Origin: Chiloscyllium plagiosum
Lineage: Eukaryota
Direction of reading: 5' to 3'
NCBI RefSeq assembly: GCF_004010195.1
Contig: NC_057752.1
Location: forward strand, 5,837,904-5,901,903
DNA length: 64,000 bases
Part shown: positions 1-64,000 of the stretch, piece by piece
How positions within the stretch are numbered: the first letter of the stretch is position 1
Layout of the letters: the number at the start of each line of letters is the position of its first letter
Position numbers and translations under genes: made by a program
Notes under the pieces: generated by a model
Told to the model about the DNA's origin: nothing
The model's input: the letters and a program-made list of their open reading frames with translations, nothing else
The model's database searches: none

Positions 1-746
1 CTTAATGGTAAGGTCCTAGGGAGTGTTGCTGAACAAAGAGACGTGGAGTGCAGGTTCATAGCTCCTTGAAAGTGGAGTCGCTGGTAGATAGGATAGTGAA
101 GAAGGTGTTTGGTATGCTTTCCTTTATTGGTCAAAGTATTGAGCACAGGAGTTGGGAGATCATGTTGCAGCTGTACAGGACATTGCTTAGGCCACTGTTG
201 GAATATTGCATGTAATTCTGGTCTCCTTCCTATCGGAAAGATGTTGTGAAACTTGAAAGGGTTCAGAAAAGATTTACAAGGATGTTGTCAGTGTTGGAGG
301 ATTTGAGCTACAGGAAGAGGCTGAACAGGCTGGGGCTGTTTTCCCTGGAGTGTCAGAGGCTGAGGGGTGACCTTATAGAGGTTTATAAAATTATGAGGGG
401 CATGGATAGGACAAATAGACAAAGTCTTTTCCCTGGAGTGGGGGAATCCAGAACTAGACGGCATAGGTTTCAGGTGAGAGGGGAAAGATATAAAAGAGAC
501 CTAAGGGGCATTTTTTTCATGTGGAGGGTGGTACATGTATGGAATGAGCTGCCAGAGGAAGTGGTGGAGGCTGGTACATTTGCAATATTTAAAAGGTGTT
601 TGGATGGGTATATGAATAGGAAGGGTTTGGAGGGATATGGGCCGGGTGCTGGCAGGTGGGACTAGATTGGGTTGGGATATCTGGTCAGTATGGACGGGTT
701 GGACCGAAGGGTCTGTTTCTGTGCTGTCCATCTCTATGACTCTATG
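1..746 (+). mobile_element. CR1-clade LINE (HER1-like), 3' fragment: RT C-terminus and 3' tail
   Basis: ORF 246-665 has CR1 motifs LERVQKRFTRM, RLRGDLIEVYKIM and WNELPEEVV; ends in a (CTCTATGA)n tail; in-frame stop upstream. Confidence 0.93.
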
Positions 747-859
747 GACACTTTTCAAGGCATCGCTATTTATTTCCCCAAGTTCCCCAGCTTCCATGCC
801 CTTCTCCACAGTAAATACTGACACAAAATATTCTGGTCCATAAGGGCTGTTGCCTGTGA

Positions 860-1186
860 GGGCGGCGTGGTGGCTCAGTGGATAGCACCATGACCTCAGA
901 GCGCCAGGGACCCAGGTTCGATTCCAGCCTTGGGCAACTGTTTGTGTGGAGTTTGCACATTCTCTCCATGTTTGCGTGGATTTTCTTTGGGTGCTCCAAT
1001 TTCCTCCCACAGTCCAAAGATGTGCAAGTTAGATGAATTGGCCATGCTAAATTGCCCATAGTGTTCAGGGATGTGTAGGTTAGGTGTATTAGTCAGGGGA
1101 AATGCAGTGCAATAGGGTAGGGGAATTGGTCAGGGTGGATTTGTTGGGCCAAGTGGCCTGTTTCCACACTGTAGGGGTTCTATGAT
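860..1186 (+). mobile_element. HE1-like tRNA-derived V-SINE
   Basis: A box TGGCTCAGTGG, B box GGTTCGATTCC, V-domain GTGTGGAGTTTGCACATTCTC...CCCACAGTCCAAAGATGTGC, CR1-like tail. Confidence 0.9.
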
Positions 1187-1461
1187 TAGGTTCCCTACAG
1201 TGTCCACACCGACCCTCCGAAGAGTAACCCACCCAGACCCATTTCCCTCTGACTAATGCACCTAACACTATGGGCAATTTAGCATGGTCAACTCACCTGA
1301 CCAGCACATCTTTGGACTGTGGGAGGAAACTGGAGCACCTGGAGGAAACCCATGCAGACACGGGGAGAACGTGCAAACTCCACACAGACAGTCGCCCAAG
1401 GTTGGAATAAAAGCAGGGACACTGGTGCTGTGAGGCAGCAGTGCTGGCTCCTGAGCCACCG
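1187..1461 (-). mobile_element. HE1-like V-SINE, tail-to-tail with the previous copy
   Basis: Reverse complement of the same SINE body. Confidence 0.88.
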
Positions 1462-1523
1462 TAGATTTAGTATCTCTCCCATCTCCTGTTGTTCCACACA
1501 TAGGTGGCCTTGCTGATCTTTAA

Positions 1524-1694
1524 GGTGCGAAAGTGAGGACTGCAGATGCTGGAGATTAGCGTCGAGAGTGTGGTGCTGGAAAAGTGCAGCAGATCAGGCA
1601 GCATCCGAGGGGCAGGAGAGTCACATTTCGGGCATAAGATGAAGGGCTTTTGCCCGAAACATCGATTCTCCTGCTCCTTGGATGCTGCCTGACC
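1524..1694. mobile_element. PLE family A hairpin insertion (inverted terminal fragments)
   Basis: Inverted arms CAGCAGATCAGGCAGCATCC / GGATGCTGCCTGACCTGCTG; 13-bp TSD TGCTGATCTTTAA at 1511-1523 and 1695-1707; splits a CR1 coding stretch. Confidence 0.85.
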
Positions 1695-2589
1695 TGCTGA
1701 TCTTTAAAGGGCCCTATTCTCTCCCTCATTACCCTTTTGTCCTTAATGTATTTGTAGGATCTCTTTACATTTCCCTTAATTCTATTTGCCAAAGCTATCT
1801 CACATCTCCTTTTGGCCCTCCTGATTTCCCCCTTAAGTATACGCTTACTGTTCTTATACCCCTGTAAGGACTTGCTTTTCTTCCTTTTTTGTCCCAGGGA
1901 TGGAGACAGTGGGATTGGCAACGGACTCTTTAAGATGGAGGTGCCAACAAGGCAGCACCTGCAGCCGAAACAGGACACTTGGTGCTGAGGTGGCCTGGCC
2001 TTTACACTAACAGGAACCCTACTGTTTCTGAACTCTTGTTATCTCATTTTTGAAGGTCTCCCATTTTCCAACCATCCAGCCTCCCCCAGTCAACTTTTGA
2101 AAGTTCCTGTCTAATACCATCAAAATTGGCCTTACTCTAGTTTGGAACTTTAGCTATTAGATCAGGTCTATCCTTTTGCATAACTATTTTAAAACTAATA
2201 GAATTATGATCACTTGCCCTGCCTTATTTCCCGAGAATAGGTCACGTTTTCCTCCTTCTCTAGTAGGTACATCCACATACTGAATAAGAAATGTTTCTTG
2301 TTCACACTTAAATTCCTCTCCATCCAAGTTCTTAACACTGTGACAGTCCCAATCTATTTCTGGAAAATTTAAATCCCCTACCATACCATATCATATACAG
2401 ATATCTGATATTCTTACAGATATCTGAGATATGATTCTATGATATCCTTACATGTATGCTTCTCAATTTCCTGCTGACTATTGGTGGTGATGGTGGGGGG
2501 GGTGTCTATAGTACAGTCCCAAAAAAGGTGATCATCCTTTTCTTATTTCTCAGTTCCATCCATATCACTACAGGACACATGGAAAGCAA

Positions 2590-3063
2590 GGTCCATTTAC
2601 TCAGCAAGCAGAGTCTGTTTACTCAGCAAACATCGGAATCTATTCACTCAGCGCATGCCAAATTGATATATTTTCTCAGTAAACAGAAAATACAATCTAT
2701 TTACTCAGCAATAAGCAAACAGAGTCTATTTATTCAGAAAACACCAGATTCTATTTACTCAGCAAACAGAAAACAGAATCTATTTACTCTGCACACACCA
2801 ATGCAGGTCTATTTAATAAGAAAACAGAATCTATTCACTCAGAAAACATCAGCATCTATTTATTCAGCAAATAGAGTCTATTCAGCAAACAGAATCTACT
2901 TACTCAGCAAACAGAAACTGTTTACCCAACACACAGAAACTATTTACCCAACACACAGAAACTATTTACCCAACAAGCAGAAACTATCTACTCAGCAAAC
3001 AGAACCTATCTACTCAGCAAACAGAAACTATTTACCCCACACAAAATCTATTTACTCAGCAAA
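2590..3063. repeat. Degenerate minisatellite, unit about 22-27 bp (TCTATTTACTCAGCAAACAGAA-like)
   Basis: Many consecutive variants of TATTTACTCAGCAAAC / TATTTACCCAACACAC. Confidence 0.9.
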
Positions 3064-4382
3064 CATGTCTCACAAGCCTAATTGAGTTTTTTGAAGAGAT
3101 AACAAAGAGGATTGATGAGGGCAGAGCGGTAGATGTGATCTATATGGACTTCACAGTAAGGCATTCGACAAGGGAGACTGGGGAGCAAGGTTAGATCTCA
3201 TGGAATACAGGGAGATCTCGCCATTTGGATACAGATCTGGCTCAAAGGTAGAAGACAGAGGGTGGTGGTCGCAGAATGGACACCTGTGACCAGTGGAGTG
3301 CCACAAGGATTGGTGCTGGGTCCACTGCTTTTCATCATTTATATAAGTTATTTGGATGTGAGCATAAGAGGTATAGTTAGTAAGTTTGCTGATGACATCA
3401 AAATTGGAGGTGTAGTGGACAGTGAAGAAGGTTACCTCAGATTACTAAAAGATTTGGATGTGAGCATAAGGATATAGTTAGTAAGTTTGCTGATGACATC
3501 AAAATTGGAGGTGTAGTGGACAGTGAAGAAGGTTACCTCAGATTACAACAGAATCTTGAACAGATGGGCCAATGGGCTGAGAAGTAGCAGATGGATTTTA
3601 ATTTAGACAAATGTGAGGTGCTACATTTTGGGAAAGCAAATCTTAGCAGGACTTATACACTTAATGTTAAGGTCCTAGGGAGTGTTGCTGAACAAAGAGA
3701 CCTTGGAGTGCAGGTTCATAGCTCCTTGAAAGTGGGGTCGCAGGTTGATAGGATAGTGTGGAAGGCATTTGGTATCTTCATTTATTGGTCAGAGTATTGG
3801 GTACAGGAATTGGGAGGTCATGTTGCGGCTGTACAGGATATTGGTTAGGCTACTGTTGGAATATTGCGTGCAATTCTGGTCTCCTTCCTATCGGAAAGAT
3901 GTTGTGAAACTTGAAAGGGTTCAGAGAAGATTTACAAGGATGTTGCCAGAGTTGGAGGATTTGAGCTATAGGGAGAGGTTGAATAGGCTAGGGCTGTTTT
4001 CCCTGGAGCGTCAGAGGCTGAGGGGTGACCTCATAAATGTTTATAAAATCATGAGGGGCATGGATATGATAAATAGACAAAATCCTTTCCCTGGGGTGGG
4101 GGAGTCCAGAACTAGAGGGCATAGGTTTAAGGTGAGAGGGAAAAGATATAAAATAGACCTAAGGTGGTGCATGTATGGAATGAGCTGCCAAAGGAAGTGG
4201 TGGAGGCTGGTACAATTACAACATTTAAAAGGCGTTTGGATGGGTATATGAATAGGAAGGGTTTGGAGGGATATGGGCCAGGTGCTGGCAGGTGGGACTA
4301 GATTGAGTTGGAATATCTGGTCGGTATGGACGGGTTGGACCGAAGGGTCTGTTTCTGTGCTGTACATCTCTATGACTCTATT
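3060..4382 (+). mobile_element. CR1 LINE, RT domain through 3' tail
   Basis: SGVPQGLVLGPLLF, KFADD, KCEVLHFG, LEYCVQFWSP; CTCTATGACTCTAT tail; internal duplication of about 100 bp. Confidence 0.95.
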
Positions 4383-4739
4383 TTGCATAGAACCCCTCTC
4401 TGGTGACACCAGAATTGGGAACAAAAAGGATACTCTTGACATATCCGAATGAACATTCTCATCCCTTGCAGAAAAACCCCTTCTTAAAATTTATTTTATT
4501 TCAATATCCCAATGCATTGAGAATCCCAGCACATAGGAATGCTCACCGCTTCTAACCTCTAGCTAATTGGTTGTTGTATGATGGAAAGCTCTTTAAAATA
4601 AGCAGGTTAAGGTTTGCATTAACATAGTGGCCATGGGAACGCCTAACAAACATGTCGAATGTTTATCCATTGATAACTTTTGGTTTGAAGGTTTATGGGC
4701 ATTGATAAAACTCACAATGAAATTCACCTCAATATGTGT

Positions 4740-5300
4740 AACAACTTATATTTCTAATAGTGCCTTTAATGTAATAAAATTTCCCAGAGTTCTTCATAGA
4801 CTGGTTATTGGACAAAATGTAACTCCAAGTCAGTCACATGAGGAAACATTAGATCAGACAACTGAAGGCTTGATCAAAGAGGTTGATTTTGAGAAGTATC
4901 TTAAAGGATGAGAGAGAGGCAGTGAGGTTTAGGGAGGGAATTCTGGAACTAAGGGCCCAAGCAGCTGAAGGCACAGCCACCAATGGAGAACTGGATGCAA
5001 CAGGCCAGAATTTGGGGAGTGTAGGTAACTTGGAAGATCGTGGAGCTGCAGGAAATAAATGGAAACAGGGAGGTGGAGGTGTTGTGGGGTGGAGGGGAAC
5101 CAAGGTAATGAAGGGAATATAATACAAGGATGAGAACTTCAAGATCAAAGCATTGCCAGAACAGAAGCCAATGTAGATCAATGAGCACAAGGACCAATAG
5201 GGCAATGGGATGACAGGATTTAATATGGGCAGCAGAGTTTTTGGTGAACTCAAGTTTATGGTCTGTGTGGATAATCAAGGGCGAGGAGCATTTTGGAATA
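4740..5300 (-). mobile_element. Degenerate L2-like LINE 3' fragment
   Basis: Minus strand HPIALLVLVLIDLHWL..F and SFKILLKINLF motifs; homologous to 8830-9225, 15700-16540 and 31585-31925. Confidence 0.65.
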
Positions 5301-5517
5301 TAAAAGCATCAAACATCATCATCCATACAAGGCTCTCTGGTTCCATGACCAAGCAAGTTTTAAATGTGCATTTTTCCTCCCTGCAATCACTTAATTATAA
5401 ATAGATGGCTGATGTGCTGCACCCTACAAGTGCATCCTCAGAAGTTTCATCTAACTTCTCCTGCATGAGGTCGTGGGTTCAAGAGGAAAGTGCAATCATA
5501 GAATCATATTAAGGACA

Positions 5518-6230
5518 TGTAGTGAAATAGAAACTCAGACCAGTCAGTTTAATTTGAGTATATATCAGTCCATTCTCAACAAATTCAATTCCATGCAGTG
5601 TATCAGTGAGACATGATTTTGCAGTTAACTTTGTACTGGGGACATTTTTCAAAGGCTAATATATGTGGAGATTATAAGGCCAGTTGTTCGGCGTGTAGAG
5701 GCTATACATGAGATTTTACTCTGGCATTTTAAGATTGTTTCCTTGGTAGGCTAGAAAGAGAAAGACTTGCATTTACATAACACCATTTGAGGCAATACTG
5801 TGGCTTTAAGAGATGTATTTTTGTCCTGGTTTTTTTATGAAGAAAGGTTGAGTCAGAGGTTAAGAGCAGTCTGCTTAAAGCCAATAAATTAAAAATCTTG
5901 TGAGGACTTGTTGCTTTTTCTTTTAAAGTTGGAACAATAGAAGCAGCCTGAATGGGTGGTGTCAAGTTCCCATAGAACTAGGATTCTCAGTTTTACCTTT
6001 CAGCAGTTGCTGGGGTCTTGAAGCTGGATGTGGAAGGTGTTTGTCCTCTCTCTGTTACAACTAAAATCTGCTGCTTGAATTGCATGTGAAACAATTTTAT
6101 ACTGAATTTGCCTTTGCTAATGGTGTGTTTATTGGATATCACTATATTGGAGTAGTTAATTAGTAGTAGCTATTATATCGAGTCATAGATTCATTGTATA
6201 TTATTTTGTCAAGCATCTCGAGTTACAATT
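5518..6230. mobile_element. Possible LTR remnant
   Basis: Starts with TGT and has a composition reminiscent of LTRs; no coding or terminal support. Confidence 0.25.
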
Positions 6231-6232
6231 AA

Positions 6233-7268
6233 GAGGGGGTGGGGCTGGGGGAAGGTAGCTGAGAGTGCAATAGGTGGATGAAGGTGGGGGTGAAGGTGAT
6301 AGGTCAGAGATGAGACAGGTGGGATGGGTCATGAAGGCAGTGCTGGCAGGATAAGGTGGAGGGAGGGGAAATGAGGAAACTGGTGAAGATCACATTGATG
6401 CCCTGGGGTTGGAAGGTCCCAAGGCGGAAGATGAGGCGTTCTTCCTCCAGGCGTCGAGTGGTTAGAGAGTGGCGATGGAGGAGGCTCAGGACCTGCATGT
6501 CCTTTGCAGAGTGGGAGCGGAAGGGGAAGTTGAAGTGTTCAGCCACGGGGCAGAGGGTTTGGTTGGTGTGGGTGTCCTGGAGATGTTCTCTGAAGTACTC
6601 TGCAAGTAGGGCCTCACCTCCCACCCCCTCACCTTCGTCCAAGGCCCCAAAGGAGCCTTCCACATCCATCAGAGTTTTACCTGCACTTCCACATGTCATT
6701 TACTGTATCTGTTGCTCCCGATGCAGTCTCCTTTATATTGGGGAGACAGGATGTCTACTCGCAGACACTTCAGAGAACATCTCAGGACACCCACACCAAC
6801 TAACCCCACCGCCGCGTGGCTGAACACTTCAACTCCCCTTTCCCTCCCCTTCCGCCAAGGACATGCAGGTCCTGGGTCTCCTCCATCGCCAAACCTTAAC
6901 CACCTGACGCCTGGAGGAAGATGAGACATTCTTCCGCCTAGGGACCCTCTAACCCCACAGCATCAATGTGGATTTCACCAGTTTCCTCATTTCCCCTCCC
7001 CCCACCTTATCCCAGTTCTAACCTTCCAGCTCAGCACCGCCCTCATGACCCGTCCCACCTGTCCATCTTCCTTCCCACCTATCGGCTTCACCCTCCCTTC
7101 CGACCTGTCACCTTTACCCCCCACTTAGCTCCCAGCCTCATTCCTAACGAAGGGCTTTTGCCCAAAACGTTGATTCTCCTGCTCCTTGGATGCTGCCTGA
7201 CTTGCTGTGCTTTTCCAGCACCACACTCTTGATTCTAATCTCCAGCTTCTGCAGTCCTCACGTTTGAC
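6233..7268 (+). mobile_element. Penelope-like element family A, GIY-YIG region with inverted 5' arm
   Basis: Plus strand VIYCICCSRCSLLYIGET (GIY-YIG); 6233-6610 is an inverted copy (FREHL..PVAEHFN..RLEEERLIFRLGT); ends in the family A terminus with a decayed hammerhead at about 7140-7175. Confidence 0.88.
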
Positions 7269-7271
7269 TAG

Positions 7272-7510
7272 TTGAGGGGTGTCAGTGTTGGCTGGGACCC
7301 CATTAACAACTCCCCTGCTTTTCTTCAGAGAGTGCCAAGGGATGTTAGAAATCTGCCCGAGGGTACAGACTGGGGTGTCTGCTTAAACTAGCTCACTCAA
7401 ACAACAGCAGCTCAAATCGAGCAGGACTCCCTCAGCACTGCAATTGGATGTCAATGTGGAGTTTAGAGCCCAAAGTCTGAAGGGCTACATGAATTTGGAA
7501 CAATCTGAAT
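7272..7510 (-). mobile_element. Degenerate SacSINE1-like DeuSINE
   Basis: Reverse similarity to the Deu-domain copy at 40790-41135. Confidence 0.5.
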
Positions 7511-8829
7511 CCAACACAAGAACCTTATCAAAGTAGCTAAAGCTGACTCTGAAGGCAACAGAATTTCTTGTTAATTGAAGTCACTTACAGTGAGACAACA
7601 ACAAAATTAATGCTGGCTGCTTCGTCCTGCATAATTTAGTTGGCTGTCTGGCTTTAGTGGATACTCCATCAAGTGGAACCTGAAATAGCCATGGAATTCT
7701 AGCCACATAGAAGTCAAATCTAATCACCGGAACAGGAGACAGACAGAGAGAAAACACGACATTTGTCTGCTCCTAATTAATTTTATTTCTTTCCTTTCAT
7801 CCAAGTTGGAGTTTTCTTGTTCAATGGCTGGGCTGCAAACCTCTTCTTATGCCTTTGTCAATGAAATGCCACTGGGGAATCTCTGTCTTGATGTGGTTCT
7901 CAGTTCTTCCTCTGTATGGGGGCACACTCCTACTATGTTTGGCACACGTTCCTGGTGGTCTGCTGCCCTGATGTCTTAAAGCCAGCATCAGATATCAGCT
8001 CAAGCAAAAACTAAAGCAACTGCTAACGGCACTGACCCCTTTGGATTCTTGAGGGTCTCATTGAGTTTGAGGACCATGGGATAAAGCCAGCTACGTGGAG
8101 CAGCTTGAGGCAACAAGACCATCAATGGACTCCCTGTGCTGGCATTTTTCACTCTGCACTGCGCCTGTGGTAATTCACTGTGTGGAGAGTCCTGGCCCTG
8201 CATCCTGCCTCCTGTCATACAATGGTAAACCGCATTGGAAGTCACAAAACAAAGTAATGTTGGCTGAAAATGAAAGACAAATTTGCACATGTGCTAACGC
8301 AGAACACTAAATCAATATCTACTTTTGGCATTGTTTGCAAATGCCCTCTGAGATGAGTAATACAAAATAGAATTGGCCAACCCAAATAGGTACTCTGTCA
8401 GGTAAGGTTTCAGGTTGTACAACACACTGATAAATAATTAAGGGCAATACTGACAGAATCTGTATTTACTGTCTACTTCATTTCAATTGAGCATAATAGT
8501 GAAGAGTGTTAATAGTTGACCAGTGATTCATCATGGACCCGAAATGGAAGTAGAGAAAGTAGGAAATGCAAGTAAAAGGGAAGTTCTACTTGGTTCCAGA
8601 AAACGCCATGAACAAAAGCACCTTTTAGCATCTTCCAAACAAAGATTTGGAGGTAGACATGATTCCTGCTTAACGGTGCTGATTTATGGATCTAGGAAGT
8701 CCAGTCCTTCTTTGTTAACTGGTCAAATCTTTTGCGCCATGTATTCCAAGGGAAGGCGTGGATAGTCATCAGACACCACCTATTTTCACCCCTGATGACA
8801 TCAACCGATTTCAGCCAACTTCAGCTGAT

Positions 8830-9225
8830 CAGCTGCTGAAACCATCACCTATGCATTTGTTGCCTCCAGACTTAACTATTCTAATTAATCTCTAGCTGGT
8901 CTCCCACATATGCAAGTCCCTCCATGGCCTCATTCCCTCCCTATCTCTGGAATCTCCTCCAGCTCCACCACAACTCTTCAAGATATCTGTGCTCCTCTAA
9001 TTCTGGTATCTTGTTTAAACACTTCACCTTTGGTGGCCTTGCATTAAGCTGCTGGGGCTATAATCCCTGGCATTCTCTCCCTAAACCTCTCCTTAAGACA
9101 TCCTTAAAACCTGTCGCTTTGACCAAGTCACTTGCCCAAGTTTTGCTTGGTGTCTCATTTTGTTTTATGCTGTTCCTTGGGACATTTAGTTAAATTAGGG
9201 AGGCTTTATAAATATAATGCTGGTG
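8830..9225 (+). mobile_element. Degenerate L2-like LINE 3' fragment
   Basis: CATGGCCTC..CCTCCCTATCTCTG and ..CTCCCTAAACCTCTCC..CTTAAAACC motifs shared with the other L2 copies. Confidence 0.6.
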
Positions 9226-10689
9226 TTCACCCAGTATTTTGTTCCAGGAGTGGACAACTATCATTTCACCTTTCATACTGTTAGCAATCATGCTTATGGA
9301 GCTTCTCAATCACCAATAAAGGTAACCATGCAGTATCTGGTGAAACTTCGAGAAAATGCTAAGGCTAAACAAAGGACTCACTGATAATATTTGACCTTCT
9401 CCAGAGAGAGTCAACAACCATGTTAGTTGTACACTGCTGGCTCCAAGGATTGATCTTGATGGGCCAAATGGCCCTTTCTCATTTCATGCTTTCTTGCTTC
9501 ATTTGACAATGTTCCTACATTTTTCTTCAGGAGTACTGAAACATAATAGCTAACCTCAACATTAAATCTTCCCTCACCCCATTGCAACCAAGCACAAAAC
9601 AACACTGGAGCTAGATCTGAAATGAAAAAAAAAGTAGACCAAAGTTCTTATGAATGCATTACCTTTGCTGAAAATGTTTTAACACTCTGTTTTATCCGAT
9701 TCAAATGCCACCAATTCCCAAACCGCAATAAGTGTTCAGGCAGATGCAGTTATTCAAGTTGAGCAGTGAGATAAATCTTGCCCCACCCAAACATCAAATA
9801 AACCATTTCTGAGCACACTTCACATATAAAACCTGTTGGATTTGATACATCCCCAAGCCAGGCCTGGAGCTGCAAATTTCATTGAAAAATGACAGTCAAC
9901 TCTATTATGCTGTCTGAAAGCTGGCTGATTAAAAGTCAACCTTCAAAATCCTTTCACCCCCAGAGACAGAGGAAAATCCCTTAGCAGTAAAATTAGTAAA
10001 GAGAAATTCATGAACAACATGCTCAGGAATAAATTTATCTTGGCCAACCAGAGATAACAAGCAAAACATCACAACAACTTTGTAGTTTTTTTTATTATAA
10101 AGAGGTTAATTGTCTCACACTGAAAGATTTTGAGAGTGAATTTATTTATCTTTTTCTCTCAGAGCGAGTGTCTCTCTCCAACCTATTTTGTAAAGCAAAA
10201 AGTGCCCCTCTACTCCAGTCAAATGAATGTTGTACACTATGGAGTATGGGCAGCTAAGAGGTCACACGAGTGACCTTTCCAGGGACTCCATGCAAAGTCA
10301 CTCTGGCATTTTGACTTATTTTCCAGGATTTCCCGTCTACCCTAATCTCCAGTTCGTGCCTCTGGGCAGCTGAGATGAGGAATGGAACATGTGGACGATT
10401 CAGTTATGCCACCACTCCACATTTTGCCAACCACCACGGGGTGCATTGTTGCCTTTCCATTAGGATCACTTTGAGGAGGGATTGGGAGCAGGAAGATCTG
10501 ACGATGGGCATCATGTACATGAGCTGTTGGAAAGTTGGCCGTTTCAGTGTCCAGCTTGTGAACATCCCCACTGTCCTTCCCACTCTGCCCTCCACCTGTG
10601 ACACTGTGTATCACCCAGGCAGTGAAGACAATGACCTAGTCTGTATTGCCACTCTACTCACCTCTTCAAATACATCATGTTTTTCATCA

Positions 10690-11006
10690 TTAGATTCCCT
10701 ACAGTATGGAAACAGGCCCTTCAGCCCAACAAGTCCACACTGACCCTCCGAAGAGTAACTCACCCAGACCCATTCCCCTCCCCTATATTTACCCCTGATT
10801 AATGCTCCTAACACTATGGGCAATTTAGCATGGCCAATTCACCTGACCTGCACATCTTTGGATTGTGAGAGGAAACTGGAGCACCCAGAGGAAACCCACG
10901 CAGACAAGGGGAGAAAGTGCAAACTCCACAAAGACAGTCACCCGAGGCAGGAATCGAACCCGGGTCCCTGGCACTGTGAGGCTGCAGTGCTAACCACTGT
11001 GCCACC
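10690..11006 (-). mobile_element. HE1-like V-SINE
   Basis: Full-length reverse copy with A/B boxes and V-domain. Confidence 0.92.
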
Positions 11007-11169
11007 CCTTTAATATTTTTTAAAAAACATTATTGGAAATAGTGCCACAAATAATCAGCTTTGGAAAGAAGTGACCCCAATGGAATTGAACATTGGATGG
11101 CCTATCTGTTGGAATTAATCTTAATTATGTCTTTCTCATAAGAAAATAACAGCATATATATTCTTTTGT

Positions 11170-11500
11170 TCTCAGGATTTGGGCATCACTGCCTGGGCCA
11201 GCATTCATGGCCCATCCATAATTGCCCAAAGGGAGTCAACCACATTGATGTGTGTTTGGAGTCACATGAAGGCCAGGTCAGGTAAGGACAGCAGACTAAA
11301 GGTCATTAGTGAAGCAAGTGGGAGGTTTTACAGCAATTAACAATGGTTACGTGGTCACCATTGCACCAACTCTTTATTCCAGTTTTTTTTTACTGAATTA
11401 AAATTACACCATCTGCCACAGTGGGATTCAAACCAATGTCCCCAGAACATTGACCTCTGGATCTAGATTACTAGCCCAATGACTTTACCACAGTGGAAGC
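11170..11500 (-). mobile_element. tRNA-derived SINE, second family (tail GGGATGGGCAATAAATGCTGG)
   Basis: Reverse-homologous to 31010-31345. Confidence 0.7.
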
Positions 11501-11584
11501 ATCTATCACTCTGGGTAGGGTCTGCCCTGTATCACTTAATTAACACCAAAAACAGGCTTTCTGGCCATTTTTCACCTTGCTGTT

Positions 11585-13030
11585 AGAAACATAGAAAATA
11601 GGAGCAGAATTAGGCCATTCATGCAGGCCATCCACCTGCTGATTATCCGACTCACCAGCCTGTTCCTGCTGTTCACCCATATTCCTCTAATCCTTTTCGC
11701 CCCAAGTGCCTTATCCAATTCCGTCTTGAAATCATTGAAGGTTTTAGCCTCAACCACTTTCTGTGACAGAGAATTCCACAGGGTCCCCACTCTCTGGGTG
11801 AAGATATTTCTCCTCATCTCAGTCCAGAATGGTTTACTCTGTATCTTTCGACTGTGACCCCTGATTCTGGACTCCCTGGTCATCGAGAATGTACTTCCAG
11901 CATTTATCCTGGATGGTTCCATTGGAATTCCAAAGGTTTCCATGAGATTCCCCACCGTCCCTCATTTGACTAAACTTGGGCAAGTATAGTCCTAATCAAT
12001 TCAACCTCACCTCATACATCAGTTCCTCCTTCCTCAGGACACAGTCTGATAAGCCTTTTTGCATGTCTCTATCACAAGAACATCCTTCCTCAGATAAAGA
12101 AACCAAAACCTCTTTATTCCTGCTCTTTATTTCTAGCCTGCCAATCAGTTTTCTATCCATTTCCACATACTATCCCCAATCCCACAGGCTTTAATTTTAC
12201 ATGCTAATTTCTTATGTAGGACTTATGTCAAAAGCCTTCTGAAAATCCAAGTAAAATACATCCACTGGCTTTCCCTCATCAATTCTACCAGTTACATCCT
12301 TGAAGAATTCCAGTAGATCTGTCAAGCATGATTTCCCTTTTGTAAATCCATGCTGGCTATGTCTGATCCTGTTTTCCAAGTGCTCTGCTATTAAATCTTT
12401 TATAATTGACTCGAACTTCATCCCCATTACTGACGTCAGGTTGACTGGTCTCTAATTTGCTGCTTTTTTTCCCTCTCTTTCCCTTTTTAAACAGTGGGGT
12501 TCCATTAGCTACCCTCCAATCCATAGCAACTGTTGAAAGATGTCCCCAGATGCACCCACTATTTCTAGGGCCACTTCCTTAAGAATTCTAATGCAGATTA
12601 TCAGGCCCTGGGGATGGGGATTTATTGGACTCCAATCCCATCAATGTCCCCAACACCATTTCCCATGAAACCGTGTTCCCCAATATTTCTGACACATTAT
12701 TTGTGTATTCCTTTGTGAACATGGAACCAAAGTACATATTAGTCAGTCAGACATTTCTTTGTTCCTCATTATAAATGCCCCTCTTTCTGACCATATAGGA
12801 CTTCGATTTGTCTTCAGTGTATTTTTGTATCTCCTCACATATTCATAGAAAATTTTACAATCAGTTTTTATATTATCAACTAGCTCACTTCTATTCTATT
12901 CTAAATATTCTATTTTCTCTTTCTTAATCGATTCCTTTGTCTTCCTTTGCTGAATTCTAAACTGCTCGCACTCCTCAGGTCTGCTGTTTGTCTCTGGCCA
13001 ATGTATATGCCTCTTCCTTGGATCTAATGC
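11585..13030 (-). mobile_element. CR1 LINE with internal deletions
   Basis: SQHGFTKGKSCLTDLLEFF..DVFYLDFQKAFD; FTQRVGTLWNSL; (TTCTATG) tail. Confidence 0.9.
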
Positions 13031-13329
13031 GATCTGTACGAGCTTGCTGTGCACGAGTTAGCTGCTGTATTTCCTATGTCACAACAGTGACCACACTTCC
13101 CCTTTGGGACATTTGCTTATACTGTGTGGAAGGCAACAATGACTTTATCCCCATTGGTCAGGTTTTCATGTTGAGCTCACCAACTGTTGTGGAAGCTGAA
13201 ATTTGGATAAGCCAGAGCTAACATGAGAGTTCGAACCATTTCATACAACCATCTCCCTTGCACACACACTAGGATCCCAGTTAAAAATCACACAACACCA
13301 GGTTATAGTCCAACAGGTTTAATTGGAAG

Positions 13330-13364
13330 CACTAGCTTTCGGAGTGACGCTCCTTCATCAGGTG
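13330..13364 (-). ncRNA. Minimal type-I hammerhead ribozyme motif (family B)
   Basis: Reverse complement reads CAC-CTGATGA-A-GGAGC-gtc-ACTCC-GAAAGCTA-GTG. Confidence 0.72.
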
Positions 13365-13375
13365 ATTGTCACAAT

Positions 13376-13410
13376 CATCTGATGAAGGAGCGTCGCTCCG
13401 AAAGCTAGTG
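13376..13410 (+). ncRNA. Minimal type-I hammerhead ribozyme motif (family B)
   Basis: CAT-CTGATGA-A-GGAGC-gtc-GCTCC-GAAAGCTA-GTG. Confidence 0.78.
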
Positions 13411-13515
13411 TGCTTCCAATTAAACCTGTTGGACTATAACCTGGTGTTGTGTGATTTTTAACTTTGTACACCCCAGTCCAACACCGGCATCTCCAAATCA
13501 TGACTAGGATCCCAG

Positions 13516-13935
13516 AATTGTTATGGCGCAGAGGGATGCCACTCAGCCCATTGTGTCTGCCAGACCTTGAAGTAAGCATCATTATCCAGTGCCAATCTCC
13601 AGCCTTTTCCTCATATCTTCGCACACTATTTCTATCCAAATAACCATCCAATCCCCTTTTGAATGCTTCACTTGAACCTGCCCTCGCCACATTTCCAGGC
13701 AGTGCCTTCCAGGTCCTAACTACTTACTGGGTGAGAAATGTTTTCCTCACATCACCCTTGCTTCTTTTGCACATCGCTTTAACTTTATGCCCCTCTGATT
13801 TTTGTTTCTTTTATGAGGAGGAACAGTTTCTCCCAAATTATACTGTCCAGCTCCCGCTCATGATTTTCAAAAACCTCTATCAAATCTCCTTTCAGCCACC
13901 TTCTCTCCTGGGAAAACAATCCCAACTCTTTCCTT
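13516..13935 (-). mobile_element. Degenerate CR1 3' fragment
   Basis: Minus strand AGSSEAFKRGLDGYL. Confidence 0.7.
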
Positions 13936-14152
13936 GTGCCAGTCTTCTTTTCAGGGTGGAGCTGATCTTAGGAATAGGAAGCTGGCACTCCTCAGGGGAT
14001 TGGGCATGGGAAGATGGGGACGGAGTTGGTGCTTCTCAGTGGGGCCAGTATCTGTGGATGCAACGTTTAGTCCCATTCTTCTGAAAGCCAATCATCAATT
14101 GTATCCATGATTTAGACGTCATTTACAACAACAATTTAAACTTTCAGAGTGA

Positions 14153-14917
14153 GTTTTGAGAAGATTTGTAGCTCAGGTTGAGCTGAGCTGGAAGGTTCAA
14201 AAAGAACGGGTACCCAATGAACACAGTCTGCCCATATCTCATTAACAAACCCCAACAAGCAGACAAAACACGTCCAGAAACCCTAACCACTCTCCCCTAC
14301 ATCAAAGACATCTCAGAAATGACTGCCAGACTACTCAGACCCCTTGGCATCATGATAGCCCACAAACCCACCAACACACTAAAACAGCAGCTAATGAACT
14401 TGAAAGACCCGATACAGACAACAAGCAAAACATTTACAAAATACCTTGCAAGAACTGCAACAAACACTACACTGGACAGGCAGAAAACTAGCCACCAGGA
14501 TACATGAACACCAATTAGCTACAAAACGACATGACCCTCTCTCACTAGTGTCTTTACATACAGATAAGGAAGGACACCACTTCGACTGGGACAACACATC
14601 CATCTTAGGACAAGCCAAACAGAGACACACACGAGAATTCCTCAAAGCATGGCATTCCAACCAGAACTCTATCAACAAACACATTGAGTTAGACTCCATT
14701 TACCACACCCTGAGAAAAAGAACAGGAAATGGCAACACCACAGGAAATGACATCACCACTGGAAATGACATCACCAACCCAAAGAAACCCAAGCACATAA
14801 ATAGAAAGCAGGAATCATGTACAGTGCTTCGCCTGAGGCCCACTGAAGATGTTACTGAGTAGGGTGATGAAACGTCTGGAAATGAACCTTCCAGCTCAGC
14901 GAGCAAACCTACATCCA
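14153..14917 (+). mobile_element. Penelope-like element family C, 3' part with short inverted 5' terminus
   Basis: TLPYIKDISEMTARLLRPLGI..HKPTNTL; GRKLATRIHEHQ..H..HHFDWDN..REFL.AWHS (GIY-YIG C-terminus); 14182-14199 is the reverse complement of 14883-14900. Confidence 0.9.
14840..14879 (+). ncRNA. Minimal type-I hammerhead ribozyme motif (family C)
   Basis: CCA-CTGAAGA-T-GTTAC-tgagtagg-GTGAT-GAAACGTC-TGG. Confidence 0.75.
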
Positions 14918-15189
14918 TTACACTTCCATAGTGCTGTCAACGTAATTATGAATATACGGACGTGCTTCACAGGAACATTGTAAAACAAAATTAGAAACTG
15001 AGCCACATAATGAATGCTATTTTATCCTGGATACACATTCGCCTGCATTTCAGCCACAAGTTATTTTATAGCCTAAGTAACTAGGTTAAAAATATACAAA
15101 TATGTAACACCAATGTAGTAAGTAAAACAAATACCTTCAGCAGGGAACAGGGAATGAAGTATTAAAGGAAAGAATATTGAATTAAAACC

Positions 15190-15380
15190 ATTGCATTTCC
15201 TTCACTGTCACTGGGCCAAAATTCTGGAATTCCCTCCCTAAGGGCATTGTGGGTCAACCTACAGCACAAGGACTGCAAAGGTTCAAGAAGGCAGCTCACC
15301 CCCACCTTCTCAAGGGCAACTGAGGATGGGCAATTAATATGGGGCCTGGAACATCGCTGCCTGGGTCAGCAAGTGAACAA
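15190..15380 (+). mobile_element. 3' end of a CR1/L2-clade LINE (same family as 23495-24245)
   Basis: TGGAATTCCCTCCCTAAGGGCATTGTGGGTCAACCTACAGCA..TTCAAGAAGGCAGC. Confidence 0.75.
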
Positions 15381-15939
15381 ATAAAACTCAAATTGCAAAG
15401 CAGTACACAATTCTGACATAGCATGCATCAAATTACAGACAGTGTTCATCACTTATGTACATTATCAAGGACTCTCAACAAGTATGCAATAGGAATATAT
15501 CAGCACCTTTCCATCCTGCATCTTACAGGGTTGAGTATAGTTGAATCGCTGAGTGGTCTTGATTGGACCAGGTGTGATCGTGCGAACCATCTCTGAAGTT
15601 GGGGCGATCGCACTAGGGATTTTCCAAATGTAGTACCATCATGAACCCTCTAGTCTGCTAACTTTCAATCTTTACAGCATGAAGGGCATTGTCATATGAC
15701 TGGGAACCTAAGGAGCTATAAGTGGAGGTAATCAAATGCTTGATCAAAGAATTGGGTATTGAGGAGGATGAAAGTGAGGTAAGGAAGTGTAAGGAGGGAA
15801 TTCCAGAGCTTGAGGCTTGGGCAGCTAAAGATATGGTCACCAATGCTGCAGCAACTCAAATCAGGATGACTAAGAGGCCAGAATTAGAGGAGTGCAAATA
15901 TCTCTGAGAGCTGTGAGGCTGAAGACGTTCACAGAGATA

Positions 15940-16158
15940 TGATTCGGAGATGCTGGTGTTGGACTGGGGTGTACAAAGTTAAAAATCACACAACACCAGG
16001 TTATAGTCCAACAGGTTTAATTGGAAGCACACTAGCTTTTGGAGCGACGCTCCTTCATCAGGTGATTGTGTCACCTGATGAAGGAGCGTCGCTCCGAAAG
16101 CTAGTGTGCTTCCAATTAAACCTGTTGGACTATAACCTGGTGTTGTGTGATTTTTAAC
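15940..16158. mobile_element. PLE family B hairpin insertion
   Basis: Inverted arms; perfect 12-bp TSD TTCACAGAGATA at 15928-15939 and 16159-16170. Confidence 0.9.
16072..16106 (+). ncRNA. Minimal type-I hammerhead ribozyme motif (family B, intact)
   Basis: CAC-CTGATGA-A-GGAGC-gtc-GCTCC-GAAAGCTA-GTG. Confidence 0.8.
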
Positions 16159-17593
16159 TTCACAGAGATAGGGAGGGGGGTGGGAAAGGCTTTGCATGGA
16201 TTTGAAAACAAGAATGGCAGCTTTCAAATTGAGGCCTACTCTCATGAAACATTAACCCTGTTTCTCTCCATAGGTGCTGCCTGTCCTGATACGTTTTTTT
16301 CAACTTCAGATTCCCAACATCTGTGGTGTCTCATTTCTGTATTCATGTGAAATCAGGGCATGGCTTAAGTGGAAGCCAGTGTAGGGGGTCAGAGGGCCTG
16401 CTTTGATTTGATTTGATTGGCATGAGACAGGGTGGGTAAAGGGTGAACAGGACTCAGTGACTGTTAGGAGATGGGCAGCAGAGTTTTGGATGAATGTGGG
16501 AGACCAGCCAGGAGTGTGTTACAGAGTTGAATATGTGAGGGAAGCCAGCCATGCAGTGTTGCCTCTTCACAGTAAAAATACACACTGATGTGCCCCTGGA
16601 AAACCCAGTGCTTGCCATTTTGCCAGTGAAAGTATTTCCTGCATGTTGCCTTGATGTGGCAGACCTTGCCTGTGGTGGATCAGAAGGATGTGGTAGCTAG
16701 AACATTTTATACCCTGCTAATCTTTTCTTTCGGCAGTGTTTCAAATATTCCCTGTTCCAGATGTTGTCTGCAGATTATCCTGCAGGAGAGTATAGAACTC
16801 TGGGACTGCTGATCCTTTGACACATGGACAGAAGGTTCTGGTGTGGTCTCTAACACCGTCCTCTGGACTTGACACAGAGAGGGAGAGGGAGAGAGAAGAA
16901 AGTCAACGGATCTCCCTTTGACTACTTAACCCCAGGCTGACTGATCCTGGCAGCTCTCAGCTGCCTCTGGAAGGGTCATGGGATAGGTACCAAAACAGAA
17001 TGCAAGAACATCTTTTGTCCTCTAAGCTTTACAGAAATGCCCTCTGCTCCCTCCATTTGTGGGCAGCATCCCCTGCGTTCTTTCTGCTTCACTTCCATTC
17101 ACAATTGAAACCTAATAAAATGCCAATGTTATTTGCCAGGAAATTTTATCCTGGGATCAAAATTATGCTTGGATCAGGCTTTCGATAAAAGCTGCAGTTA
17201 AAGATAGCCAATTTGCAAATCTTTGTACCACAGCCCATTTAATCATTCAGCAATTCAATCGAAACAAAACCAACATCAGAATACTTTTAACAAAAACATA
17301 TTTTACACAAAAGTGATTAGACTCTTGAACTGTGCTGCTGTTTCTGAATAAAATTTGGCACTGGATAGGTTACACTTAGTCTGCTGAGCATTAAAAGCAT
17401 ATGGTCAAGCAATATTTTATGCTCAGGAATTGAACCCTATGAAATGAATTGGGACACAGTTTGGTATATTGGAATTTTGCACTTCAGCTAGGTATGTGTG
17501 GAATTGAGTTCAGTGGTCCTTCTCCGAGTTAGTAGGGAGACTCCTGCACTAATAACCTGTGGTGAGTGGATAGACATTTGTTATCATGGAACT

Positions 17594-17858
17594 GGGTGAG
17601 AGGGAAAAGATATAAAAGGGACCTAAGGGACAACTTTTTAACGCAGAGGGTGATGCATGTATGGAATGAGCTGCCAGAGGAAGTGGTGGAGGCTGGTACA
17701 ATTACAGCATTTAAAAGGCATCTGGATGGGTATATGGATAGGAAGGGTGTAGAGGGCCAAATGCTGGCAAATGGGCTGTTAGGTTGGGATATCTGATTAG
17801 CATGGATACGTTGGACCAAAGGGTCTGCTTCCATGCTGTACTGATCTGTGACTCTATG
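17594..17858 (+). mobile_element. CR1 3' end fragment
   Basis: RGKRYKRDLRDNFLTQRVMHVWNELPEEVV followed by the tail. Confidence 0.9.
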
Positions 17859-17989
17859 ATCATAGTTTTAATAATTTCATGGTTATAAATGCACCTCTAG
17901 GAAAACTTTATTCAACTATTTTTCTTTTCCTTTGGCAAGTTTAAAATACCAGGTAAATAAACATAACTGTTGTGCACTGGAGGTTAGAG

Positions 17990-18300
17990 CTTCAGGCTCC
18001 CCCTGAGCAGTTCAGTGCAAAATCTACAGCGCAGTCCTGAGGGAGGGCTGCCTTGTTGGAGGTGCCATCTTTTAGTTGAGATGATAAACAGAAGCCTCCG
18101 GCTGTGTGGGTGAATGCAAGGATGACGTTATTTGAAGTGGAAAGGAGAACTGTCCTTGCAGCTCACTGCTGTGGGTATGATCTTGCTGTGTTCAAATTAG
18201 TTGTCCCATTTGCCTGCATCTTAACAATTCCACACTAATTATTGGCCTTACAGGTGTCTGGGAGATCCTAAGGGCATCCTGAAGTGTTACGAAAATGCAA
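17990..18300 (+). mobile_element. Degenerate SacSINE1-like DeuSINE
   Basis: Deu-domain-like CTGAGGGAGGGCTGC..GGAGGTGCCATCTTT..GAGATGATAAAC. Confidence 0.55.
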
Positions 18301-18836
18301 AGCTCTGTCTCTCTCTTAACATTTCGACTCTCACAAGGTCAGGAGAGGTTACTGCTGTTCTGAGCCAACCCTTTTGTTTGCAGCTTATATGTCCTGTGAC
18401 ACTGCAACAGATGAAATTGAGATGTTGTGAATATCTTCATCCATGCAGCATTCACCCTCAATTATAAAAATGGCCTTGCAAAGCAATTTTAGTGAGAACA
18501 AAAGCACCTTTTCTTTTTGCTTATCCTGTTTCAGTTAATGAGGTGCAGATTTTGGACAAATCAATTGAGGTACATTGTTAGGTTATAATAACTATGATAT
18601 TGATCAATAATGCATTCCTTTAAAATCAGTGCTAAAGGAAAATGTATGCTTCATATATCAGAGAACAACACTGCTGCATTGTCGTAAACAACAGAGTTGA
18701 TTTCCACACCGTAATCTCCCACAAATGATGTAATAGTGACAGGATCGACATTGTTAAGCTGCTGGTTGAAGTATTACATGTTGATCCATAAACTGGGTGA
18801 TCTTAGCTGTCCTTCTTCAGACAATGAGATCTTTTA

Positions 18837-19059
18837 TGATTAGAATAGTGCTGGAAAAGCACAGCAGGTCAGGCAGCATTCGAGGAGCAGGAAAATCGAC
18901 ATTTCGGGCAAAAGCCCTTCATCAGGAATGAGTTGATGACGGCTTTTGCCCGAAACATCAATTTTCCTGCTCCTCAGATGCTGCCTGACCTGCTATGCTT
19001 TTCCAGCACCACTCTAATCTTGACTCTATTCTCCAGTATCTGCAGTACCCACTTTTGCC
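18837..19059. mobile_element. PLE family A hairpin insertion with minus-strand hammerhead (18894-18929)
   Basis: Inverted arms; perfect 15-bp TSD CAATGAGATCTTTTA at 18822-18836 and 19060-19074. Confidence 0.9.
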
Positions 19060-19214
19060 CAATGAGATCTTTTAAGCCTAAGTATCAGTTCTTTTGACAA
19101 ATGACATTATACTGCAGCAAGCTAAATATTTACAGTGTTACAAAGACATGGTTCAGCAGGACTCTATTAAAACCTCTCCCATCAGGTCCCTGCTCCATGT
19201 CATTTTTTGAAAAA

Positions 19215-19610
19215 AAATCATTGGGCATGGATATTTATTGCCCAGAGGGCAGTTGAGACTCAACCACATTGCTGTGACTCATTGCAGGCCCAAGTGAGGA
19301 TTGCTTTCACAGAAAGGCCTTTAGTGAACCAGGTGGGTTTTAAACTACAGAGGTTATAATTAGATTAGCAGATTTCTTTAAAACTGAACTCAAATTTCAC
19401 CATCTTCCACAGTAGGATTCAAAATCACACCCCCAGAATGTTAGAATAAAGCGAAGAACTGCAACTGCTGGAAATCTGAAACATAAACAGAAATTGCTGG
19501 AGAAACTCAGAACGTCTGGCAGCATCTCTGGGAAGAAAGCAAAGTTAATGTTAGTCCGGATTCTAGATTACTAGGCTAGTATCATACCACTGTGTCACTG
19601 CCTCTGCTTA
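19215..19610 (-). mobile_element. Second-family tRNA SINE interrupted by a PLE family D terminus (about 19445-19550)
   Basis: Homology to 31010-31345 and to the family D arms. Confidence 0.6.
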
Positions 19611-19993
19611 ACTGACATATCTATTGAGGTATACTATTAGCATAACAGCAATTAACCCCCTTATGATATATTTTATGCCTACCTACAATTATTGACGGTG
19701 AAGAGATGTCCAAGTGGCTAAAGGGGGATATTCACAAAGAAATGTATTCACCATGTAAACTTAAGTGATGGTTGGTCTGATGTGAAAGTTGACCCCTGAT
19801 GTTTGCCCAAAAACTAATTTGTTTTTCATATACAGCATGTGAGTGTTAACCACTGATTATGCCAGAAAATCCAAGCTTCTTGTACTTGCCATCTGCTTGC
19901 TGCTGAGGTCTCACTCTCCCTGGTGCAAACCTACTCGAAAGAATTGTAGCTCACCATTCAAGATGCTGTTCAGCTCCTCTTGCCTGTGCACAG

Positions 19994-20100
19994 CCGAAAC
20001 GTCGATTCTCCTGGTCCTCGGATGCTGCCTGACCTGCTTTGCTTTTCCAGCACCACATTCTCGACTGTGATCTGCAGTATCTGCAGTTCTCATTTTTCCC
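19994..20100 (+). mobile_element. PLE family A 3' terminus, single arm
   Basis: CCGAAACGTCGATTCTCCTG..GGATGCTGCCTGACCTGC..CTGCAG. Confidence 0.8.
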
Positions 20101-20274
20101 TCCTGAATGCATTAGAGTTCAAGAAACCGAAGAAGAACGTTGGATTTTGGAGAAGCTCTCTACACAGTTTAGGCAGATGCTGAAGAATAAACCTGCAAAC
20201 AGTGGAAAACCTAGGGTGAGAGGGAAGTGATGGGAGCAGGGGGTTACATTCTCTCTCTAATGTTACTACTTTTT

Positions 20275-22699
20275 TTTATATAGATATTTTTATTGAAAAT
20301 TTAACATGTTTTTACACGTTTACAAAAGAAAACTAAAAAAAACCAAAGTATAAACATTGATATACAATTAAATCTTAAATAAATAATAACCAAAATCTAT
20401 CAAACAGAAAAAAAAGAAATACTGAGAGAGAAAAAACAAAACTCAACTAACTACTCATCTAACTAACTAACCAGAGTGTATGATTAAAACTCTTACATTA
20501 TTCATGAGAAAAAAAAACGGGTAACACAGAAATTGAGTAGTGTTAGCATCAGATCACAACAAAACCCGTATTCGTGCGGGATTCCTCTCCTAAGGGGCCC
20601 TGCACCAGCCAGGTTCACCCTCTCAATTAAATGAAGACCCTTGTTAGGATGACCGAGATATCTGTATTTGTGTAATTCAAGAAGGGCTGCCATATTTTAT
20701 GGAGTAATTCTTTTTTTTTTTGGTGCACCGTATTTGTAAGGAAGTCAGGGGGAGTATATTCCATAATTATTCTGTGCCAACTCGAAAGTCCATAAGGGCC
20801 CTCAGCCACCCAGTTTACCAAAATGTTTCTCCTTGCACAGAGAGAGAGAATGGAAAATAATCTCTTCCCTGTCGTAATTTCAGGTGTTCTTTATCCAATA
20901 AATGTGTCTCCAAAGGAGAGTTATATCAACCCTTCTTTCTTGAGGTTTGATAATATTTTCTTCCTTTTGATTGGTGAATTACTCCCCGTGACATTCCAGG
21001 TGCACCATTTAATCAACCGATTACCCATAATCACCAGGTAAGTCCGAGACCCCTCGGAGGAGAAACCCTATCCAAAACATCCCGAGCATAGACCATATAA
21101 AATTCACAAAAATAAAGGCTCTTTAATACACTCAGATCAATATAATAAAAAACTATTTCTAAATAAAAAAATATAAAACATATTTAAACAGAGATCTTCC
21201 CCCTTATTCCCAGGAGGCATCACTTCCTTTCCAAAAACCCATCATAACCTCTCCCAACCAGTGCCCCACCCTTAACCCAGGCACCCCACAATAGGAGAAA
21301 GAGAATTCAAGTATACTACCGAGCTAGAATTAACAATGAGTACCCTACGCCCCCACCCCCCCGACCCACACCAATACCTGGATATATTTGGTAATATTAA
21401 TACCATATATGAACATATATGACTATAAAATTACAGTCTCAGCTAATAATAATTAAATATAGTAATACAGAATAACAGGGGAAAACAACCCCGCTCCTAA
21501 AGACAGAGATAAAATAGGATAAGGTAACCACCTTCCCCCCATCTACATTAACTAGACCACCTGGCCTATATATATATATATATATATGGGGAAGAAAATC
21601 GCGAAGTGAATAATAAATAAATAAACCCCTCTTCCCACCCCCGGAGATAATATTAAACAGTAAGGTATTGAAAGGAAACAAAAAAGGGGGTAAACTGGGG
21701 TGGGGGGAGGGCAAAACAACACCAATTAACACTTATAATTTATCTAAGAGAGTCCAAAAGTTCCTTGGCCTTCTCCGGTGATCCGAAGTTACACACGGAC
21801 CCTTCATGGCTGAAGCATAGCGTAGCTGGGTAACGCAAGGAGTACTGAATGTTTAAGTCCCTTAAACACTTCTTCGCTTCGTCAAACGCCTTCCTCTTTC
21901 AGACCAAAACTGGGGAAAAGTCCTGAAATAACATAATCTTGGATCCTTTATAAATCATGCTTGGGGATCTTTCCCCAGATTTCTGGAAGCTTCCAAGAGC
22001 ATCTGCCTCTCCTTGTAGGCCCATTCCACCCTTATCTGGCCTAATCCAGCCTCCAGATTTAACAGCTGTGGAAGCCACTGTTCGAGAAACGCTATAAACT
22101 GGCCTTCCTCTTCCCGTTCGGGAAGGCCCAGCAAATTAATATTTTTTCAACGACCTCGATTTTCGAGGTCGTCAATGTGATTCTCTAAGGTCCAGACTTG
22201 CTGTTCGAGAGTCCAGACCCGATCCATGGCTGATTCTGCTATAATCTCGGAGGTCGCGGCCTTTAGCTCCGCCCCTCTGACTTGGCGCTCGATATCCTCG
22301 ATGTCTCGGCCGTGCTTTTGTAGCGCGGCCGAGAGTGAATTCCATCGGCTTCGGGACTCTTCGATGAAGGCGTCAACCTTCGCATCGCGTTTAGAGATTA
22401 TTTCCGTGAGGCTCGCCACCGTAGGTAAGTCCCCTGGGGCGGCTACGGACGTCTCTGCTGCAGCTGGGGAGGGTGGGGGAGGGGCTCCTGCCTGCTGAGA
22501 ACTGCGGGCTCTCTTCCCCCTAGTCATTTTTACAGGAGAGTAGACTGTTTAAATTTAGTACTGAGCAACTAATTACATTGAGTAAAAACTATTTTAAATG
22601 ATTTGGTAAGTGTGGTGGAGGTGGGTGGCTCACTTTGCCCAAGTCTTGGGAGAAGCACTATAGACTCAGACTTGCTGAGTCGCTGCCATCTTGTATCCC
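20275..22699 (-). mobile_element. Non-autonomous, internally deleted L1 (ORF1 plus fused ORF2 ends; HAL1-like)
   Basis: TSD GTTACTACTTTTT at 20262-20274 and 22700-22712; 5' end CGGGATACAAGATGGC; ORF1; ORF2 N-terminus joined to C-terminus; AATAAA and poly(A). Confidence 0.88.
21740..22527 (-). pseudogene. L1 ORF1p (coiled coil, RRM, CTD), disrupted
   Basis: Coiled coil ending IDDLENRGR, then LLGLPE, FQDFSP, YSLRYPATL; stops, frameshifts and an apparent deletion in the RRM. Confidence 0.88.
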
Positions 22700-22829
22700 G
22701 TTACTACTTTTTGATTGAATAATTGTATTCGAAACTTGACTTGGACTTGAGCAGTATGAAAATGTATCTCATCACGTATAAAAATGGTAACTGTCAAGCA
22801 AAATAGTGTAACTATTCACACACATTGTA

Positions 22830-23490
22830 TGCACTTGGTTCAACAGGTAGCACACTCAGCTCAAAGGTGAAGATTAGGAGTTCAAGCCATGTTCCAGGAT
22901 TTCAATGTAACAATGCAGGTTGAAGGCGAAGGCCTTGAAATACTGGGCTTTTCATTGGATCTAGACTATCTCGTGGCACCATATCAAAGATGAGCACAGG
23001 AGTTTGTCCTGATCATATTTATCCTTCAATCAACATCACTAAAATAGATGACCAGGTCAATCATAATGTTGCCTGTGGAGTCTGCAATTCCTATGCTACA
23101 ACATGGGCGGCATGGTGGCTCAGTGGTTAGCACCGCTGCCTCGCAGAGCCAGGTTCGATTCCAGCCTTGGGCGACTGTCTGTGTGGAATTTGTACATTCT
23201 CCCCATGTCTGCTTGGGTTTCCTCCAGGTGCTCCGGTTTCCTCCCACAGTCCAAAGATGTGCAGGTTAGGGTGAATTGGCCATGCTAAATTGCCCATAGT
23301 GATAGGTGCATTACTATGGAGTAGGGGAATGGGTCTGGGTGGGTTACTCTTTGGAGGGTCGGTGTGGACTTCTTGGGCCAAAGGGCCTGTTTCCGCACTG
23401 TAGGGAATCTAATCTAATCTAATCTAACATTGGCTGTCCTTCAAAAGTAAAACATGTGGGATGTCTGGTGGAGGTGCTCTATAAATACTA
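22830..23490 (+). mobile_element. SacSINE1-like DeuSINE interrupted by an HE1 SINE
   Basis: TGGCAC.A..AAGA.GAGCA..GGAGTT..TCCTG..ATATTTATCC.TCAATCAACATCAC; resumes after 23426. Confidence 0.6.
23105..23425 (+). mobile_element. HE1-like V-SINE
   Basis: A/B boxes, V-domain, (AATCT)n tail; AACAT flanks both ends. Confidence 0.93.
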
Positions 23491-23494
23491 GGAA

Positions 23495-24245
23495 ATGACC
23501 ATCTCCGATAAGAGACCATCCAAACATTGCACCTTGACATTCAATGGTATCACCATCATTGAATCAATACCCCACTATCAACGTTCTCGGGGTTAAGTAT
23601 TTACCAGAAACTGAACTGGGCCAGCCACGTAAATACAGTGGCTACAAGAGCAGGGTCAGAGGCTGCGAATACTGCAGTGAGCAACTCACCTCCTCACTCC
23701 CCAAAGCCCGTCCACCATCTACAAAGCACAAGTCAGGAGTGTGATGGAATACTCCCCACTTGCCTGGATGGGTGCAGCTCCAACAACACTCAAGAATCTT
23801 TACACCATCCAGGACAAAGCAACCTGCTTGATTGGCACCACATCCATAAATATTCAGTCCCTCTCCCACCAACACTCAGGAGCAGCAGTGCGTTGCAACT
23901 ATAAGATGCACTGCAGAAATTCGCCAGGCTGCTTATACAGTGCCTTCCAAACCCATGGCCACTTCCGTTTAGAAGAGCAAGGGCAGCAGACACATGGGAA
24001 CACCACCCATGTGGTGTTCCCATGTGGCATGTCCCCCTCCAAGCCACTCACCATTCTGACTTGGAAATATATCATCATTCTGTCTGTGTCAAAATCCTGG
24101 AATTCCCTCCCTCAGGGCATTGTGAGTCAACCTACAGCATGTGGACTGCAGCGGTTCAAGAAGGCAGCCCACCACCACCTTCTTAAAGGCAAGTAGGGAT
24201 GGGCAATAAACACTGGCCCAGCCAACAGTGCCCACATCTCAGGAA
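23495..24245 (+). mobile_element. CR1/L2-clade LINE 3' part (probable partner of the second SINE family)
   Basis: YKAQVRSVMEYSPLAWMGAAPTTLKNL.TIQDKA.CLIG; WNSLP; FKKAAHHHLLKG; tail GGGATGGGCAATAAA. Confidence 0.85.
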
Positions 24246-24382
24246 AAAGTCTGGATGGTAGGCTGAGAAAACAAGACAAGGCTGGTTCCAAATCAATAAG
24301 TTGCTTTATCCCTCAGCAAGGAAGCAGTTTCTTATTTCAAAAATATATTTTATTCATAAAATATCTTTCTATACATACATAG

Positions 24383-24871
24383 CAAGTTTTGAGAAGATTT
24401 GTAGCTCAGATTGAGGTTCTGGATGTAAGTTTGCACGCTGAGCTGGGAGGTTCATTTTCAGACTTATCACCAGTGAAGTGCTGGTGTTATGTTCCGCTTT
24501 CTATTTATGTGTTTAGGTTTCCTTGGGTTGGTGGTGTCATTTCCTGTGGTGATGTCATCTCCTGTTTTTTTTCCCCAGAGGGTGGTAAATAGGGTCCAAG
24601 TCAATGTGTTTGCTGATAGAATTCAATTGGAATGTCATGCTTCTCTGAATTCTTGTACATGTCTCTGTTTGACTGGCCCTAGGATGGATGTGTTGTCCCA
24701 GTCGAAGTGGTGTTCTTCCACATCTGTATGGAAGGATATTAGTGATAGCAGGTCATGTCTTTTTGCGGCTAGTTGGTGTTCATGTAACCTGGTGGCTATG
24801 TTTCTGCCTGTTTGTCCAAGGTAGTGTTTGTTACAGTTCTTGCAAGGTATTTTGTAAATGACGTATATAAA
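24383..24871 (-). mobile_element. Penelope-like element family C, 5'-truncated, hammerhead deleted
   Basis: VIYKIPCKNCNKHYLGQTGRNIATRLHEHQ (GIY-YIG); 13-bp TSD TATACATACATAG at 24370-24382 and 24872-24884. Confidence 0.9.
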
Positions 24872-25310
24872 TATACATACATAGTCACTAAAGCAGTTCA
24901 GTTCTGTACAGTAGCATATGAAGTAACAAACATTGGAGTTTGACACTATCCGGCAAACAACCCAAAAGCATTTCTTACTTGTACAAGACTATATTTGCAT
25001 ACAATTGACACACTGGGAGGGTCTGATAACTGAACAGACTCCCATTTAACTTCGGCAGAAAGGCAGCAAGGAAGCGTGCAGAAGTAAAGCCAACATTGGG
25101 CTCACTCAGTTGAAACAATACAGCTCGTCTGCACATTCTCTTTTCCACTAACTTTTAAAGTCAACGTGGCCTCATCCAGTCTTATCCATCCAGACACCAG
25201 AGTGAGTTCAAAATAAGTGCAACAATGTAAATTGCTGCGTTTGAAATGCCTTTCTGATGAAGGGCTTCTCCACCTAGAAATCACAGTTGAGAACAGTTGC
25301 ATTGGTGTGA

Positions 25311-25410
25311 GGGGCTCTTGTGGTACAATGGCAATGTCCCTACCTCTGAGACGGAAGATCCCAATTCAAATCCTACCCACCCTGGAGGTGTGTCTGAACA
25401 AGTTGATTTT
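25311..25410 (+). mobile_element. Short tRNA-derived SINE-like repeat
   Basis: TGGTACAATGG (A-box-like) and TTCAAATCC (B-box-like); reverse homologs at about 57470-57522 and 57765-57875. Confidence 0.5.
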
Positions 25411-27582
25411 TAAAAGTATATTTTCTAGCATTGGTATAACATTCAACTGTCTGGTATTTTAGCACAGCCATGAATTAGCCTGTTTGTTTCAAATGGGTTG
25501 TCTTCCAGATTGTGCAGAATAAACTGTGGAATGTGCCCAGTTGTGCCCAGAATCATCCATTGTCACCTGCGCATTTCAAATTTGGAAGTGCAAACCTAGA
25601 AATATTAGATCTGGGCATTGCGGCTCCATCATTATCGCTCACCCCCATCCCTTAATGTTCTTTGAGCATAATCAATAATGCAGCTAAAAAAATCCCCAAA
25701 CTGTTCTGAAGTGAGCCAGCCCATTCCTGCCTACCCCCCACTCCTCAGTTCCACTATATTTAAAGGATGAAATGCTGTTCTATATAAAAGAACTCTCAGC
25801 CTCTGTGCACTCTAACACAGTTTGCTTATGTTTTGTTCTGTTTCTGGATTCTGTGGGTGCTTAGACCAGTTTGAAGAAAAGTCGATTTGCATATAATTGG
25901 AGCTCATGATGAAGAATGTAACCTTTGAAATATAACAACACATTAAAAGAACAGAAAATGAAACACATATAATTGCTAGAGAGAAAAGATGATTTTCTCT
26001 TTTAAGTGTGGAACATTTTTTAGCTTAAAATTCACTTTGGAGCTTTTAATATTCCTGTTATTTGAAGCAAATTTTACTTCACTTTGATCGGAGCTGTGCA
26101 TATTGTAAAAATATGCTCCGACGCATATTTTTGGTAATGAGGCAAATTCTTCGCAGTATTTTGTTGAGTGAACTGAGATAAACAATACCTACAATTCCCC
26201 AAAATTGTTATTTTAAAAAGTTAATTAGCCAACAGTCATTTACAGATTATGCGGCTTTCTTCCCAGAAGATGAGAAGGCTACAATGAAAAATTAGAAGGC
26301 AATGAAAAATGTTTGTCCCACTGAGCAACCACAGTTTTATCAGATGTTCCTGTTCCTTTGAGGAGTAATCATCCAACACCAAAATTAGAAACAGATTTAG
26401 GCTCAGGCAGGGGTTTCAAACCACAACACAGAACATTTTGCTCATGTGCCAAGTCTGCACCATATAAAGTGATGGCCTCACCATGAAGGAACGGTGACCT
26501 CATTATTAACTGGATTCAAGCTCTGCGTAGGTATCCTGAGCTGACCCATATCATCACTTTTCACTAAAGCAAAGCAAACCAACACCCAGAAGGTTCCCTG
26601 TAAATGGCAAGAGCATGCAAATTTGCGACAGGTCTCCTTCCTAATTAAATGCACTTTTGCATTATTTGAGGGGACAACTGTCCTTCCTCAAGGCCTGTGC
26701 CCTGTTCCTTTTGGAAGGTGAAGGTCAGTGGTTTGGTAGCATATCACAGGTTGTGTTTTTTTTCTGGAGGTATTAATAGGCAGGTCAATGAAAAAACCAT
26801 ATGATTAGATTCACTGACAGACAATTGCTCATTCACATTAAAGTCAGACACAGGTAGAATGCACTTGGGAGCTTCAAATGGATTGGAGCTCTGTGCCCAT
26901 GTTCTACCTAGCATTAGGGCACCTCCTGGCGCTCGCCAGATTCATCATGCCTGGCTTAGTCACATTATCACTCTCAGCTAGAAAGTAGAACCAAGAACAT
27001 TTTAAGAGACAGAGGTTCACTTTACGCAACTTCCAGTGGCAAATCATGAATTAACACTGGCAATGCCTTTCCAATTATATTGTACTAATTCAATTAATGG
27101 GCAGAAAACAGTGCAATGTAATTAGGGAATACAAAGTCACTTTTATCAAGACATACTTCTCTGATCTTCTCTCTCTGGCTGCTCCCCGACCTCAAATCTG
27201 TTCTCCCACTTGTTCTTTCCCCTCCCTAACTCCCAACGAAGGGAAGATTCCTTACTCTGTCTCTTTTGTCAGGACCAAGTTCATTAAATTTCAAGGTATG
27301 CTCGATTGAACCTCCCAGAGACTGCTCACGAATTTCATTTTGGAACCTGTCCAGTGTTCAGAGACTGCTATGATCCTCAAGGCTCTCTGCTAACTTTATG
27401 ATCCCAGCTGATGGTTGCATTGAGTATTTGAAAGGTTTTTTAGTGCGAAGCCTAACAAGTTCTCTCAGATATCTTGCCGAAACCCACCTCATTAACTACC
27501 TACAGTGCCGCTGTAGCATTTCTCAGTTCCAATTTCCATCTCTTCTCACCATGTGCAGATCTCAGTACAACTCACCATTCAG

Positions 27583-27753
27583 GAGAAAGTGAGGACTGCA
27601 GATGCTGGAGATCAGAGTCGGGAGTGTGGTGCTGGAACAGCACAGCAGGTCAGGCAGCATCCGAGGAGGAGGAGAATTGACGCTTCAGGAATAAGCCCAT
27701 CTGCTCCTCGGATGCTGCCTGACCTGCTGTGCTTTTCCAGCACCACACTCTTG
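27583..27753. mobile_element. PLE family A hairpin insertion
   Basis: Inverted arms; 16-bp TSD ACAACTCA(C/T)CATTCAG at 27567-27582 and 27754-27769. Confidence 0.88.
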
Positions 27754-27759
27754 ACAACT

Positions 27760-28780
27760 CATCATTCAGTGAATATCCTGGAATTCACTGGCATCTCGTG
27801 TACACGTGCCATCTTTAAAAGCCTGAAGTGCACACAGGAAAATACTGTTAATCTGGAGCTACTCTAAACATTTGCCCCAAACATGGAAGAAAGAGGGAAA
27901 TCGGCACCCTGCCTTGTGGGCAGGGTTCAGAAGGTCCTGCTGGATAGTGTGGTACATAGGTGGGACGTCCTCTTCACCCAGCAGTGGAGGACACAATACC
28001 AGATCATGCCCAATCCGATCCAAAGGTACCAACCGGCTCAGTGCAGTCTCCGAATCTGGAGGAATGCTCAGCGCTGTAGGAAGAAGGTCAGTGACCTTCC
28101 CCACCCCACCAGTGTAAGTGCTGCCATCTTCTCTCTGATACCTCACACTCTCACTGTCTCTCTGCTCCTGTACCCACCTCCCACTCTCACTATTGGTGCA
28201 ATATCTTCCCTCACTCACTGTTATCCACCCCAACCCCCTGACATCGCTAACCCTGCATGTCCTCTGCCCTGCCCACTCACTCACTGAGGACACCTCCTCA
28301 TCTGGCACTCACATTCACCTCCTCAATACCTACCTCTTCCAGGAGGACAACAGCCTGCAAGAGGGCAGAAATAGTCAAGATGGGTGGTGTGCTGCCTGTC
28401 ATGTGACTCCTCACCCCTTATGTGGACAGCATCCTCACTCAAACTGCCCTAAGCAAGGCATTGACTGGTAGTGGAGACTGCCCTTGACTTATTGTGCTGG
28501 AAATCCCGCCTTTGTATCTACGCTAAATGGCATTGCTGGACAACAGTAAAAGAACTGATATGTCTGATGGAGGGAGCAAAGTGCAAAAAGGCAAGGAAAT
28601 ACAAGATGCTGTGAGCATCCAGGTAGGCTCAGAGTGAGTGAGTGCTATGGCAGCGAGTGGAATAGCCAGAGATGCAGTCTGGTCCAGTCCATTATCTCCA
28701 TCTGTCTCCCCTGAACACACAGTGTCCTTGCTGCATCATTACAATGATAATTTCCAGTGCAGCCCAAGTTGCAGTATTCA
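27760..28780 (+). mobile_element. PIF/Harbinger remnant with a Myb/SANT-like ORF
   Basis: MEERGKSAPCL...VLLDSV..RWDVLF...RNAQRCRKKVSDL resembles Harbinger Myb/SANT (NAIF1/MSANTD-like) proteins; right boundary uncertain. Confidence 0.65.
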
Positions 28781-28789
28781 GGGCTCCTG

Positions 28790-28900
28790 CCTGAAACATC
28801 GATTTTCCTGCTCCTCGGATGCTGCCTGACCTGGTGTGCGTTTCCAGCACCACTCTAATCTTGACTCTAATCTCCAGCATCTGCAGTCCTCACTTTCGCC
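28790..28900 (+). mobile_element. PLE family A 3' terminus, single arm
   Basis: GAAACATCGATTTTCCTGCTCC...CTGCAGTCCTCACTTTCGCC. Confidence 0.8.
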
Positions 28901-28904
28901 TTCC

Positions 28905-30015
28905 CCTTGATGAAGCTGTGCTGACTCAACCCTATTTTACCATGTACTTTCACGTACTCCACAACCTCATCCTCAATAATAGACTCTAAAATCTTACCAA
29001 CAACTGAGGCAAGGCTAATTGGCATATAGATTCCTTTCTTCTGCCTCCCTCCCTTCTTAAACAGAGTGTTACATTAGCCATTTTCGAGTCTCTGAGACCT
29101 TCCCTGACCCCAGTGATTCCTGAAAGACCACCACCAATGCCTCTACAATCTCCTCAGTTGTCTCCTACAGACTCCGGAGTGTAGTCTGTCAGGTCTGGGT
29201 GATTTATCCACATTCAGATCTTTCAGCCTCCCCAGCACCACACTCACCCCTGCCCCCTGACTATCTTGAAGTTCTGGTATGCTGCTGGTGCTTTCACTGT
29301 GAAGACTGATGCAAAGTACCAATTCAGTTCCTCCACCATTTCTTTGTTCCCTATCAATATTTTTGCAACCCCATTTTTCAGTAGTCCAATGTCCACTCTT
29401 GCCTCTCTCCTACCTTTGAAACATATAAAACAAATTCTTGTGATCTTTTATATTATAAGCTAGCTTACCTCATATATCTTCTTCCACCCCTTATTGCTTT
29501 TTTAGTTGTCCTCTACTGGTTTTTAAAGGCTTCCCAATCCTCTGGCTTCCCACTAATCTTCACCACATTGTATGATTTTTCTTCTGCTTTTATGCTGTCC
29601 TTGACTTCCCTTGTCAGCCATGGTTGCCTCATCCTCCCCTTAGTATGTTTCTTCTTCCTTGGGATGAATTTCTGCTCTGCCTCCTGAATTACCCCCAGAA
29701 ACTCCTGCCATTGCTGCTCCACCATCTCCCCTGTTCGACTCCCCTTCCAATCACCTCTGGCCAGCTCCTGTCTCTTGCCTCTGTAATTACTGTACCTGTA
29801 CCCAATTATAGTAATGTTCCATCTGATTCTAGTTTCTCCCTCTCAAACTGCAGGGTGAATTCTATCATTTTCTGGTCACCATCCCCAATGGATTCCTTCA
29901 CCTAATCAAGTCTGCTTTGTTACACATCATCAAATCCAGAATTGCCCGTTCCCTAGGGGGCTCTATCACAAGTTGCTCCAAAGACCATCTTGTAGACATT
30001 CCACAAATTCCTTTC
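28905..30015 (-). mobile_element. CR1 LINE internal fragment
   Basis: EQLVIEPPRERAILDL; QEAEQKFIP; PWLTREVKDSIKA. Confidence 0.85.
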
Positions 30016-30203
30016 CTTGAGATGAAGATGAAGTGAGATGATCTCAACATCGAGATGGGGGCTTGCTGCACTTGTTGCTTGATCCTACTACACATCCCAC
30101 CACAGCTGACATCACTCAGATCCTTCTCGGGTTCTTCAGTTTTCTTTTTCTCTTTGTTTGCTGTGGTGGTCAGTCAATGGAAATATTCACAAGAGGCTGC
30201 CAA

Positions 30204-30957
30204 TGTCCTTTTAACAACATAGCATAAACATTTATTATGCAAAAGAAAATCCAACCATATCACTATTCAAGAACTATTTCAACAATCTCATTCCAAAGTC
30301 AGAAAGAAAAGTTCACTCTTTTTATGCCAGCATTGACCTCACAGAAAGTCAAACCTTACCTGATCTACATGCGGAAGTTCTGGATCAGCTGGCACAGCTG
30401 TGATCAATTTCCTTTCAGCAAATTTCTGCACGTTCACTCAATGATATTTTCTTCAGTCGACGTTTCTCCGATACCCTGAAAATAAGCCAAGAGTGCAGCT
30501 CACTTATTACTTAATATGAGCTCCCAAATTCAAATCTTAAACAGCCTTGTATGATGTCTTTGTTCTTGACAGCTCCAGAGCCTTCTGTTCCTGCAGCTTT
30601 CTCCTCCCTGACTTCCAGTTCTCAGGACATCTCCCCAAACCCGACTGCTTGGAGATTGCTAACAATAGCCCTTCTGCTCACCGTAATCTGGTTCTGGTCC
30701 TTTCATCCCCTCCCTCCTCTCCCTCTCTCTGGCTGCTGTAGAACTTAAGTCAGCAAATGCCTCCCAGGTGGCTAGCTGGTCACTTATCTAGAATCACATG
30801 ACTTCTTGTCAATGCAGTTTTGTGCACAGTGTTCAAAATGACTTTCTGACTCTTAAACAAAATGTCTGAACTTCACAGAACTGAAAAACCAAAATCCATT
30901 TTCCTCCATTTTGAATGCAACCTCTCAGATAATATTAAATATTGTCAACCTTCACAA
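30204..30957 (-). mobile_element. Possible Gypsy-type LTR with a PBS-like TGG
   Basis: Minus strand begins TGTGAAGG, has AATAAA about 27 bp before ACA, and is followed by T-TGGCAGCC. Confidence 0.3.
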
Positions 30958-31009
30958 CATAATGTTAACAGTTACTCAGCACGTGAATGCCAGGATCTGG
31001 TGCATTAGG

Positions 31010-31345
31010 GAGGCAGCAGTATAATGGTCATGTCACTGGACTAGAAATCTAGGCTCCAGGTTAATGTTCTGGGGACATGGGATTTGAATCCCACCATGAC
31101 GGGTGGTGAAATTTGAATATGATAAAAATGTGGAATAAAAATGGTAACACTGGTGATTATCATGAGAACCCATCTCTCATACCTTTTGCGAAGGAAATCT
31201 ACTGCCCTTACTTGGTCTGGTCGACATGTGACTTCAGGCCCACAGCAATGCAGTTGACACTTAAATGCCATCTGGGCAATTAGGAATGGGCAATAAATGC
31301 TGCTCTAGCCAGCAGTGCCCACATCCCATGAACAAATTTTAAAAA
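31010..31345 (+). mobile_element. Second-family tRNA SINE
   Basis: tRNA-like head (TTGAATCCC); tail GGGCAATTAGGAATGGGCAATAAATGCTG..GCCCACATCCCATGAA. Confidence 0.75.
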
Positions 31346-31584
31346 AAGGTCCTAATTTCTTCACCAAAAAATGCAAATACATGGAGTAGGAGTAGCCCCT
31401 TGAACTTGCTCTTCCATTCAATAAGATCATTGATCGGTTTGTGTCTTCACAACTCCACATTCACCTTACCTCCAATGGACTTTCTTGTTGTCAAGAGTCT
31501 AACTCCTTTGATCTTTGAAATGTTCAATGACCCTGCCACTGGGAGCTATCAGTGTTACAGAAGTAATTAATAAACTGCAATGAC

Positions 31585-31925
31585 AGTTAACCCTAACTAT
31601 CTCTGGAATCTTCTCTAGCCCCACCACAGCACTCCTAGATAGCTGTGCTCCTGCAACTCTGGTCTCTTGAGTATTGCTGATCTTAATTGTTCCACCATTG
31701 GCCGCTGTGTCTTCCCCTGCCTCATCTCTAAACTCCAGAATTCCCTCCCTAAATCTCTCAACCTCACTACATTGCTTACCTCCTTTAAGACACTCCTTAA
31801 AACCTACCTCTTTGACCAAGATTTGGTTACCTGGCTATCTCCTTATGTGGCTCAGTGTCATTGTGAAGCACCATGGGATGGTTCATGGCATTAAAGGTGC
31901 CATTTAAATATAAGTTGTTGTTGGT
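31585..31925 (+). mobile_element. L2-like LINE 3' end
   Basis: IGRCVFPCL..KLQNSLP..SFKTLLKTYLFDQ; tail TTAAAGGTGC..TAAATATAAGTTGTTG. Confidence 0.7.
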
Positions 31926-32764
31926 TTCTCATCAGGATGGTCGCAATGTACTGGATGTTTTGAAACTTCAAGTCTGTCTGGCAACTAGACTTCAAATCAT
32001 TGGACATTGCAGCTCTCCGTCTGCTTTGTAAAAGAGGAGGGTGAGCTGCCTTGCAACATGCAAAAAGCAAGATGGAGCATTTTTGTCTTTGCCTTCAGGA
32101 CCTTTTCAAAGCATTTCAGCTTCTTGTGCATGTGATACAAAACACAGCATTTTCCAAAATGATGCTGTGTTGCACAGAGGCCTTCGGATTTCTTGCTAAC
32201 TGTGTGAGGCACAGAAAGAGGGGCATGCAACAGTCGCCGTTTCTGCCTGTGTTGCCTTCAAGAAAACAACCCATCAAATTATGACAAGTCTGAGAGTGGG
32301 GGAGAACTTCATACTATTCAAAGCTCTTGGTTTTGGCAAAATTCAGAATGTAGGTTGCCCCATCATGACTGTAGGTTAAAGCTCTGGATTGTATAACAGA
32401 GCAAGATATTAAGTTGGGAAAAACACTTTGTTTGCCTTCAAAAACGATTAGGGCTTTTCTTTGGATCTGAATGATTCACCTTTGACAAAGTTAGTGAGAT
32501 TAAGTGAGATTTTGCTCCACAACACTTTCTACGTTCACTACTCAAAATGCTTGAGAGTATCCAAAATGTATTTAACACAAAAATATCCAACACATTACCT
32601 TGAAATAATGGCCACGGTTAATCAATTAAAAATAGCTGCCAATCTCAGAGATGACAGCAACACGCTAGTGGTTTCTCAGCAAAAGAAAAAAAATCAACCA
32701 TACCTACATTCCAAATCAGAAACTCCCATTTCAAAGTGTTTGGAACATATGAACAGGAGTTGGC

Positions 32765-33190
32765 CATTCAGCCCATCAAATGTCTGCCTTGCCTTTTCAG
32801 TACAATCATGGCTGATCAAACACGTCCATATCTTTTACCCACTCCATCCCCATAATCCTGTAAACCACTGGTAATCAGAAATGTATTATCTCCACCTTAA
32901 ACTTACTCAAAGACTGAGCTTTCACAGCCCTCTGTGGTAGAAAATTCCAAAGGTTCACAGCCCTCTCAATAAAATGCTTTCTCCTCATCTCTGACCTAAG
33001 TGGCATGAACTTTATTTTTAAATTGTCACTCCTGGTTCTTGTGTCCCCAACAAGGGGAAATATTTTATCTGTGTTTACCCTGTCTATCCCTTTAAGTCTT
33101 TTGAAAAGTTTGAATGAGATCACCTCTCATTCTTCAAAACTTTAGAGAATACAGGCCCTGTGTCTCTTCATAGAATAGTCTGACCATAGC
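32765..33190 (-). mobile_element. CR1 3' fragment
   Basis: KIFPLVGDTRTR..VNLWNFLPQRAV. Confidence 0.8.
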
Positions 33191-33196
33191 AGAATA

Positions 33197-34212
33197 AGGC
33201 AAAAGTGAGGACTGCAGATGCTGGAAACCAGAGTTTAGATCAGAGTGGTGCTGGAAAAGCACAGCAGGTCAGGCAGCATCCGAGGAGCAGGAAAATCGAC
33301 GTTTCGGGCAAAAGCCCTTCATCAGGAATAGAGGCAGGTAGCCTCCAGGGTGGAGAGAAGGTAGCAAAGAGTACAATAGGTGAATGGGGGTGGGGATGGA
33401 GGTGATAGGTCAGAGAGGAGGGTGGGGGAAGGTAGCAAAGAGTACAGGACTACAAGGAACCCCGCACCACCCGATTCTACCTCCTTCCCAAGATCCACAA
33501 GCCTGACCACCTCAGCCGACCCATTGTCTCAGCCTGCCCCTGCCCCACCGAACTCATCTCCACCTACCTCGATATTGTCCTGTCCCCACTAGTCCAGGAA
33601 CCCCCCACATACATTCTAGACACGACCCACGCCCTCCACCTCCTCCAAGACTTCCGTTTCCCCGGCCCCCAACGCCTCATCTTCACCATGGATATCCAAT
33701 CCCTCTACACCTCCACCCGCCATGACCAGGGCCTCCAAGCCCTCCGTTTTTTCCTCTCCAGACGTTCCCAACAGTACCCCTCCACCGACACTCTCATTCG
33801 TTTGGCCGAACTGGCCCTCACCCTTAACAATTTCTCCTTTGAATCCTCCCAATTCCTCCAGACCAAAGGGGTAGCCATGGGCACACATATGGGCCCCAGC
33901 TATGCCTGTCTCTTTGTTGGCTAAGTAGAGCAGTTGATCTTCCGTAATTACACCGGCACCACTCCCCACCTCTTCCTCCGCTACATTGATGACTGCATTG
34001 GCGCCACCTCGTGCTCCCGCGAGGAGGTTGAGCAATTCATCAACTTCACCAACACATTCCACCCTGACCTTAAATTTACCTGGACCATCTCTGACACCTC
34101 CCTCCCCCTCCTGGACCTCCCCATCTCCATCAGTGATGACCGACTTGACACTGACATCTTCTACAAACCCACCAACTCCCACAGCTACCTGGATTACACC
34201 ACTTCCCACCCT
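33197..34212 (+). mobile_element. Penelope-like element family A: inverted terminus (33197-33445) joined to an RT fragment
   Basis: FYLLPKIHKP, RPIVS, MDIQSLYTS, KGVAMGTHMGPSYACLFVG, FLRYIDDCIG; truncated by the L1 at about 34213. Confidence 0.92.
33294..33329 (-). ncRNA. Minimal type-I hammerhead ribozyme motif (family A, intact)
   Basis: Reverse complement reads ATTC-CTGATGA-A-GGGC-tttt-GCCC-GAAACGTC-GATT. Confidence 0.78.
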
Positions 34213-34487
34213 AATGGTTAGCTGCCTATTTATGGACAGTTTGGGATGGGTAGTAGCCCCCTCTGGGCAGGGGATGAGTTCACCTACTCAGCGCTATTGG
34301 CGCTTTATATGTTGGTTTGTTTTCTGTTTTTTGTTGTTTTTTATTTTTAATAATTTCTTATGTTTGTTAAATGTAGTGGTTTTAGTTTATGTAGTTTTTA
34401 TATTTGGTGGACCATGTGACACTAAGGTTCAGCAATTTGTGGTTCGGGTTCCTCCTCTCTGGAATTTAAATGTAATTGCAGATGATT

Positions 34488-37400
34488 ATGGCTAATGATT
34501 TGATTAAATGGTGTACCTGGAATATCAAGGGAAGTCACTCACCAATTAAGAGGAAAAAGGTACTCTTGAGTCTTAGAAAGGAGAAGGTGGATATTGCTTT
34601 GTTACAGGAGACACATTTGGATGACAAGGAGCATCTGAAATTACAGCAGAATGGCTTTGACCGAGTTTATTTTTCATCATTCAATACCAGCAGTAGGGGA
34701 GTGGCTATATTGGTTAGGAAAAGTCTCTCATTTAAATTGTTGGAATGTGTTAAAGATACATACGGGAGGTTTGTAATTCTTAAAGCCTTGATAAATGGGG
34801 AAGAATATGGCATTTTAAATATTTATTGTCCCCCCAGCTCATCCTCTTAAATTCTTGGTAGATGCTTTTTCTAAAATGATAAGTCTCAAGTCTCAGCACA
34901 TCATTATAGGTGGAGATTTTAACTGCCTTATGGACCCCACAGTAGACAGGTTGCCTAAAGGTCCCTCGATACCCTCTGCACAAACTAAACAGTTATTGGG
35001 TTTGTGTGGGGAATTAGGATTGGTGGACGTCTGGAGGTGTCTCCATCCTACAGGTAGGGATTTTACGTTTTTCTCCGATCCACATAGATGTCACACGAGG
35101 ATTGATTTTTTTCTGACCCCTGCGGTAACCCTGGATCTGGTGGCATCCTGTACGATTGGTAATATTGCCATCTATGATCATGCTCCAGTGTACCTCATGG
35201 TTAAAATTAAGGATGTTACAGTGGATTCAAGGTACTGACAAATGGACCCCTTTATTCTCATGGACAGTAAGTTTGTGGAGTATTTCTCGAGGGAATTTCG
35301 GGCATTCCTAGACATCAACATAAGCTCGAATGTTAGCTCATCTGTTCTCTGGGAAACTGCCAAAGCTTATGCCAGGGGGTTAGTTATTTCATATTCCACC
35401 AGTAGGAAGCGGCAGAAGGGTGAGCAGCAATGCCTCCTTGAAGCACGGTTGAAGGCCTATTTTGATAGACCCTCGTTGGTCAAACTACAGAGGATTACGG
35501 CACTGCGGTCTACACTAAATTCCGTGCTTACGCAGACGGCAAAGAAGGAGCTGGCTTTTGCAAAGCAAAGGTTATACAAGCATGGTGACAAGCCAGGCAA
35601 ATACCTAGTATACCTTGCCAGAAAGAGAAGTGCCCCACAAACCATTACAGCGATTAGGGAAGGGTCTGGGAACCTAACATGTGATTCTAAAAAGATTAAT
35701 GTGGTGTTCCAGAGATTCTACTCTAAGTTATATCAGTCTGAGAATTGTGAGGAGGGGCAGGCCAAAATGGAATCCTTTTTTAGAGATCTGAAACTCCCAG
35801 GTGTGACTCCCGAACAACGGTCCTTTCTCAATGCCCCACTATCAGAGCAAGAAGTGCAGGAAACTGTGACGCAACTTCAGAGTGGAAAGGCGCCCGGTCC
35901 TGATGGACTTCCCAGTGAATTCTATAAGGAATTTATAAGTATACTGTCAGGCCCAATGCTGAATATGTTTAATNNNNNNNNNNNNNNNNNNNNNNNNNNN
36001 NNNNNNNNNNNNNNNNNNNNNNNNNNNNNNNNNNNNNNNNNNNNNNNNNNNNNNNNNNNNNNNNNNNNNNNNNNNNNNNNNNNNNNNNNNNNNNNNNNNN
36101 NNNNNNNNNNNNNNNNNNNNNNNNNNNNNNNNNNNNNNNNNNNNNNNNNNNNNNNNNNNNNNNNNNNNNNNNNNNNNNNNNNNNNNNNNNNNNNNNNNNN
36201 NNNNNNNNNNNNNNNNNNNNNNNNNNNNNNNNNNNNNNNNNNNNNNNNNNNNNNNNNNNNNNNNATAAGATCTCGCTGTATGCAGATGATGTTCGAATTT
36301 TCTTGACAAATCCAGCAGTCTCAGTGCCTTGCCTGATACAATGCATTCACGCGTTTGGCGCTTTTTCAGGGTATAAGATTAATTTTGCTAAATCAGAGGC
36401 TATGCCTATGGGTGGTCTTACGAAAGAGTTGGCTCTTGAGAGTGACTATAGATTCCCATTTAGGTGGTCACAGGGGGGTTTTGTGTATTTGGGCATATTC
36501 ATTACTCCAGTTCTGGACTGGCTGTTCAAAGCCAATTTTACTCAATTATTTGAAAAAATTAAACAGGATCTTCAAAGATGGGAGGCACTTCCGGTCTCAT
36601 GGTTGGGTCAGATAGTGCTTATTAAGATGAATATTCTCCCTCGTTTGCTCTCCCCTATACGGATGGTCCCACTGATTTTCAATAAACAAACACTCAGGAG
36701 ACTGAACGGTTGGTTCAGCTCCTTTATCTGGCACCGTAAACGGCCCCTCAATAAATTAGCCAACTGCAGTTGCCTCACAGATTGGGGGGAGTAGACCTTC
36801 CGGACATTTAAAAATGACTAATTAAGTTCGCTTTTGACCTACGTGAGTGATTGGGTTCGTGGGGATCCTCTTTCACTATGGCTAGATATCAAAGCCTCCC
36901 AGGCAAGGTGCCCCCTTACCAGTTTGCTGTTTTTGGACAAGGTGAGGACAGTTAGGGAATATTGCCATAACCCAATAGTCATCAATACAGTTAAAGCATG
37001 GAGGGCAATTTGGCAGAGGGAAGGTAATATTGGCAAAACACCTTTGTTTATACCTTAGTGGGTATGTTGGGTTTTCAACTGGGTCTGATAGATTCAGGAT
37101 TTAAATGTTGGGCAGCTAGGGGTATATCTTGCATGGGTGATTTATTTGAGGGAGATGTAATGATGTCCTTCAATCAGTTAGTACGGAAGTACGAGTTATC
37201 TACTAGAGACCTCTTTCGTTTTTTTCAAGTTAGGGATTTTATTTAAAAAAACCCACATTTTTGACTGATCCCTACAAATCTGACATAGAAAGAGAGGTAC
37301 TAAGGGCTAAGAGCACACTCTCTGTCAGTACTTTATATCACTAATTGGGGGGTGCCACCTCAGATGAGTCTGATCGACTCTGCAAGATGTGGGAAAGAGA

Positions 37401-37960
37401 GCTGGGTGTTGAAGTTTTTTCAGAGGCATGGGAGGATATTTGGGAGAATGCAAGGAAGATATCAATTTGCAATAGGACCCATGCTTTACAGCTGAAGATT
37501 CTTCACAGGGTCTACTTAGCCCCAGACCATTTGTCAAAGGGGTATCTTCAGCATGTCCCAAGTGCAAGGTCTGTACGGGTACTCTTACCCATTGTCTTTG
37601 GTCTTGTGACAGGCTTCAAACATATTGGAGCGCTGTGGTGGGTGCAATGGAGAGGATTTTAGGTGTAGGGGTGGAGAAGGACCCTATTTCTCTCCTTTTG
37701 GGCCTACCCATTGTATTTCCTGCAGAATCGCATAAGAAAACACTTTTCAATATTCTTATGTTCTGTGTAAGGAAGAATATCTTGCTAGGTTGGATATCCG
37801 AAAAAACCCCAGGCCTGTCGGGTTGGCGGAGCATATTCCCTTGGATTTTCTCTCAAATATGGTACACCACAAAACTGAGAATTTTTACAAGACATGGCAA
37901 CCCTTTTTGAAATACCTGGACACAGATTTATCTGCCACACTAACAAGGGCTTTTATATAG
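34488..37960 (+). pseudogene. L1 ORF2 (endonuclease and RT), disrupted, spans an N gap
   Basis: Multiple frameshifts and stops; ends WQPFLKYLDTDLSATLTRAFI*. Confidence 0.9.
35974..36264. other. Assembly gap
   Basis: Run of N. Confidence 1.
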
Positions 37961-38295
37961 CCGTAATGCTTGTGTTTCATGAGTCCAATATCCAGGGAAG
38001 AGGAACTGTGAATGTATGAGTGTTTTCTTTGGCTGGGCTGAGTTATTACTATTTATTTATTTGTTGTTAGGTATTTATTTATTTAGTTAAATAGCTAGTT
38101 TAGTTTTTTTTAAGTTTTATACTTTCTCTATATATGTTTATACATTCGTATAGGAGGGTGGGTTGGGGAATTTGTTTTATTATTTGGGTTTAGTTTTGTA
38201 CTATTTTTGTACTGTTTTGAATTGCATTGTTTTGTATTTGTTGTAATATTTAAAAATCTATTTTTTCTTAATAAAAATATATTATTAATTTTTTT

Positions 38296-38445
38296 TTTAA
38301 AAAGGCATCTGGATGGGTATATGAATTGGAAGGGTTTAGAGTGATATGGGCCAAATGCTGGCAAATGGGACTAGATTAATTTAGCATATCTGGTTAGTGT
38401 GGATGAGTTGTACTGAAGGATTGGCTTCTGGGCTGTACATCTCTG
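38296..38445 (+). mobile_element. CR1 3' end fragment
   Basis: TTTAAAAAGGCATCTGGATGGGTATATGAA and tail. Confidence 0.85.
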
Positions 38446-39829
38446 ACACAACCTTCCCAAGGGAAATAGAAATGGGTCATAAATGGTGACCTACCCAGTG
38501 ACGTCTGCATCCCAAGACTGAATAACAAAAATCTACCCAGAGCATGACGCATGCCATCTAATGGACAACATCAATGTCTACATGATTATTCCTGAAACTA
38601 TCACAAATTATTTTGGCACCAGTGAGCTTTCTCATCTCAGTTTTGCCATTGAAATTCATATTGCCCATCTTTAGCTGGACTTTTCTTTCGGCGCCAGGTT
38701 ATCTTTGCATCATGTCACGGTAAATGTATTTCCTTGGGAAATCAGTACCTGCAGAAAGCACAAAGGGCCACATTTGATCACTTGTCTGTGCCCTGGAAGA
38801 TTATTCTCTGGAATAAGGCAGAGAGCTGGAACCCAGGGCCAGTCAGCGTATGCAGCAGAGGGATGGAGGCAAATTGAAGACAAGTGGCAAAAATGGGGCA
38901 TGAATGTCAATGTTGGATCAGCTGAAGGGATATGCCTTCTTTTCAGGATGTCATCTGCATTACAAAAACAAACCCCTCAGCCAGCCAGGGATACATTACA
39001 AAGTGTGAGAGGATACTTCATTGAATTTGAGCTTGTATGAGCACTTGTATTTGTCCCATCAATGTCCATAATGGCCTCAAACCATCTTTGGACTGAATGC
39101 CTCTCTGTAATCGACTCCTGACTAGTGGCCATCTCTTGTTGTCAACACCTTTAGTGGCATTGAGTGTTGTACTCACAGGGTTAATATTTTAAGTCTAAAT
39201 GTCTCCCTTTGAAGCTGGGAGTGAGTAATGGAATGCCATAAACATGACACATGGGGCCCCAGAGGCTGTTTCAGCTCTTCCAGCTGTTTGATCTTTCAAA
39301 TTTACCTGTGGTTAGGATCAGGCTCACACAACTGTGGGAATGCCATCACACAGCCTGCTGGATATGAATACAAATTGCTTTTGATTATCAGAGGGGGAGA
39401 AGGTGGTTAAAATGTGAAGTTCAGCCCTTTGTTTCCAGCCAGCCCCTTCTGCATTTTAATGCTTGCTGTCAGTTTTTGCAGGAAGCTTACAGATCAGAAT
39501 CTCCTTCCCATTGCCCTGGAACACTCAGATTGTGTTAATAATTAAAACTAATGCAGGAAGGACTCAGCATACATTTAATTACATCAAAATCCAACCTATC
39601 ACTCTTAGGTGATAGCACTTTAACAGGGCTCATATCTTTCCAGTGATTGATGTTATCTTGCATACAAACTTGCTGTCTTTCAAGACCATAAGGAATTATA
39701 CACCCTCTATATCTAGCTGCTTGACTGATCAATTGCCCAGTGTCCCACATCTTCTGCTGTTGGACCTCTGCATTCCTCCCTCTGCAGATTCTGACCAATG
39801 AATCCACCATTCTATCCCCAAATGAAATA

Positions 39830-40047
39830 CAGGTCATTTTATTATAACGTGCATTTTGTTAACACAAATTCACTATAACACGATTGACGAATTGGGGACA
39901 CTGTTTCTACAAAGCAAACTTTTAAAGCATATGTTGGTTATAACACCATTCTGGCCCATTAGTTTAAATGGTGCTGCTATTATACAATTTTCTTACAACA
40001 CAGGATTGCATGAGAACGAAACTACCGTGTTATAGCAGAACTCACTG
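39830..40047. mobile_element. Tc1/mariner (pogo/Tigger-like) MITE
   Basis: TA on both sides; imperfect TIRs CAGGTCATTTTATTATAAC vs CAGTGAGTTCTGCTATAAC. Confidence 0.6.
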
Positions 40048-40675
40048 TACGCAGAAACTGCTTTTACTTTGGAAGGCATGTTGGGGATTACTTGAAAAGG
40101 GGCAATTGTCGTGGCTATGAAGAAAGAATGAGCCAGTGGGGCTAATTGGATAACTCCTCCAAAGAACTCCTCCAATGGCCTCCTGAAGCGCTGTATCATT
40201 CTGTGACGCAATTAGTTTATTTTAACAGTTTCACCTATTTAATCTTATCTCAAAGAATGCCTTTACAGCACTGTCAATGGGATTTCAATGCAGTCTAATG
40301 TATAGTTGGCTCACTATTTTCTCATATGTTTGCTGATAAGTCAATGACGACTGAACTCCTGTAATCATTGAAGTGCTTTGAGACATGGTGAAGCATTTGT
40401 GTAAGCGAAAACTCTTTTTTCTGTTCTACTAAAAACAACCTGAACTTCTTCTCCAGATTCTGAAGAAAGCATTTGGAAATTCCTAACAGTGGGTGATGTG
40501 CTGGCAGATGCAGAGATAGGAGCAATTTCAGTTAATTAACCAAGATTACAAAAGAACCACATTGATATAACATCAAAGTACAACAAAGTAATTTCTTTCA
40601 TAGTATATATCTTCACCTTACAATAACACCGGTTGAAAGGAGCATGATAACTTTGAACAAATCTTATTTAGTATA

Positions 40676-40766
40676 CAAAAACAGAAATTGCTGGAAAAGT
40701 TCAGCAGGTCTGGCAGCATCTGTGGAGAGAAATCAGTGTTAACATTTTTGGTCGAGTGACCATTCC
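40676..40766 (-). mobile_element. PLE family D terminus, single arm
   Basis: ACAGAAATTGCTGGAAAAG.TCAGCAGGTCTGGCAGCATCTGTG; TTAGTATA direct repeat at 40668-40675 and 40767-40774. Confidence 0.7.
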
Positions 40767-40789
40767 TTAGTATAACTTGATTCAGAATT

Positions 40790-41660
40790 CTCTACTTGTG
40801 AAAACGTTGTGGATTCAAGTCCCACTAAAAGTTGTTGAGCACTAAATCCAGGCTGACCCTCCAGTGCAGTAGTGAGAGAGTGCTGCACTGTCAGAGGTAC
40901 TGCCTTTTGGAAGAAACATTAAAACTGATGTCCCTGCCTGCCCTTAGACAGAGATGCAAAAGATTTCATGAAGGTTCCAAGAAGAGAAAAGGCCTTCTCC
41001 CCGGTCTCCAGGCCAATATTTGTCCCTCAATCAACATCAAAAAAACAGAATATGTGGTCATCATCACATTTGTGGAGCTCGCTGTATGCAAATTGGCTGA
41101 TGTGTTTCCTACATTAAAACAGCGACAACACTTCAAAAGGGGAGAGGCTGAACAGGCTGGGGCTGTTTTCCCTGAAGCGTCAGAGGCTGAGGGGTGACCT
41201 TGTAGAGGTTTACAAAATTATGAGGGGCTTAGACATGGTAAATAGGCAAAGTCTTTTCCCTGGGGTTGGGGAGTCCAGAATTAGAGGGCATAGGTTTAGG
41301 GTGAGAGGGGAAAGATATAAAAGGGACCTAAGGGGCAACGTTTTCACACAGGGGGTGGTACATGTATGGAATGAGCTGCCAGAGGAAGTGGTGGAGGCTG
41401 GTACAATTGCAACATTTAAAAGGCATTTGGATGGGGATATGAATAGGAAGGGTTTGGAGGGATATGGGCCGGGTACTGGCAGGTGGGACTCGGCAGATGG
41501 GACTAGATTGGGTTGGGATATCTGGTCGGCATGGACGGGTTGGACTGAAGGGTCTGTTTCCATGCTGTACATCTCTATGACTCTATATTGCATTGTCTGT
41601 AAGTCAGTTTGGAATGTCCTGAGGATGTGAGAGGTGCTAGAGGAATACAAGTCTTTCTTT
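40790..41660 (+). mobile_element. SacSINE1-like DeuSINE split by a CR1 insertion
   Basis: Deu-domain GAGTGCTGCACTGTCAGAGGT..; CCAATATTTGTCCCTCAATCAACATC; tail resumes after 41587. Confidence 0.7.
41139..41587 (+). mobile_element. CR1 (HER1-like) 3' fragment
   Basis: ORF 41220-41630 CR1 motifs; CTCTATGACTCTAT tail. Confidence 0.93.
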
Positions 41661-42579
41661 TCGTTGAGAAAATATGCCCATTTCTATTTTCTCTAAATGG
41701 TGATGATGTTTTACTGCCATTTTTAACAGAAATATTGAATTATATACTTGATTAGTGGACACAGGTTGATATCCTAGATCTTACTTTCCAACATAATGCA
41801 TAATGTTCCACAGTCCATGGAGAGCTTGATAACTCCAATTGGACATCTAGAATTGAGAGGTGAATCAGGCCCTCATATCACTCAATAATTATCTGTTTAA
41901 CATTGTTATCTTTAATATTGCTTTAAAAAAAGACACAAATTCAAAACTTTTCATTGGACACAAAAAAATTGAACTTGAAAGAGAACACCAATTTATAACA
42001 CATGAGAAATGGGTGCTGACTGATTGGATAATGACTGGCATGGAGATGTAGCAGGAACCGTTAACAGTGAATCTTACTTACCCTATTAAACACAGGCCAG
42101 GCAAATCAAAACCCAACTCTGCCTGGTCTTATTCAATCATCAATGATTAATCCCCACTCGAACTGCCTGCCAACGACATGTGATGGAATGATTTGCAGGT
42201 TGATACTCGAACTATTTGGCTGCGTTATGAATGTATCTGCCTGGGCTGTCAAGTCCTGGAGTTCGACTCAATCCCATAGCTTCTGGCTCAGAGGCACATC
42301 TTTCCAAATTGTACTGACCATATATGTGCATAACCCTACACAAACAGGCACTCAGTCATTTTACAGAGTAGCCTCAAAGATGTGAAGAAAGGAACTGCTC
42401 TGTCATTCCATGGTAAAAGGTCAGAGCAGAATATGATCACTCCTGTGATAAGAGCAGATATGCCATAAGGAAAGCATTTGAACTTATTCAAGGGATAGTT
42501 TCAGTTATTACATACTTTGTGTATGTGAATATAGCTGTAATTATTTACTTATCCCTTACACAAAAGTACTATGGACAGT

Positions 42580-42785
42580 GGAAATCGGAAATAAAACCAG
42601 AAGGTGCTGGAAATCAGCAGCTTTGCCAGCATCTGTGGAGAGAGAAAAACAGAGTTCACATCTCAGGTCAATGACCTTTCAGTGACACCCACCAGAACTT
42701 TCGCATGGCAAGTCACAGACCAGAAACGTGAACTCTGTTTCTCTTTCAACAGACACTTGCAGACCTGCTGAGCATTTCAAGTAAT
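42580..42785. mobile_element. Degenerate PLE family D hairpin
   Basis: AGAGAAAAACAGAGTTCAC / GTGAACTCTGTTTCTCT inverted arms. Confidence 0.6.
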
Positions 42786-44085
42786 TTCCATTTTTACACC
42801 CATTGCCCTTGTCTTCAAGGTGGAGGTGGTCATGGGTTCAGAAGGTGCTATCGGAAAAGCCTTCATGAGATTCTGTAGGGAATTTTGTCTGGTATACACT
42901 GTTGCCACTGTGTGTAGGTGGCGAAGGGAGCTGATATTTAAGTATGGCTTTCTCTTCATAAATTGCACATCCTTATGAAGGATTAACTGAATGAATGTAA
43001 TGGGTCTTTCCGTTCACTGACCTCCTCATATTAAATTACTGTAGGATAATACTTCACATTCTCATGCATTATGAAGCATTTCAGTTTTATATACTCGCAT
43101 CCAATGTGAAATGATTGCCTCATTTTGACCTTTGGTTACAAATTCAGAAACCTGGTCACTTCAGGTTGCACTATGTCGACAGCAATCAACCTCTATGACT
43201 ACAGACTCAGGAAAGCCTAAATTCTTGTGTCGGTCCAGTCACCTCTTTTTCAAGATAAATTCTAGTTTCTCAAGTCATCCGCTGTAAGTGAATAGGTGGG
43301 GATTATCTCTTCAAAAATCTCCATTACTGCAGTTCTGACATAACCCCAAGAATGTTAGCCATATTTCCTAGAGACTTCAAATATACCTATTGTGCAACAA
43401 TTCCCAACTGTCGTGAATGTAGCACTTTGACATTGCTTTTCTTGTATTCAATTCTACACAGTATGCACACAATGGCTTGAGCTCTCTTCTGACCCTTTCA
43501 ACTCTGACCTTTTAACCTGACACCCACTTCTTGCTCTTCATTGCAGGGGTGTATGATCATTTCTGTCCCTCCAATAAGGTCACATCTCACGACGACTCAC
43601 TGCCACCTTCACAAGGGCAGCTAGGGATGGGCAATAAAAACTGGTCTTGCCAGTAAGACCCACATCTCATGAATGAGCTTTTATTTTAAAATACAAAATG
43701 ACACAAGGTGATACATACACATCTTTAAATAACTTAATGCACTCAAGTGGATCTTGTTAATTAAATCAATCTCTTGCGGAAATACTTCTTTCCGGTCTGC
43801 CAGTTTATAACTTTTGAGGGTCCAATAAAAATATTATAAAACATCTTACATTTCACAGCGACCAGAATTTCTATGCACTTTACAGCCAACAAAGTACTTC
43901 CTGAAGTGTCGTTAGCTACTGATGTAATGTCGGAATCGTGGCAGCCAGCATTGGTTGAGCATTTCTAATTACTCCTAAATTGAGCGGCTCACTCAGCCAT
44001 TGTAGAGGGCAATTAAGAGTCAACCACATTGCTGTGGGTTTGGAGTCACATGTAGGCCAGTCCAGATTTCCATTCCTAAAGGCAT

Positions 44086-44929
44086 TCTTTGCATTCTTCT
44101 GAAGTTTTGGTTGTAGACTGTTTTAAAACCAAGGATTGTGGAAGGGATTGCTGCACCATTTTTAAAAAGCAAATTACTGAAACTCATTGCAAATGGTGTC
44201 TGCCCTGTTGTTTTGCTCAAGCACAAAGTGAGATTTGGCTGGCAACAAGTAGCTGATTGGTTGTGGGACTCGTGACCAGGTGGAGATGACAAAGGCCATG
44301 TGCCTACCAACAATGATATGATTGGCTCCTGAGTAGCTGAAGAGCATGTCTGTGAGAACAATATTGCCAGAAGCCTTTGGGCCTTTGGAAGGGAGGGGGT
44401 GTGTTTCTGCAGTAGAAGATGTCTGAAGCCTAAAGCAAGCCAGTTTATCTTCCCTCACCTGTTGTTGTAAAATTTTGCTTTTACCCAATGTCAGAGACAT
44501 TGTCACTTGTGAACCAGTCACTCTGTATCTCATGAAAGGAAATAAAAGGTACTTGGAGAAGAGCCAATGATCACAAAAGGATGATCTCAGTGAACCCTCT
44601 CGAGAGGAACCATTGCCTTGCTGGCTTTTGCCTCCACCCATAACAGCAATACTTTTGTCTGTCTGTGTATGTCTTTGTGTGTGTATATAAAAGGGTTAGA
44701 GTATTAAATAGTGTCAACGGTTCATAGTCAGTTACTTATAGCTTGAACGGGTTTATTTGTTAAACTTGTTTGTTTGTCCTTGTTAAGTACAGAAATCTAG
44801 TCCATATTCTGTTAACATGGGTCTACAAAGAGAGATAAATTGAGGACTTTGTATATTTTGATAAAATCTTTTAACCTTTGTGAGGACTAGGAAGACTTGA
44901 TTTCTAGCATGCTGCCCCAGTGAGGCGTG
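44086..44929. mobile_element. Probable LTR remnant inserted in a second-family SINE (44000-45110, minus strand)
   Basis: The SINE is interrupted and resumes at about 44930; the insert ends GTGACA and contains TATATAAAAG. Confidence 0.4.
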
Positions 44930-45294
44930 ACAACAACAATTAATGATTGTTGTCATGGTAACCATTACTGAGACTAGCTTTTAATCCCAAATTTATTAAT
45001 TGAATTTAAATTCCACCAGCTGCTACGGTGGTATTTGAACCCATGTGCCCAGAACATGAGCTTCGGTCTCTGGGCTATTTCCTGCAGCAACATCACCACT
45101 TTGCCACCTTCTCTCCAATGAGCAGCTAATCTGATTTTGTTATTCGAATGAGGGATAAGTACTGACCTAGAAACTTGCAAGAACTCCACTGCTCTTCTTG
45201 GCATTGTGCCATGAGCAGGCAAACAGGTTAAATGAAGTGTATGTCCTCATAGCAACAGACATACACGATACAGGATGGATCAGCATCATAATTG

Positions 45295-45425
45295 TGAAGA
45301 AGTCACTGGACTCAAAACGGTAACTCTACATTCTCTTCACAGATGATGCCAGACCTGCTCAGTTTCTCTGGCAATTTCTGTTCTTGTCTGTTTCAGATCT
45401 TCAGCATTTGCAGTTATTTATTTTC
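45295..45425 (+). mobile_element. PLE family D terminus with decayed hammerhead
   Basis: TGAAGA-AGTC-actg-GACT-CAAAACGGTAACT..CACAGATG.TGCCAGACCTGC. Confidence 0.65.
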
Positions 45426-45709
45426 TTATATCAACATGATAGGAAGTGACGAATCACCACCCTGTAAGATATTAAAAGTTACTCTGTATGCCAGCTCCTT
45501 ATCTGGGCATCAGTATGACTCAGAACCCATGTCAGAAGCCACACACTTTAACCACTAGAAGAAGCTTTTAAAGCTGTAGATTTCCAACATGCTTTGTCTG
45601 TGTACAAGACCAGAGAAGGTCCAGGTGTGTCTCATGAAAGGCTTGGTGGTGAGCAGAATTCATGGATGGAAGGATCACCCCTGACAACAGCTGACTGAAT
45701 AATGTGTGA

Positions 45710-45932
45710 GAAAGTGAGCACTGCAGATGCTGGAGATCAGTCGAAAAGTGTGGTGCTGGAAAAGCACACCAGGTCAGGCAGCATCCAAGGAACAGGAGAA
45801 TCGATGGTTCGAGCATAGGTTCGATGAGCATAAGTTCATTTCTGTTGAAGAGCTAATGCTCAAAACGTCGATTCTCCTGCTCCTCGGATGCTGCCTGACT
45901 GGCTGTGCTTTTCCAGCGCCACACTCTTCGAC
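45710..45932. mobile_element. PLE family A hairpin insertion
   Basis: Inverted arms; 16-bp TSD (14/16 match) at 45694-45709 and 45933-45948. Confidence 0.82.
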
Positions 45933-46006
45933 ACTGAATACTGGGTGAAACAGGGTGAGAATGTCACGGTCAAGGGAACCAACCCAAAATAGAACATGTA
46001 CATGAA

Positions 46007-46218
46007 AACCGAAAAAACTACTGATGCCGTAAATCAGAAACAACATCAGACATTGCTGGAAAAGCTCAGCAGGTCTGGCAGCATCTGTGAAGAGAAATCA
46101 GAGTTAATGTTTTGGCTCCAGTGACGAGAAAAGGTCACCAGACCCGAAACATTATCTCTGATTTCTCTTCACAGATGCTGCCAGACCTGCTAAACAACTT
46201 CTGTTTTTGTTAGTGTTC
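46007..46218. mobile_element. PLE family D hairpin insertion
   Basis: Inverted arms; 15-bp TSD GAACATGT(A/C)CATGAA at 45992-46006 and 46219-46233. Confidence 0.82.
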
Positions 46219-46236
46219 GAACATGTCCATGAATTG

Positions 46237-46575
46237 TTTAGAATCCCTACAGTGTGGAAACAGGCCATTTAGCGCAGCAAGTCCACACTAACTCTCTGAG
46301 CAGCATCCCACCCAGACTCACACCCCTACTCTAGCCCTGTACCTCTGCATTTCCCATGGCTAATCCACCTAATCTACACATCCCAGGACACTATGGGCAA
46401 TTTAGCATCCACCTGACCTGCACATTTTTGGATTGTGGGAGGAAACCAGAGCACCCAGAGGAAACCCACGCAGACACGGGGAGAATGTGCAAACTCCACA
46501 CAGACTGTCACCTGAGGCAGGAATTGAACTTGGGGCACTGTGAGGCAACAGTGGTAACCACTGAGCCACTGTGCC
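46237..46575 (-). mobile_element. HE1-like V-SINE
   Basis: Reverse V-domain and tRNA head. Confidence 0.88.
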
Positions 46576-46829
46576 AACAGGATAGGTTTGGAGGGATATT
46601 GGCAGGGAGCAGGCAGGTGGAACTAGTATAGTTTGGGATTATATTTGACTGGTTGGACTGAAGGGTCTGTTTTTGTGCTGGATGACTGTGTGTGGAAACA
46701 ATCGAGAGGTGTTTTGGAGTATTACTGGATGAACATTTGTGGGACAAAGTGAGTTCTGCAGTTTTCCTCACAATATTATTGGGGTTGAGTAGAGTCCCTG
46801 ATAACTTATGATTGGTCTTTGCACAACTC

Positions 46830-47110
46830 AAATCCTGCCATGGCAGGTGATGGAATTTGAATTGAATAAAAAAGGAAACTGGAATGAAGAATCTAATGAT
46901 GATAATGAAATTGTTGCTGATTGTTGGAAAATGCACCTGGTTCATGAATGTCCTTTAGGTAAGGAAGCTACCATCCTTACCTGATCTAGCCTATGTGTGA
47001 CTCCAGACCCACATCAATGTGGTTGACTCTTGATTGCCCTCTGGGCTATTAGAGATGGACAACAAATGTTGGCACAGCCAGTGATGCCCCCATCTCGTGA
47101 ATGAATTAAA
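46830..47110 (+). mobile_element. Second-family tRNA SINE
   Basis: Homologous to 31010-31345. Confidence 0.72.
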
Positions 47111-47393
47111 AAGAATGTTTTCTGAATAAGCTGAAGACATGGTTAGAGGACGCAGTGGGTCAGAATCTCAACCTTTTACATTAGGGATCTGGTTTCCTAT
47201 AGTTAAAGTTTTCCCTGGCAACTTGAAGCAACATATATCTGTTGGCCTGCTGTCTGAACCATTAAAGGGAACACAGGAACAAAAGAAGGCCATCAGCCCC
47301 TCAAACCAGTTCTGACATTCAATGAGATGATGGCTGATCTGTGCCCTAACTTCATGTCTTTGCACCCCCCCCCCCCCATATCTGTACTATCTG

Positions 47394-47607
47394 CTGGGTA
47401 TTATAGAGGAGGCAAAGTATAACCAGTCAGATCACTCTGCCATCTCTGGGGCAAGAAAGAAATAATTTAAACTTGGGCTCTTTCAACATGCTGTGCAGTA
47501 CTGGGTATTATAGAGGTGGCAAAGTAAAACCAGTCAGATCACTCTGCCATCTCTGGGGCAAGAAAGAAATAATTTAAACTTGGGCTCTTTCAACATGCTG
47601 TGCAGTA
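47394..47607. repeat. Tandem duplication, 2 x 107 bp
   Basis: 47394-47500 vs 47501-47607, two mismatches seen. Confidence 0.95.
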
Positions 47608-47771
47608 AAAATTGCAACCTCGAATGCTTTTAATTGGACATACACTTAACCCTCAGAGAAAATATGTAAAAGCCCTGCCAGAACCACCAATGTTTATAAG
47701 GGTGACTAACCGGAAACTAAAGGCATTCAGCATTTCTCTGCAGAATAGCCAGCACATTATTCTGACTAGAG

Positions 47772-48197
47772 CAGTCAGGTTGCAGTCTGAGGAAGTGTCA
47801 CCAGACTCGAAACGTTAACTTTGATTTCTCTTCACAGATGCTGCCAGACCTGCCGAGCTTTTCCAGTAACGTCTGTTTCTGTTTTAGGTTGCTGTCTGCT
47901 TTGAATAATGTAAGAGATTAGTTCAGCCTGCAATATAATAACACCCAGTTGAAACAGAGCTGCGAACAGTCAGGTTGCAGTCTGAGGAAGTGTCACCAGA
48001 CCCGAAACGTTAACTTTGATTTCTCTTCACAGATGCTGCCAGACCTGCCGTTTGATTTCTCTTCACAGATGCTGCCAGACCTGCCGAGCTTTTCCAGTAA
48101 TGTCTGTTTCTGTTTTAGGTTGCTGTCTGCTTTGAATAATGTAAGAGATTAGTTCAGCCTGCAATATAATAACACCCAGTTGAAACAGAGCTGCGAA
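47772..48197 (+). repeat. Tandem duplication (195-bp unit) containing the PLE family D terminus and hammerhead
   Basis: 47772-47966 vs 47967-48197; the second copy has an extra internal 36-bp duplication. Confidence 0.93.
47784..47820 (+). ncRNA. Minimal hammerhead motif (family D); second copy at 47979-48015
   Basis: AGT-CTGAGGA-A-GTGTC-acca-GACTC-GAAACGTTA-ACT; one stem II mismatch. Confidence 0.65.
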
Positions 48198-48744
48198 TTT
48201 CGATGGATTTCAATGAATTTCAACAGCGCAGAGTAGGTGTATCATTTAGTGTTGTGACAATCACGTGAATTTTACAAGGAAACACTTGAACTTAAAGTAA
48301 ACTAAAATCATTTTCTGACAGACTTGCAGGAATTAATTTTCCAGCTCCAAATGATTTCCAACGATCGAAAATGACCAACTTTAGTCAAATCCATTACCTA
48401 GCAAACTATATGCTGTAACTTGGCATTGAAGATGCCCAATTAGGCCTTTTGTGCTATGCAATACAGAAATCCACAAACCTCATCCCAGAATTCAACTTTT
48501 AATTGCCCACCTGATTAAATAATCCCCTTAACCCAGGTTGTTGCTGGGATTTTCTCTCTTGATCTTCTTGCCAATGATCGGAATCACACTTGGAATCACA
48601 AAGAGGTCTAGATATAGAAACCAAAAAGGGCTTGCTGTTGTTCCTCAGGTGTCCATTCAAGTTGGGCCTACCAGTCCTGGTGAACAGAACATTGGCCAAG
48701 TTGTAACCAGTGATGTCAGCAGTCAGAAACTTTAAGAAATAATA

Positions 48745-48945
48745 AATAAAAGCAAAATACTGCAGATGCTGGAAATCCGAAATGAAAACACAAATTGTTA
48801 GAGAAACTCAGCAGGTCTGGCAGCAAACGTGGAGAGAGAAACTGGGTTAATGTGTCGAGTCCAATGTAACTGAACAGCCAAACAAGGATCATATCGGACT
48901 GGAAATGTTAACTCTGTTTCTCTTTCCATAGATGCTGCCAGAGCT
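48745..48945. mobile_element. Degenerate PLE family D hairpin
   Basis: TCTGGCAGCA..GGAGAGAGAAAC..GTTAA / TTAACTCTGTTTCTCTTTCCA..TGCTGCCAGA. Confidence 0.65.
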
Positions 48946-48959
48946 AGAGAGCAAGAGAG

Positions 48960-51877
48960 AGAGCATTGGATCCCTTAGACATCAAAGAGGTCATCTTTGT
49001 GTTGAACCTCAGGGAGAGATATTAAATGAATATTTCATGTCAGTTTTTACTGTGGAGTAAGAAATGGAGGCTACAGAACTCAGGGAAATAAATTTTGATG
49101 TTTTGAAACAATTCACATTACGGAGGAGGAAGTGCTGGAGGTGTTAGAAAATATAAAGGTGGATACATCTTCAGGAGCTGACCTAGTGTATTCCAGGTCA
49201 TTGTGGGAAGTTAGGAGAAATTGCTGGGCCTCTTGCAGAAATATTTGTATCATCTATAACCACGGGTGAGGTGCTGGCTGACTGGAGAGAGGCTAATGTG
49301 CCTTTGCTTAAGAAGGGATGGAAGGAGAAGCCTGGGAACTGTAGACCTGTGACTCTGACCTCAGTGGTGGGTAAGCTGTTGGAAGCGATTCTGAAAGATA
49401 GGAATTATATGCAATTGGAGAGGTAAGGAATGATTAGGGTTGGTCAGCATGGTTTTGTGTGAGGGAAACCGTGTCTCACAAACTTGATTAAGTTTTTTGA
49501 GGAACTAACCAAGAAGATTGATGAGGGCAGAGCAGTAGACATTGTTTACTTGGACTTTGACAAGGTTCCACATGCTAGACTAATTTGTAAAGTTAGATCC
49601 TATGGGATTCAGGGTGAGCTTGCCAATTGGATACAAAATTGACTTCACGGCAGGAGACAGACAGTGATAGTGGAGGGTTGTTTTTCAGACTGGAGGCCTG
49701 TGACCAGCGGTGTTCTATGGGGATCGATGCTGGGTCCACTTTTGTTTGTCATTGAGATAGACGATTTAGATGAGAATACAGTAGGCATGGTTAGTAAGTT
49801 TGGGGATGATACCTTAATTGGTGGTATAGCACAGACTATAAAGACAGATAGCAAAAGTTTCTATAAATATATAAAATGAAGAAGAGTGGCTGAAGTAAAT
49901 GTTGGTCCTTTAGAGGATGAGATGGGGCAGTTAGTTATGGGATATGATGAAATGGCTGAGGCACTGAACAGGTACTTTGCATTGGTCTTCAGTGAAGGAT
50001 ACTAATAACACGCCAGTAAGTGATGAAGAGACAAAGGTAGGTGAGGACCTGGAAACAATTATTATTACGGAAGAGCTAGTGTTGGTTAAGCTAATGGAGC
50101 TAAGGATAGATAAGTCTCCTGGTCCTGATGGAATGCATCCCAGGACTCTAAAAGAGATGGCGGGAGAAATAGCAGGTGGACTGGCGGTAATTTTCCAAAA
50201 TTCGCTGGACTCTGGGGCAGTCCCAGCAGATTGGAAAATAGAAAATGTGATGCCACTGTTTAAAATGGGGAATTATAGACCAGTGAGCTTAACCTCTGCA
50301 GTGGGGAAGATGCTGGAGTCTATTATCAAGGAAGAAATAGCAGGGCATCACGAAAGAAATTGTCCCATTGTACAGACGCAGCATGGGTTCATGAAGGGCA
50401 GGTCATGCTTCACAAATCTTTTGGAATTCTATGAAGACATTTCAAGCAAGGTGGACAACGGGGACCTAGTGGATGCGGTGTACCCGGATTTCCAAAAGGC
50501 CTTTGACAAGGTGCTGCACATGAGGCTAATGCATAAGATAAGGATGCATGGTTTTATGGATAGAGTATTAGCATGGATAGAGGATTTGGTTGACTGACTG
50601 GAAGCAAAGAGTGGGGATAAATGAGTGCTATTCTGGCTGGCAATCAGTGAATAGTGGTGTGCCTCAGGGATTGGTTTTGGGACCACAATTATTTATAATT
50701 TATATAGATGATTTGGCGTTGGGGACCATGTGTACGGTGTTAAAATTATCCGATGACACTAAGATGAGTGGCAAAGTGTGCAGGGGACTGTGAAACTTTG
50801 CAGAGGAACATAGATACATTGAGTGAGTGGGCAAAGGTCTGGCTGATAGAATACAGTGTTAATAAACGTGAAATCATACATTTTGGTAGGAATAACAGCA
50901 AAGTTGCTTATTACTTGAATGGTAAAAAGTTGCAGCATGCTACTGTGCAGAGGGACCTGGGTGTCCTTGTGTATGAATCGCAGCAGGTTGGTCTGCAGGT
51001 ACAACAAGTAATTAGGAAGGCAAATAGAATTTTGTCCTTCATTGCGACATGGGTTGAGTTTAAAAGCAGAGAGGTAAGATGCTGGTGAGGCCACACCTGG
51101 AGTACTGTGTGCAGATTTGGTCTCCTTACTTAAGAAAGGATGTACTGGCACTAGAGGGGGTGCAGAAGAGGTTCACTGGGTTGATTCCAGAGTTCAGGGG
51201 GTTGGCTTCTGAGGAGGGACTGAGTAGATTGGGATTATATTCATTGGAATTCAGAAGAATGAGGGGAGATCTTATAGAAACATACAGAATTATGAAGGAA
51301 ATCGATAAAATAGAACTGGATAGGATGTTTCCACTGGTAGGTAAAACTAGGAGAAGAGGGCATGGCCTCAAGATAAGAGGAAGCAGGTTTAGAACTGAAC
51401 CAAGAAGGAACTTCTTCACCCAGAGGGTTGTTAATCCAGGGAATTCCTTGCCCAGGGAAGTAGTTGACGCTACATCAACAATCGCTTTTAAAGCAAAGGT
51501 AGATAATTCCTTTATTTTTCAAAAAAGTAAGGGATATGTTGAAAACGCGGGCAAGTGGAGCTGAGTCCATGAAAAGATTAGCCATGATCCTATTGAGTGG
51601 CGGAGCAAGCTTGAAGGACCGGACGGCCTACTCCTGCTCCTAGTTCTTATGCTCTTATAGTGGGCAGTGAAGAAGCTTATTGAAGATTACAAAGAGATCT
51701 TGATCAATTGGGTCAATGGGCTGAAAAGTGGCAGACAGAGTTTAATTTGGATAATGTGAGGTATTGCATTTTGGTAAAACAATCAAGGGCACGAGTTATA
51801 CAATTAAAAGTATGGCCTTAGGTAGTGTTGGAGAACAGAGAGACTTAGGGGTTCAGGTACATCATTCTTTGAAGTTT
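48960..51877 (+). mobile_element. CR1 LINE (outer element), interrupted at 49830-51655
   Basis: RT motifs up to SKFGDDTLIGGI; continues as TGGGCAGTGAAGAAG after the inner element. Confidence 0.88.
49830..51655 (+). mobile_element. CR1 LINE of a different subfamily (nested)
   Basis: KSPGPDGMHP, NYRPVSLTS, DFQKAFDKV, SGVPQG, SDDTK; TTCTTATG tail; TATAG at 49825-49829 and 51656-51660. Confidence 0.92.
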
Positions 51878-52775
51878 AGAACATAGAACATAGAAAAGTA
51901 CAGCACAGAACAGGCCCTTCAGCCCACGATGTTGTGCCGATGATTAATCTTAATCTAAAATAAAATAACCTAACCTACGCACCCCTCAATTCACTGCTGT
52001 CCATGTGCATGTCCAGCAGTCACTTAAATGTCCTTAATGCTCTGCTTCCACCACCACAGCTGGCAACGCATTCCATGTGTTCACAACTCTCTGTGTAAAG
52101 AACCTACCTCTGATGTCTCCTCTATACCTTCCTCCTAACGCCTTAAAACTATGACCCCTCGTGCCAGTCAATCCTGCCCTGGGGAAAAGTCTCTGGCTAT
52201 CGAATCTATCCATGCCTCTCATTACCTTGTACACCTCGATCACCTCTCTTCCTCCTTCTCTCCAGCAAGAAAAATCCAAGCTTAGTCAACCTCTCTTCGT
52301 AAGACAAACCCTCCAGTCCAAGCAGCATCCTGGTAAACCTTCTTTGCACCTTTTCCAAAGCCTCCATATCTTTTCTATAATAGGTAAACCAGAATTGGAC
52401 ACAATATTCCAAGTTAGGTCTCACCAGGGTTTTGTAGAGCTGCAGCAAAACCTAGCGGCTCTTAAACCCAATTCCCCTGTTAATGAAAGCCAAAACACCA
52501 TATGCTTTCTTAACAACCCTATCCACTTGGGTGGCAACTTTGAGGGATCTATGCACTTGAACACCAAGATCCCACTGTCCACCACACTGCCAAGAATCCT
52601 GTCTTTAATCCTATGTTCAGCATTCAAGTTCAACCTTCCAAAATGTATCACTTTGCATTTATCCAGGTTGAACCCCACCTGCCATTTCTCAGCCCAGCTC
52701 TGCAGCCTGCCAATGTCGCGCTGCAGCCTGCAACAGTCCCCGATACTGTTTACAGCACCTCCAACCTTTGTGCTA
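51878..52775 (-). mobile_element. CR1 3' fragment, third subfamily
   Basis: QLYKTLVRPNLEYCVQFW; (TTCTATG)n tail. Confidence 0.92.
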
Positions 52776-54146
52776 TATAAATGCAAGGTTTTTTTAATAG
52801 TCCTGACACATGTACATACAATGTGTGTATACATTTATACACTCGCTGCATATACACACATGCATAGTACGTCTAACCTATGGTTTTGCAAAAATAAATA
52901 GACAATTCCTGCATCTTAAATCACATGGTATATTATTCTAGTTTGGATTTTACAGTGGAGATTCCTTTTCCTCCATTTGTCACAACTTGACTCTATCACA
53001 TAACTTTTACCCAAAAATGAGCTATGAGTTTTTTTTAATATTCAATTTATTATTGGATGTTTGGAAAAGATTAACTGCAAGAGTACATTGCATGAAAACA
53101 AGTGTTCTCAAACTGTTCAAACTTTAGTCCTAGACTCTTTCTTGATAATCAAACTACTTGGTGTGTGCTGGTTCCTATATACTATATTTACATCCTTGTA
53201 TGTGCAAAGGCAGATAAACAAAACCCTCATTACACTTTCTCGAGTGCATAGGATTGAACCATTTCTCTGCACAGAGCTGTACTCCTTGCGTGTAAACAGG
53301 TATTACAAGATTACCAAGCGCACTACTTACTTCAGTCTCTGGTTGACTGCCCAAAATATTAAATCCCACTTAATTACTATCTCGCCCTTGGAAGATAATA
53401 GAGTCTTCTTATTTTATGTGAAATTGAGAGAGAGTTAAACATTCAAATATTTGACTTATGTATGGCTCACTTGCGTGCCTTGTGTCAAACATGGAGAGTT
53501 GCAGAATCCCAAGTTAGTGCAATGTTGGGGGAAACAATGGAGCTCACTGTCTTGAGTTGATGTCGGACAGTGGGGAGCAGCACTATATAACAGCCATTGG
53601 CAGACAGGTATGAGTGAGCAGCACCTTTTCCTTCAGGCTGCTAGTATTCATGCACTCGGCCTAACCCTGAGAGAGACTGTCGATGGCTTTAGGGAGACTG
53701 CCTCTGCTCCCAAAGAACAAAACGAAAATGGTTTGTTAAACATTAACAAGCAAGCAACTCTTGAAAACAGACAAGCTGCACAGCTCAATAAATCTGGGGT
53801 ATTTCAGATCTGCAACGCTGGTTCCTCCACTGCTGCTCTCCTTATTGTTAATGTTAATCTTGAACATTGTTCTGCACATGGCTGTTTACAGTGGTTGCCA
53901 ATCACACTCTGATGGTGTAATAACTTGTGAGGGCTTGAAACATGTGCTGTTCAGATTGTCAAATTTATGGGTTCCATATTCATTTGAATATAAACGTTGA
54001 TCATTGTGGAAAAGTTGGAACCTTTTGATCTTGCACTTATCAGGATAAATACAGGAATGCCATATTTCAAACAATCACAACAATTTATGCAGGAGAAAAG
54101 GGTGCTGATTGGTTTGTACGTTGGCCTATAGGGGACCCGATAGTTT

Positions 54147-54890
54147 CAGAGTCATAGAATCTTACAGCACAGAAACAGACCCTTCGATCCAACTTATCTG
54201 CGCCAACCAGACACCCCAATCTGACCTAGTCCCATTTGCCAGCATTTGACCCATATCCCTCCAAACCCTTCCTATTCATATACCCATCCAGATGCTTTTA
54301 AGTGTTGTAATTGTATCAGCCTCCACTACCTCCTCTGGCAACTTGTTCCATACATGCACCACCCTCTGTGTGAAAAAGTTACCCCTCAGGTCCCTTTTAT
54401 GTCTTTCCCCTCTCACCTTAAACCAATCTCCTCTAATTTTGGACTCCCCCACCAAAGGAAAAAGCTCTTGTCTATTTACCCTAACCATGTGTCTCATGCT
54501 TTCATAAACCTCTTTCAGGTCACCCCTCAGCCTCTAGGGAAAACAGCCCTAGTGTATTCAGCTTCTCTCTATAGCTCAAACCCTCCAGTCCCAACAACAT
54601 CCTTGTAAATCCTATCTCCACTCTCTCAAGTTTAACAGCATCCTTCCTATAGAAAGGTGGCCAGAATTGTATGCTAAAAGTGGCCTCACCAATGTCCTTC
54701 ATAGCCTCAACATTATATCCCAACTCCTATAGCCAATGTTCTGACCAATGAAGGCAAGCATACCCAATGCCTTCTTCACCATCCTGTCTACCTGTGACTC
54801 TACTTTCAAAGAACTATATGCCTGCACCCCTCCTTTGTTCAGCAACACTCCCCAGGACTCAACCAGTAACTGTATAAGTCTCCAATGGCA
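54147..54890 (-). mobile_element. CR1 3' fragment
   Basis: RDLRGNFFTQRVVHVWNKLPEEVV. Confidence 0.9.
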
Positions 54891-55560
54891 ATATCTTGGG
54901 CCATCAAGAGTTAACGGCGTCATTGTAAACTGATCGAGTGACCAGTGAGCAGTTTAATATGAAACAAATATGGTTTCAGACTTATCATAATCTGCCTTGA
55001 AATTGCAAATTACTATTTTATATTTTCTCATACCAACTCAGTCATACCTTATTATATTAACAAAAGGCTGCTCTCATCTGTTCTTTCAGAAGTATTTCCA
55101 GTAACTTAACATTAAAGGCCTTGATCCAAATGACATCTCATTTTTGGGCCACTCTCAGGCAGCATTGCAACACCCTACATCATGTAATGCTGGGATGCAA
55201 CTATCAGTTTCATTCTGTCACAATTATCTTTTGCAGATTCCCCACAGGATGAGGGCAACAGTGCCAGGAAGCAGAGGTTTTTGTTTTAATTGCTGTCATT
55301 TTCATCGGGCTTTTTGCTCACTCTGTGGATGCTCAGAGAACCCTGTCACCAAGCAACATTCCCTTTTCACATTTTGCTGAAAGGCAAGAAATTACTGTGG
55401 GGAAGTCAAAAACAAGGAGGCATCAACTTAAATCAAAAGCAAGACAATTCAGGGGTGATGCTTATTAAACATGATATTTCTCACAGAAATAAAATCTAGA
55501 ACACCCTCCCTCAAAAGGTTGCTGGTACCAGGGCAGGAGAGTACAAGGAAACTTTAAAAC

Positions 55561-56515
55561 TGAGTCATAGAGATGTACAGCATGGAAACAAACCCTTTGG
55601 TCCAACCCATCCATGCCGACCAGATATCCCAACACAATCTAGTCCCACCTGCCAGCACCCGGCCCATATCCCTCCAAACCCTTCCTATTCATATACCCAT
55701 CCAAATGCCTTTTAAATGTTGCAATTGTACCAGCCTCCACCACTTCCTCTGGCAGCTCATTCCATACACGCACCACCCTCTGCGTGAAACAATTGCCCCT
55801 TAGGTGAATTGGCCATGCTAAATTGCCCGTAGTGTTAGGTGAAGGGGTAAATGTAGGAGTATGGGTCTGGCTGGTATACGCTTCGGTGGGTCGGTGTGGA
55901 CTTGTTGGGCCGAAGGGCCAACTGTAAGTAATCTAATCTAATCTAATCTTAGGTCCCTTTTATATCTTTCCCCTCTCACCTGAAACCTATGCCGTCTAGT
56001 TCTGGACTCCCCCAGTCCAGGGAAAAGACTTTGTCTATTTATCCTATCCATGCCCCTCATAGTTTTGTAACTCTCTAGAAGGTCACCCCTCAGCCTCTGA
56101 CACTCCAGGGAAAACAGCCCCAGCCTGTTCAGCCTCTCCCTANNNNNNNNNNNNNNNNNNNNNNNNNNNTCTACCTGCGACTCCACTTTCAAGGAGCTAT
56201 GAACCTGCACTCCAAGGTCTCTTTGTTCAGCAACACTCCCTAGGACCTTACCATTACGTGTATAAGTCCAGCTAAGATTTGCTTTCCCAAAATGCAGCAC
56301 CTCGCATTTATCTGAATTAAACTCCATCTGTCACTCCTCGGCCCATTGGCCCATCTGATCGAGATCCCATTGTAATCTGAGGTAACCTTCTTTGCTGTCC
56401 ACTACATCTCCAATTTTGGTGTACCTCTTATGCTCACATCCAAATCATTTGTATAATGATGGAAAGTAGTGGACCCAGCACCACTCCTTGTGGCACTCCA
56501 CTGGTTCAGGTGATC
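55561..56515 (-). mobile_element. CR1 (HER1-like) 3' part, with an inserted SINE and an N gap (56143-56169)
   Basis: KCEVLHFG, RLRGDL; CTCTATGACTC tail. Confidence 0.9.
55806..55947 (+). mobile_element. 5'-truncated HE1-like SINE
   Basis: (AATCT)n tail; CTTAGGT direct repeat at 55799-55805 and 55948-55954. Confidence 0.85.
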
Positions 56516-56569
56516 TGTGACTCCTACATCCTGGAGCACTCCCATGTACTTTGTGTTTGAGGGTCCAGG

Positions 56570-57440
56570 AGCATTGCAAGACAGTTGCAATGCTGTCCAT
56601 GCTGTGACACCATGGTTGTGGTGGAGCATGCAGGTGATGCTGAATATGCCATTCTGCAGTTTGGATGCTCGGGGGAGTTGGTGGGGGTGGGGGGCTTCAG
56701 TATAGACCAGACAGAGTATGTTGCATCATCTTGGTGTGCTGTGTTCCACATACTTGGAGCAGGCATCGAGGTGATGTGATTGACATTGCAAAACTGGAGC
56801 AGTCTTCTGAGGAGCAGGATGAGGACATTGGGGAGGAGGAATCTCTCCTCGTCCAGGACAGAGCTCAGCTGCATCAGGCACTGTAAGCCAGACAGGGCCC
56901 GATTGACACCCAGTTCCAGTAAAAGAGAGCTGGGTGCAGCAGTTCATCATGGAATGTAAAATAGTCATTAATCATAATGCCAACATTTGGTTTGCATTGT
57001 GGGAGTGGATGGAAGCCTGTATTGGTTTTGTTTGTGTTCTCTTTTTCTCCTGTAAATAAAAGCTTATGTTGGGAACTGTCTTGTCTGTGATGTTGCCTGT
57101 GTGTGATGTTCCCTTTCTTGACATCACAATATGCAGGTCTACAGTGAGCATAGGAAGCAGAGTAGTGGTCACTTAGACAGGGTGTTTAGATGGAATAAGG
57201 ACAGGTCAACTGTGTGGCCTGGTGGTTAAACAGGGATGTGGGTGAGAGCATGGGGTTGTACATGCGAGGGAGTGTTCATATACTGCGAGCAGCGTGGCTT
57301 TGTGGCTGCTGTGCCATCATGTTGCTGGTGAGGGGTAACACCAGATCACCAAAACTTGTCCAGGAGCTCAGTGGCCTTTTAAAGATGGCACATGCAAATG
57401 AGATGCCGTTCTTTCAGTGGATATCCAGTGAGTGGCAAGT
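56570..57440 (+). mobile_element. PIF/Harbinger remnant: DDE transposase (HARBI1-like) C-terminus and subterminal region
   Basis: N.VH..T..VVEHA..ML..PF..LD..G..LQYRPDRVCCIILVCCVPH followed by an acidic tail; 57376-57436 is reverse-homologous to 27760-27821. Confidence 0.7.
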
Positions 57441-57585
57441 TCTTCTTTATAAATAAGTGTTTTAAAAATTATTATCCTGTTTGAACACATTATCACACAT
57501 CTCCAGGGCAGGTGGAACTTGAAGGAATTTACTACCCCAGAGTGCAGTGGATGCCAGGACATTGAGTAAATTTAAGGAGGAACTA

Positions 57586-57672
57586 GTGAAGGGCTTTTGC
57601 CCGAAACATTGATTTTCCTGCTCCTCGGATACTGCCTGACCTGCTGTGCTTTTCCAGCACCACTCTAATCTC
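57586..57672 (+). mobile_element. PLE family A 3' terminus fragment
   Basis: TGAAGGGCTTTTGCCCGAAACATTG...CCAGCACCACTCTAATC. Confidence 0.8.
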
Positions 57673-59424
57673 AAGGGCTAAATTGCCTATTCCACTTCCT
57701 AATCAAAAAGGAGATAATGCACTCTCACCTCCAAATGTCTCCAAAAACTTTAAGGGATAGATATTTTCGATTGACCTGCTTGGAGATGTTATGACATACT
57801 TCTGGAGTAGCTGGGACTTAAACTTGGGCCTCCTGGCTCAGATAATGGGACACCACCACTGCACTATAAAAGCCCTAGGCTTCAAGAGATTTCACAATGC
57901 ATTAATTAATCAATCAACATCCATCGTCTGTTTCCCTCTAACCTTAACTACTTGTTACATGAACACTGAGGACTCTGTGATGATGCCACTTCTTGGGGTA
58001 GCCATCACAAAGGCCACTGCCGGAAGGTTTCTACAGTGAGGGGCTGGAGCTGAGGTAAACACCTCAGACTGTAGAATGTCTGACATCAAATTTAAATGTA
58101 TGTTGTAAATATAACCTGTAATGGCAAGTGTGGAACATACAATATTGAAGGAAGCGGATCTGTTTTGCACTTTCTATGATGTCAAATTTGAATGGAAATA
58201 TACATCTGCAAATTTAATGAATGTGGTGTTTTTTTTGGGGGGAAGAAAAAAGTGCCACTGCCCTACAGATAATCACTTCAATTACCTCAGCAGCTGTATC
58301 CTCATCCCTTCATTTCAAAATTTGGAGTGACTCTCACTGGAGCTGTCCTTCACAAACAATCATCAATTCTCTTTGTAGCTTTTTTTTCGACTTTACTGAT
58401 ACCACTTCCAACAGGCTTTTGAAGTTCACATTTAAAAGCGACAACTGCAATAGAAGTGTGAAGGTTGAAAGTAGGAATTGTCTTGGTGGAGGGGGAATTG
58501 TGGCAAATCGTTTATCCTCCGCGAGTTTAAAGCAAAATTTGGACCATCTTTTTCTTGTCGCAACTCATCATGATAAAGAGTTGCTTTTCAAATGAGCTGC
58601 ACCGCTCGACAAGATCGTGACCACTATCCTCGAAGTGCTAGCAGAGATGTAGGCGATCTCTAATTCCATTTCTGTTCCCCTAGCTGCTGAAGCCTATAAC
58701 AGGTGGAGGAGTTTCCTTCAGTTCTTTTTTAAACTCATGCTGCACACTGGATGGCCTTTTTGCCCATTGGCACCCATTTTGGAACTGGTCCAAATTCTTT
58801 ACATTGGTCAGCAGATTCTATAAACAATTGTAATGATCTTGATGCAGATTTCTAACTCTGCACAGTGATAGTCACAAGGTTTAACGTATGTACAAAGCAG
58901 GATATTGCTAAGAAAAGACAGGCTAACCTCTGCAATCGTCTTCAAGAATTGTTTATCCAAAAAAACACTTTAAAAATCCCGAAAATAATAGTCTCATATA
59001 TAAGTGGCAAGAAGATATTGGTTTCAATGTTTGTCCCTAGCTTACATTTTCTTGAGGGAAATGAGAAATAAAATAAAAGCATCATATGAACATGTTTCTT
59101 TGAGCAAGACAAAAAACTGAATGTTCAAGTTAACTGCTTTTCATTTCTGGGAATATTACTCTTGAGCTTTCGATCAATTTTGAGAAGACAATTTTGGAAA
59201 GTGATTTGCATTTGGCTCGAAAGTTATAATTGGCAGAGTGGACAGTATCATAACGGTGCATCAAGATAGATTCCAACTTGGTTGACTCTTGCCTGGGATT
59301 ATCATGCCTCCTGTTCAGCTGTTTGGTTTGATGTACCTTTTGAATGATTTATTTCACAAAACAAATTGTTTCTTGCTGTTTGTTCCAGGCACACAGTTCT
59401 GAACTGGATACTGTTAGGAATCAA

Positions 59425-59738
59425 TTAGATTAGATTTCCTACAGTGTGGAAACAGGCCCTTCAGCCCAACAAGCCCACACCGACCCCCCCGAAGAGTAAC
59501 CTACCCAGATCCATTTCCCTCTGACTAATGCACCTAACACTATGGGCAATTTGGCACAGCCAATTCACCTGCCCTGCACATCTTTAGACTGTGGGAGAAA
59601 ACCGGAGCACCCGGAGGAAACCCACGTAGACACGGGGAGAACGTGCGAACTCCACACAGACAGTTGCCAGAGGCTGGAATTGAACCTAGGACCCTAGTGC
59701 TGTGAGGCAGCAGTGCTAACCACTGAGTCACCGTGCCA
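59425..59738 (-). mobile_element. HE1-like V-SINE
   Basis: Full reverse copy. Confidence 0.92.
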
Positions 59739-62276
59739 TCCCTGAACACAAAAGCAATCTTTCTTTGGGTGTGGGTGAAATCTGGGTGATTGACTAAGGT
59801 CCATAACATAGGACTTGAAAAATAAACAAGACAGAGGACAGCATAAGTCAAGGGGAAATAGCCTTTCAGACGCAGTGAATGTCATGGTTGGCTTTAAAAG
59901 GGATATAGATGGTGGGAAATCAGGGTGTTTAGGAATATCATAATTCTGAGGTTCCAGGACAAAATGGGTTAGAGTGGGAGACAGTACAGTGAGCTCTTAG
60001 ATTAATTGAATTTACACAGAGCAGCCACTGAATACTGGTCAGTTGTTCAGTTAAGGGTATCTGATCTAATTTATTAATCAATGTTAAACTGTCTTTGTTT
60101 CAATTCTCTATTCTAATAATCCAAATGCACTCTAACATTTTTGTCCTTCTAATAATAAATCTATACTTACTTCCTCGTTGCTAAATTACCCATCAGTCAA
60201 AATAATTTTTCACTATTTCACCTCAAGGATTTCCATGTCTTCGATACCTCAAGACATTTTATCCTGCAACATCTCTGGTCCTGTGAAAATAAAGAGCACC
60301 AATCTTTCAAGCCTTTCCTCATTTTGGTGATCATTTGTCCCATGTATCATTCTGACACTGTTGACTTGTCACAATGAGGGCAAATTCACTGATGCCAACA
60401 TTCCCACCTGGGACCTGTACCAGGAGGTCAGAGGTGGTGCTCCAGCATTTTAGGACTAATTCATCAAGCCATTTTCCTGCTGAAATCCCTGCTGCAACTG
60501 GGATTGATAAACTCACTCTCCTGTTTAACAGTGAAAATGTAGGGAGGACAGCAAGCCGAATTTTTCAAGAGAAAGCTCTGTGCACTATCTCCCTACATCC
60601 TAAGGTGAAAACCCATGGCAGGATACCAGCCTAATCTTACAATTGAAATATCATTCAATCTGGCCTAATTGCCAGCCATGGGTGACATATCTATTGTCCT
60701 GGGGTACTGATGCCTTTACAGTTCATGCAATGTTTGACTGCCTGTGTCTGTATTTAACCTTTTGGCTTACATTTTTGTAGTTGACTTGATATTCAAGGGC
60801 CTCTTTAAAGAAAAAAATGTGCACAGAGTTTACTGCTGTTGAGGTGAGTCTGTTGGCCAGGGGAAAACCGTCTCCTAATCTCCAGTCTTGCTGAGACTTG
60901 CCCACATAGCACCAATGTCCTCCAGTTCTCTGATCTGAATCTAAGTTCAATAACCAGCTTTCATCTCTATTATCTATGGCTGTCAGATTTGAAATATCTA
61001 GATGATGTCATTGCACAATCTCTTTATCAGCAATGAAAACAAACTCAGTGCTCTGAATTTCTCTAACTACATTTCCTTGCAGTCTTTAGCCTCAACGCTC
61101 TGGTCCTGTGAAATGCTCTCAACCCCTTTAGCTTGCTCTTTTGTCCGTCTTTCCCTTGCAGTCATTCTGAGCTGCCAGCAGAACCCTGGGGTTAACTGTA
61201 GCTTGCTTTAATATAAAGGCATTTATTCTTGTCCTTTAACCAATTCATTTCCTTGTTTAAAACCACCACATTTCTACTTATCTCTTTATCCTGAGCAGGA
61301 TTGTTTCATTCTCTCTTGTTTACCAACAGCTTAGTTATTTGCCCTCTGCCTCTAGTTTAATTAAATCGCTGTTTCCATCTCAATTTTTGAGCCAACTGTA
61401 GGGCTCCCACTCTCTCTAAGTGCAAGTCTGTCTTCCTGTATAGGTTAACAAGCCCCAGAAAAAAAAAGCTCTGCATTGTCTACAAAGTCAATCTGCAAAG
61501 TTAGCTCCCTCCTACACACAGATACACATCCCCATGTCTGCCGCAAAGTGTTTCTGGACAATCTGTTGCATATTTACTGCTGGCCCACAACAAGCCTTCG
61601 CACAACCTTACAGCTGACCCTTGCATGCTGAGAGGCCACAGATTCCAGTTGCAACACACAGTTGGGAGTTGCAGCACAGTCACATCTTCAAAGGTTTTCG
61701 CTCACGAAAGCACTGTTACACAATCAAGCTGCACAATGTCTGGTTGCTTCATGAAATACAGCACAAACTGAAACTTCAGCTCAGCTCTGTCGCAGGGCAA
61801 GTGCTCCTTAAGCTTGCAACATGCCAGTAAATTGATAGGATTTTGTTGAGGTCACTCAAACAAAATGCATGCATAGCACGAAGATACAAATCAGTAATGA
61901 TTTAAGTGAATGGTAGAACAGGCTCAAAGAAATGATTCAACTACCCCAATTCATATGCTCTTCCAATGTGGACATTACTACTCTCAAAATAGCCCAGAAT
62001 ATTGCCTGATACCTGGGAACTGACCACATGACTCTAAAACAATGAGGCCTTCAAGTCAATTGAACAACAATTCAGTGGTTACCTCATTATGGTAACATCC
62101 ACTCCATGGTTTTGTCCAGAAACCATCAGGAAACTACTTAGAACTATAGAATGGTTAGACCACAGGAGGTGGTCATTTGGCCCATTGTGTCCATACTAAA
62201 AGCTACTCAGTTAGTCCCACTCCCCTGCCTTTCCCCTGTAGCCTTGCAAATTCCTTCAGATAACTATTCAATTGTG

Positions 62277-63956
62277 TACAAAGTTAAAAATCACACAACA
62301 CCAGGCTATAGCCCAACAGGTTTATTTGGAAGCACTAGCTTTCGGAGTGCTGCTCCTTCATCAAATGGTTGTGGAGCTTAAGATCATAAGACAGAGTTTA
62401 TCGCAAAAGTTTACAGTGTGATGTAACTGAAATTATATATTGAAAAAGACCTGGATTGTTTGTTAAATCTCTCATCTTTTAGAATGAACATGTTGGTTTC
62501 AGTTCTTTCATATGTAAATCGCAGAACATTTAAAAGTTACATTCTCACGTGAACTTTAACAATTGGTGTCATGTCAGCCCAGATAATGCATTGAAGGTGT
62601 GAGGTGCCCTGTATGAGACTGTCTGTGCCACAATAGTCAGACTGATTCTAATCTAAAAAATGGATTTACTGAATCTTACATGGATTCATGCAGTTTTTGA
62701 GCAAAGAAAATGTAATTCTGCAAGTACAAATTCATCCCAGAAACTTATACATGGGTGTTTGCATGTGGGGGTGTGATGGGGGGTGGGAGGAGGTTATGAG
62801 TGTCTGTGAGAGAGTGTGTGTACGTGTGTGAGCATGAGTGTAAAGGGGTATACATCTGTGAGAGGGTGCACGTGTGAGTGTGGGAGTGTATGTGTGAGTA
62901 TATGAGAGCGGGTCTGCATGAGTGTATGGGTTTGTAGGAGAGTGTGTGTGTATCTACGTGTGCTCGTCTGTCTGTGTGTGTGTATAGTCCACTAAAATGT
63001 TCTCAGATTGGGAGGGAACACGCACAACAATCACCAGACAGGAGTGTTCCCTCCCAGTCGGGGAACACTTCAGCGGTCCGGGACATTTGACCTTGGACCT
63101 TCGGGCGACAGTTCTCCAAGGCGGACTTTGGGACAGGCAACAACTAAAAGTGGCCGAGCAGAGGCTGATAGCCAAGTTCAGTACCCATGGGGATGGCCTC
63201 AACCAGGACCTTGGGTTCATGTCACACTACAGGTGACCCCACTGCACTACACACACACAGACAGACACACACACACACACAGAGTGTCCTACAGACCCAC
63301 TCATGCAGACCCTCTCTCATACGCTCACACATACACTCGCACACTCACACATGCACCCTCTCACAGACTTATACCCCTTTGCACTCACACTCACATACAT
63401 ACACATACTCTCTCACAGATACTCATAACCCCCACCCTCCCCGCGCACACCCACACGCACACATACACATATATGTTTGTGGGGTGAATTTGTACTTGCA
63501 GAATTACATTTTACTTTGCTCAAAAACTGCACGAGTCCATGTAAGATTCTGTAAAGCTATTTAGATTGTGGCACAGACAGTCTCACACAGGACAGCTCAC
63601 ACCTTAAACGCATTATCTAGGCCGACATGACACCAATTGTTAAAGTTTACTTGAGAATGTAACTTTTAAATGTTAAGCGATTTACATATGAAAAAACTGA
63701 AACCAACATGTTCATTCTAAAAGATGAGAGACTTAACAAACAATCCAGGTATTTTTCAACGTATAATTTCAGTTACATTACACTGTAAACTTTTACAATA
63801 AATTCTGTGTTTTACGATCTTATACTCCACAACCACCTGATGAAGGAACAGCGCTCCGAAAGCTAATGCTTCCAAATAAACCTGTTGGATTATAACCTGG
63901 TGTTGTGTGATTTTTAACTTAGTACACCCCAGTCCAACACCGGCATCTCCAAATCA
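62277..63956 (+). mobile_element. Penelope-like element family B with long inverted arms (about 700 bp)
   Basis: GIY-YIG C-terminus SLPVGEHFSGPGH..AEQRLIAKFSTH.DGLN at 62997-63236; 62277-62985 is an inverted copy of about 63240-63925; (CA)-rich UTR; decayed hammerhead at 63834-63868; possible TSD (10/12) at 62265-62276 and 63957-63968. Confidence 0.9.
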
Positions 63957-64000
63957 TATCCAGTTGTGAGCCGTGAAGCAATTTAGAAAACTGTGACTGG

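Follow-up and report, generated by a model that had tools for sequence, protein, structure and literature searches.

The seven short hairpin inserts analysed here are the smallest form of the insertion layout published for Penelope-like elements (PLEs), which comprises an inverted pLTR, an optional tail of 30–40 bp and a target duplication (passages of PMC3846280 and PMC8557442). The layout itself is already known, and the hairpins are a miniature form of it, not a new self-copying element. We read each hairpin as a complete, one-step insertion of the two end pieces of a PLE, likely made afresh by two-strand priming, and give this reading a probability of roughly 60 %. How PLEs make their inverted ends is treated as an open question in passages of PMC8557442 and PMC11167929.

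An earlier note on this DNA had described seven palindromic inserts of three families, each within a different direct repeat of 12–16 bp, and all of this was borne out in the window (the whole 64,000-nt stretch of Chiloscyllium plagiosum NC_057752.1 that was analysed). The seven inserts (7/7 confirmed in place) measure 170, 222, 219, 223, 171, 223 and 212 bp between the duplicated copies, in order along the window. Their target duplications span 14, 13, 12, 15, 16, 16 and 15 bp, with 1, 0, 0, 0, 1, 2 and 1 mismatches; in a random control using the identical ±8 nt boundary search, with insert boundaries fixed beforehand, 6–11 of 1474 position pairs scored equally high (0.4–0.7 % per insert). 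In all seven, the duplication encloses the whole unit, and the arms, which are 86–100 % complementary, are joined head to head, one as a 5′-truncated inverted copy. The inserts are as follows.

1525–1694: insert 1, family A; long arm about 1525–1638 (−), short arm 1641 to about 1699 (+); duplication 1511–1524 and 1695–1708, sharing the last 5 nt of the short arm; interrupts a LINE ORF; without an intact hammerhead core.
13281–13502: insert 2, family B; short arm 13279–13369 (−), long arm 13370–13502 (+); duplication 13268–13280 and 13503–13515; intact minimal hammerhead cores 13333–13361 (−) and 13379–13407 (+).
15940–16158: insert 3, family B; long arm 15940–16070 (−), short arm 16072–16160 (+); duplication 15928–15939 and 16159–16170; interrupts an old LINE 3′ region; intact core 16075–16103 (+), one core change in the other arm.
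18837–19059: insert 4, family A, of a subfamily with a 3-nt insertion carried by both arms; short arm about 18835–18932 (−), long arm 18934–19059 (+); duplication 18822–18836 and 19060–19074; intact core 18898–18925 (−).
27583–27753: insert 5, family A; long arm 27583–27701 (−), short arm 27701–27754 (+); duplication 27567–27582 and 27754–27769; both arms lose the core at the junction.
45710–45932: insert 6, family A; long arm 45710 to about 45820 (−), short arm 45836–45932 (+), with some 15–20 nt rearranged between them; duplication 45694–45709 and 45933–45948; core decayed.
46007–46218: insert 7, family C; long arm 46007–46125 (−), short arm 46128 to about 46211 (+), with about 7 extra nt; duplication 45992–46006 and 46219–46233; core incomplete.

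Two of the inserts interrupt recognisable host repeats, which we take to be CR1 or L2, and the empty site of each was found on uninterrupted copies. For insert 1 (at 1524), two copies of the host LINE ORF run on without interruption (48956–49027 and 49826–49969), and on both of them the peptides from the two flanks show an overlap of about 12 nt. For insert 3 (at 15940), an uninterrupted copy within 8860–9080 matches both flanks, with an overlap of 11 nt between them; here 0 of 500 shuffles matched as well as the left flank and 6 of 500 as well as the right. The seven inserts make up 2.3 % of the window at a density of one per 9.1 kb, or one per 7.1 kb if two older hairpins are added to make nine, which agrees with the one per 7–9 kb first estimated. 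The original list was nevertheless incomplete, as the window also contains those older hairpins, a 1.68-kb long-armed version and eight single-arm stubs. Further copies include the following.

62277–63956: family B, long-armed layout; inverted arm 62274–62984, direct copy with endonuclease C-terminus 63030–63206, then 3′ UTR, core 63837–63865 and tail to 63957; possible 12-bp duplication with 2 mismatches (11 % of random pairs score equally).
6238–7266: family A copy with ORF; endonuclease C-terminus 6631–6970 (+), 3′ UTR, pLTR 7128–7266 with tail; inverted partner about 6238–6609.
33198 to about 33440 (−): family A inverted pLTR with tail; intact core 33298–33325.
33454–34212 (+): PLE reverse transcriptase fragment joined to the pLTR at 33198; 92 % identical to a Chiloscyllium punctatum protein.
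48745–48945: older family-C-like hairpin; no clear duplication.
42575–42797: older family-C-like hairpin; flanking repeat of 6 bp only.
40675–40767 (−): family C stub with one arm, terminating at the short site; duplication of 8 bp.
47787–47886 (+): family C stub with one arm, terminating at the short site; core 47787–47816 intact; 13-bp duplication with 1 mismatch, overlapping the core start; copied again later at 47972–48115.
19445–19552 (−): family C stub with one arm, terminating at the long site; duplication of 8 bp.
45293–45425 (+): family C stub with one arm, terminating at the long site; candidate duplication of 12 bp with 2 mismatches.

The origin of the hairpins in PLEs is indicated by their arms, which match the repeats lying behind PLE endonuclease ORF ends. 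The proposed linkage to PLE ORFs stands for families A and B: the family A endonuclease end precedes the pLTR in the copy at 6238, the reverse transcriptase fragment adjoins the pLTR at 33198, and the family B endonuclease end is recognizable by profile (E 2e-5) and by phmmer (6e-12 against 120 proteins). Relatives carry RVT_1 and GIY-YIG. For family C, no ORF was found beside any copy in the 64-kb window; family C has in common with family A a 32-nt block (~90 %) and the same motif spacing. As in the PLE insertion units described in passages of PMC3846280 and PMC8557442, a 5′-truncated copy lies head to head with another, the tail is present at one end, the duplication surrounds the whole unit, and the parent encodes a reverse transcriptase with a C-terminal GIY-YIG domain. 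The hairpins differ in lacking an ORF and a second direct pLTR, in spanning only 170–223 bp, and in having duplications of 12–16 bp, compared with 8–10 bp in the rotifer examples of PMC3846280.

The inserts had been described as pairing one complete with one truncated arm. Two unequal copies of a PLE end do lie head to head, but the asymmetry at the outer 3′ ends is the known PLE ‘tail’, not random truncation. Counted from the hammerhead core, long arms extend to +120 to +127, and short arms to +82 to +91 in five inserts; the short arm of insert 1 is about 25 nt shorter still, and that of insert 7 has a 9-nt deletion. The resulting tail is 33–40 nt by alignment in five of the seven inserts, about 38 nt by eye in insert 7 and about 60 nt in insert 1. 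At several outer ends, 1–5 nt are common to duplication and element (by eye). Both ends also occur on single-arm stubs, and they frame the 1.68-kb copy that holds an ORF end. Because the short site terminates single sense arms bearing their own duplications (40675 and 47787), it behaves as a start site. Among the matches listed, family B contigs end at 63918/63920 (at least 534+1109 in run X1 and at least 521+1132 in run X13) and at 63956/63957 (at least 578+1395 and at least 598+1402, respectively), so that two end sites about 37 nt apart recur with similar numbers in DNA contigs of two organisms. These ends match the two reverse-transcription starts and the two-strand priming of the anole PLE in vitro.

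The centres of the hairpins are more variable. The junctions (long/short arm, from the core) of inserts 1–7 are +11/+5, −9/−8, −9/−3, +1/−8, +5/+35, +15/−6 and +9/+3; no two pairs are the same, although the long-arm base −9 is common to inserts 2 and 3 and, by eye, +11 is apparently common to inserts 1 and 6. Thirteen of the 14 arms stop between −9 and +15. This −9 limit need not be the RNA 5′ end, since in Drosophila the transcription start of Penelope lies some 120 nt upstream of the boundary of helix I (passages of PMC2377424 and PMC4209133). A polymerase stall, a splice boundary, a helix boundary or the RNA 5′ end itself may set it. The earlier note had suggested that shared junctions would reveal amplification of the hairpin itself, and in the window none is shared. 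Inversion joints of the centre type fall at many different places in contigs, which is a weak genome-wide view of junctions, as near-perfect palindromes cannot sit on contigs and 15 of 230 joints were listed. One joint, 63828/63860 (−9/+23), reached a contig depth of 307 in run X13 versus 8–27 for the long pieces listed, and some copies may share a junction.

Our preferred model combines family-fixed outer end sites 33–40 nt apart, a variable duplication flanking the unit, and centres that differ. In its favour, both arms of an insert are of the same subfamily. The PLE enzyme would nick both target strands 12–16 bp apart, and each nick would prime a short reverse transcript, one probably begun at the long site of the repeat RNA and its counterpart at the short site. 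These transcripts would each run for 55–135 nt, stopping in or just 5′ of an uncleaved hammerhead, and their 3′ ends would then be joined and trimmed, during repair or later. The hammerhead would be a passenger from the parent repeat, and the products would presumably be dead ends, without RNA downstream of the long site and able to fold into one long duplex. The suggestion that the inserts are minimal products of target-primed reverse transcription with inversion is, on this evidence, the best fit. In L1 twin priming, both target strands prime cDNA, giving an inverted 5′ part. Insert 1, with a short arm that begins at an internal 5-nt target match, is alike; the second site in L1 is variable and set by microhomology, whereas the hairpins use a fixed element site 33–40 nt from the first.

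An in vitro precedent comes from Poseidon of Anolis carolinensis. According to passages of PMC11167929, its protein nicks both strands and extends each of them, initiates at two internal RNA positions with the spacing of the tail, and works with uncleaved hammerhead RNA; it depends on the first 172 nt of the ORF, and a dimer is predicted. Both systems have two tail-defining starts, located roughly 55–100 nt downstream of the hammerhead cut; the long end lies about 92 nt from the cut site in family B and, by our own count, about 82–89 nt from it at the site stated for Anolis. Poseidon belongs to another PLE family and host, and those passages describe neither joined hairpin products nor the pairing of one long and one short start on the same target.

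Within about 200 bp, each hairpin preserves its two primed ends, its junction and the spacing of the nicks. Because the seven cover 2.3 % of the window, a shark assembly would be expected to yield natural products in their thousands, against which two-strand priming, fold-back and collapse could be tested.

Two-strand priming faces objections: once inserted, a hairpin may lose part of its centre and so acquire a unique junction, and the short-to-long, tail-to-tail joints of 50 contigs in run X1 and 57 in run X13 are not predicted by a single round of it. Such joints, as from concatemers or circles of the unit, would suit a self-amplifying ‘retro-MITE’, a master hairpin whose transcript the PLE enzyme would copy in full, in trans, with junctions that diverged by later central deletion; the narrow size range, the absence of arms beyond −9, the near-identical junctions of inserts 2 and 3 and the high-depth centre joint would suit it too. 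We consider it improbable, as all junction pairs differ, and long and short arms show no fixed differences in 30–87 columns (a comparison of low power, with 2–3 inserts each). In addition, the short site is an end point of single sense arms and of long-armed copies as well, the unit stops at the long site without the downstream RNA needed by the anole protein in vitro (passages of PMC11167929), its RNA is predicted to be 67–89 % paired, and the loose letters that commonly precede 63825 in RNA reads look like the upstream UTR and not like a mirrored core (by eye, agreement 0.6). The non-autonomous class mobilised in trans that the earlier note had offered is not supported. It is likewise doubtful that the hairpin is a mobile closed dumbbell or circle, with the hammerhead junction as one loop and the tail as the other, opened at the short-to-long joint to give the insert. 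Repeated copying of such a form would account for the tail-to-tail joints in about 50 contigs per organism. If true, this reading would mean that a vertebrate genome harbours a viroid-like, two-polarity hammerhead replicon that a Penelope enzyme mobilises.

Collapse of a full unit (inverted pLTR, pLTR, ORF, pLTR) is unlikely. Recombination between direct pLTRs would delete the middle, as for solo LTRs, and leave a hairpin between the original duplications; passages of PMC3846280 describe the full layout with 8–10 bp duplications and ascribe solo pLTRs to recombination or deletion, and long-armed versions occur in the window. However, short pieces (7+2 hairpins and 8 stubs) far outnumber the 3 ORF-linked A/B copies, the recombining repeats would be only ~130 bp, and the two youngest hairpins, the arms of which differ at 1 and 4 of 87 columns, would need fast collapse. 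Fold-back of a single cDNA, begun at the long site, snapping back near the hammerhead and copying itself to the short site before the hairpin is opened to a double-stranded palindrome, resembles the self-priming proposed by Arkhipova et al. 2013; junction palindromes are read as self-priming in passages of PMC3846280. Helix II offers a local inverted repeat, and inserts 2 and 3 fit well (long arm to −9, short arm from −8 or −3, scarcely any spacer). Nonetheless, in inserts 4 and 6 the 5′ limit of the short arm lies beyond that of the long arm, and the short arm holds sequence missing from the long one, for which one folded-back cDNA would be insufficient without later deletion; the short arm also starts further 5′ in inserts 1 and 7. 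Only one variant is private to both arms of one insert across six inserts tested, and between the two arms of insert 2 there is a 2-nt indel by which other copies differ too; we regard fold-back as quite improbable. DNA-transposon MITEs with terminal inverted repeats, which are similarly short, palindromic, non-coding and abundant, are, in agreement with the earlier note, scarcely credible here: duplication length varies, the arms match PLE repeats, and one terminus overhangs by 33–40 nt or more, leaving the repeats non-terminal.

The label ‘ribozyme-bearing’ applies, as a putative motif, to three of the seven inserts and not to the other four. An intact minimal hammerhead core remains in 4 of 14 arms (both at 13281, one each at 15940 and 18837). 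A descriptor comprising the core boxes, extra base, helix II, palindromic positions 15.2/16.2 and cleavage triplet matched exactly seven times in the window versus 0 in 100 shuffles, always in families A–C; three matches lie inside the listed inserts, in addition to one with a C-to-T change outside the core. Rfam gave no match at gathering scores. Only one of the 14 arms ends downstream of the cut site, and the predicted pairing of whole-insert RNA would bury the motif in a long duplex. The core, the extra base before helix II, the G–C at the helix II base and the palindromic 2-nt stand-in for helix III are as in the metazoan PLE hammerheads of PMC4209133 (in part), although here few arms keep the core and the two motifs pair mutually. 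The same passages report opposite-strand hammerhead pairs 100–700 bp apart in Schistosoma and do not define them as duplication-bounded units, which the hairpins are. Non-LTR retrozymes (PMC7229834) are likewise short (150–450 bp), non-coding, hammerhead-associated retro-sequences, but have circular RNAs and consist of direct tandem repeats in which the hammerheads are of the canonical type I; the single inverted pairs, the minimal motifs and the lack of an Rfam match set the hairpins apart from them.

Family B also carries a polyadenylation signal, which is used in copies of the family.

63875–63895 (+): polyadenylation signal of family B, with its hexamer at +38 from the core and a G/U-rich tract downstream of it.

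In a poly(A) single-cell RNA library, loose poly(A) ends fall at 63889 and 63895, that is, at +52 to +58 (509+549 reads). As these polyadenylated ends precede both start sites, initiation would need to be internal, on a longer RNA. In inserts 2 and 3 each of the four arms contains the hexamer, so each of these hairpins places a signal on both strands, where it could affect host transcripts.

The seven hairpin inserts described in the earlier note, each composed of a long arm and a short arm placed head to head, are all present in the window, and they belong to three families of Penelope-like element (PLE) repeat, as had been proposed.

Hairpin inserts and their central junctions. Offsets use the hammerhead core's first base as reference point and are local-alignment values; a reading by eye differs by a few bases in inserts 1, 5 and 6.
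Insert 1, at 1524: family A; long arm +11, short arm +5
Insert 2, at 13281: family B; long arm -9, short arm -8
Insert 3, at 15940: family B; long arm -9, short arm -3
Insert 4, at 18837: family A; long arm +1, short arm -8
Insert 5, at 27583: family A; long arm +5, short arm +35
Insert 6, at 45710: family A; long arm +15, short arm -6
Insert 7, at 46007: family C; long arm +9, short arm +3

The arms are 86–100% complementary within each hairpin, and families A and C have a 32-nt block in common. Direct repeats of 12–16 bp, also claimed previously, flank all seven inserts with 0–2 mismatches each; in a random control using the same boundary search, 6–11 of 1474 position pairs scored equally well. 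The two reported empty sites, for the inserts at 1524 and 15940, were recovered on unbroken copies of the host repeats (by name, what we take to be CR1 and L2), on which the flanks overlap by 11–12 nt. For the insert at 13281, the right flank alone matched another repeat copy. Two hairpins of greater age also lie in the window, as do eight stubs with a single arm and three longer copies of families A and B. Target duplications were not found at the family A stubs 28780 and 19994, the older hairpins or the 6238–7266 copy, and the family A stub 57587 has just a 7-bp repeat, lying inside the element. Insert 7 has approximately seven extra bases at its short end (46212–46223); with the adjoining start of the duplication these make up a small perfect palindrome, which may reflect a brief folding back of the target end.

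A link between the hairpins and PLE coding sequence was borne out within the window for families A and B. A reverse transcriptase (RT) fragment adjoining a family A repeat shows 91% identity to a protein of Chiloscyllium punctatum, and the longer relatives of this fragment have RVT_1 together with a GIY-YIG domain at the C-terminus, so the host is likely related to the bamboo sharks and the parent of family A was likely a PLE with an endonuclease. A profile built from the C-terminal ends of these relatives has matches at 6631–6970, which lies upstream of the 7128–7266 family A repeat, and at 63030–63206, which lies upstream of the 63828–63957 family B repeat; family C has no neighbouring ORF within the window. 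Directly after the RT fragment lies a long LINE (34213–38300, presumably L1-like) with endonuclease and RT frames and a 308-base N gap, beyond which the remainder of the PLE was looked for and not found.

The outer ends of the arms follow a regular pattern. Long arms reach +120 to +127 and, in five inserts, short arms reach +82 to +91; at 1524 the start of the short arm is shifted inward by about 25 nt, to a 5-nt target match, and the short arm at 46007 has a small deletion. The difference between the arms is the 30–40 nt tail described for PLEs in PMC3846280 and PMC8557442. When two DNA runs from two organisms (X1 and X13) were compared with a single family B arm, these two ends recurred genome-wide: the loose ends among the matches listed fell at the short site at least 1643 times and at the long site at least 1973 times in X1, and at least 1653 and at least 2000 times in X13. 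Either site can form the terminus of a lone sense arm that has a duplication of its own, so the short site behaves like a point of priming, not of truncation.

The simplest reading of these data is that the target would receive two staggered nicks, one leading to a start at the long site and the other to a start at the short site, and that the two short cDNAs would then be joined through their 3′ termini. What is observed directly is the geometry of two ends, together with the duplications; the assignment of each start site to a nick is our inference, and the resulting hairpins would probably be dead ends. According to PMC11167929, the anole Poseidon protein, a predicted dimer, nicks and extends both target strands, and uses two internal start sites, spaced by the tail length, on an uncleaved RNA whose first 172 nt of ORF are required. 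In an RNA run with 4644 aligned reads, poly(A) tails join at +52 (509 reads) and +58 (549 reads), that is, at 63889 or 63895 in 1058 reads. These points lie upstream of both start sites, so a longer RNA would have to serve as template, in keeping with what internal initiation demands.

The comparison of central junctions that had been suggested as a check gave seven different pairs for the seven inserts of the window. Arms end between -9 and +15 in 13 of 14 cases and none extends beyond -9, although the family A and B references ran about 75 nt past that base. Ribozyme cleavage was rejected as what sets the junction, since 13 of the 14 arms run past the predicted cut site at about +28. According to PMC2377424, transcription of Drosophila Penelope starts 46 nt before a 75-nt intron; from PMC4209133, the end of this intron maps to helix I, at the place that corresponds to -8 in family A. 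By analogy, what limits the arms at -9 may be the boundary of a splice or a helix, and not the end of an RNA. In the family A repeat, a pyrimidine-rich tract and an AG (7120–7144) directly precede -8, the place at which several arms end. No alignment columns split long from short arms across the inserts, in what are small numbers.

A hairpin that amplifies itself is distinctly unlikely, as the shared junctions it entails are missing from the window, but some of the joints in contigs would fit it. Centre-type inversion joints in contigs are scattered (among 15 listed of 230), a view weakened by the loss of near-perfect palindromes from contigs. One such joint, -9|+23, has a depth of 307 in X13 vs 8–27 for long pieces, and together with the -9 base common to inserts 2 and 3 it counts against two-strand priming. 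Joints of short end to long end on opposite strands make up 4 of the 15 listed (at least 50 contigs in X1 and at least 57 in X13, or about 1.5% of listed ends; at 63917–63957). In three of the four the shorter side is longer than the tail (45–56 letters in X1), making these joints tail to tail; none occurs within the window, and no short|short or long|long joint is among the 15. Tail-to-tail joints are the basis for a distinctly unlikely reading of the hairpin as a mobile circular intermediate. They could be concatemers or circles of the hairpin unit, or could come from re-priming on a nascent end or insertion into the element's own end.

Against the reading of two primed strands also stand the collapse of full PLE units to hairpins, which is unlikely, and the fold-back of a single cDNA, whose self-priming idea appears in the Discussion of PMC3846280, and which we regard as quite improbable here. 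A DNA MITE is scarcely credible, as the inserts do not classify as such elements. Nor do they classify as retrozymes, as these are outlined in PMC7229834. The hairpins work like standard insertion units of endonuclease-bearing PLEs, whose tested features are found in families A and B.

The description of the inserts as ribozyme-bearing stood, at the level of the motif, for three of the seven, with the core kept in 4 of 14 arms, and fell for the other four. A minimal-hammerhead descriptor matched the window exactly at seven places, against zero in 100 shuffles, and the motifs have the features of the minimal hammerheads given in PMC4209133; Rfam gave no match at gathering scores. A metagenome scan with the family A/C motif returned 81 loci, which we attribute to chance because none matches the arms beyond 34 bp. 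Whole inserts are predicted to fold as long duplexes (67–89% paired), which in these models bury the hammerhead core. Folding of single arms gives weak z-scores (-0.3 to -2.0). In the folds of B (13370–13502) and A (33198–33333), the tail pairs with a stretch upstream of the short end so that the short site is enclosed, and the long site falls immediately 3′ of the stem (z -1.4 and -2.0, weak); the family B stem spans the poly(A) cleavage zone.

The layout is ordinary for PLEs: inverted PLE end repeats (pLTRs) and short 3′ extensions are handled as routine in PMC8969392, and PMC4209133 already mentions opposite-strand hammerhead pairs 100–700 bp apart in Schistosoma. Titles and abstract openings of published work, with most subscription journals and Repbase/Dfam outside the scope, yielded no ORF-less shark PLE hairpins or PLE twin priming. 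The hairpins offer a large natural test set for the mechanism by which PLEs make their inverted ends.

Several further observations concern the same elements. In the family B repeat, 63875–63914 contains a poly(A) hexamer, a zone of cleavage and a G/U-rich tract; the motif recurs on each arm of the inserts at 13281 and 15940, so that family B hairpins place a poly(A) signal on both strands. The data give no evidence of RNA editing: RNA exceeded DNA in A>G and T>C sites by a factor of about 2.3–2.5, but the same excess was seen for A>C, T>G and T>A. Family B also forms a 1.68-kb fold-back (62277–63956) with arms of about 710 bp, a possible 12-bp duplication and a small inner inversion (62989–63076) at the endonuclease end, while in the family A copy at 6238–7266 the inverted partner starts upstream of the hammerhead, not at the short site. 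A fourth PLE family is represented by GIY-YIG fragments at 14152–14917 and 24385–24990, with possible duplications of 16 and 14 bp (three mismatches each), a degenerate hammerhead (14843–14876) and a shared 31-bp inverted piece at one end. At 47770–48200, a tandem duplication of about 195 bp takes in a family C stub together with its flank, the second copy having an extra internal repeat.

What the first reader, a model, noticed from the sequence alone, without database searches (positions are those of the whole stretch)
13330..47820. Four unrelated PLE termini share a hammerhead ribozyme core with covarying stems
Seen: family A TC-CTGATGA-A-GGGC/GCCC-GAAACGTC-GA (33294-33329, minus). Family B CAC-CTGATGA-A-GGAGC/GCTCC-GAAAGCTA-GTG (16072-16106). 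Family C CCA-CTGAAGA-T-GTTAC/GTGAT-GAAACGTC-TGG (14840-14879). Family D AGT-CTGAGGA-A-GTGTC/GACTC-GAAACGTTA-ACT (47784-47820). The core CUGAnGA/GAAA/UH is invariant, while stems I and II change sequence and keep their pairing. Each has one extra nucleotide after the CUGAnGA box. Established: Penelope-like retroelements carry minimal type-I hammerheads that lack stem III. Inference: these are self-cleaving RNAs of shark PLEs. The class is known, but these families may be undescribed.
Basis: partly seen in the sequence, partly recalled or inferred. Interest (0 to 1): 0.8.

Follow-up and report, generated by a model that had tools for sequence, protein, structure and literature searches.

The report
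Penelope retrotransposon ends carrying minimal hammerheads
The four motifs are real copies of a small RNA fold already known from the ends of Penelope-type jumping genes, and paired sequence changes between families show the fold is preserved, so it likely self-cuts in pairs in the parent elements, while these particular leftover copies are mostly predicted to be inactive.

Summary
All four motifs are at the stated places and far exceed chance: 89 strict hits in 1.25 Mb of this genome against 0-2 per control. They are minimal type-I hammerheads in the pseudo-LTRs of Penelope-like elements, a class described in 2014. A, B and D come from Neptune-type elements and C from a Poseidon-type element.

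Corrections: A and D are related; D's family cut is after GUU; the window's D copy is truncated; both B copies sit in head-to-head palindromes predicted to lock the ribozyme. Covariation is real in the A/D lineage (7 of 12 pairs change on both sides), including a young subfamily with the C3-G8 core pair swapped to U3-A8.

Copies' 5' ends pile up 24-42 nt before the cut, about 30 nt after a TATA-like box, not at the cut. Public poly(A) reads end about 30 nt after B's cut and run through it uncut. This suggests an LTR-like layout and reverse transcription of uncut RNA (inferred). Cleavage was not shown. This scan noted the same class before in at least 11 genomes.

The parts
33294..33329 (-). 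Family A minimal hammerhead (box from 33325, stem II 4 bp, predicted cut after 33298, GUC); stem I is 2 bp plus U.U plus A-U
33197..33293 (-). Family A 3' unit after the ribozyme, holding the block shared with family D; copies end at about +60 or +98 from the cut
15940..16158 (.). Family B head-to-head palindrome, one insertion with a 12-bp target duplication (15928-15939 / 16159-16170); the extra tail is on the left arm only
16072..16106 (+). Family B hammerhead, intact core, predicted cut after 16103 (CUA); predicted to be locked in the palindrome
16030..16064 (-). Mirror family B hammerhead with G12 changed to A (broken core)
16115..16120 (+). AUUAAA poly(A) signal, +12 to +17 from the cut; the homologous site in L148 is followed by poly(A) in RNA reads at about +28 to +32
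   Evidence: position carried over to this copy by homology
13281..13502 (.). Second family B palindrome with a 13-bp target duplication (13268-13280 / 13503-13515); hammerheads at 13376-13410 (+) and 13330-13364 (-, stem II mismatch)
14202..14745 (+). Family C: frameshifted thumb-linker and GIY-YIG-type endonuclease remnant without the Zn-finger linker (Poseidon-type, inferred)
   Evidence: no Pfam hit
14840..14879 (+). Family C hammerhead, predicted cut after 14876 (GUC); the extra nucleotide is the U of an AUG (14849-14851) whose frame stays open through the ribozyme
47784..47820 (+). Family D hammerhead, 5'-truncated inside stem I, U.U mismatch in stem II; family cut after GUU (47816)
47979..48015 (+). 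Local duplicate of the family D hammerhead (U.C mismatch in stem II)
62274..63927 (.). Longer family B insertion with inverted pLTRs, an endonuclease C-terminus (62991-63233, +) and a hammerhead at 63834-63868; links B to a coding element inside the window

Best explanation
The four motifs are minimal type-I hammerhead folds in the pseudo-LTRs of Penelope-like retrotransposons (A, B and D likely Neptune-type, C likely Poseidon-type), which likely self-cleave only as dimers in the parent RNA, while the window copies are short insertion remnants predicted to be mostly inactive. SHOWN: motif, family links, covariation, the positions where copies begin and end, and poly(A) addition about 30 nt after B's cut site. 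INFERRED: transcription starts at or within a few bases of the first strand of stem I, about 30 nt after a TATA-like box. A transcript running from one pLTR to the next would carry two hammerheads, which pair through their self-complementary ACGU or AGCU loops to build the missing stem III, probably helped by the element's protein. Reverse transcription would start at one of two sites about 55-65 or 90-100 nt 3' of the first hammerhead. In B both sites lie beyond the poly(A) site, so they would exist only at the RNA's 5' copy. On an uncut linear RNA the enzyme would run off the 5' end after about 90-140 nt, giving the many solo stumps and, with a second arm, the head-to-head palindromes. Long copies would need a jump to the 3' repeat, or a circle made by cutting at both ribozymes and ligating.
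For: Chance excluded. Coding links: B has RT (Pfam RVT_1, E 7e-9 in L152) plus an endonuclease, and a tandem pLTR-ORF-pLTR in L148. A has endonuclease fragments 230-310 nt upstream of the ribozyme. D has short fragments in 2 of 30 loci and longer ones in its sister subfamily. C has one in the window. Covariation on 21 chosen A/D copies: 88% of cells paired against 22-39% when partners are slid, 7 of 12 pairs change on both sides, 0 of 500 shuffles reach the score. U3-A8 occurs in 19 of 19 parsed copies (20 loci fetched) of a young D-related subfamily. The loop dinucleotide is CG or GC in 64 of 89 hits, and CA or TG (CpG decay) in 21 more. 5' ends fall 24-42 nt before the cut in 76 of 136 (A), 28 of 60 (B) and 20 of 26 (D) copies that reach that far. 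Reference-free check: head-to-head cut sites are <=85 nt apart in 37 of 57 A pairs and <=94 nt in 15 of 20 B pairs. A direct repeat flanks 12 of 34 solo A stumps. A TATA-like box lies at -63 to -69 in 25 of 37 long A, 17 of 19 long B and 3 of 5 long D copies. Poly-T loose ends occur at +29 and +32 of B in 243 and 293 reads. Matching published features: PMC4209133, PMC11167929, PMC8557442.
Against: No cleavage was observed. RNA depth does not drop at B's cut (787 to 752 across it), and neither lay listed a pile-up of read starts or ends. The RNA start is inferred from DNA only. The A box is TTTAT-like, not a canonical TATA, and was chosen after viewing the data. The A2 lay listed no poly(A) among the 6 loose ends shown of 161, so the poly(A) site rests on one family, one run, 2% of its reads, and copies 88-99% alike that may be host read-through transcripts. 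In A, 18 of 185 copies map 0-5 nt from the cut (1.6%/nt, above most background bins). Most look misregistered or belong to other subfamilies, but a minor class starting at the cut is not excluded. A's commonest stem I has a U.U pair, and the monomer fold is not the predicted minimum for most copies tested. The 21 aligned copies were picked by me for diversity and are related, so the shuffle result is not a probability; one measure (further pair types, 11 against 13.1) did not exceed the shuffles. Pfam found no GIY-YIG domain in 7 of 7 proteins. No C copy joining the AUG to the RT was found in 18 loci. C shows no short-stump peak (13 copies).
Confidence: 0.8

Rival explanations
1. The fold is kept for a non-catalytic role (protein binding, promoter or start-codon context) and rarely or never cuts in vivo.
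For: Poly(A) reads run through B's cut site uncut. There is no clear pile-up of copies at the cut. In the anole element, ribozyme-dead mutants still insert in vitro and no RNA-seq reads ended at the cut (PMC11167929). In C the motif overlaps an AUG and an open frame. Naiads thrive without canonical hammerheads (PMC8557442).
Against: The C3-G8 to U3-A8 swap, free variation at position 7 and the self-complementary loop are what catalysis and dimer formation require. The anole ribozyme does cut when protein is present.
Confidence: 0.12
2. The ribozyme reading is right, but copies stop at the ribozyme's 5' edge because of local fold-back or microhomology, or self-priming on an antisense template, not because the RNA starts there.
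For: Junctions often use short self-complementary words in the box region. Some pair spacings exceed twice the predicted start distance (69-85 nt in A, 90-94 in B). Antisense self-priming was proposed for head-to-head PLE junctions (PMC3846280).
Against: Solo copies without an inverted arm peak at the same place (24 of 102 A at -28 to -36; 11 of 28 D at -30 to -38), some flanked by target duplications. The peak follows a TATA-like box at fixed spacing in three families with different sequences.
Confidence: 0.25
3. The short units are non-autonomous retrozymes or SINE-like elements copied from their own small master RNAs.
For: Very high copy number, young near-identical B palindromes with similar centres, and a preprint deriving animal retrozymes from PLE pLTRs (10.64898/2026.07.22.740005).
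Against: Junctions differ from copy to copy. Close direct neighbours are few (3 pairs among 70 B copies within 1.5 kb). Longer copies run continuously into endonuclease sequence. The palindrome is predicted to lock the ribozyme.
Confidence: 0.05
4. Chance resemblance in unrelated repeats.
For: Rfam gave no hammerhead match; the stems are short.
Against: 89 hits against 0-2 in controls; covariation; fixed position in the pLTR.
Confidence: 0.01

Closest known systems
Minimal hammerheads (min-HHR) of metazoan Penelope-like elements, Cervera and de la Pena 2014 (PMC4209133)
   Same: Type I topology, no stem III, an extra nucleotide between 9 and 10.1, G10.1-C11.1, palindromic 15.2-16.2, location in pLTRs, many solo copies and close opposite-strand pairs, and a U3-A8 core variant (reported there in Schistosoma).
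   Different: No shark term was found in the parts read or in the 2 supplements searched. Stem II is shorter in A, B and D (4-5 bp) than the 7-8 bp given for Schistosoma. The estimated count of about 2.5e5 compares with 4,000 (coelacanth) and 9,000 (Xenopus) there, though the descriptors differ.
Poseidon_Ac of Anolis carolinensis, Frangieh et al. 2024 (PMC11167929)
   Same: Family C has an AUG at the start of stem II, about 26 nt before the cut, and two 3' ends one tail apart. All four families show the two-end pattern that the paper ties to two internal RT start sites.
   Different: A, B and D carry the Zn-finger linker. B's ORF starts at the end of the tail, not inside the ribozyme. No activity was measured here. 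The parts read do not describe the run-off stumps or a poly(A) site.
EN+ PLE insertions with inverted 5'-truncated pLTR, 30-40 bp tail and target duplication (PMC3846280, PMC8557442)
   Same: Head-to-head arms, tail on one arm, target duplication (8-10 bp in the rotifer passages; 12-13 bp in the window's B copies).
   Different: Here the commonest product is minimal (ribozyme plus tail only), and its 5' end is concentrated at the ribozyme's 5' edge.
Non-LTR retrozymes (PMC7229834; bioRxiv 10.64898/2026.07.22.740005)
   Same: Type I hammerheads, high copy number, proposed PLE origin; one cartilaginous fish genome was among those positive.
   Different: Retrozymes are tandem repeats. These copies are dispersed solo or inverted stumps continuous with coding elements.

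Membership tests
PLE minimal hammerhead (PMC4209133) | Conserved core C3-U4-G5-A6-N7-G8-A9 / G12-A13-A14 / A15.1-U16.1-H17 in type I order | tested here: met
PLE minimal hammerhead (PMC4209133) | No stem III; self-complementary 15.2-16.2 | tested here: met
   CG or GC in 64 of 89, CpG-decay forms in 21; self-duplex of -3 to -6 kcal/mol
PLE minimal hammerhead (PMC4209133) | One extra nucleotide between 9 and 10.1; G10.1-C11.1 | tested here: met
   7 of 7 family hits; G-C in 70 and G.U in 17 of 89 (where the extra base was built into the descriptor)
PLE minimal hammerhead (PMC4209133) | Covarying stems I and II across families | tested here: met
   for A/D; no both-sided change was tested within B or C
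PLE minimal hammerhead (PMC4209133) | Located in the pLTR, in sense orientation, downstream of the ORF | tested here: met
   weakest for the window's own D subfamily (short fragments in 2 of 30 loci)
PLE minimal hammerhead (PMC4209133) | Self-cleavage as a dimer or with protein | not testable with these tools
   needs an in vitro assay; RNA lays showed no cut ends
EN+ Penelope-like elements | RT followed by a C-terminal GIY-YIG endonuclease in one ORF | tested here: inconclusive
   RT met for B; endonuclease read from motifs only, no Pfam hit; RT not fetched for A, C or D
EN+ Penelope-like elements | pLTR tandem or inverted arrangement with an optional 30-40 bp tail | tested here: met
   L148 tandem plus inverted pLTR; bimodal 3' ends in A, B, C and D
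Neptune (or Nematis) clade | CX2-5CxxC linker between RT and endonuclease (PMC8557442) | tested here: met
   present in A, B and the D-related subfamily; not seen in C
Neptune versus Nematis; Poseidon for C | RT phylogeny with named references | not tested
   no named reference sequences on hand; the clade names are inferred
Non-LTR retrozyme | Tandem repeat units each holding a hammerhead | tested here: not met
   few direct neighbours; copies are dispersed or inverted

The most novel reading that the evidence does not exclude
These pLTRs are laid out like a retroviral LTR (TATA, RNA start, a short repeat filled by the hammerhead, poly(A) site, then the RT start sites). The ribozyme pair decides the outcome: uncut linear RNA gives strong-stop-like stumps and palindromes, while RNA cut at both ribozymes and ligated into a circle lets the enzyme copy the whole element and regenerate the pLTR. 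That would give the PLE hammerhead a defined job and explain the hundreds of thousands of ribozyme-only copies.
Probability: 0.25. Interest if true: 0.7.

Novelty: new member of a known kind. Interest (0 to 1): 0.35.

Why it matters
As ribozymes these are more examples of a described class, so the finding itself is modest. What they add: natural compensatory series in stem I, stem II and the 3-8 core pair that support selection on the catalytic fold; a very large estimated count; and a map of where PLE RNA appears to start, end and be reverse-transcribed relative to the ribozyme. What the PLE hammerhead does, and how pLTRs are regenerated, are stated as open in the papers read (PMC8557442, PMC2377424). 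This layout makes both testable.

Tried and rejected
Rfam scan: no hammerhead family; 15 of 16 matches were miRNA models, the best on the B palindromes, rejected as hairpin artefacts. Pfam: no GIY-YIG hit in 7 proteins. Search for a pile-up of copies at the cut site: not found. Search for a family C copy joining the in-ribozyme AUG to the RT: none in 18 loci. Sequencing-run search: no RNA holder on record was listed, which is no evidence either way; run X22 laid 0 reads in both lays, so it is no test. RNA start sites could not be read from a poly(A) single-cell library. Lunse et al. 2017 was not held under its DOI or PMC id; I saw only its reference listing and a review's summary. Literature searches for shark PLE hammerheads or for this layout listed no such paper; 'strong-stop' had 0 occurrences in the 6 papers. 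Subscription journals and Repbase or Dfam entries were not searchable, and supplementary file 1 of PMC4209133 could not be searched; it may hold more species. No RT tree was built.
Full report
OBSERVATION. The four motifs are in the window at the stated places. The window is contig C43 of a 3.56-Gb genome. A strict minimal-hammerhead descriptor (CUGAnGA, one base, stem II of at least 4 pairs, GAAA-nn-UH) found 89 hits in 1,247,155 non-N bases from 130 ten-kb stretches taken at round coordinates on the 42 largest contigs. Each of 10 Markov-2 controls gave 0-2; 73 of the 89 have at least 2 stem I pairs and 34 at least 3. Scaled up, that is about 2.5e5 motifs. For comparison, PMC4209133 reports 4,000 in coelacanth and 9,000 in Xenopus, and PMC7229834 reports 126,247 canonical motifs in axolotl, with other descriptors. 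Rfam has no model that matches them.

CORRECTIONS. A and D are not unrelated. They share a 30-nt block at 90% identity after the ribozyme, they align through the whole motif, and their endonuclease fragments are about 53% identical, against 31-34% to B. C was not among the rows printed for either query. In genome copies of D, stem I is AGUU/AACU and the cut follows GUU. The window copy begins inside stem I and has a U.U mismatch in stem II. Both B loci are head-to-head palindromes with 12-13-bp target duplications, and forcing the hammerhead fold costs 56-62 kcal/mol against the hairpin.

WHAT THE FAMILIES ARE. B: a search with the window's 62991-63233 peptide led to copies with RT (Pfam RVT_1, E 7.1e-9 in L152; 6.9e-6, below the curated cut-off, in L147), a CX4CxxC linker and a GIY-YIG-type C-terminus, followed some 300-800 nt later by the ribozyme on the same strand. 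L148 has pLTR-ORF-pLTR plus an inverted pLTR, and its frame opens with an ATG at the end of the tail. A: endonuclease fragments with the same linker lie 230-310 nt upstream of the ribozyme. D: short C-terminal fragments occur in 2 of 30 loci, and longer ones with the linker in a sister subfamily. C: an endonuclease remnant without the linker lies directly upstream in the window. By the linker criterion in PMC8557442 (passages), A, B and D are Neptune- or Nematis-type and C is Penelope/Poseidon-type. No tree with named references was built, and Pfam did not recognise the endonuclease in 7 of 7 proteins. In C the extra nucleotide is the U of an AUG whose frame runs through the ribozyme; it is open for the first 22 codons in 12 of 16 parsed copies. 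This matches the description of Poseidon_Ac, but no copy continuing into the RT was found in 18 loci.

COVARIATION. Comparing four motifs that were found because they pair is circular, so I tested homologous A/D subfamilies tied by their shared tail. On 21 copies chosen for diversity (A subfamily copies picked from the 143 rows, the others from the 179 rows, plus the two window copies), 88% of cells pair against 22-39% with slid partners. Seven of 12 pairs change on both sides: three in stem I, three in stem II and the 3-8 core pair. Stem I occurs as AUUC/GAAU, AUUC/GAUU, AGUC/GACU, AGUU/AACU and AGCU/AGCU. A young subfamily (top matches 96-99% identical, 2,310 candidates) has U3-A8 instead of C3-G8 in 19 of 19 parsed copies from 20 loci; the same swap was reported in Schistosoma. 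The loop dinucleotide is self-complementary in 64 of 89 hits and a CpG-decay form in 21 more. Caveats: the copies are related, so shuffle counts are not probabilities; the number of pair types did not exceed the shuffles; A's commonest stem I contains U.U; no both-sided change was tested within B or C.

WHERE COPIES BEGIN AND END. Tail-only queries found 203 A, 71 B, 13 C and 37 D segments in the sample; 185, 68, 13 and 36 passed flank and N filters. 3' ends are bimodal: about +60 and +98 in A, +55-60 and +92 in B, +65 and +103 in D, +42 and +79 in C. That is the two-start-site tail of PMC11167929. 5' ends concentrate 24-42 nt before the cut: 76 of 136 A, 28 of 60 B and 20 of 26 D copies that reach that far, at 2.5-4%/nt against 0-1.6%/nt in other bins. 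Uniform and geometric nulls are exceeded, though the two arms of a palindrome are not independent. The peak could be an artefact of upstream divergence between subfamilies, so two checks were made. Head-to-head cut sites are at most 85 nt apart in 37 of 57 A pairs, at most 94 in 15 of 20 B pairs and at most 63 in 3 of 4 D pairs, while 0 of 4 C pairs are that close. And 12 of 34 solo A stumps have an 11-16-nt direct repeat, ending 23-37 nt before the cut in 10 of them. A TATA-like box lies at -63 to -69 in 25 of 37 long A, 17 of 19 long B and 3 of 5 long D copies, and TATAAATA in 19 of 19 U3-A8 copies. About 30 nt further on comes the first strand of stem I, often in an initiator-like context (consensus recalled). 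At the cut itself there are 18 of 185 A, 1 of 68 B and 3 of 36 D copies; on inspection most are misregistered, deleted or from other subfamilies, but a minor class is not excluded.

RNA. Raw poly(A) single-cell reads of run X21 (about 2% read, 2,391 laid at 88% likeness or more) on the upstream pLTR of L148 carry poly-T at two places, 243 and 293 reads, 29 and 32 nt after the predicted cut. The site lies 11-15 nt after AUUAAA and before a GU-rich stretch, and the DNA there is not A-rich. The reads show several alleles, so they come from many loci, and depth does not fall at the cut. This shows that the signal works and that uncut RNA exists. It does not show that the element's own RNA ends there, and 30-nt cut fragments would probably be lost from such a library. 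On an A2 copy (L091), 2,312 reads were laid; depth rises three- to fourfold at the ribozyme's 5' edge, as the DNA copies do, and no poly(A) appears among the 6 loose ends shown of 161. Neither lay listed a pile-up of starts or ends. X22 gave no reads.

MECHANISM. From the literature: minimal PLE hammerheads do not cut as monomers, cut weakly as dimers (PMC4209133) and need protein in the anole element, where uncut RNA is the main insertion substrate and RT starts internally at two sites (PMC11167929). Inferred here: the RNA starts at the ribozyme's 5' edge and, at least in B, is polyadenylated 30 nt after the second ribozyme's cut, before the RT start sites. RT would therefore start in the 5' copy and run off after 90-140 nt, leaving stumps and palindromes. 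Long copies would need a jump across the 70-nt terminal repeat, or a circle formed after cleavage at both ribozymes, as Cervera and de la Pena proposed. My data cannot separate these two routes. Odds: identity as PLE minimal hammerheads about 0.95; cleavage-competent as dimers in parent RNA about 0.8; run-off at the RNA start about 0.6; ribozyme-dependent circle as the route to full copies about 0.25.

PAPERS SEEN. PMC4209133: main text parts 1-2 of 4, and 2 supplements searched with 1 unreadable. PMC11167929: parts 1-2 of 4. bioRxiv 10.64898/2026.07.22.740005: part 1 of 5 and passages; its supplements were not seen and name the cartilaginous fish used. PMC8557442, PMC3846280, PMC2377424, PMC7229834, PMC6155905: passages. 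PMC6765202: passages and half of section 11. Lunse et al.: reference listing only. Searches listed no paper on shark PLE hammerheads or on this promoter-ribozyme-poly(A) layout; Repbase, Dfam and most subscription journals were not searchable.

EARLIER NOTES AND VERDICT. The scan holds 62 notes with these words in at least 11 genomes, and two of the eight shown already suggest that the fold point marks the RNA start. I had recorded that idea before looking and tested it here. No note matched the poly(A) and U3-A8 words. Verdict: real, new members of a known class; interest 0.35, mostly for the mechanistic map.

Noticed in passing
L266-L285 (e.g. L275:1578-1650); not found in the window: Young, abundant D-related subfamily whose hammerhead has U3-A8, C7 and an AGCU/AGCU stem I, with a clean TATA box and Zn-finger-linker endonuclease fragments upstream.
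   Followed up: yes
L148:3621-3641; homologous to window 16115-16135: Working poly(A) site just 3' of family B's ribozyme; the signal sits in a predicted 6-bp hairpin.
   Followed up: partly
window 47817-47837 and other D tails: A pyrimidine tract ending in CAG directly before ATG resembles a splice acceptor; PLE introns near the ribozyme are known in Drosophila. Not tested.
   Followed up: no
window 62274-63927: 1.65-kb family B insertion with long inverted pLTRs around an endonuclease C-terminus.
   Followed up: partly
window 24385-24860: Older family C copy (76% identical) with the ribozyme partly deleted.
   Followed up: no
window 1527-1705, 7128-7269, 18833-19059, 19994-20101, 27586-27755, 28780-28902, 45711-45932, 57587-57674: Further family A arms, several as short head-to-head pairs, most with damaged cores.
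   Followed up: partly
window 47765-48121: Local tandem duplication that repeats the D ribozyme and part of its tail.
   Followed up: no
window 869-1460 and 6349-7012: Two longer inverted repeats not matched to families A-D by my queries, apart from a 16-nt C match near 7020.
   Followed up: no
L004:2643-2712, L215:4335-4395, L239:9181-9244, L190:1226-1291: At least three more A/D-related hammerhead subfamilies with other stem I and stem II sequences.
   Followed up: partly
window 35974-36264 and 56143-56169: Runs of N.
   Followed up: no
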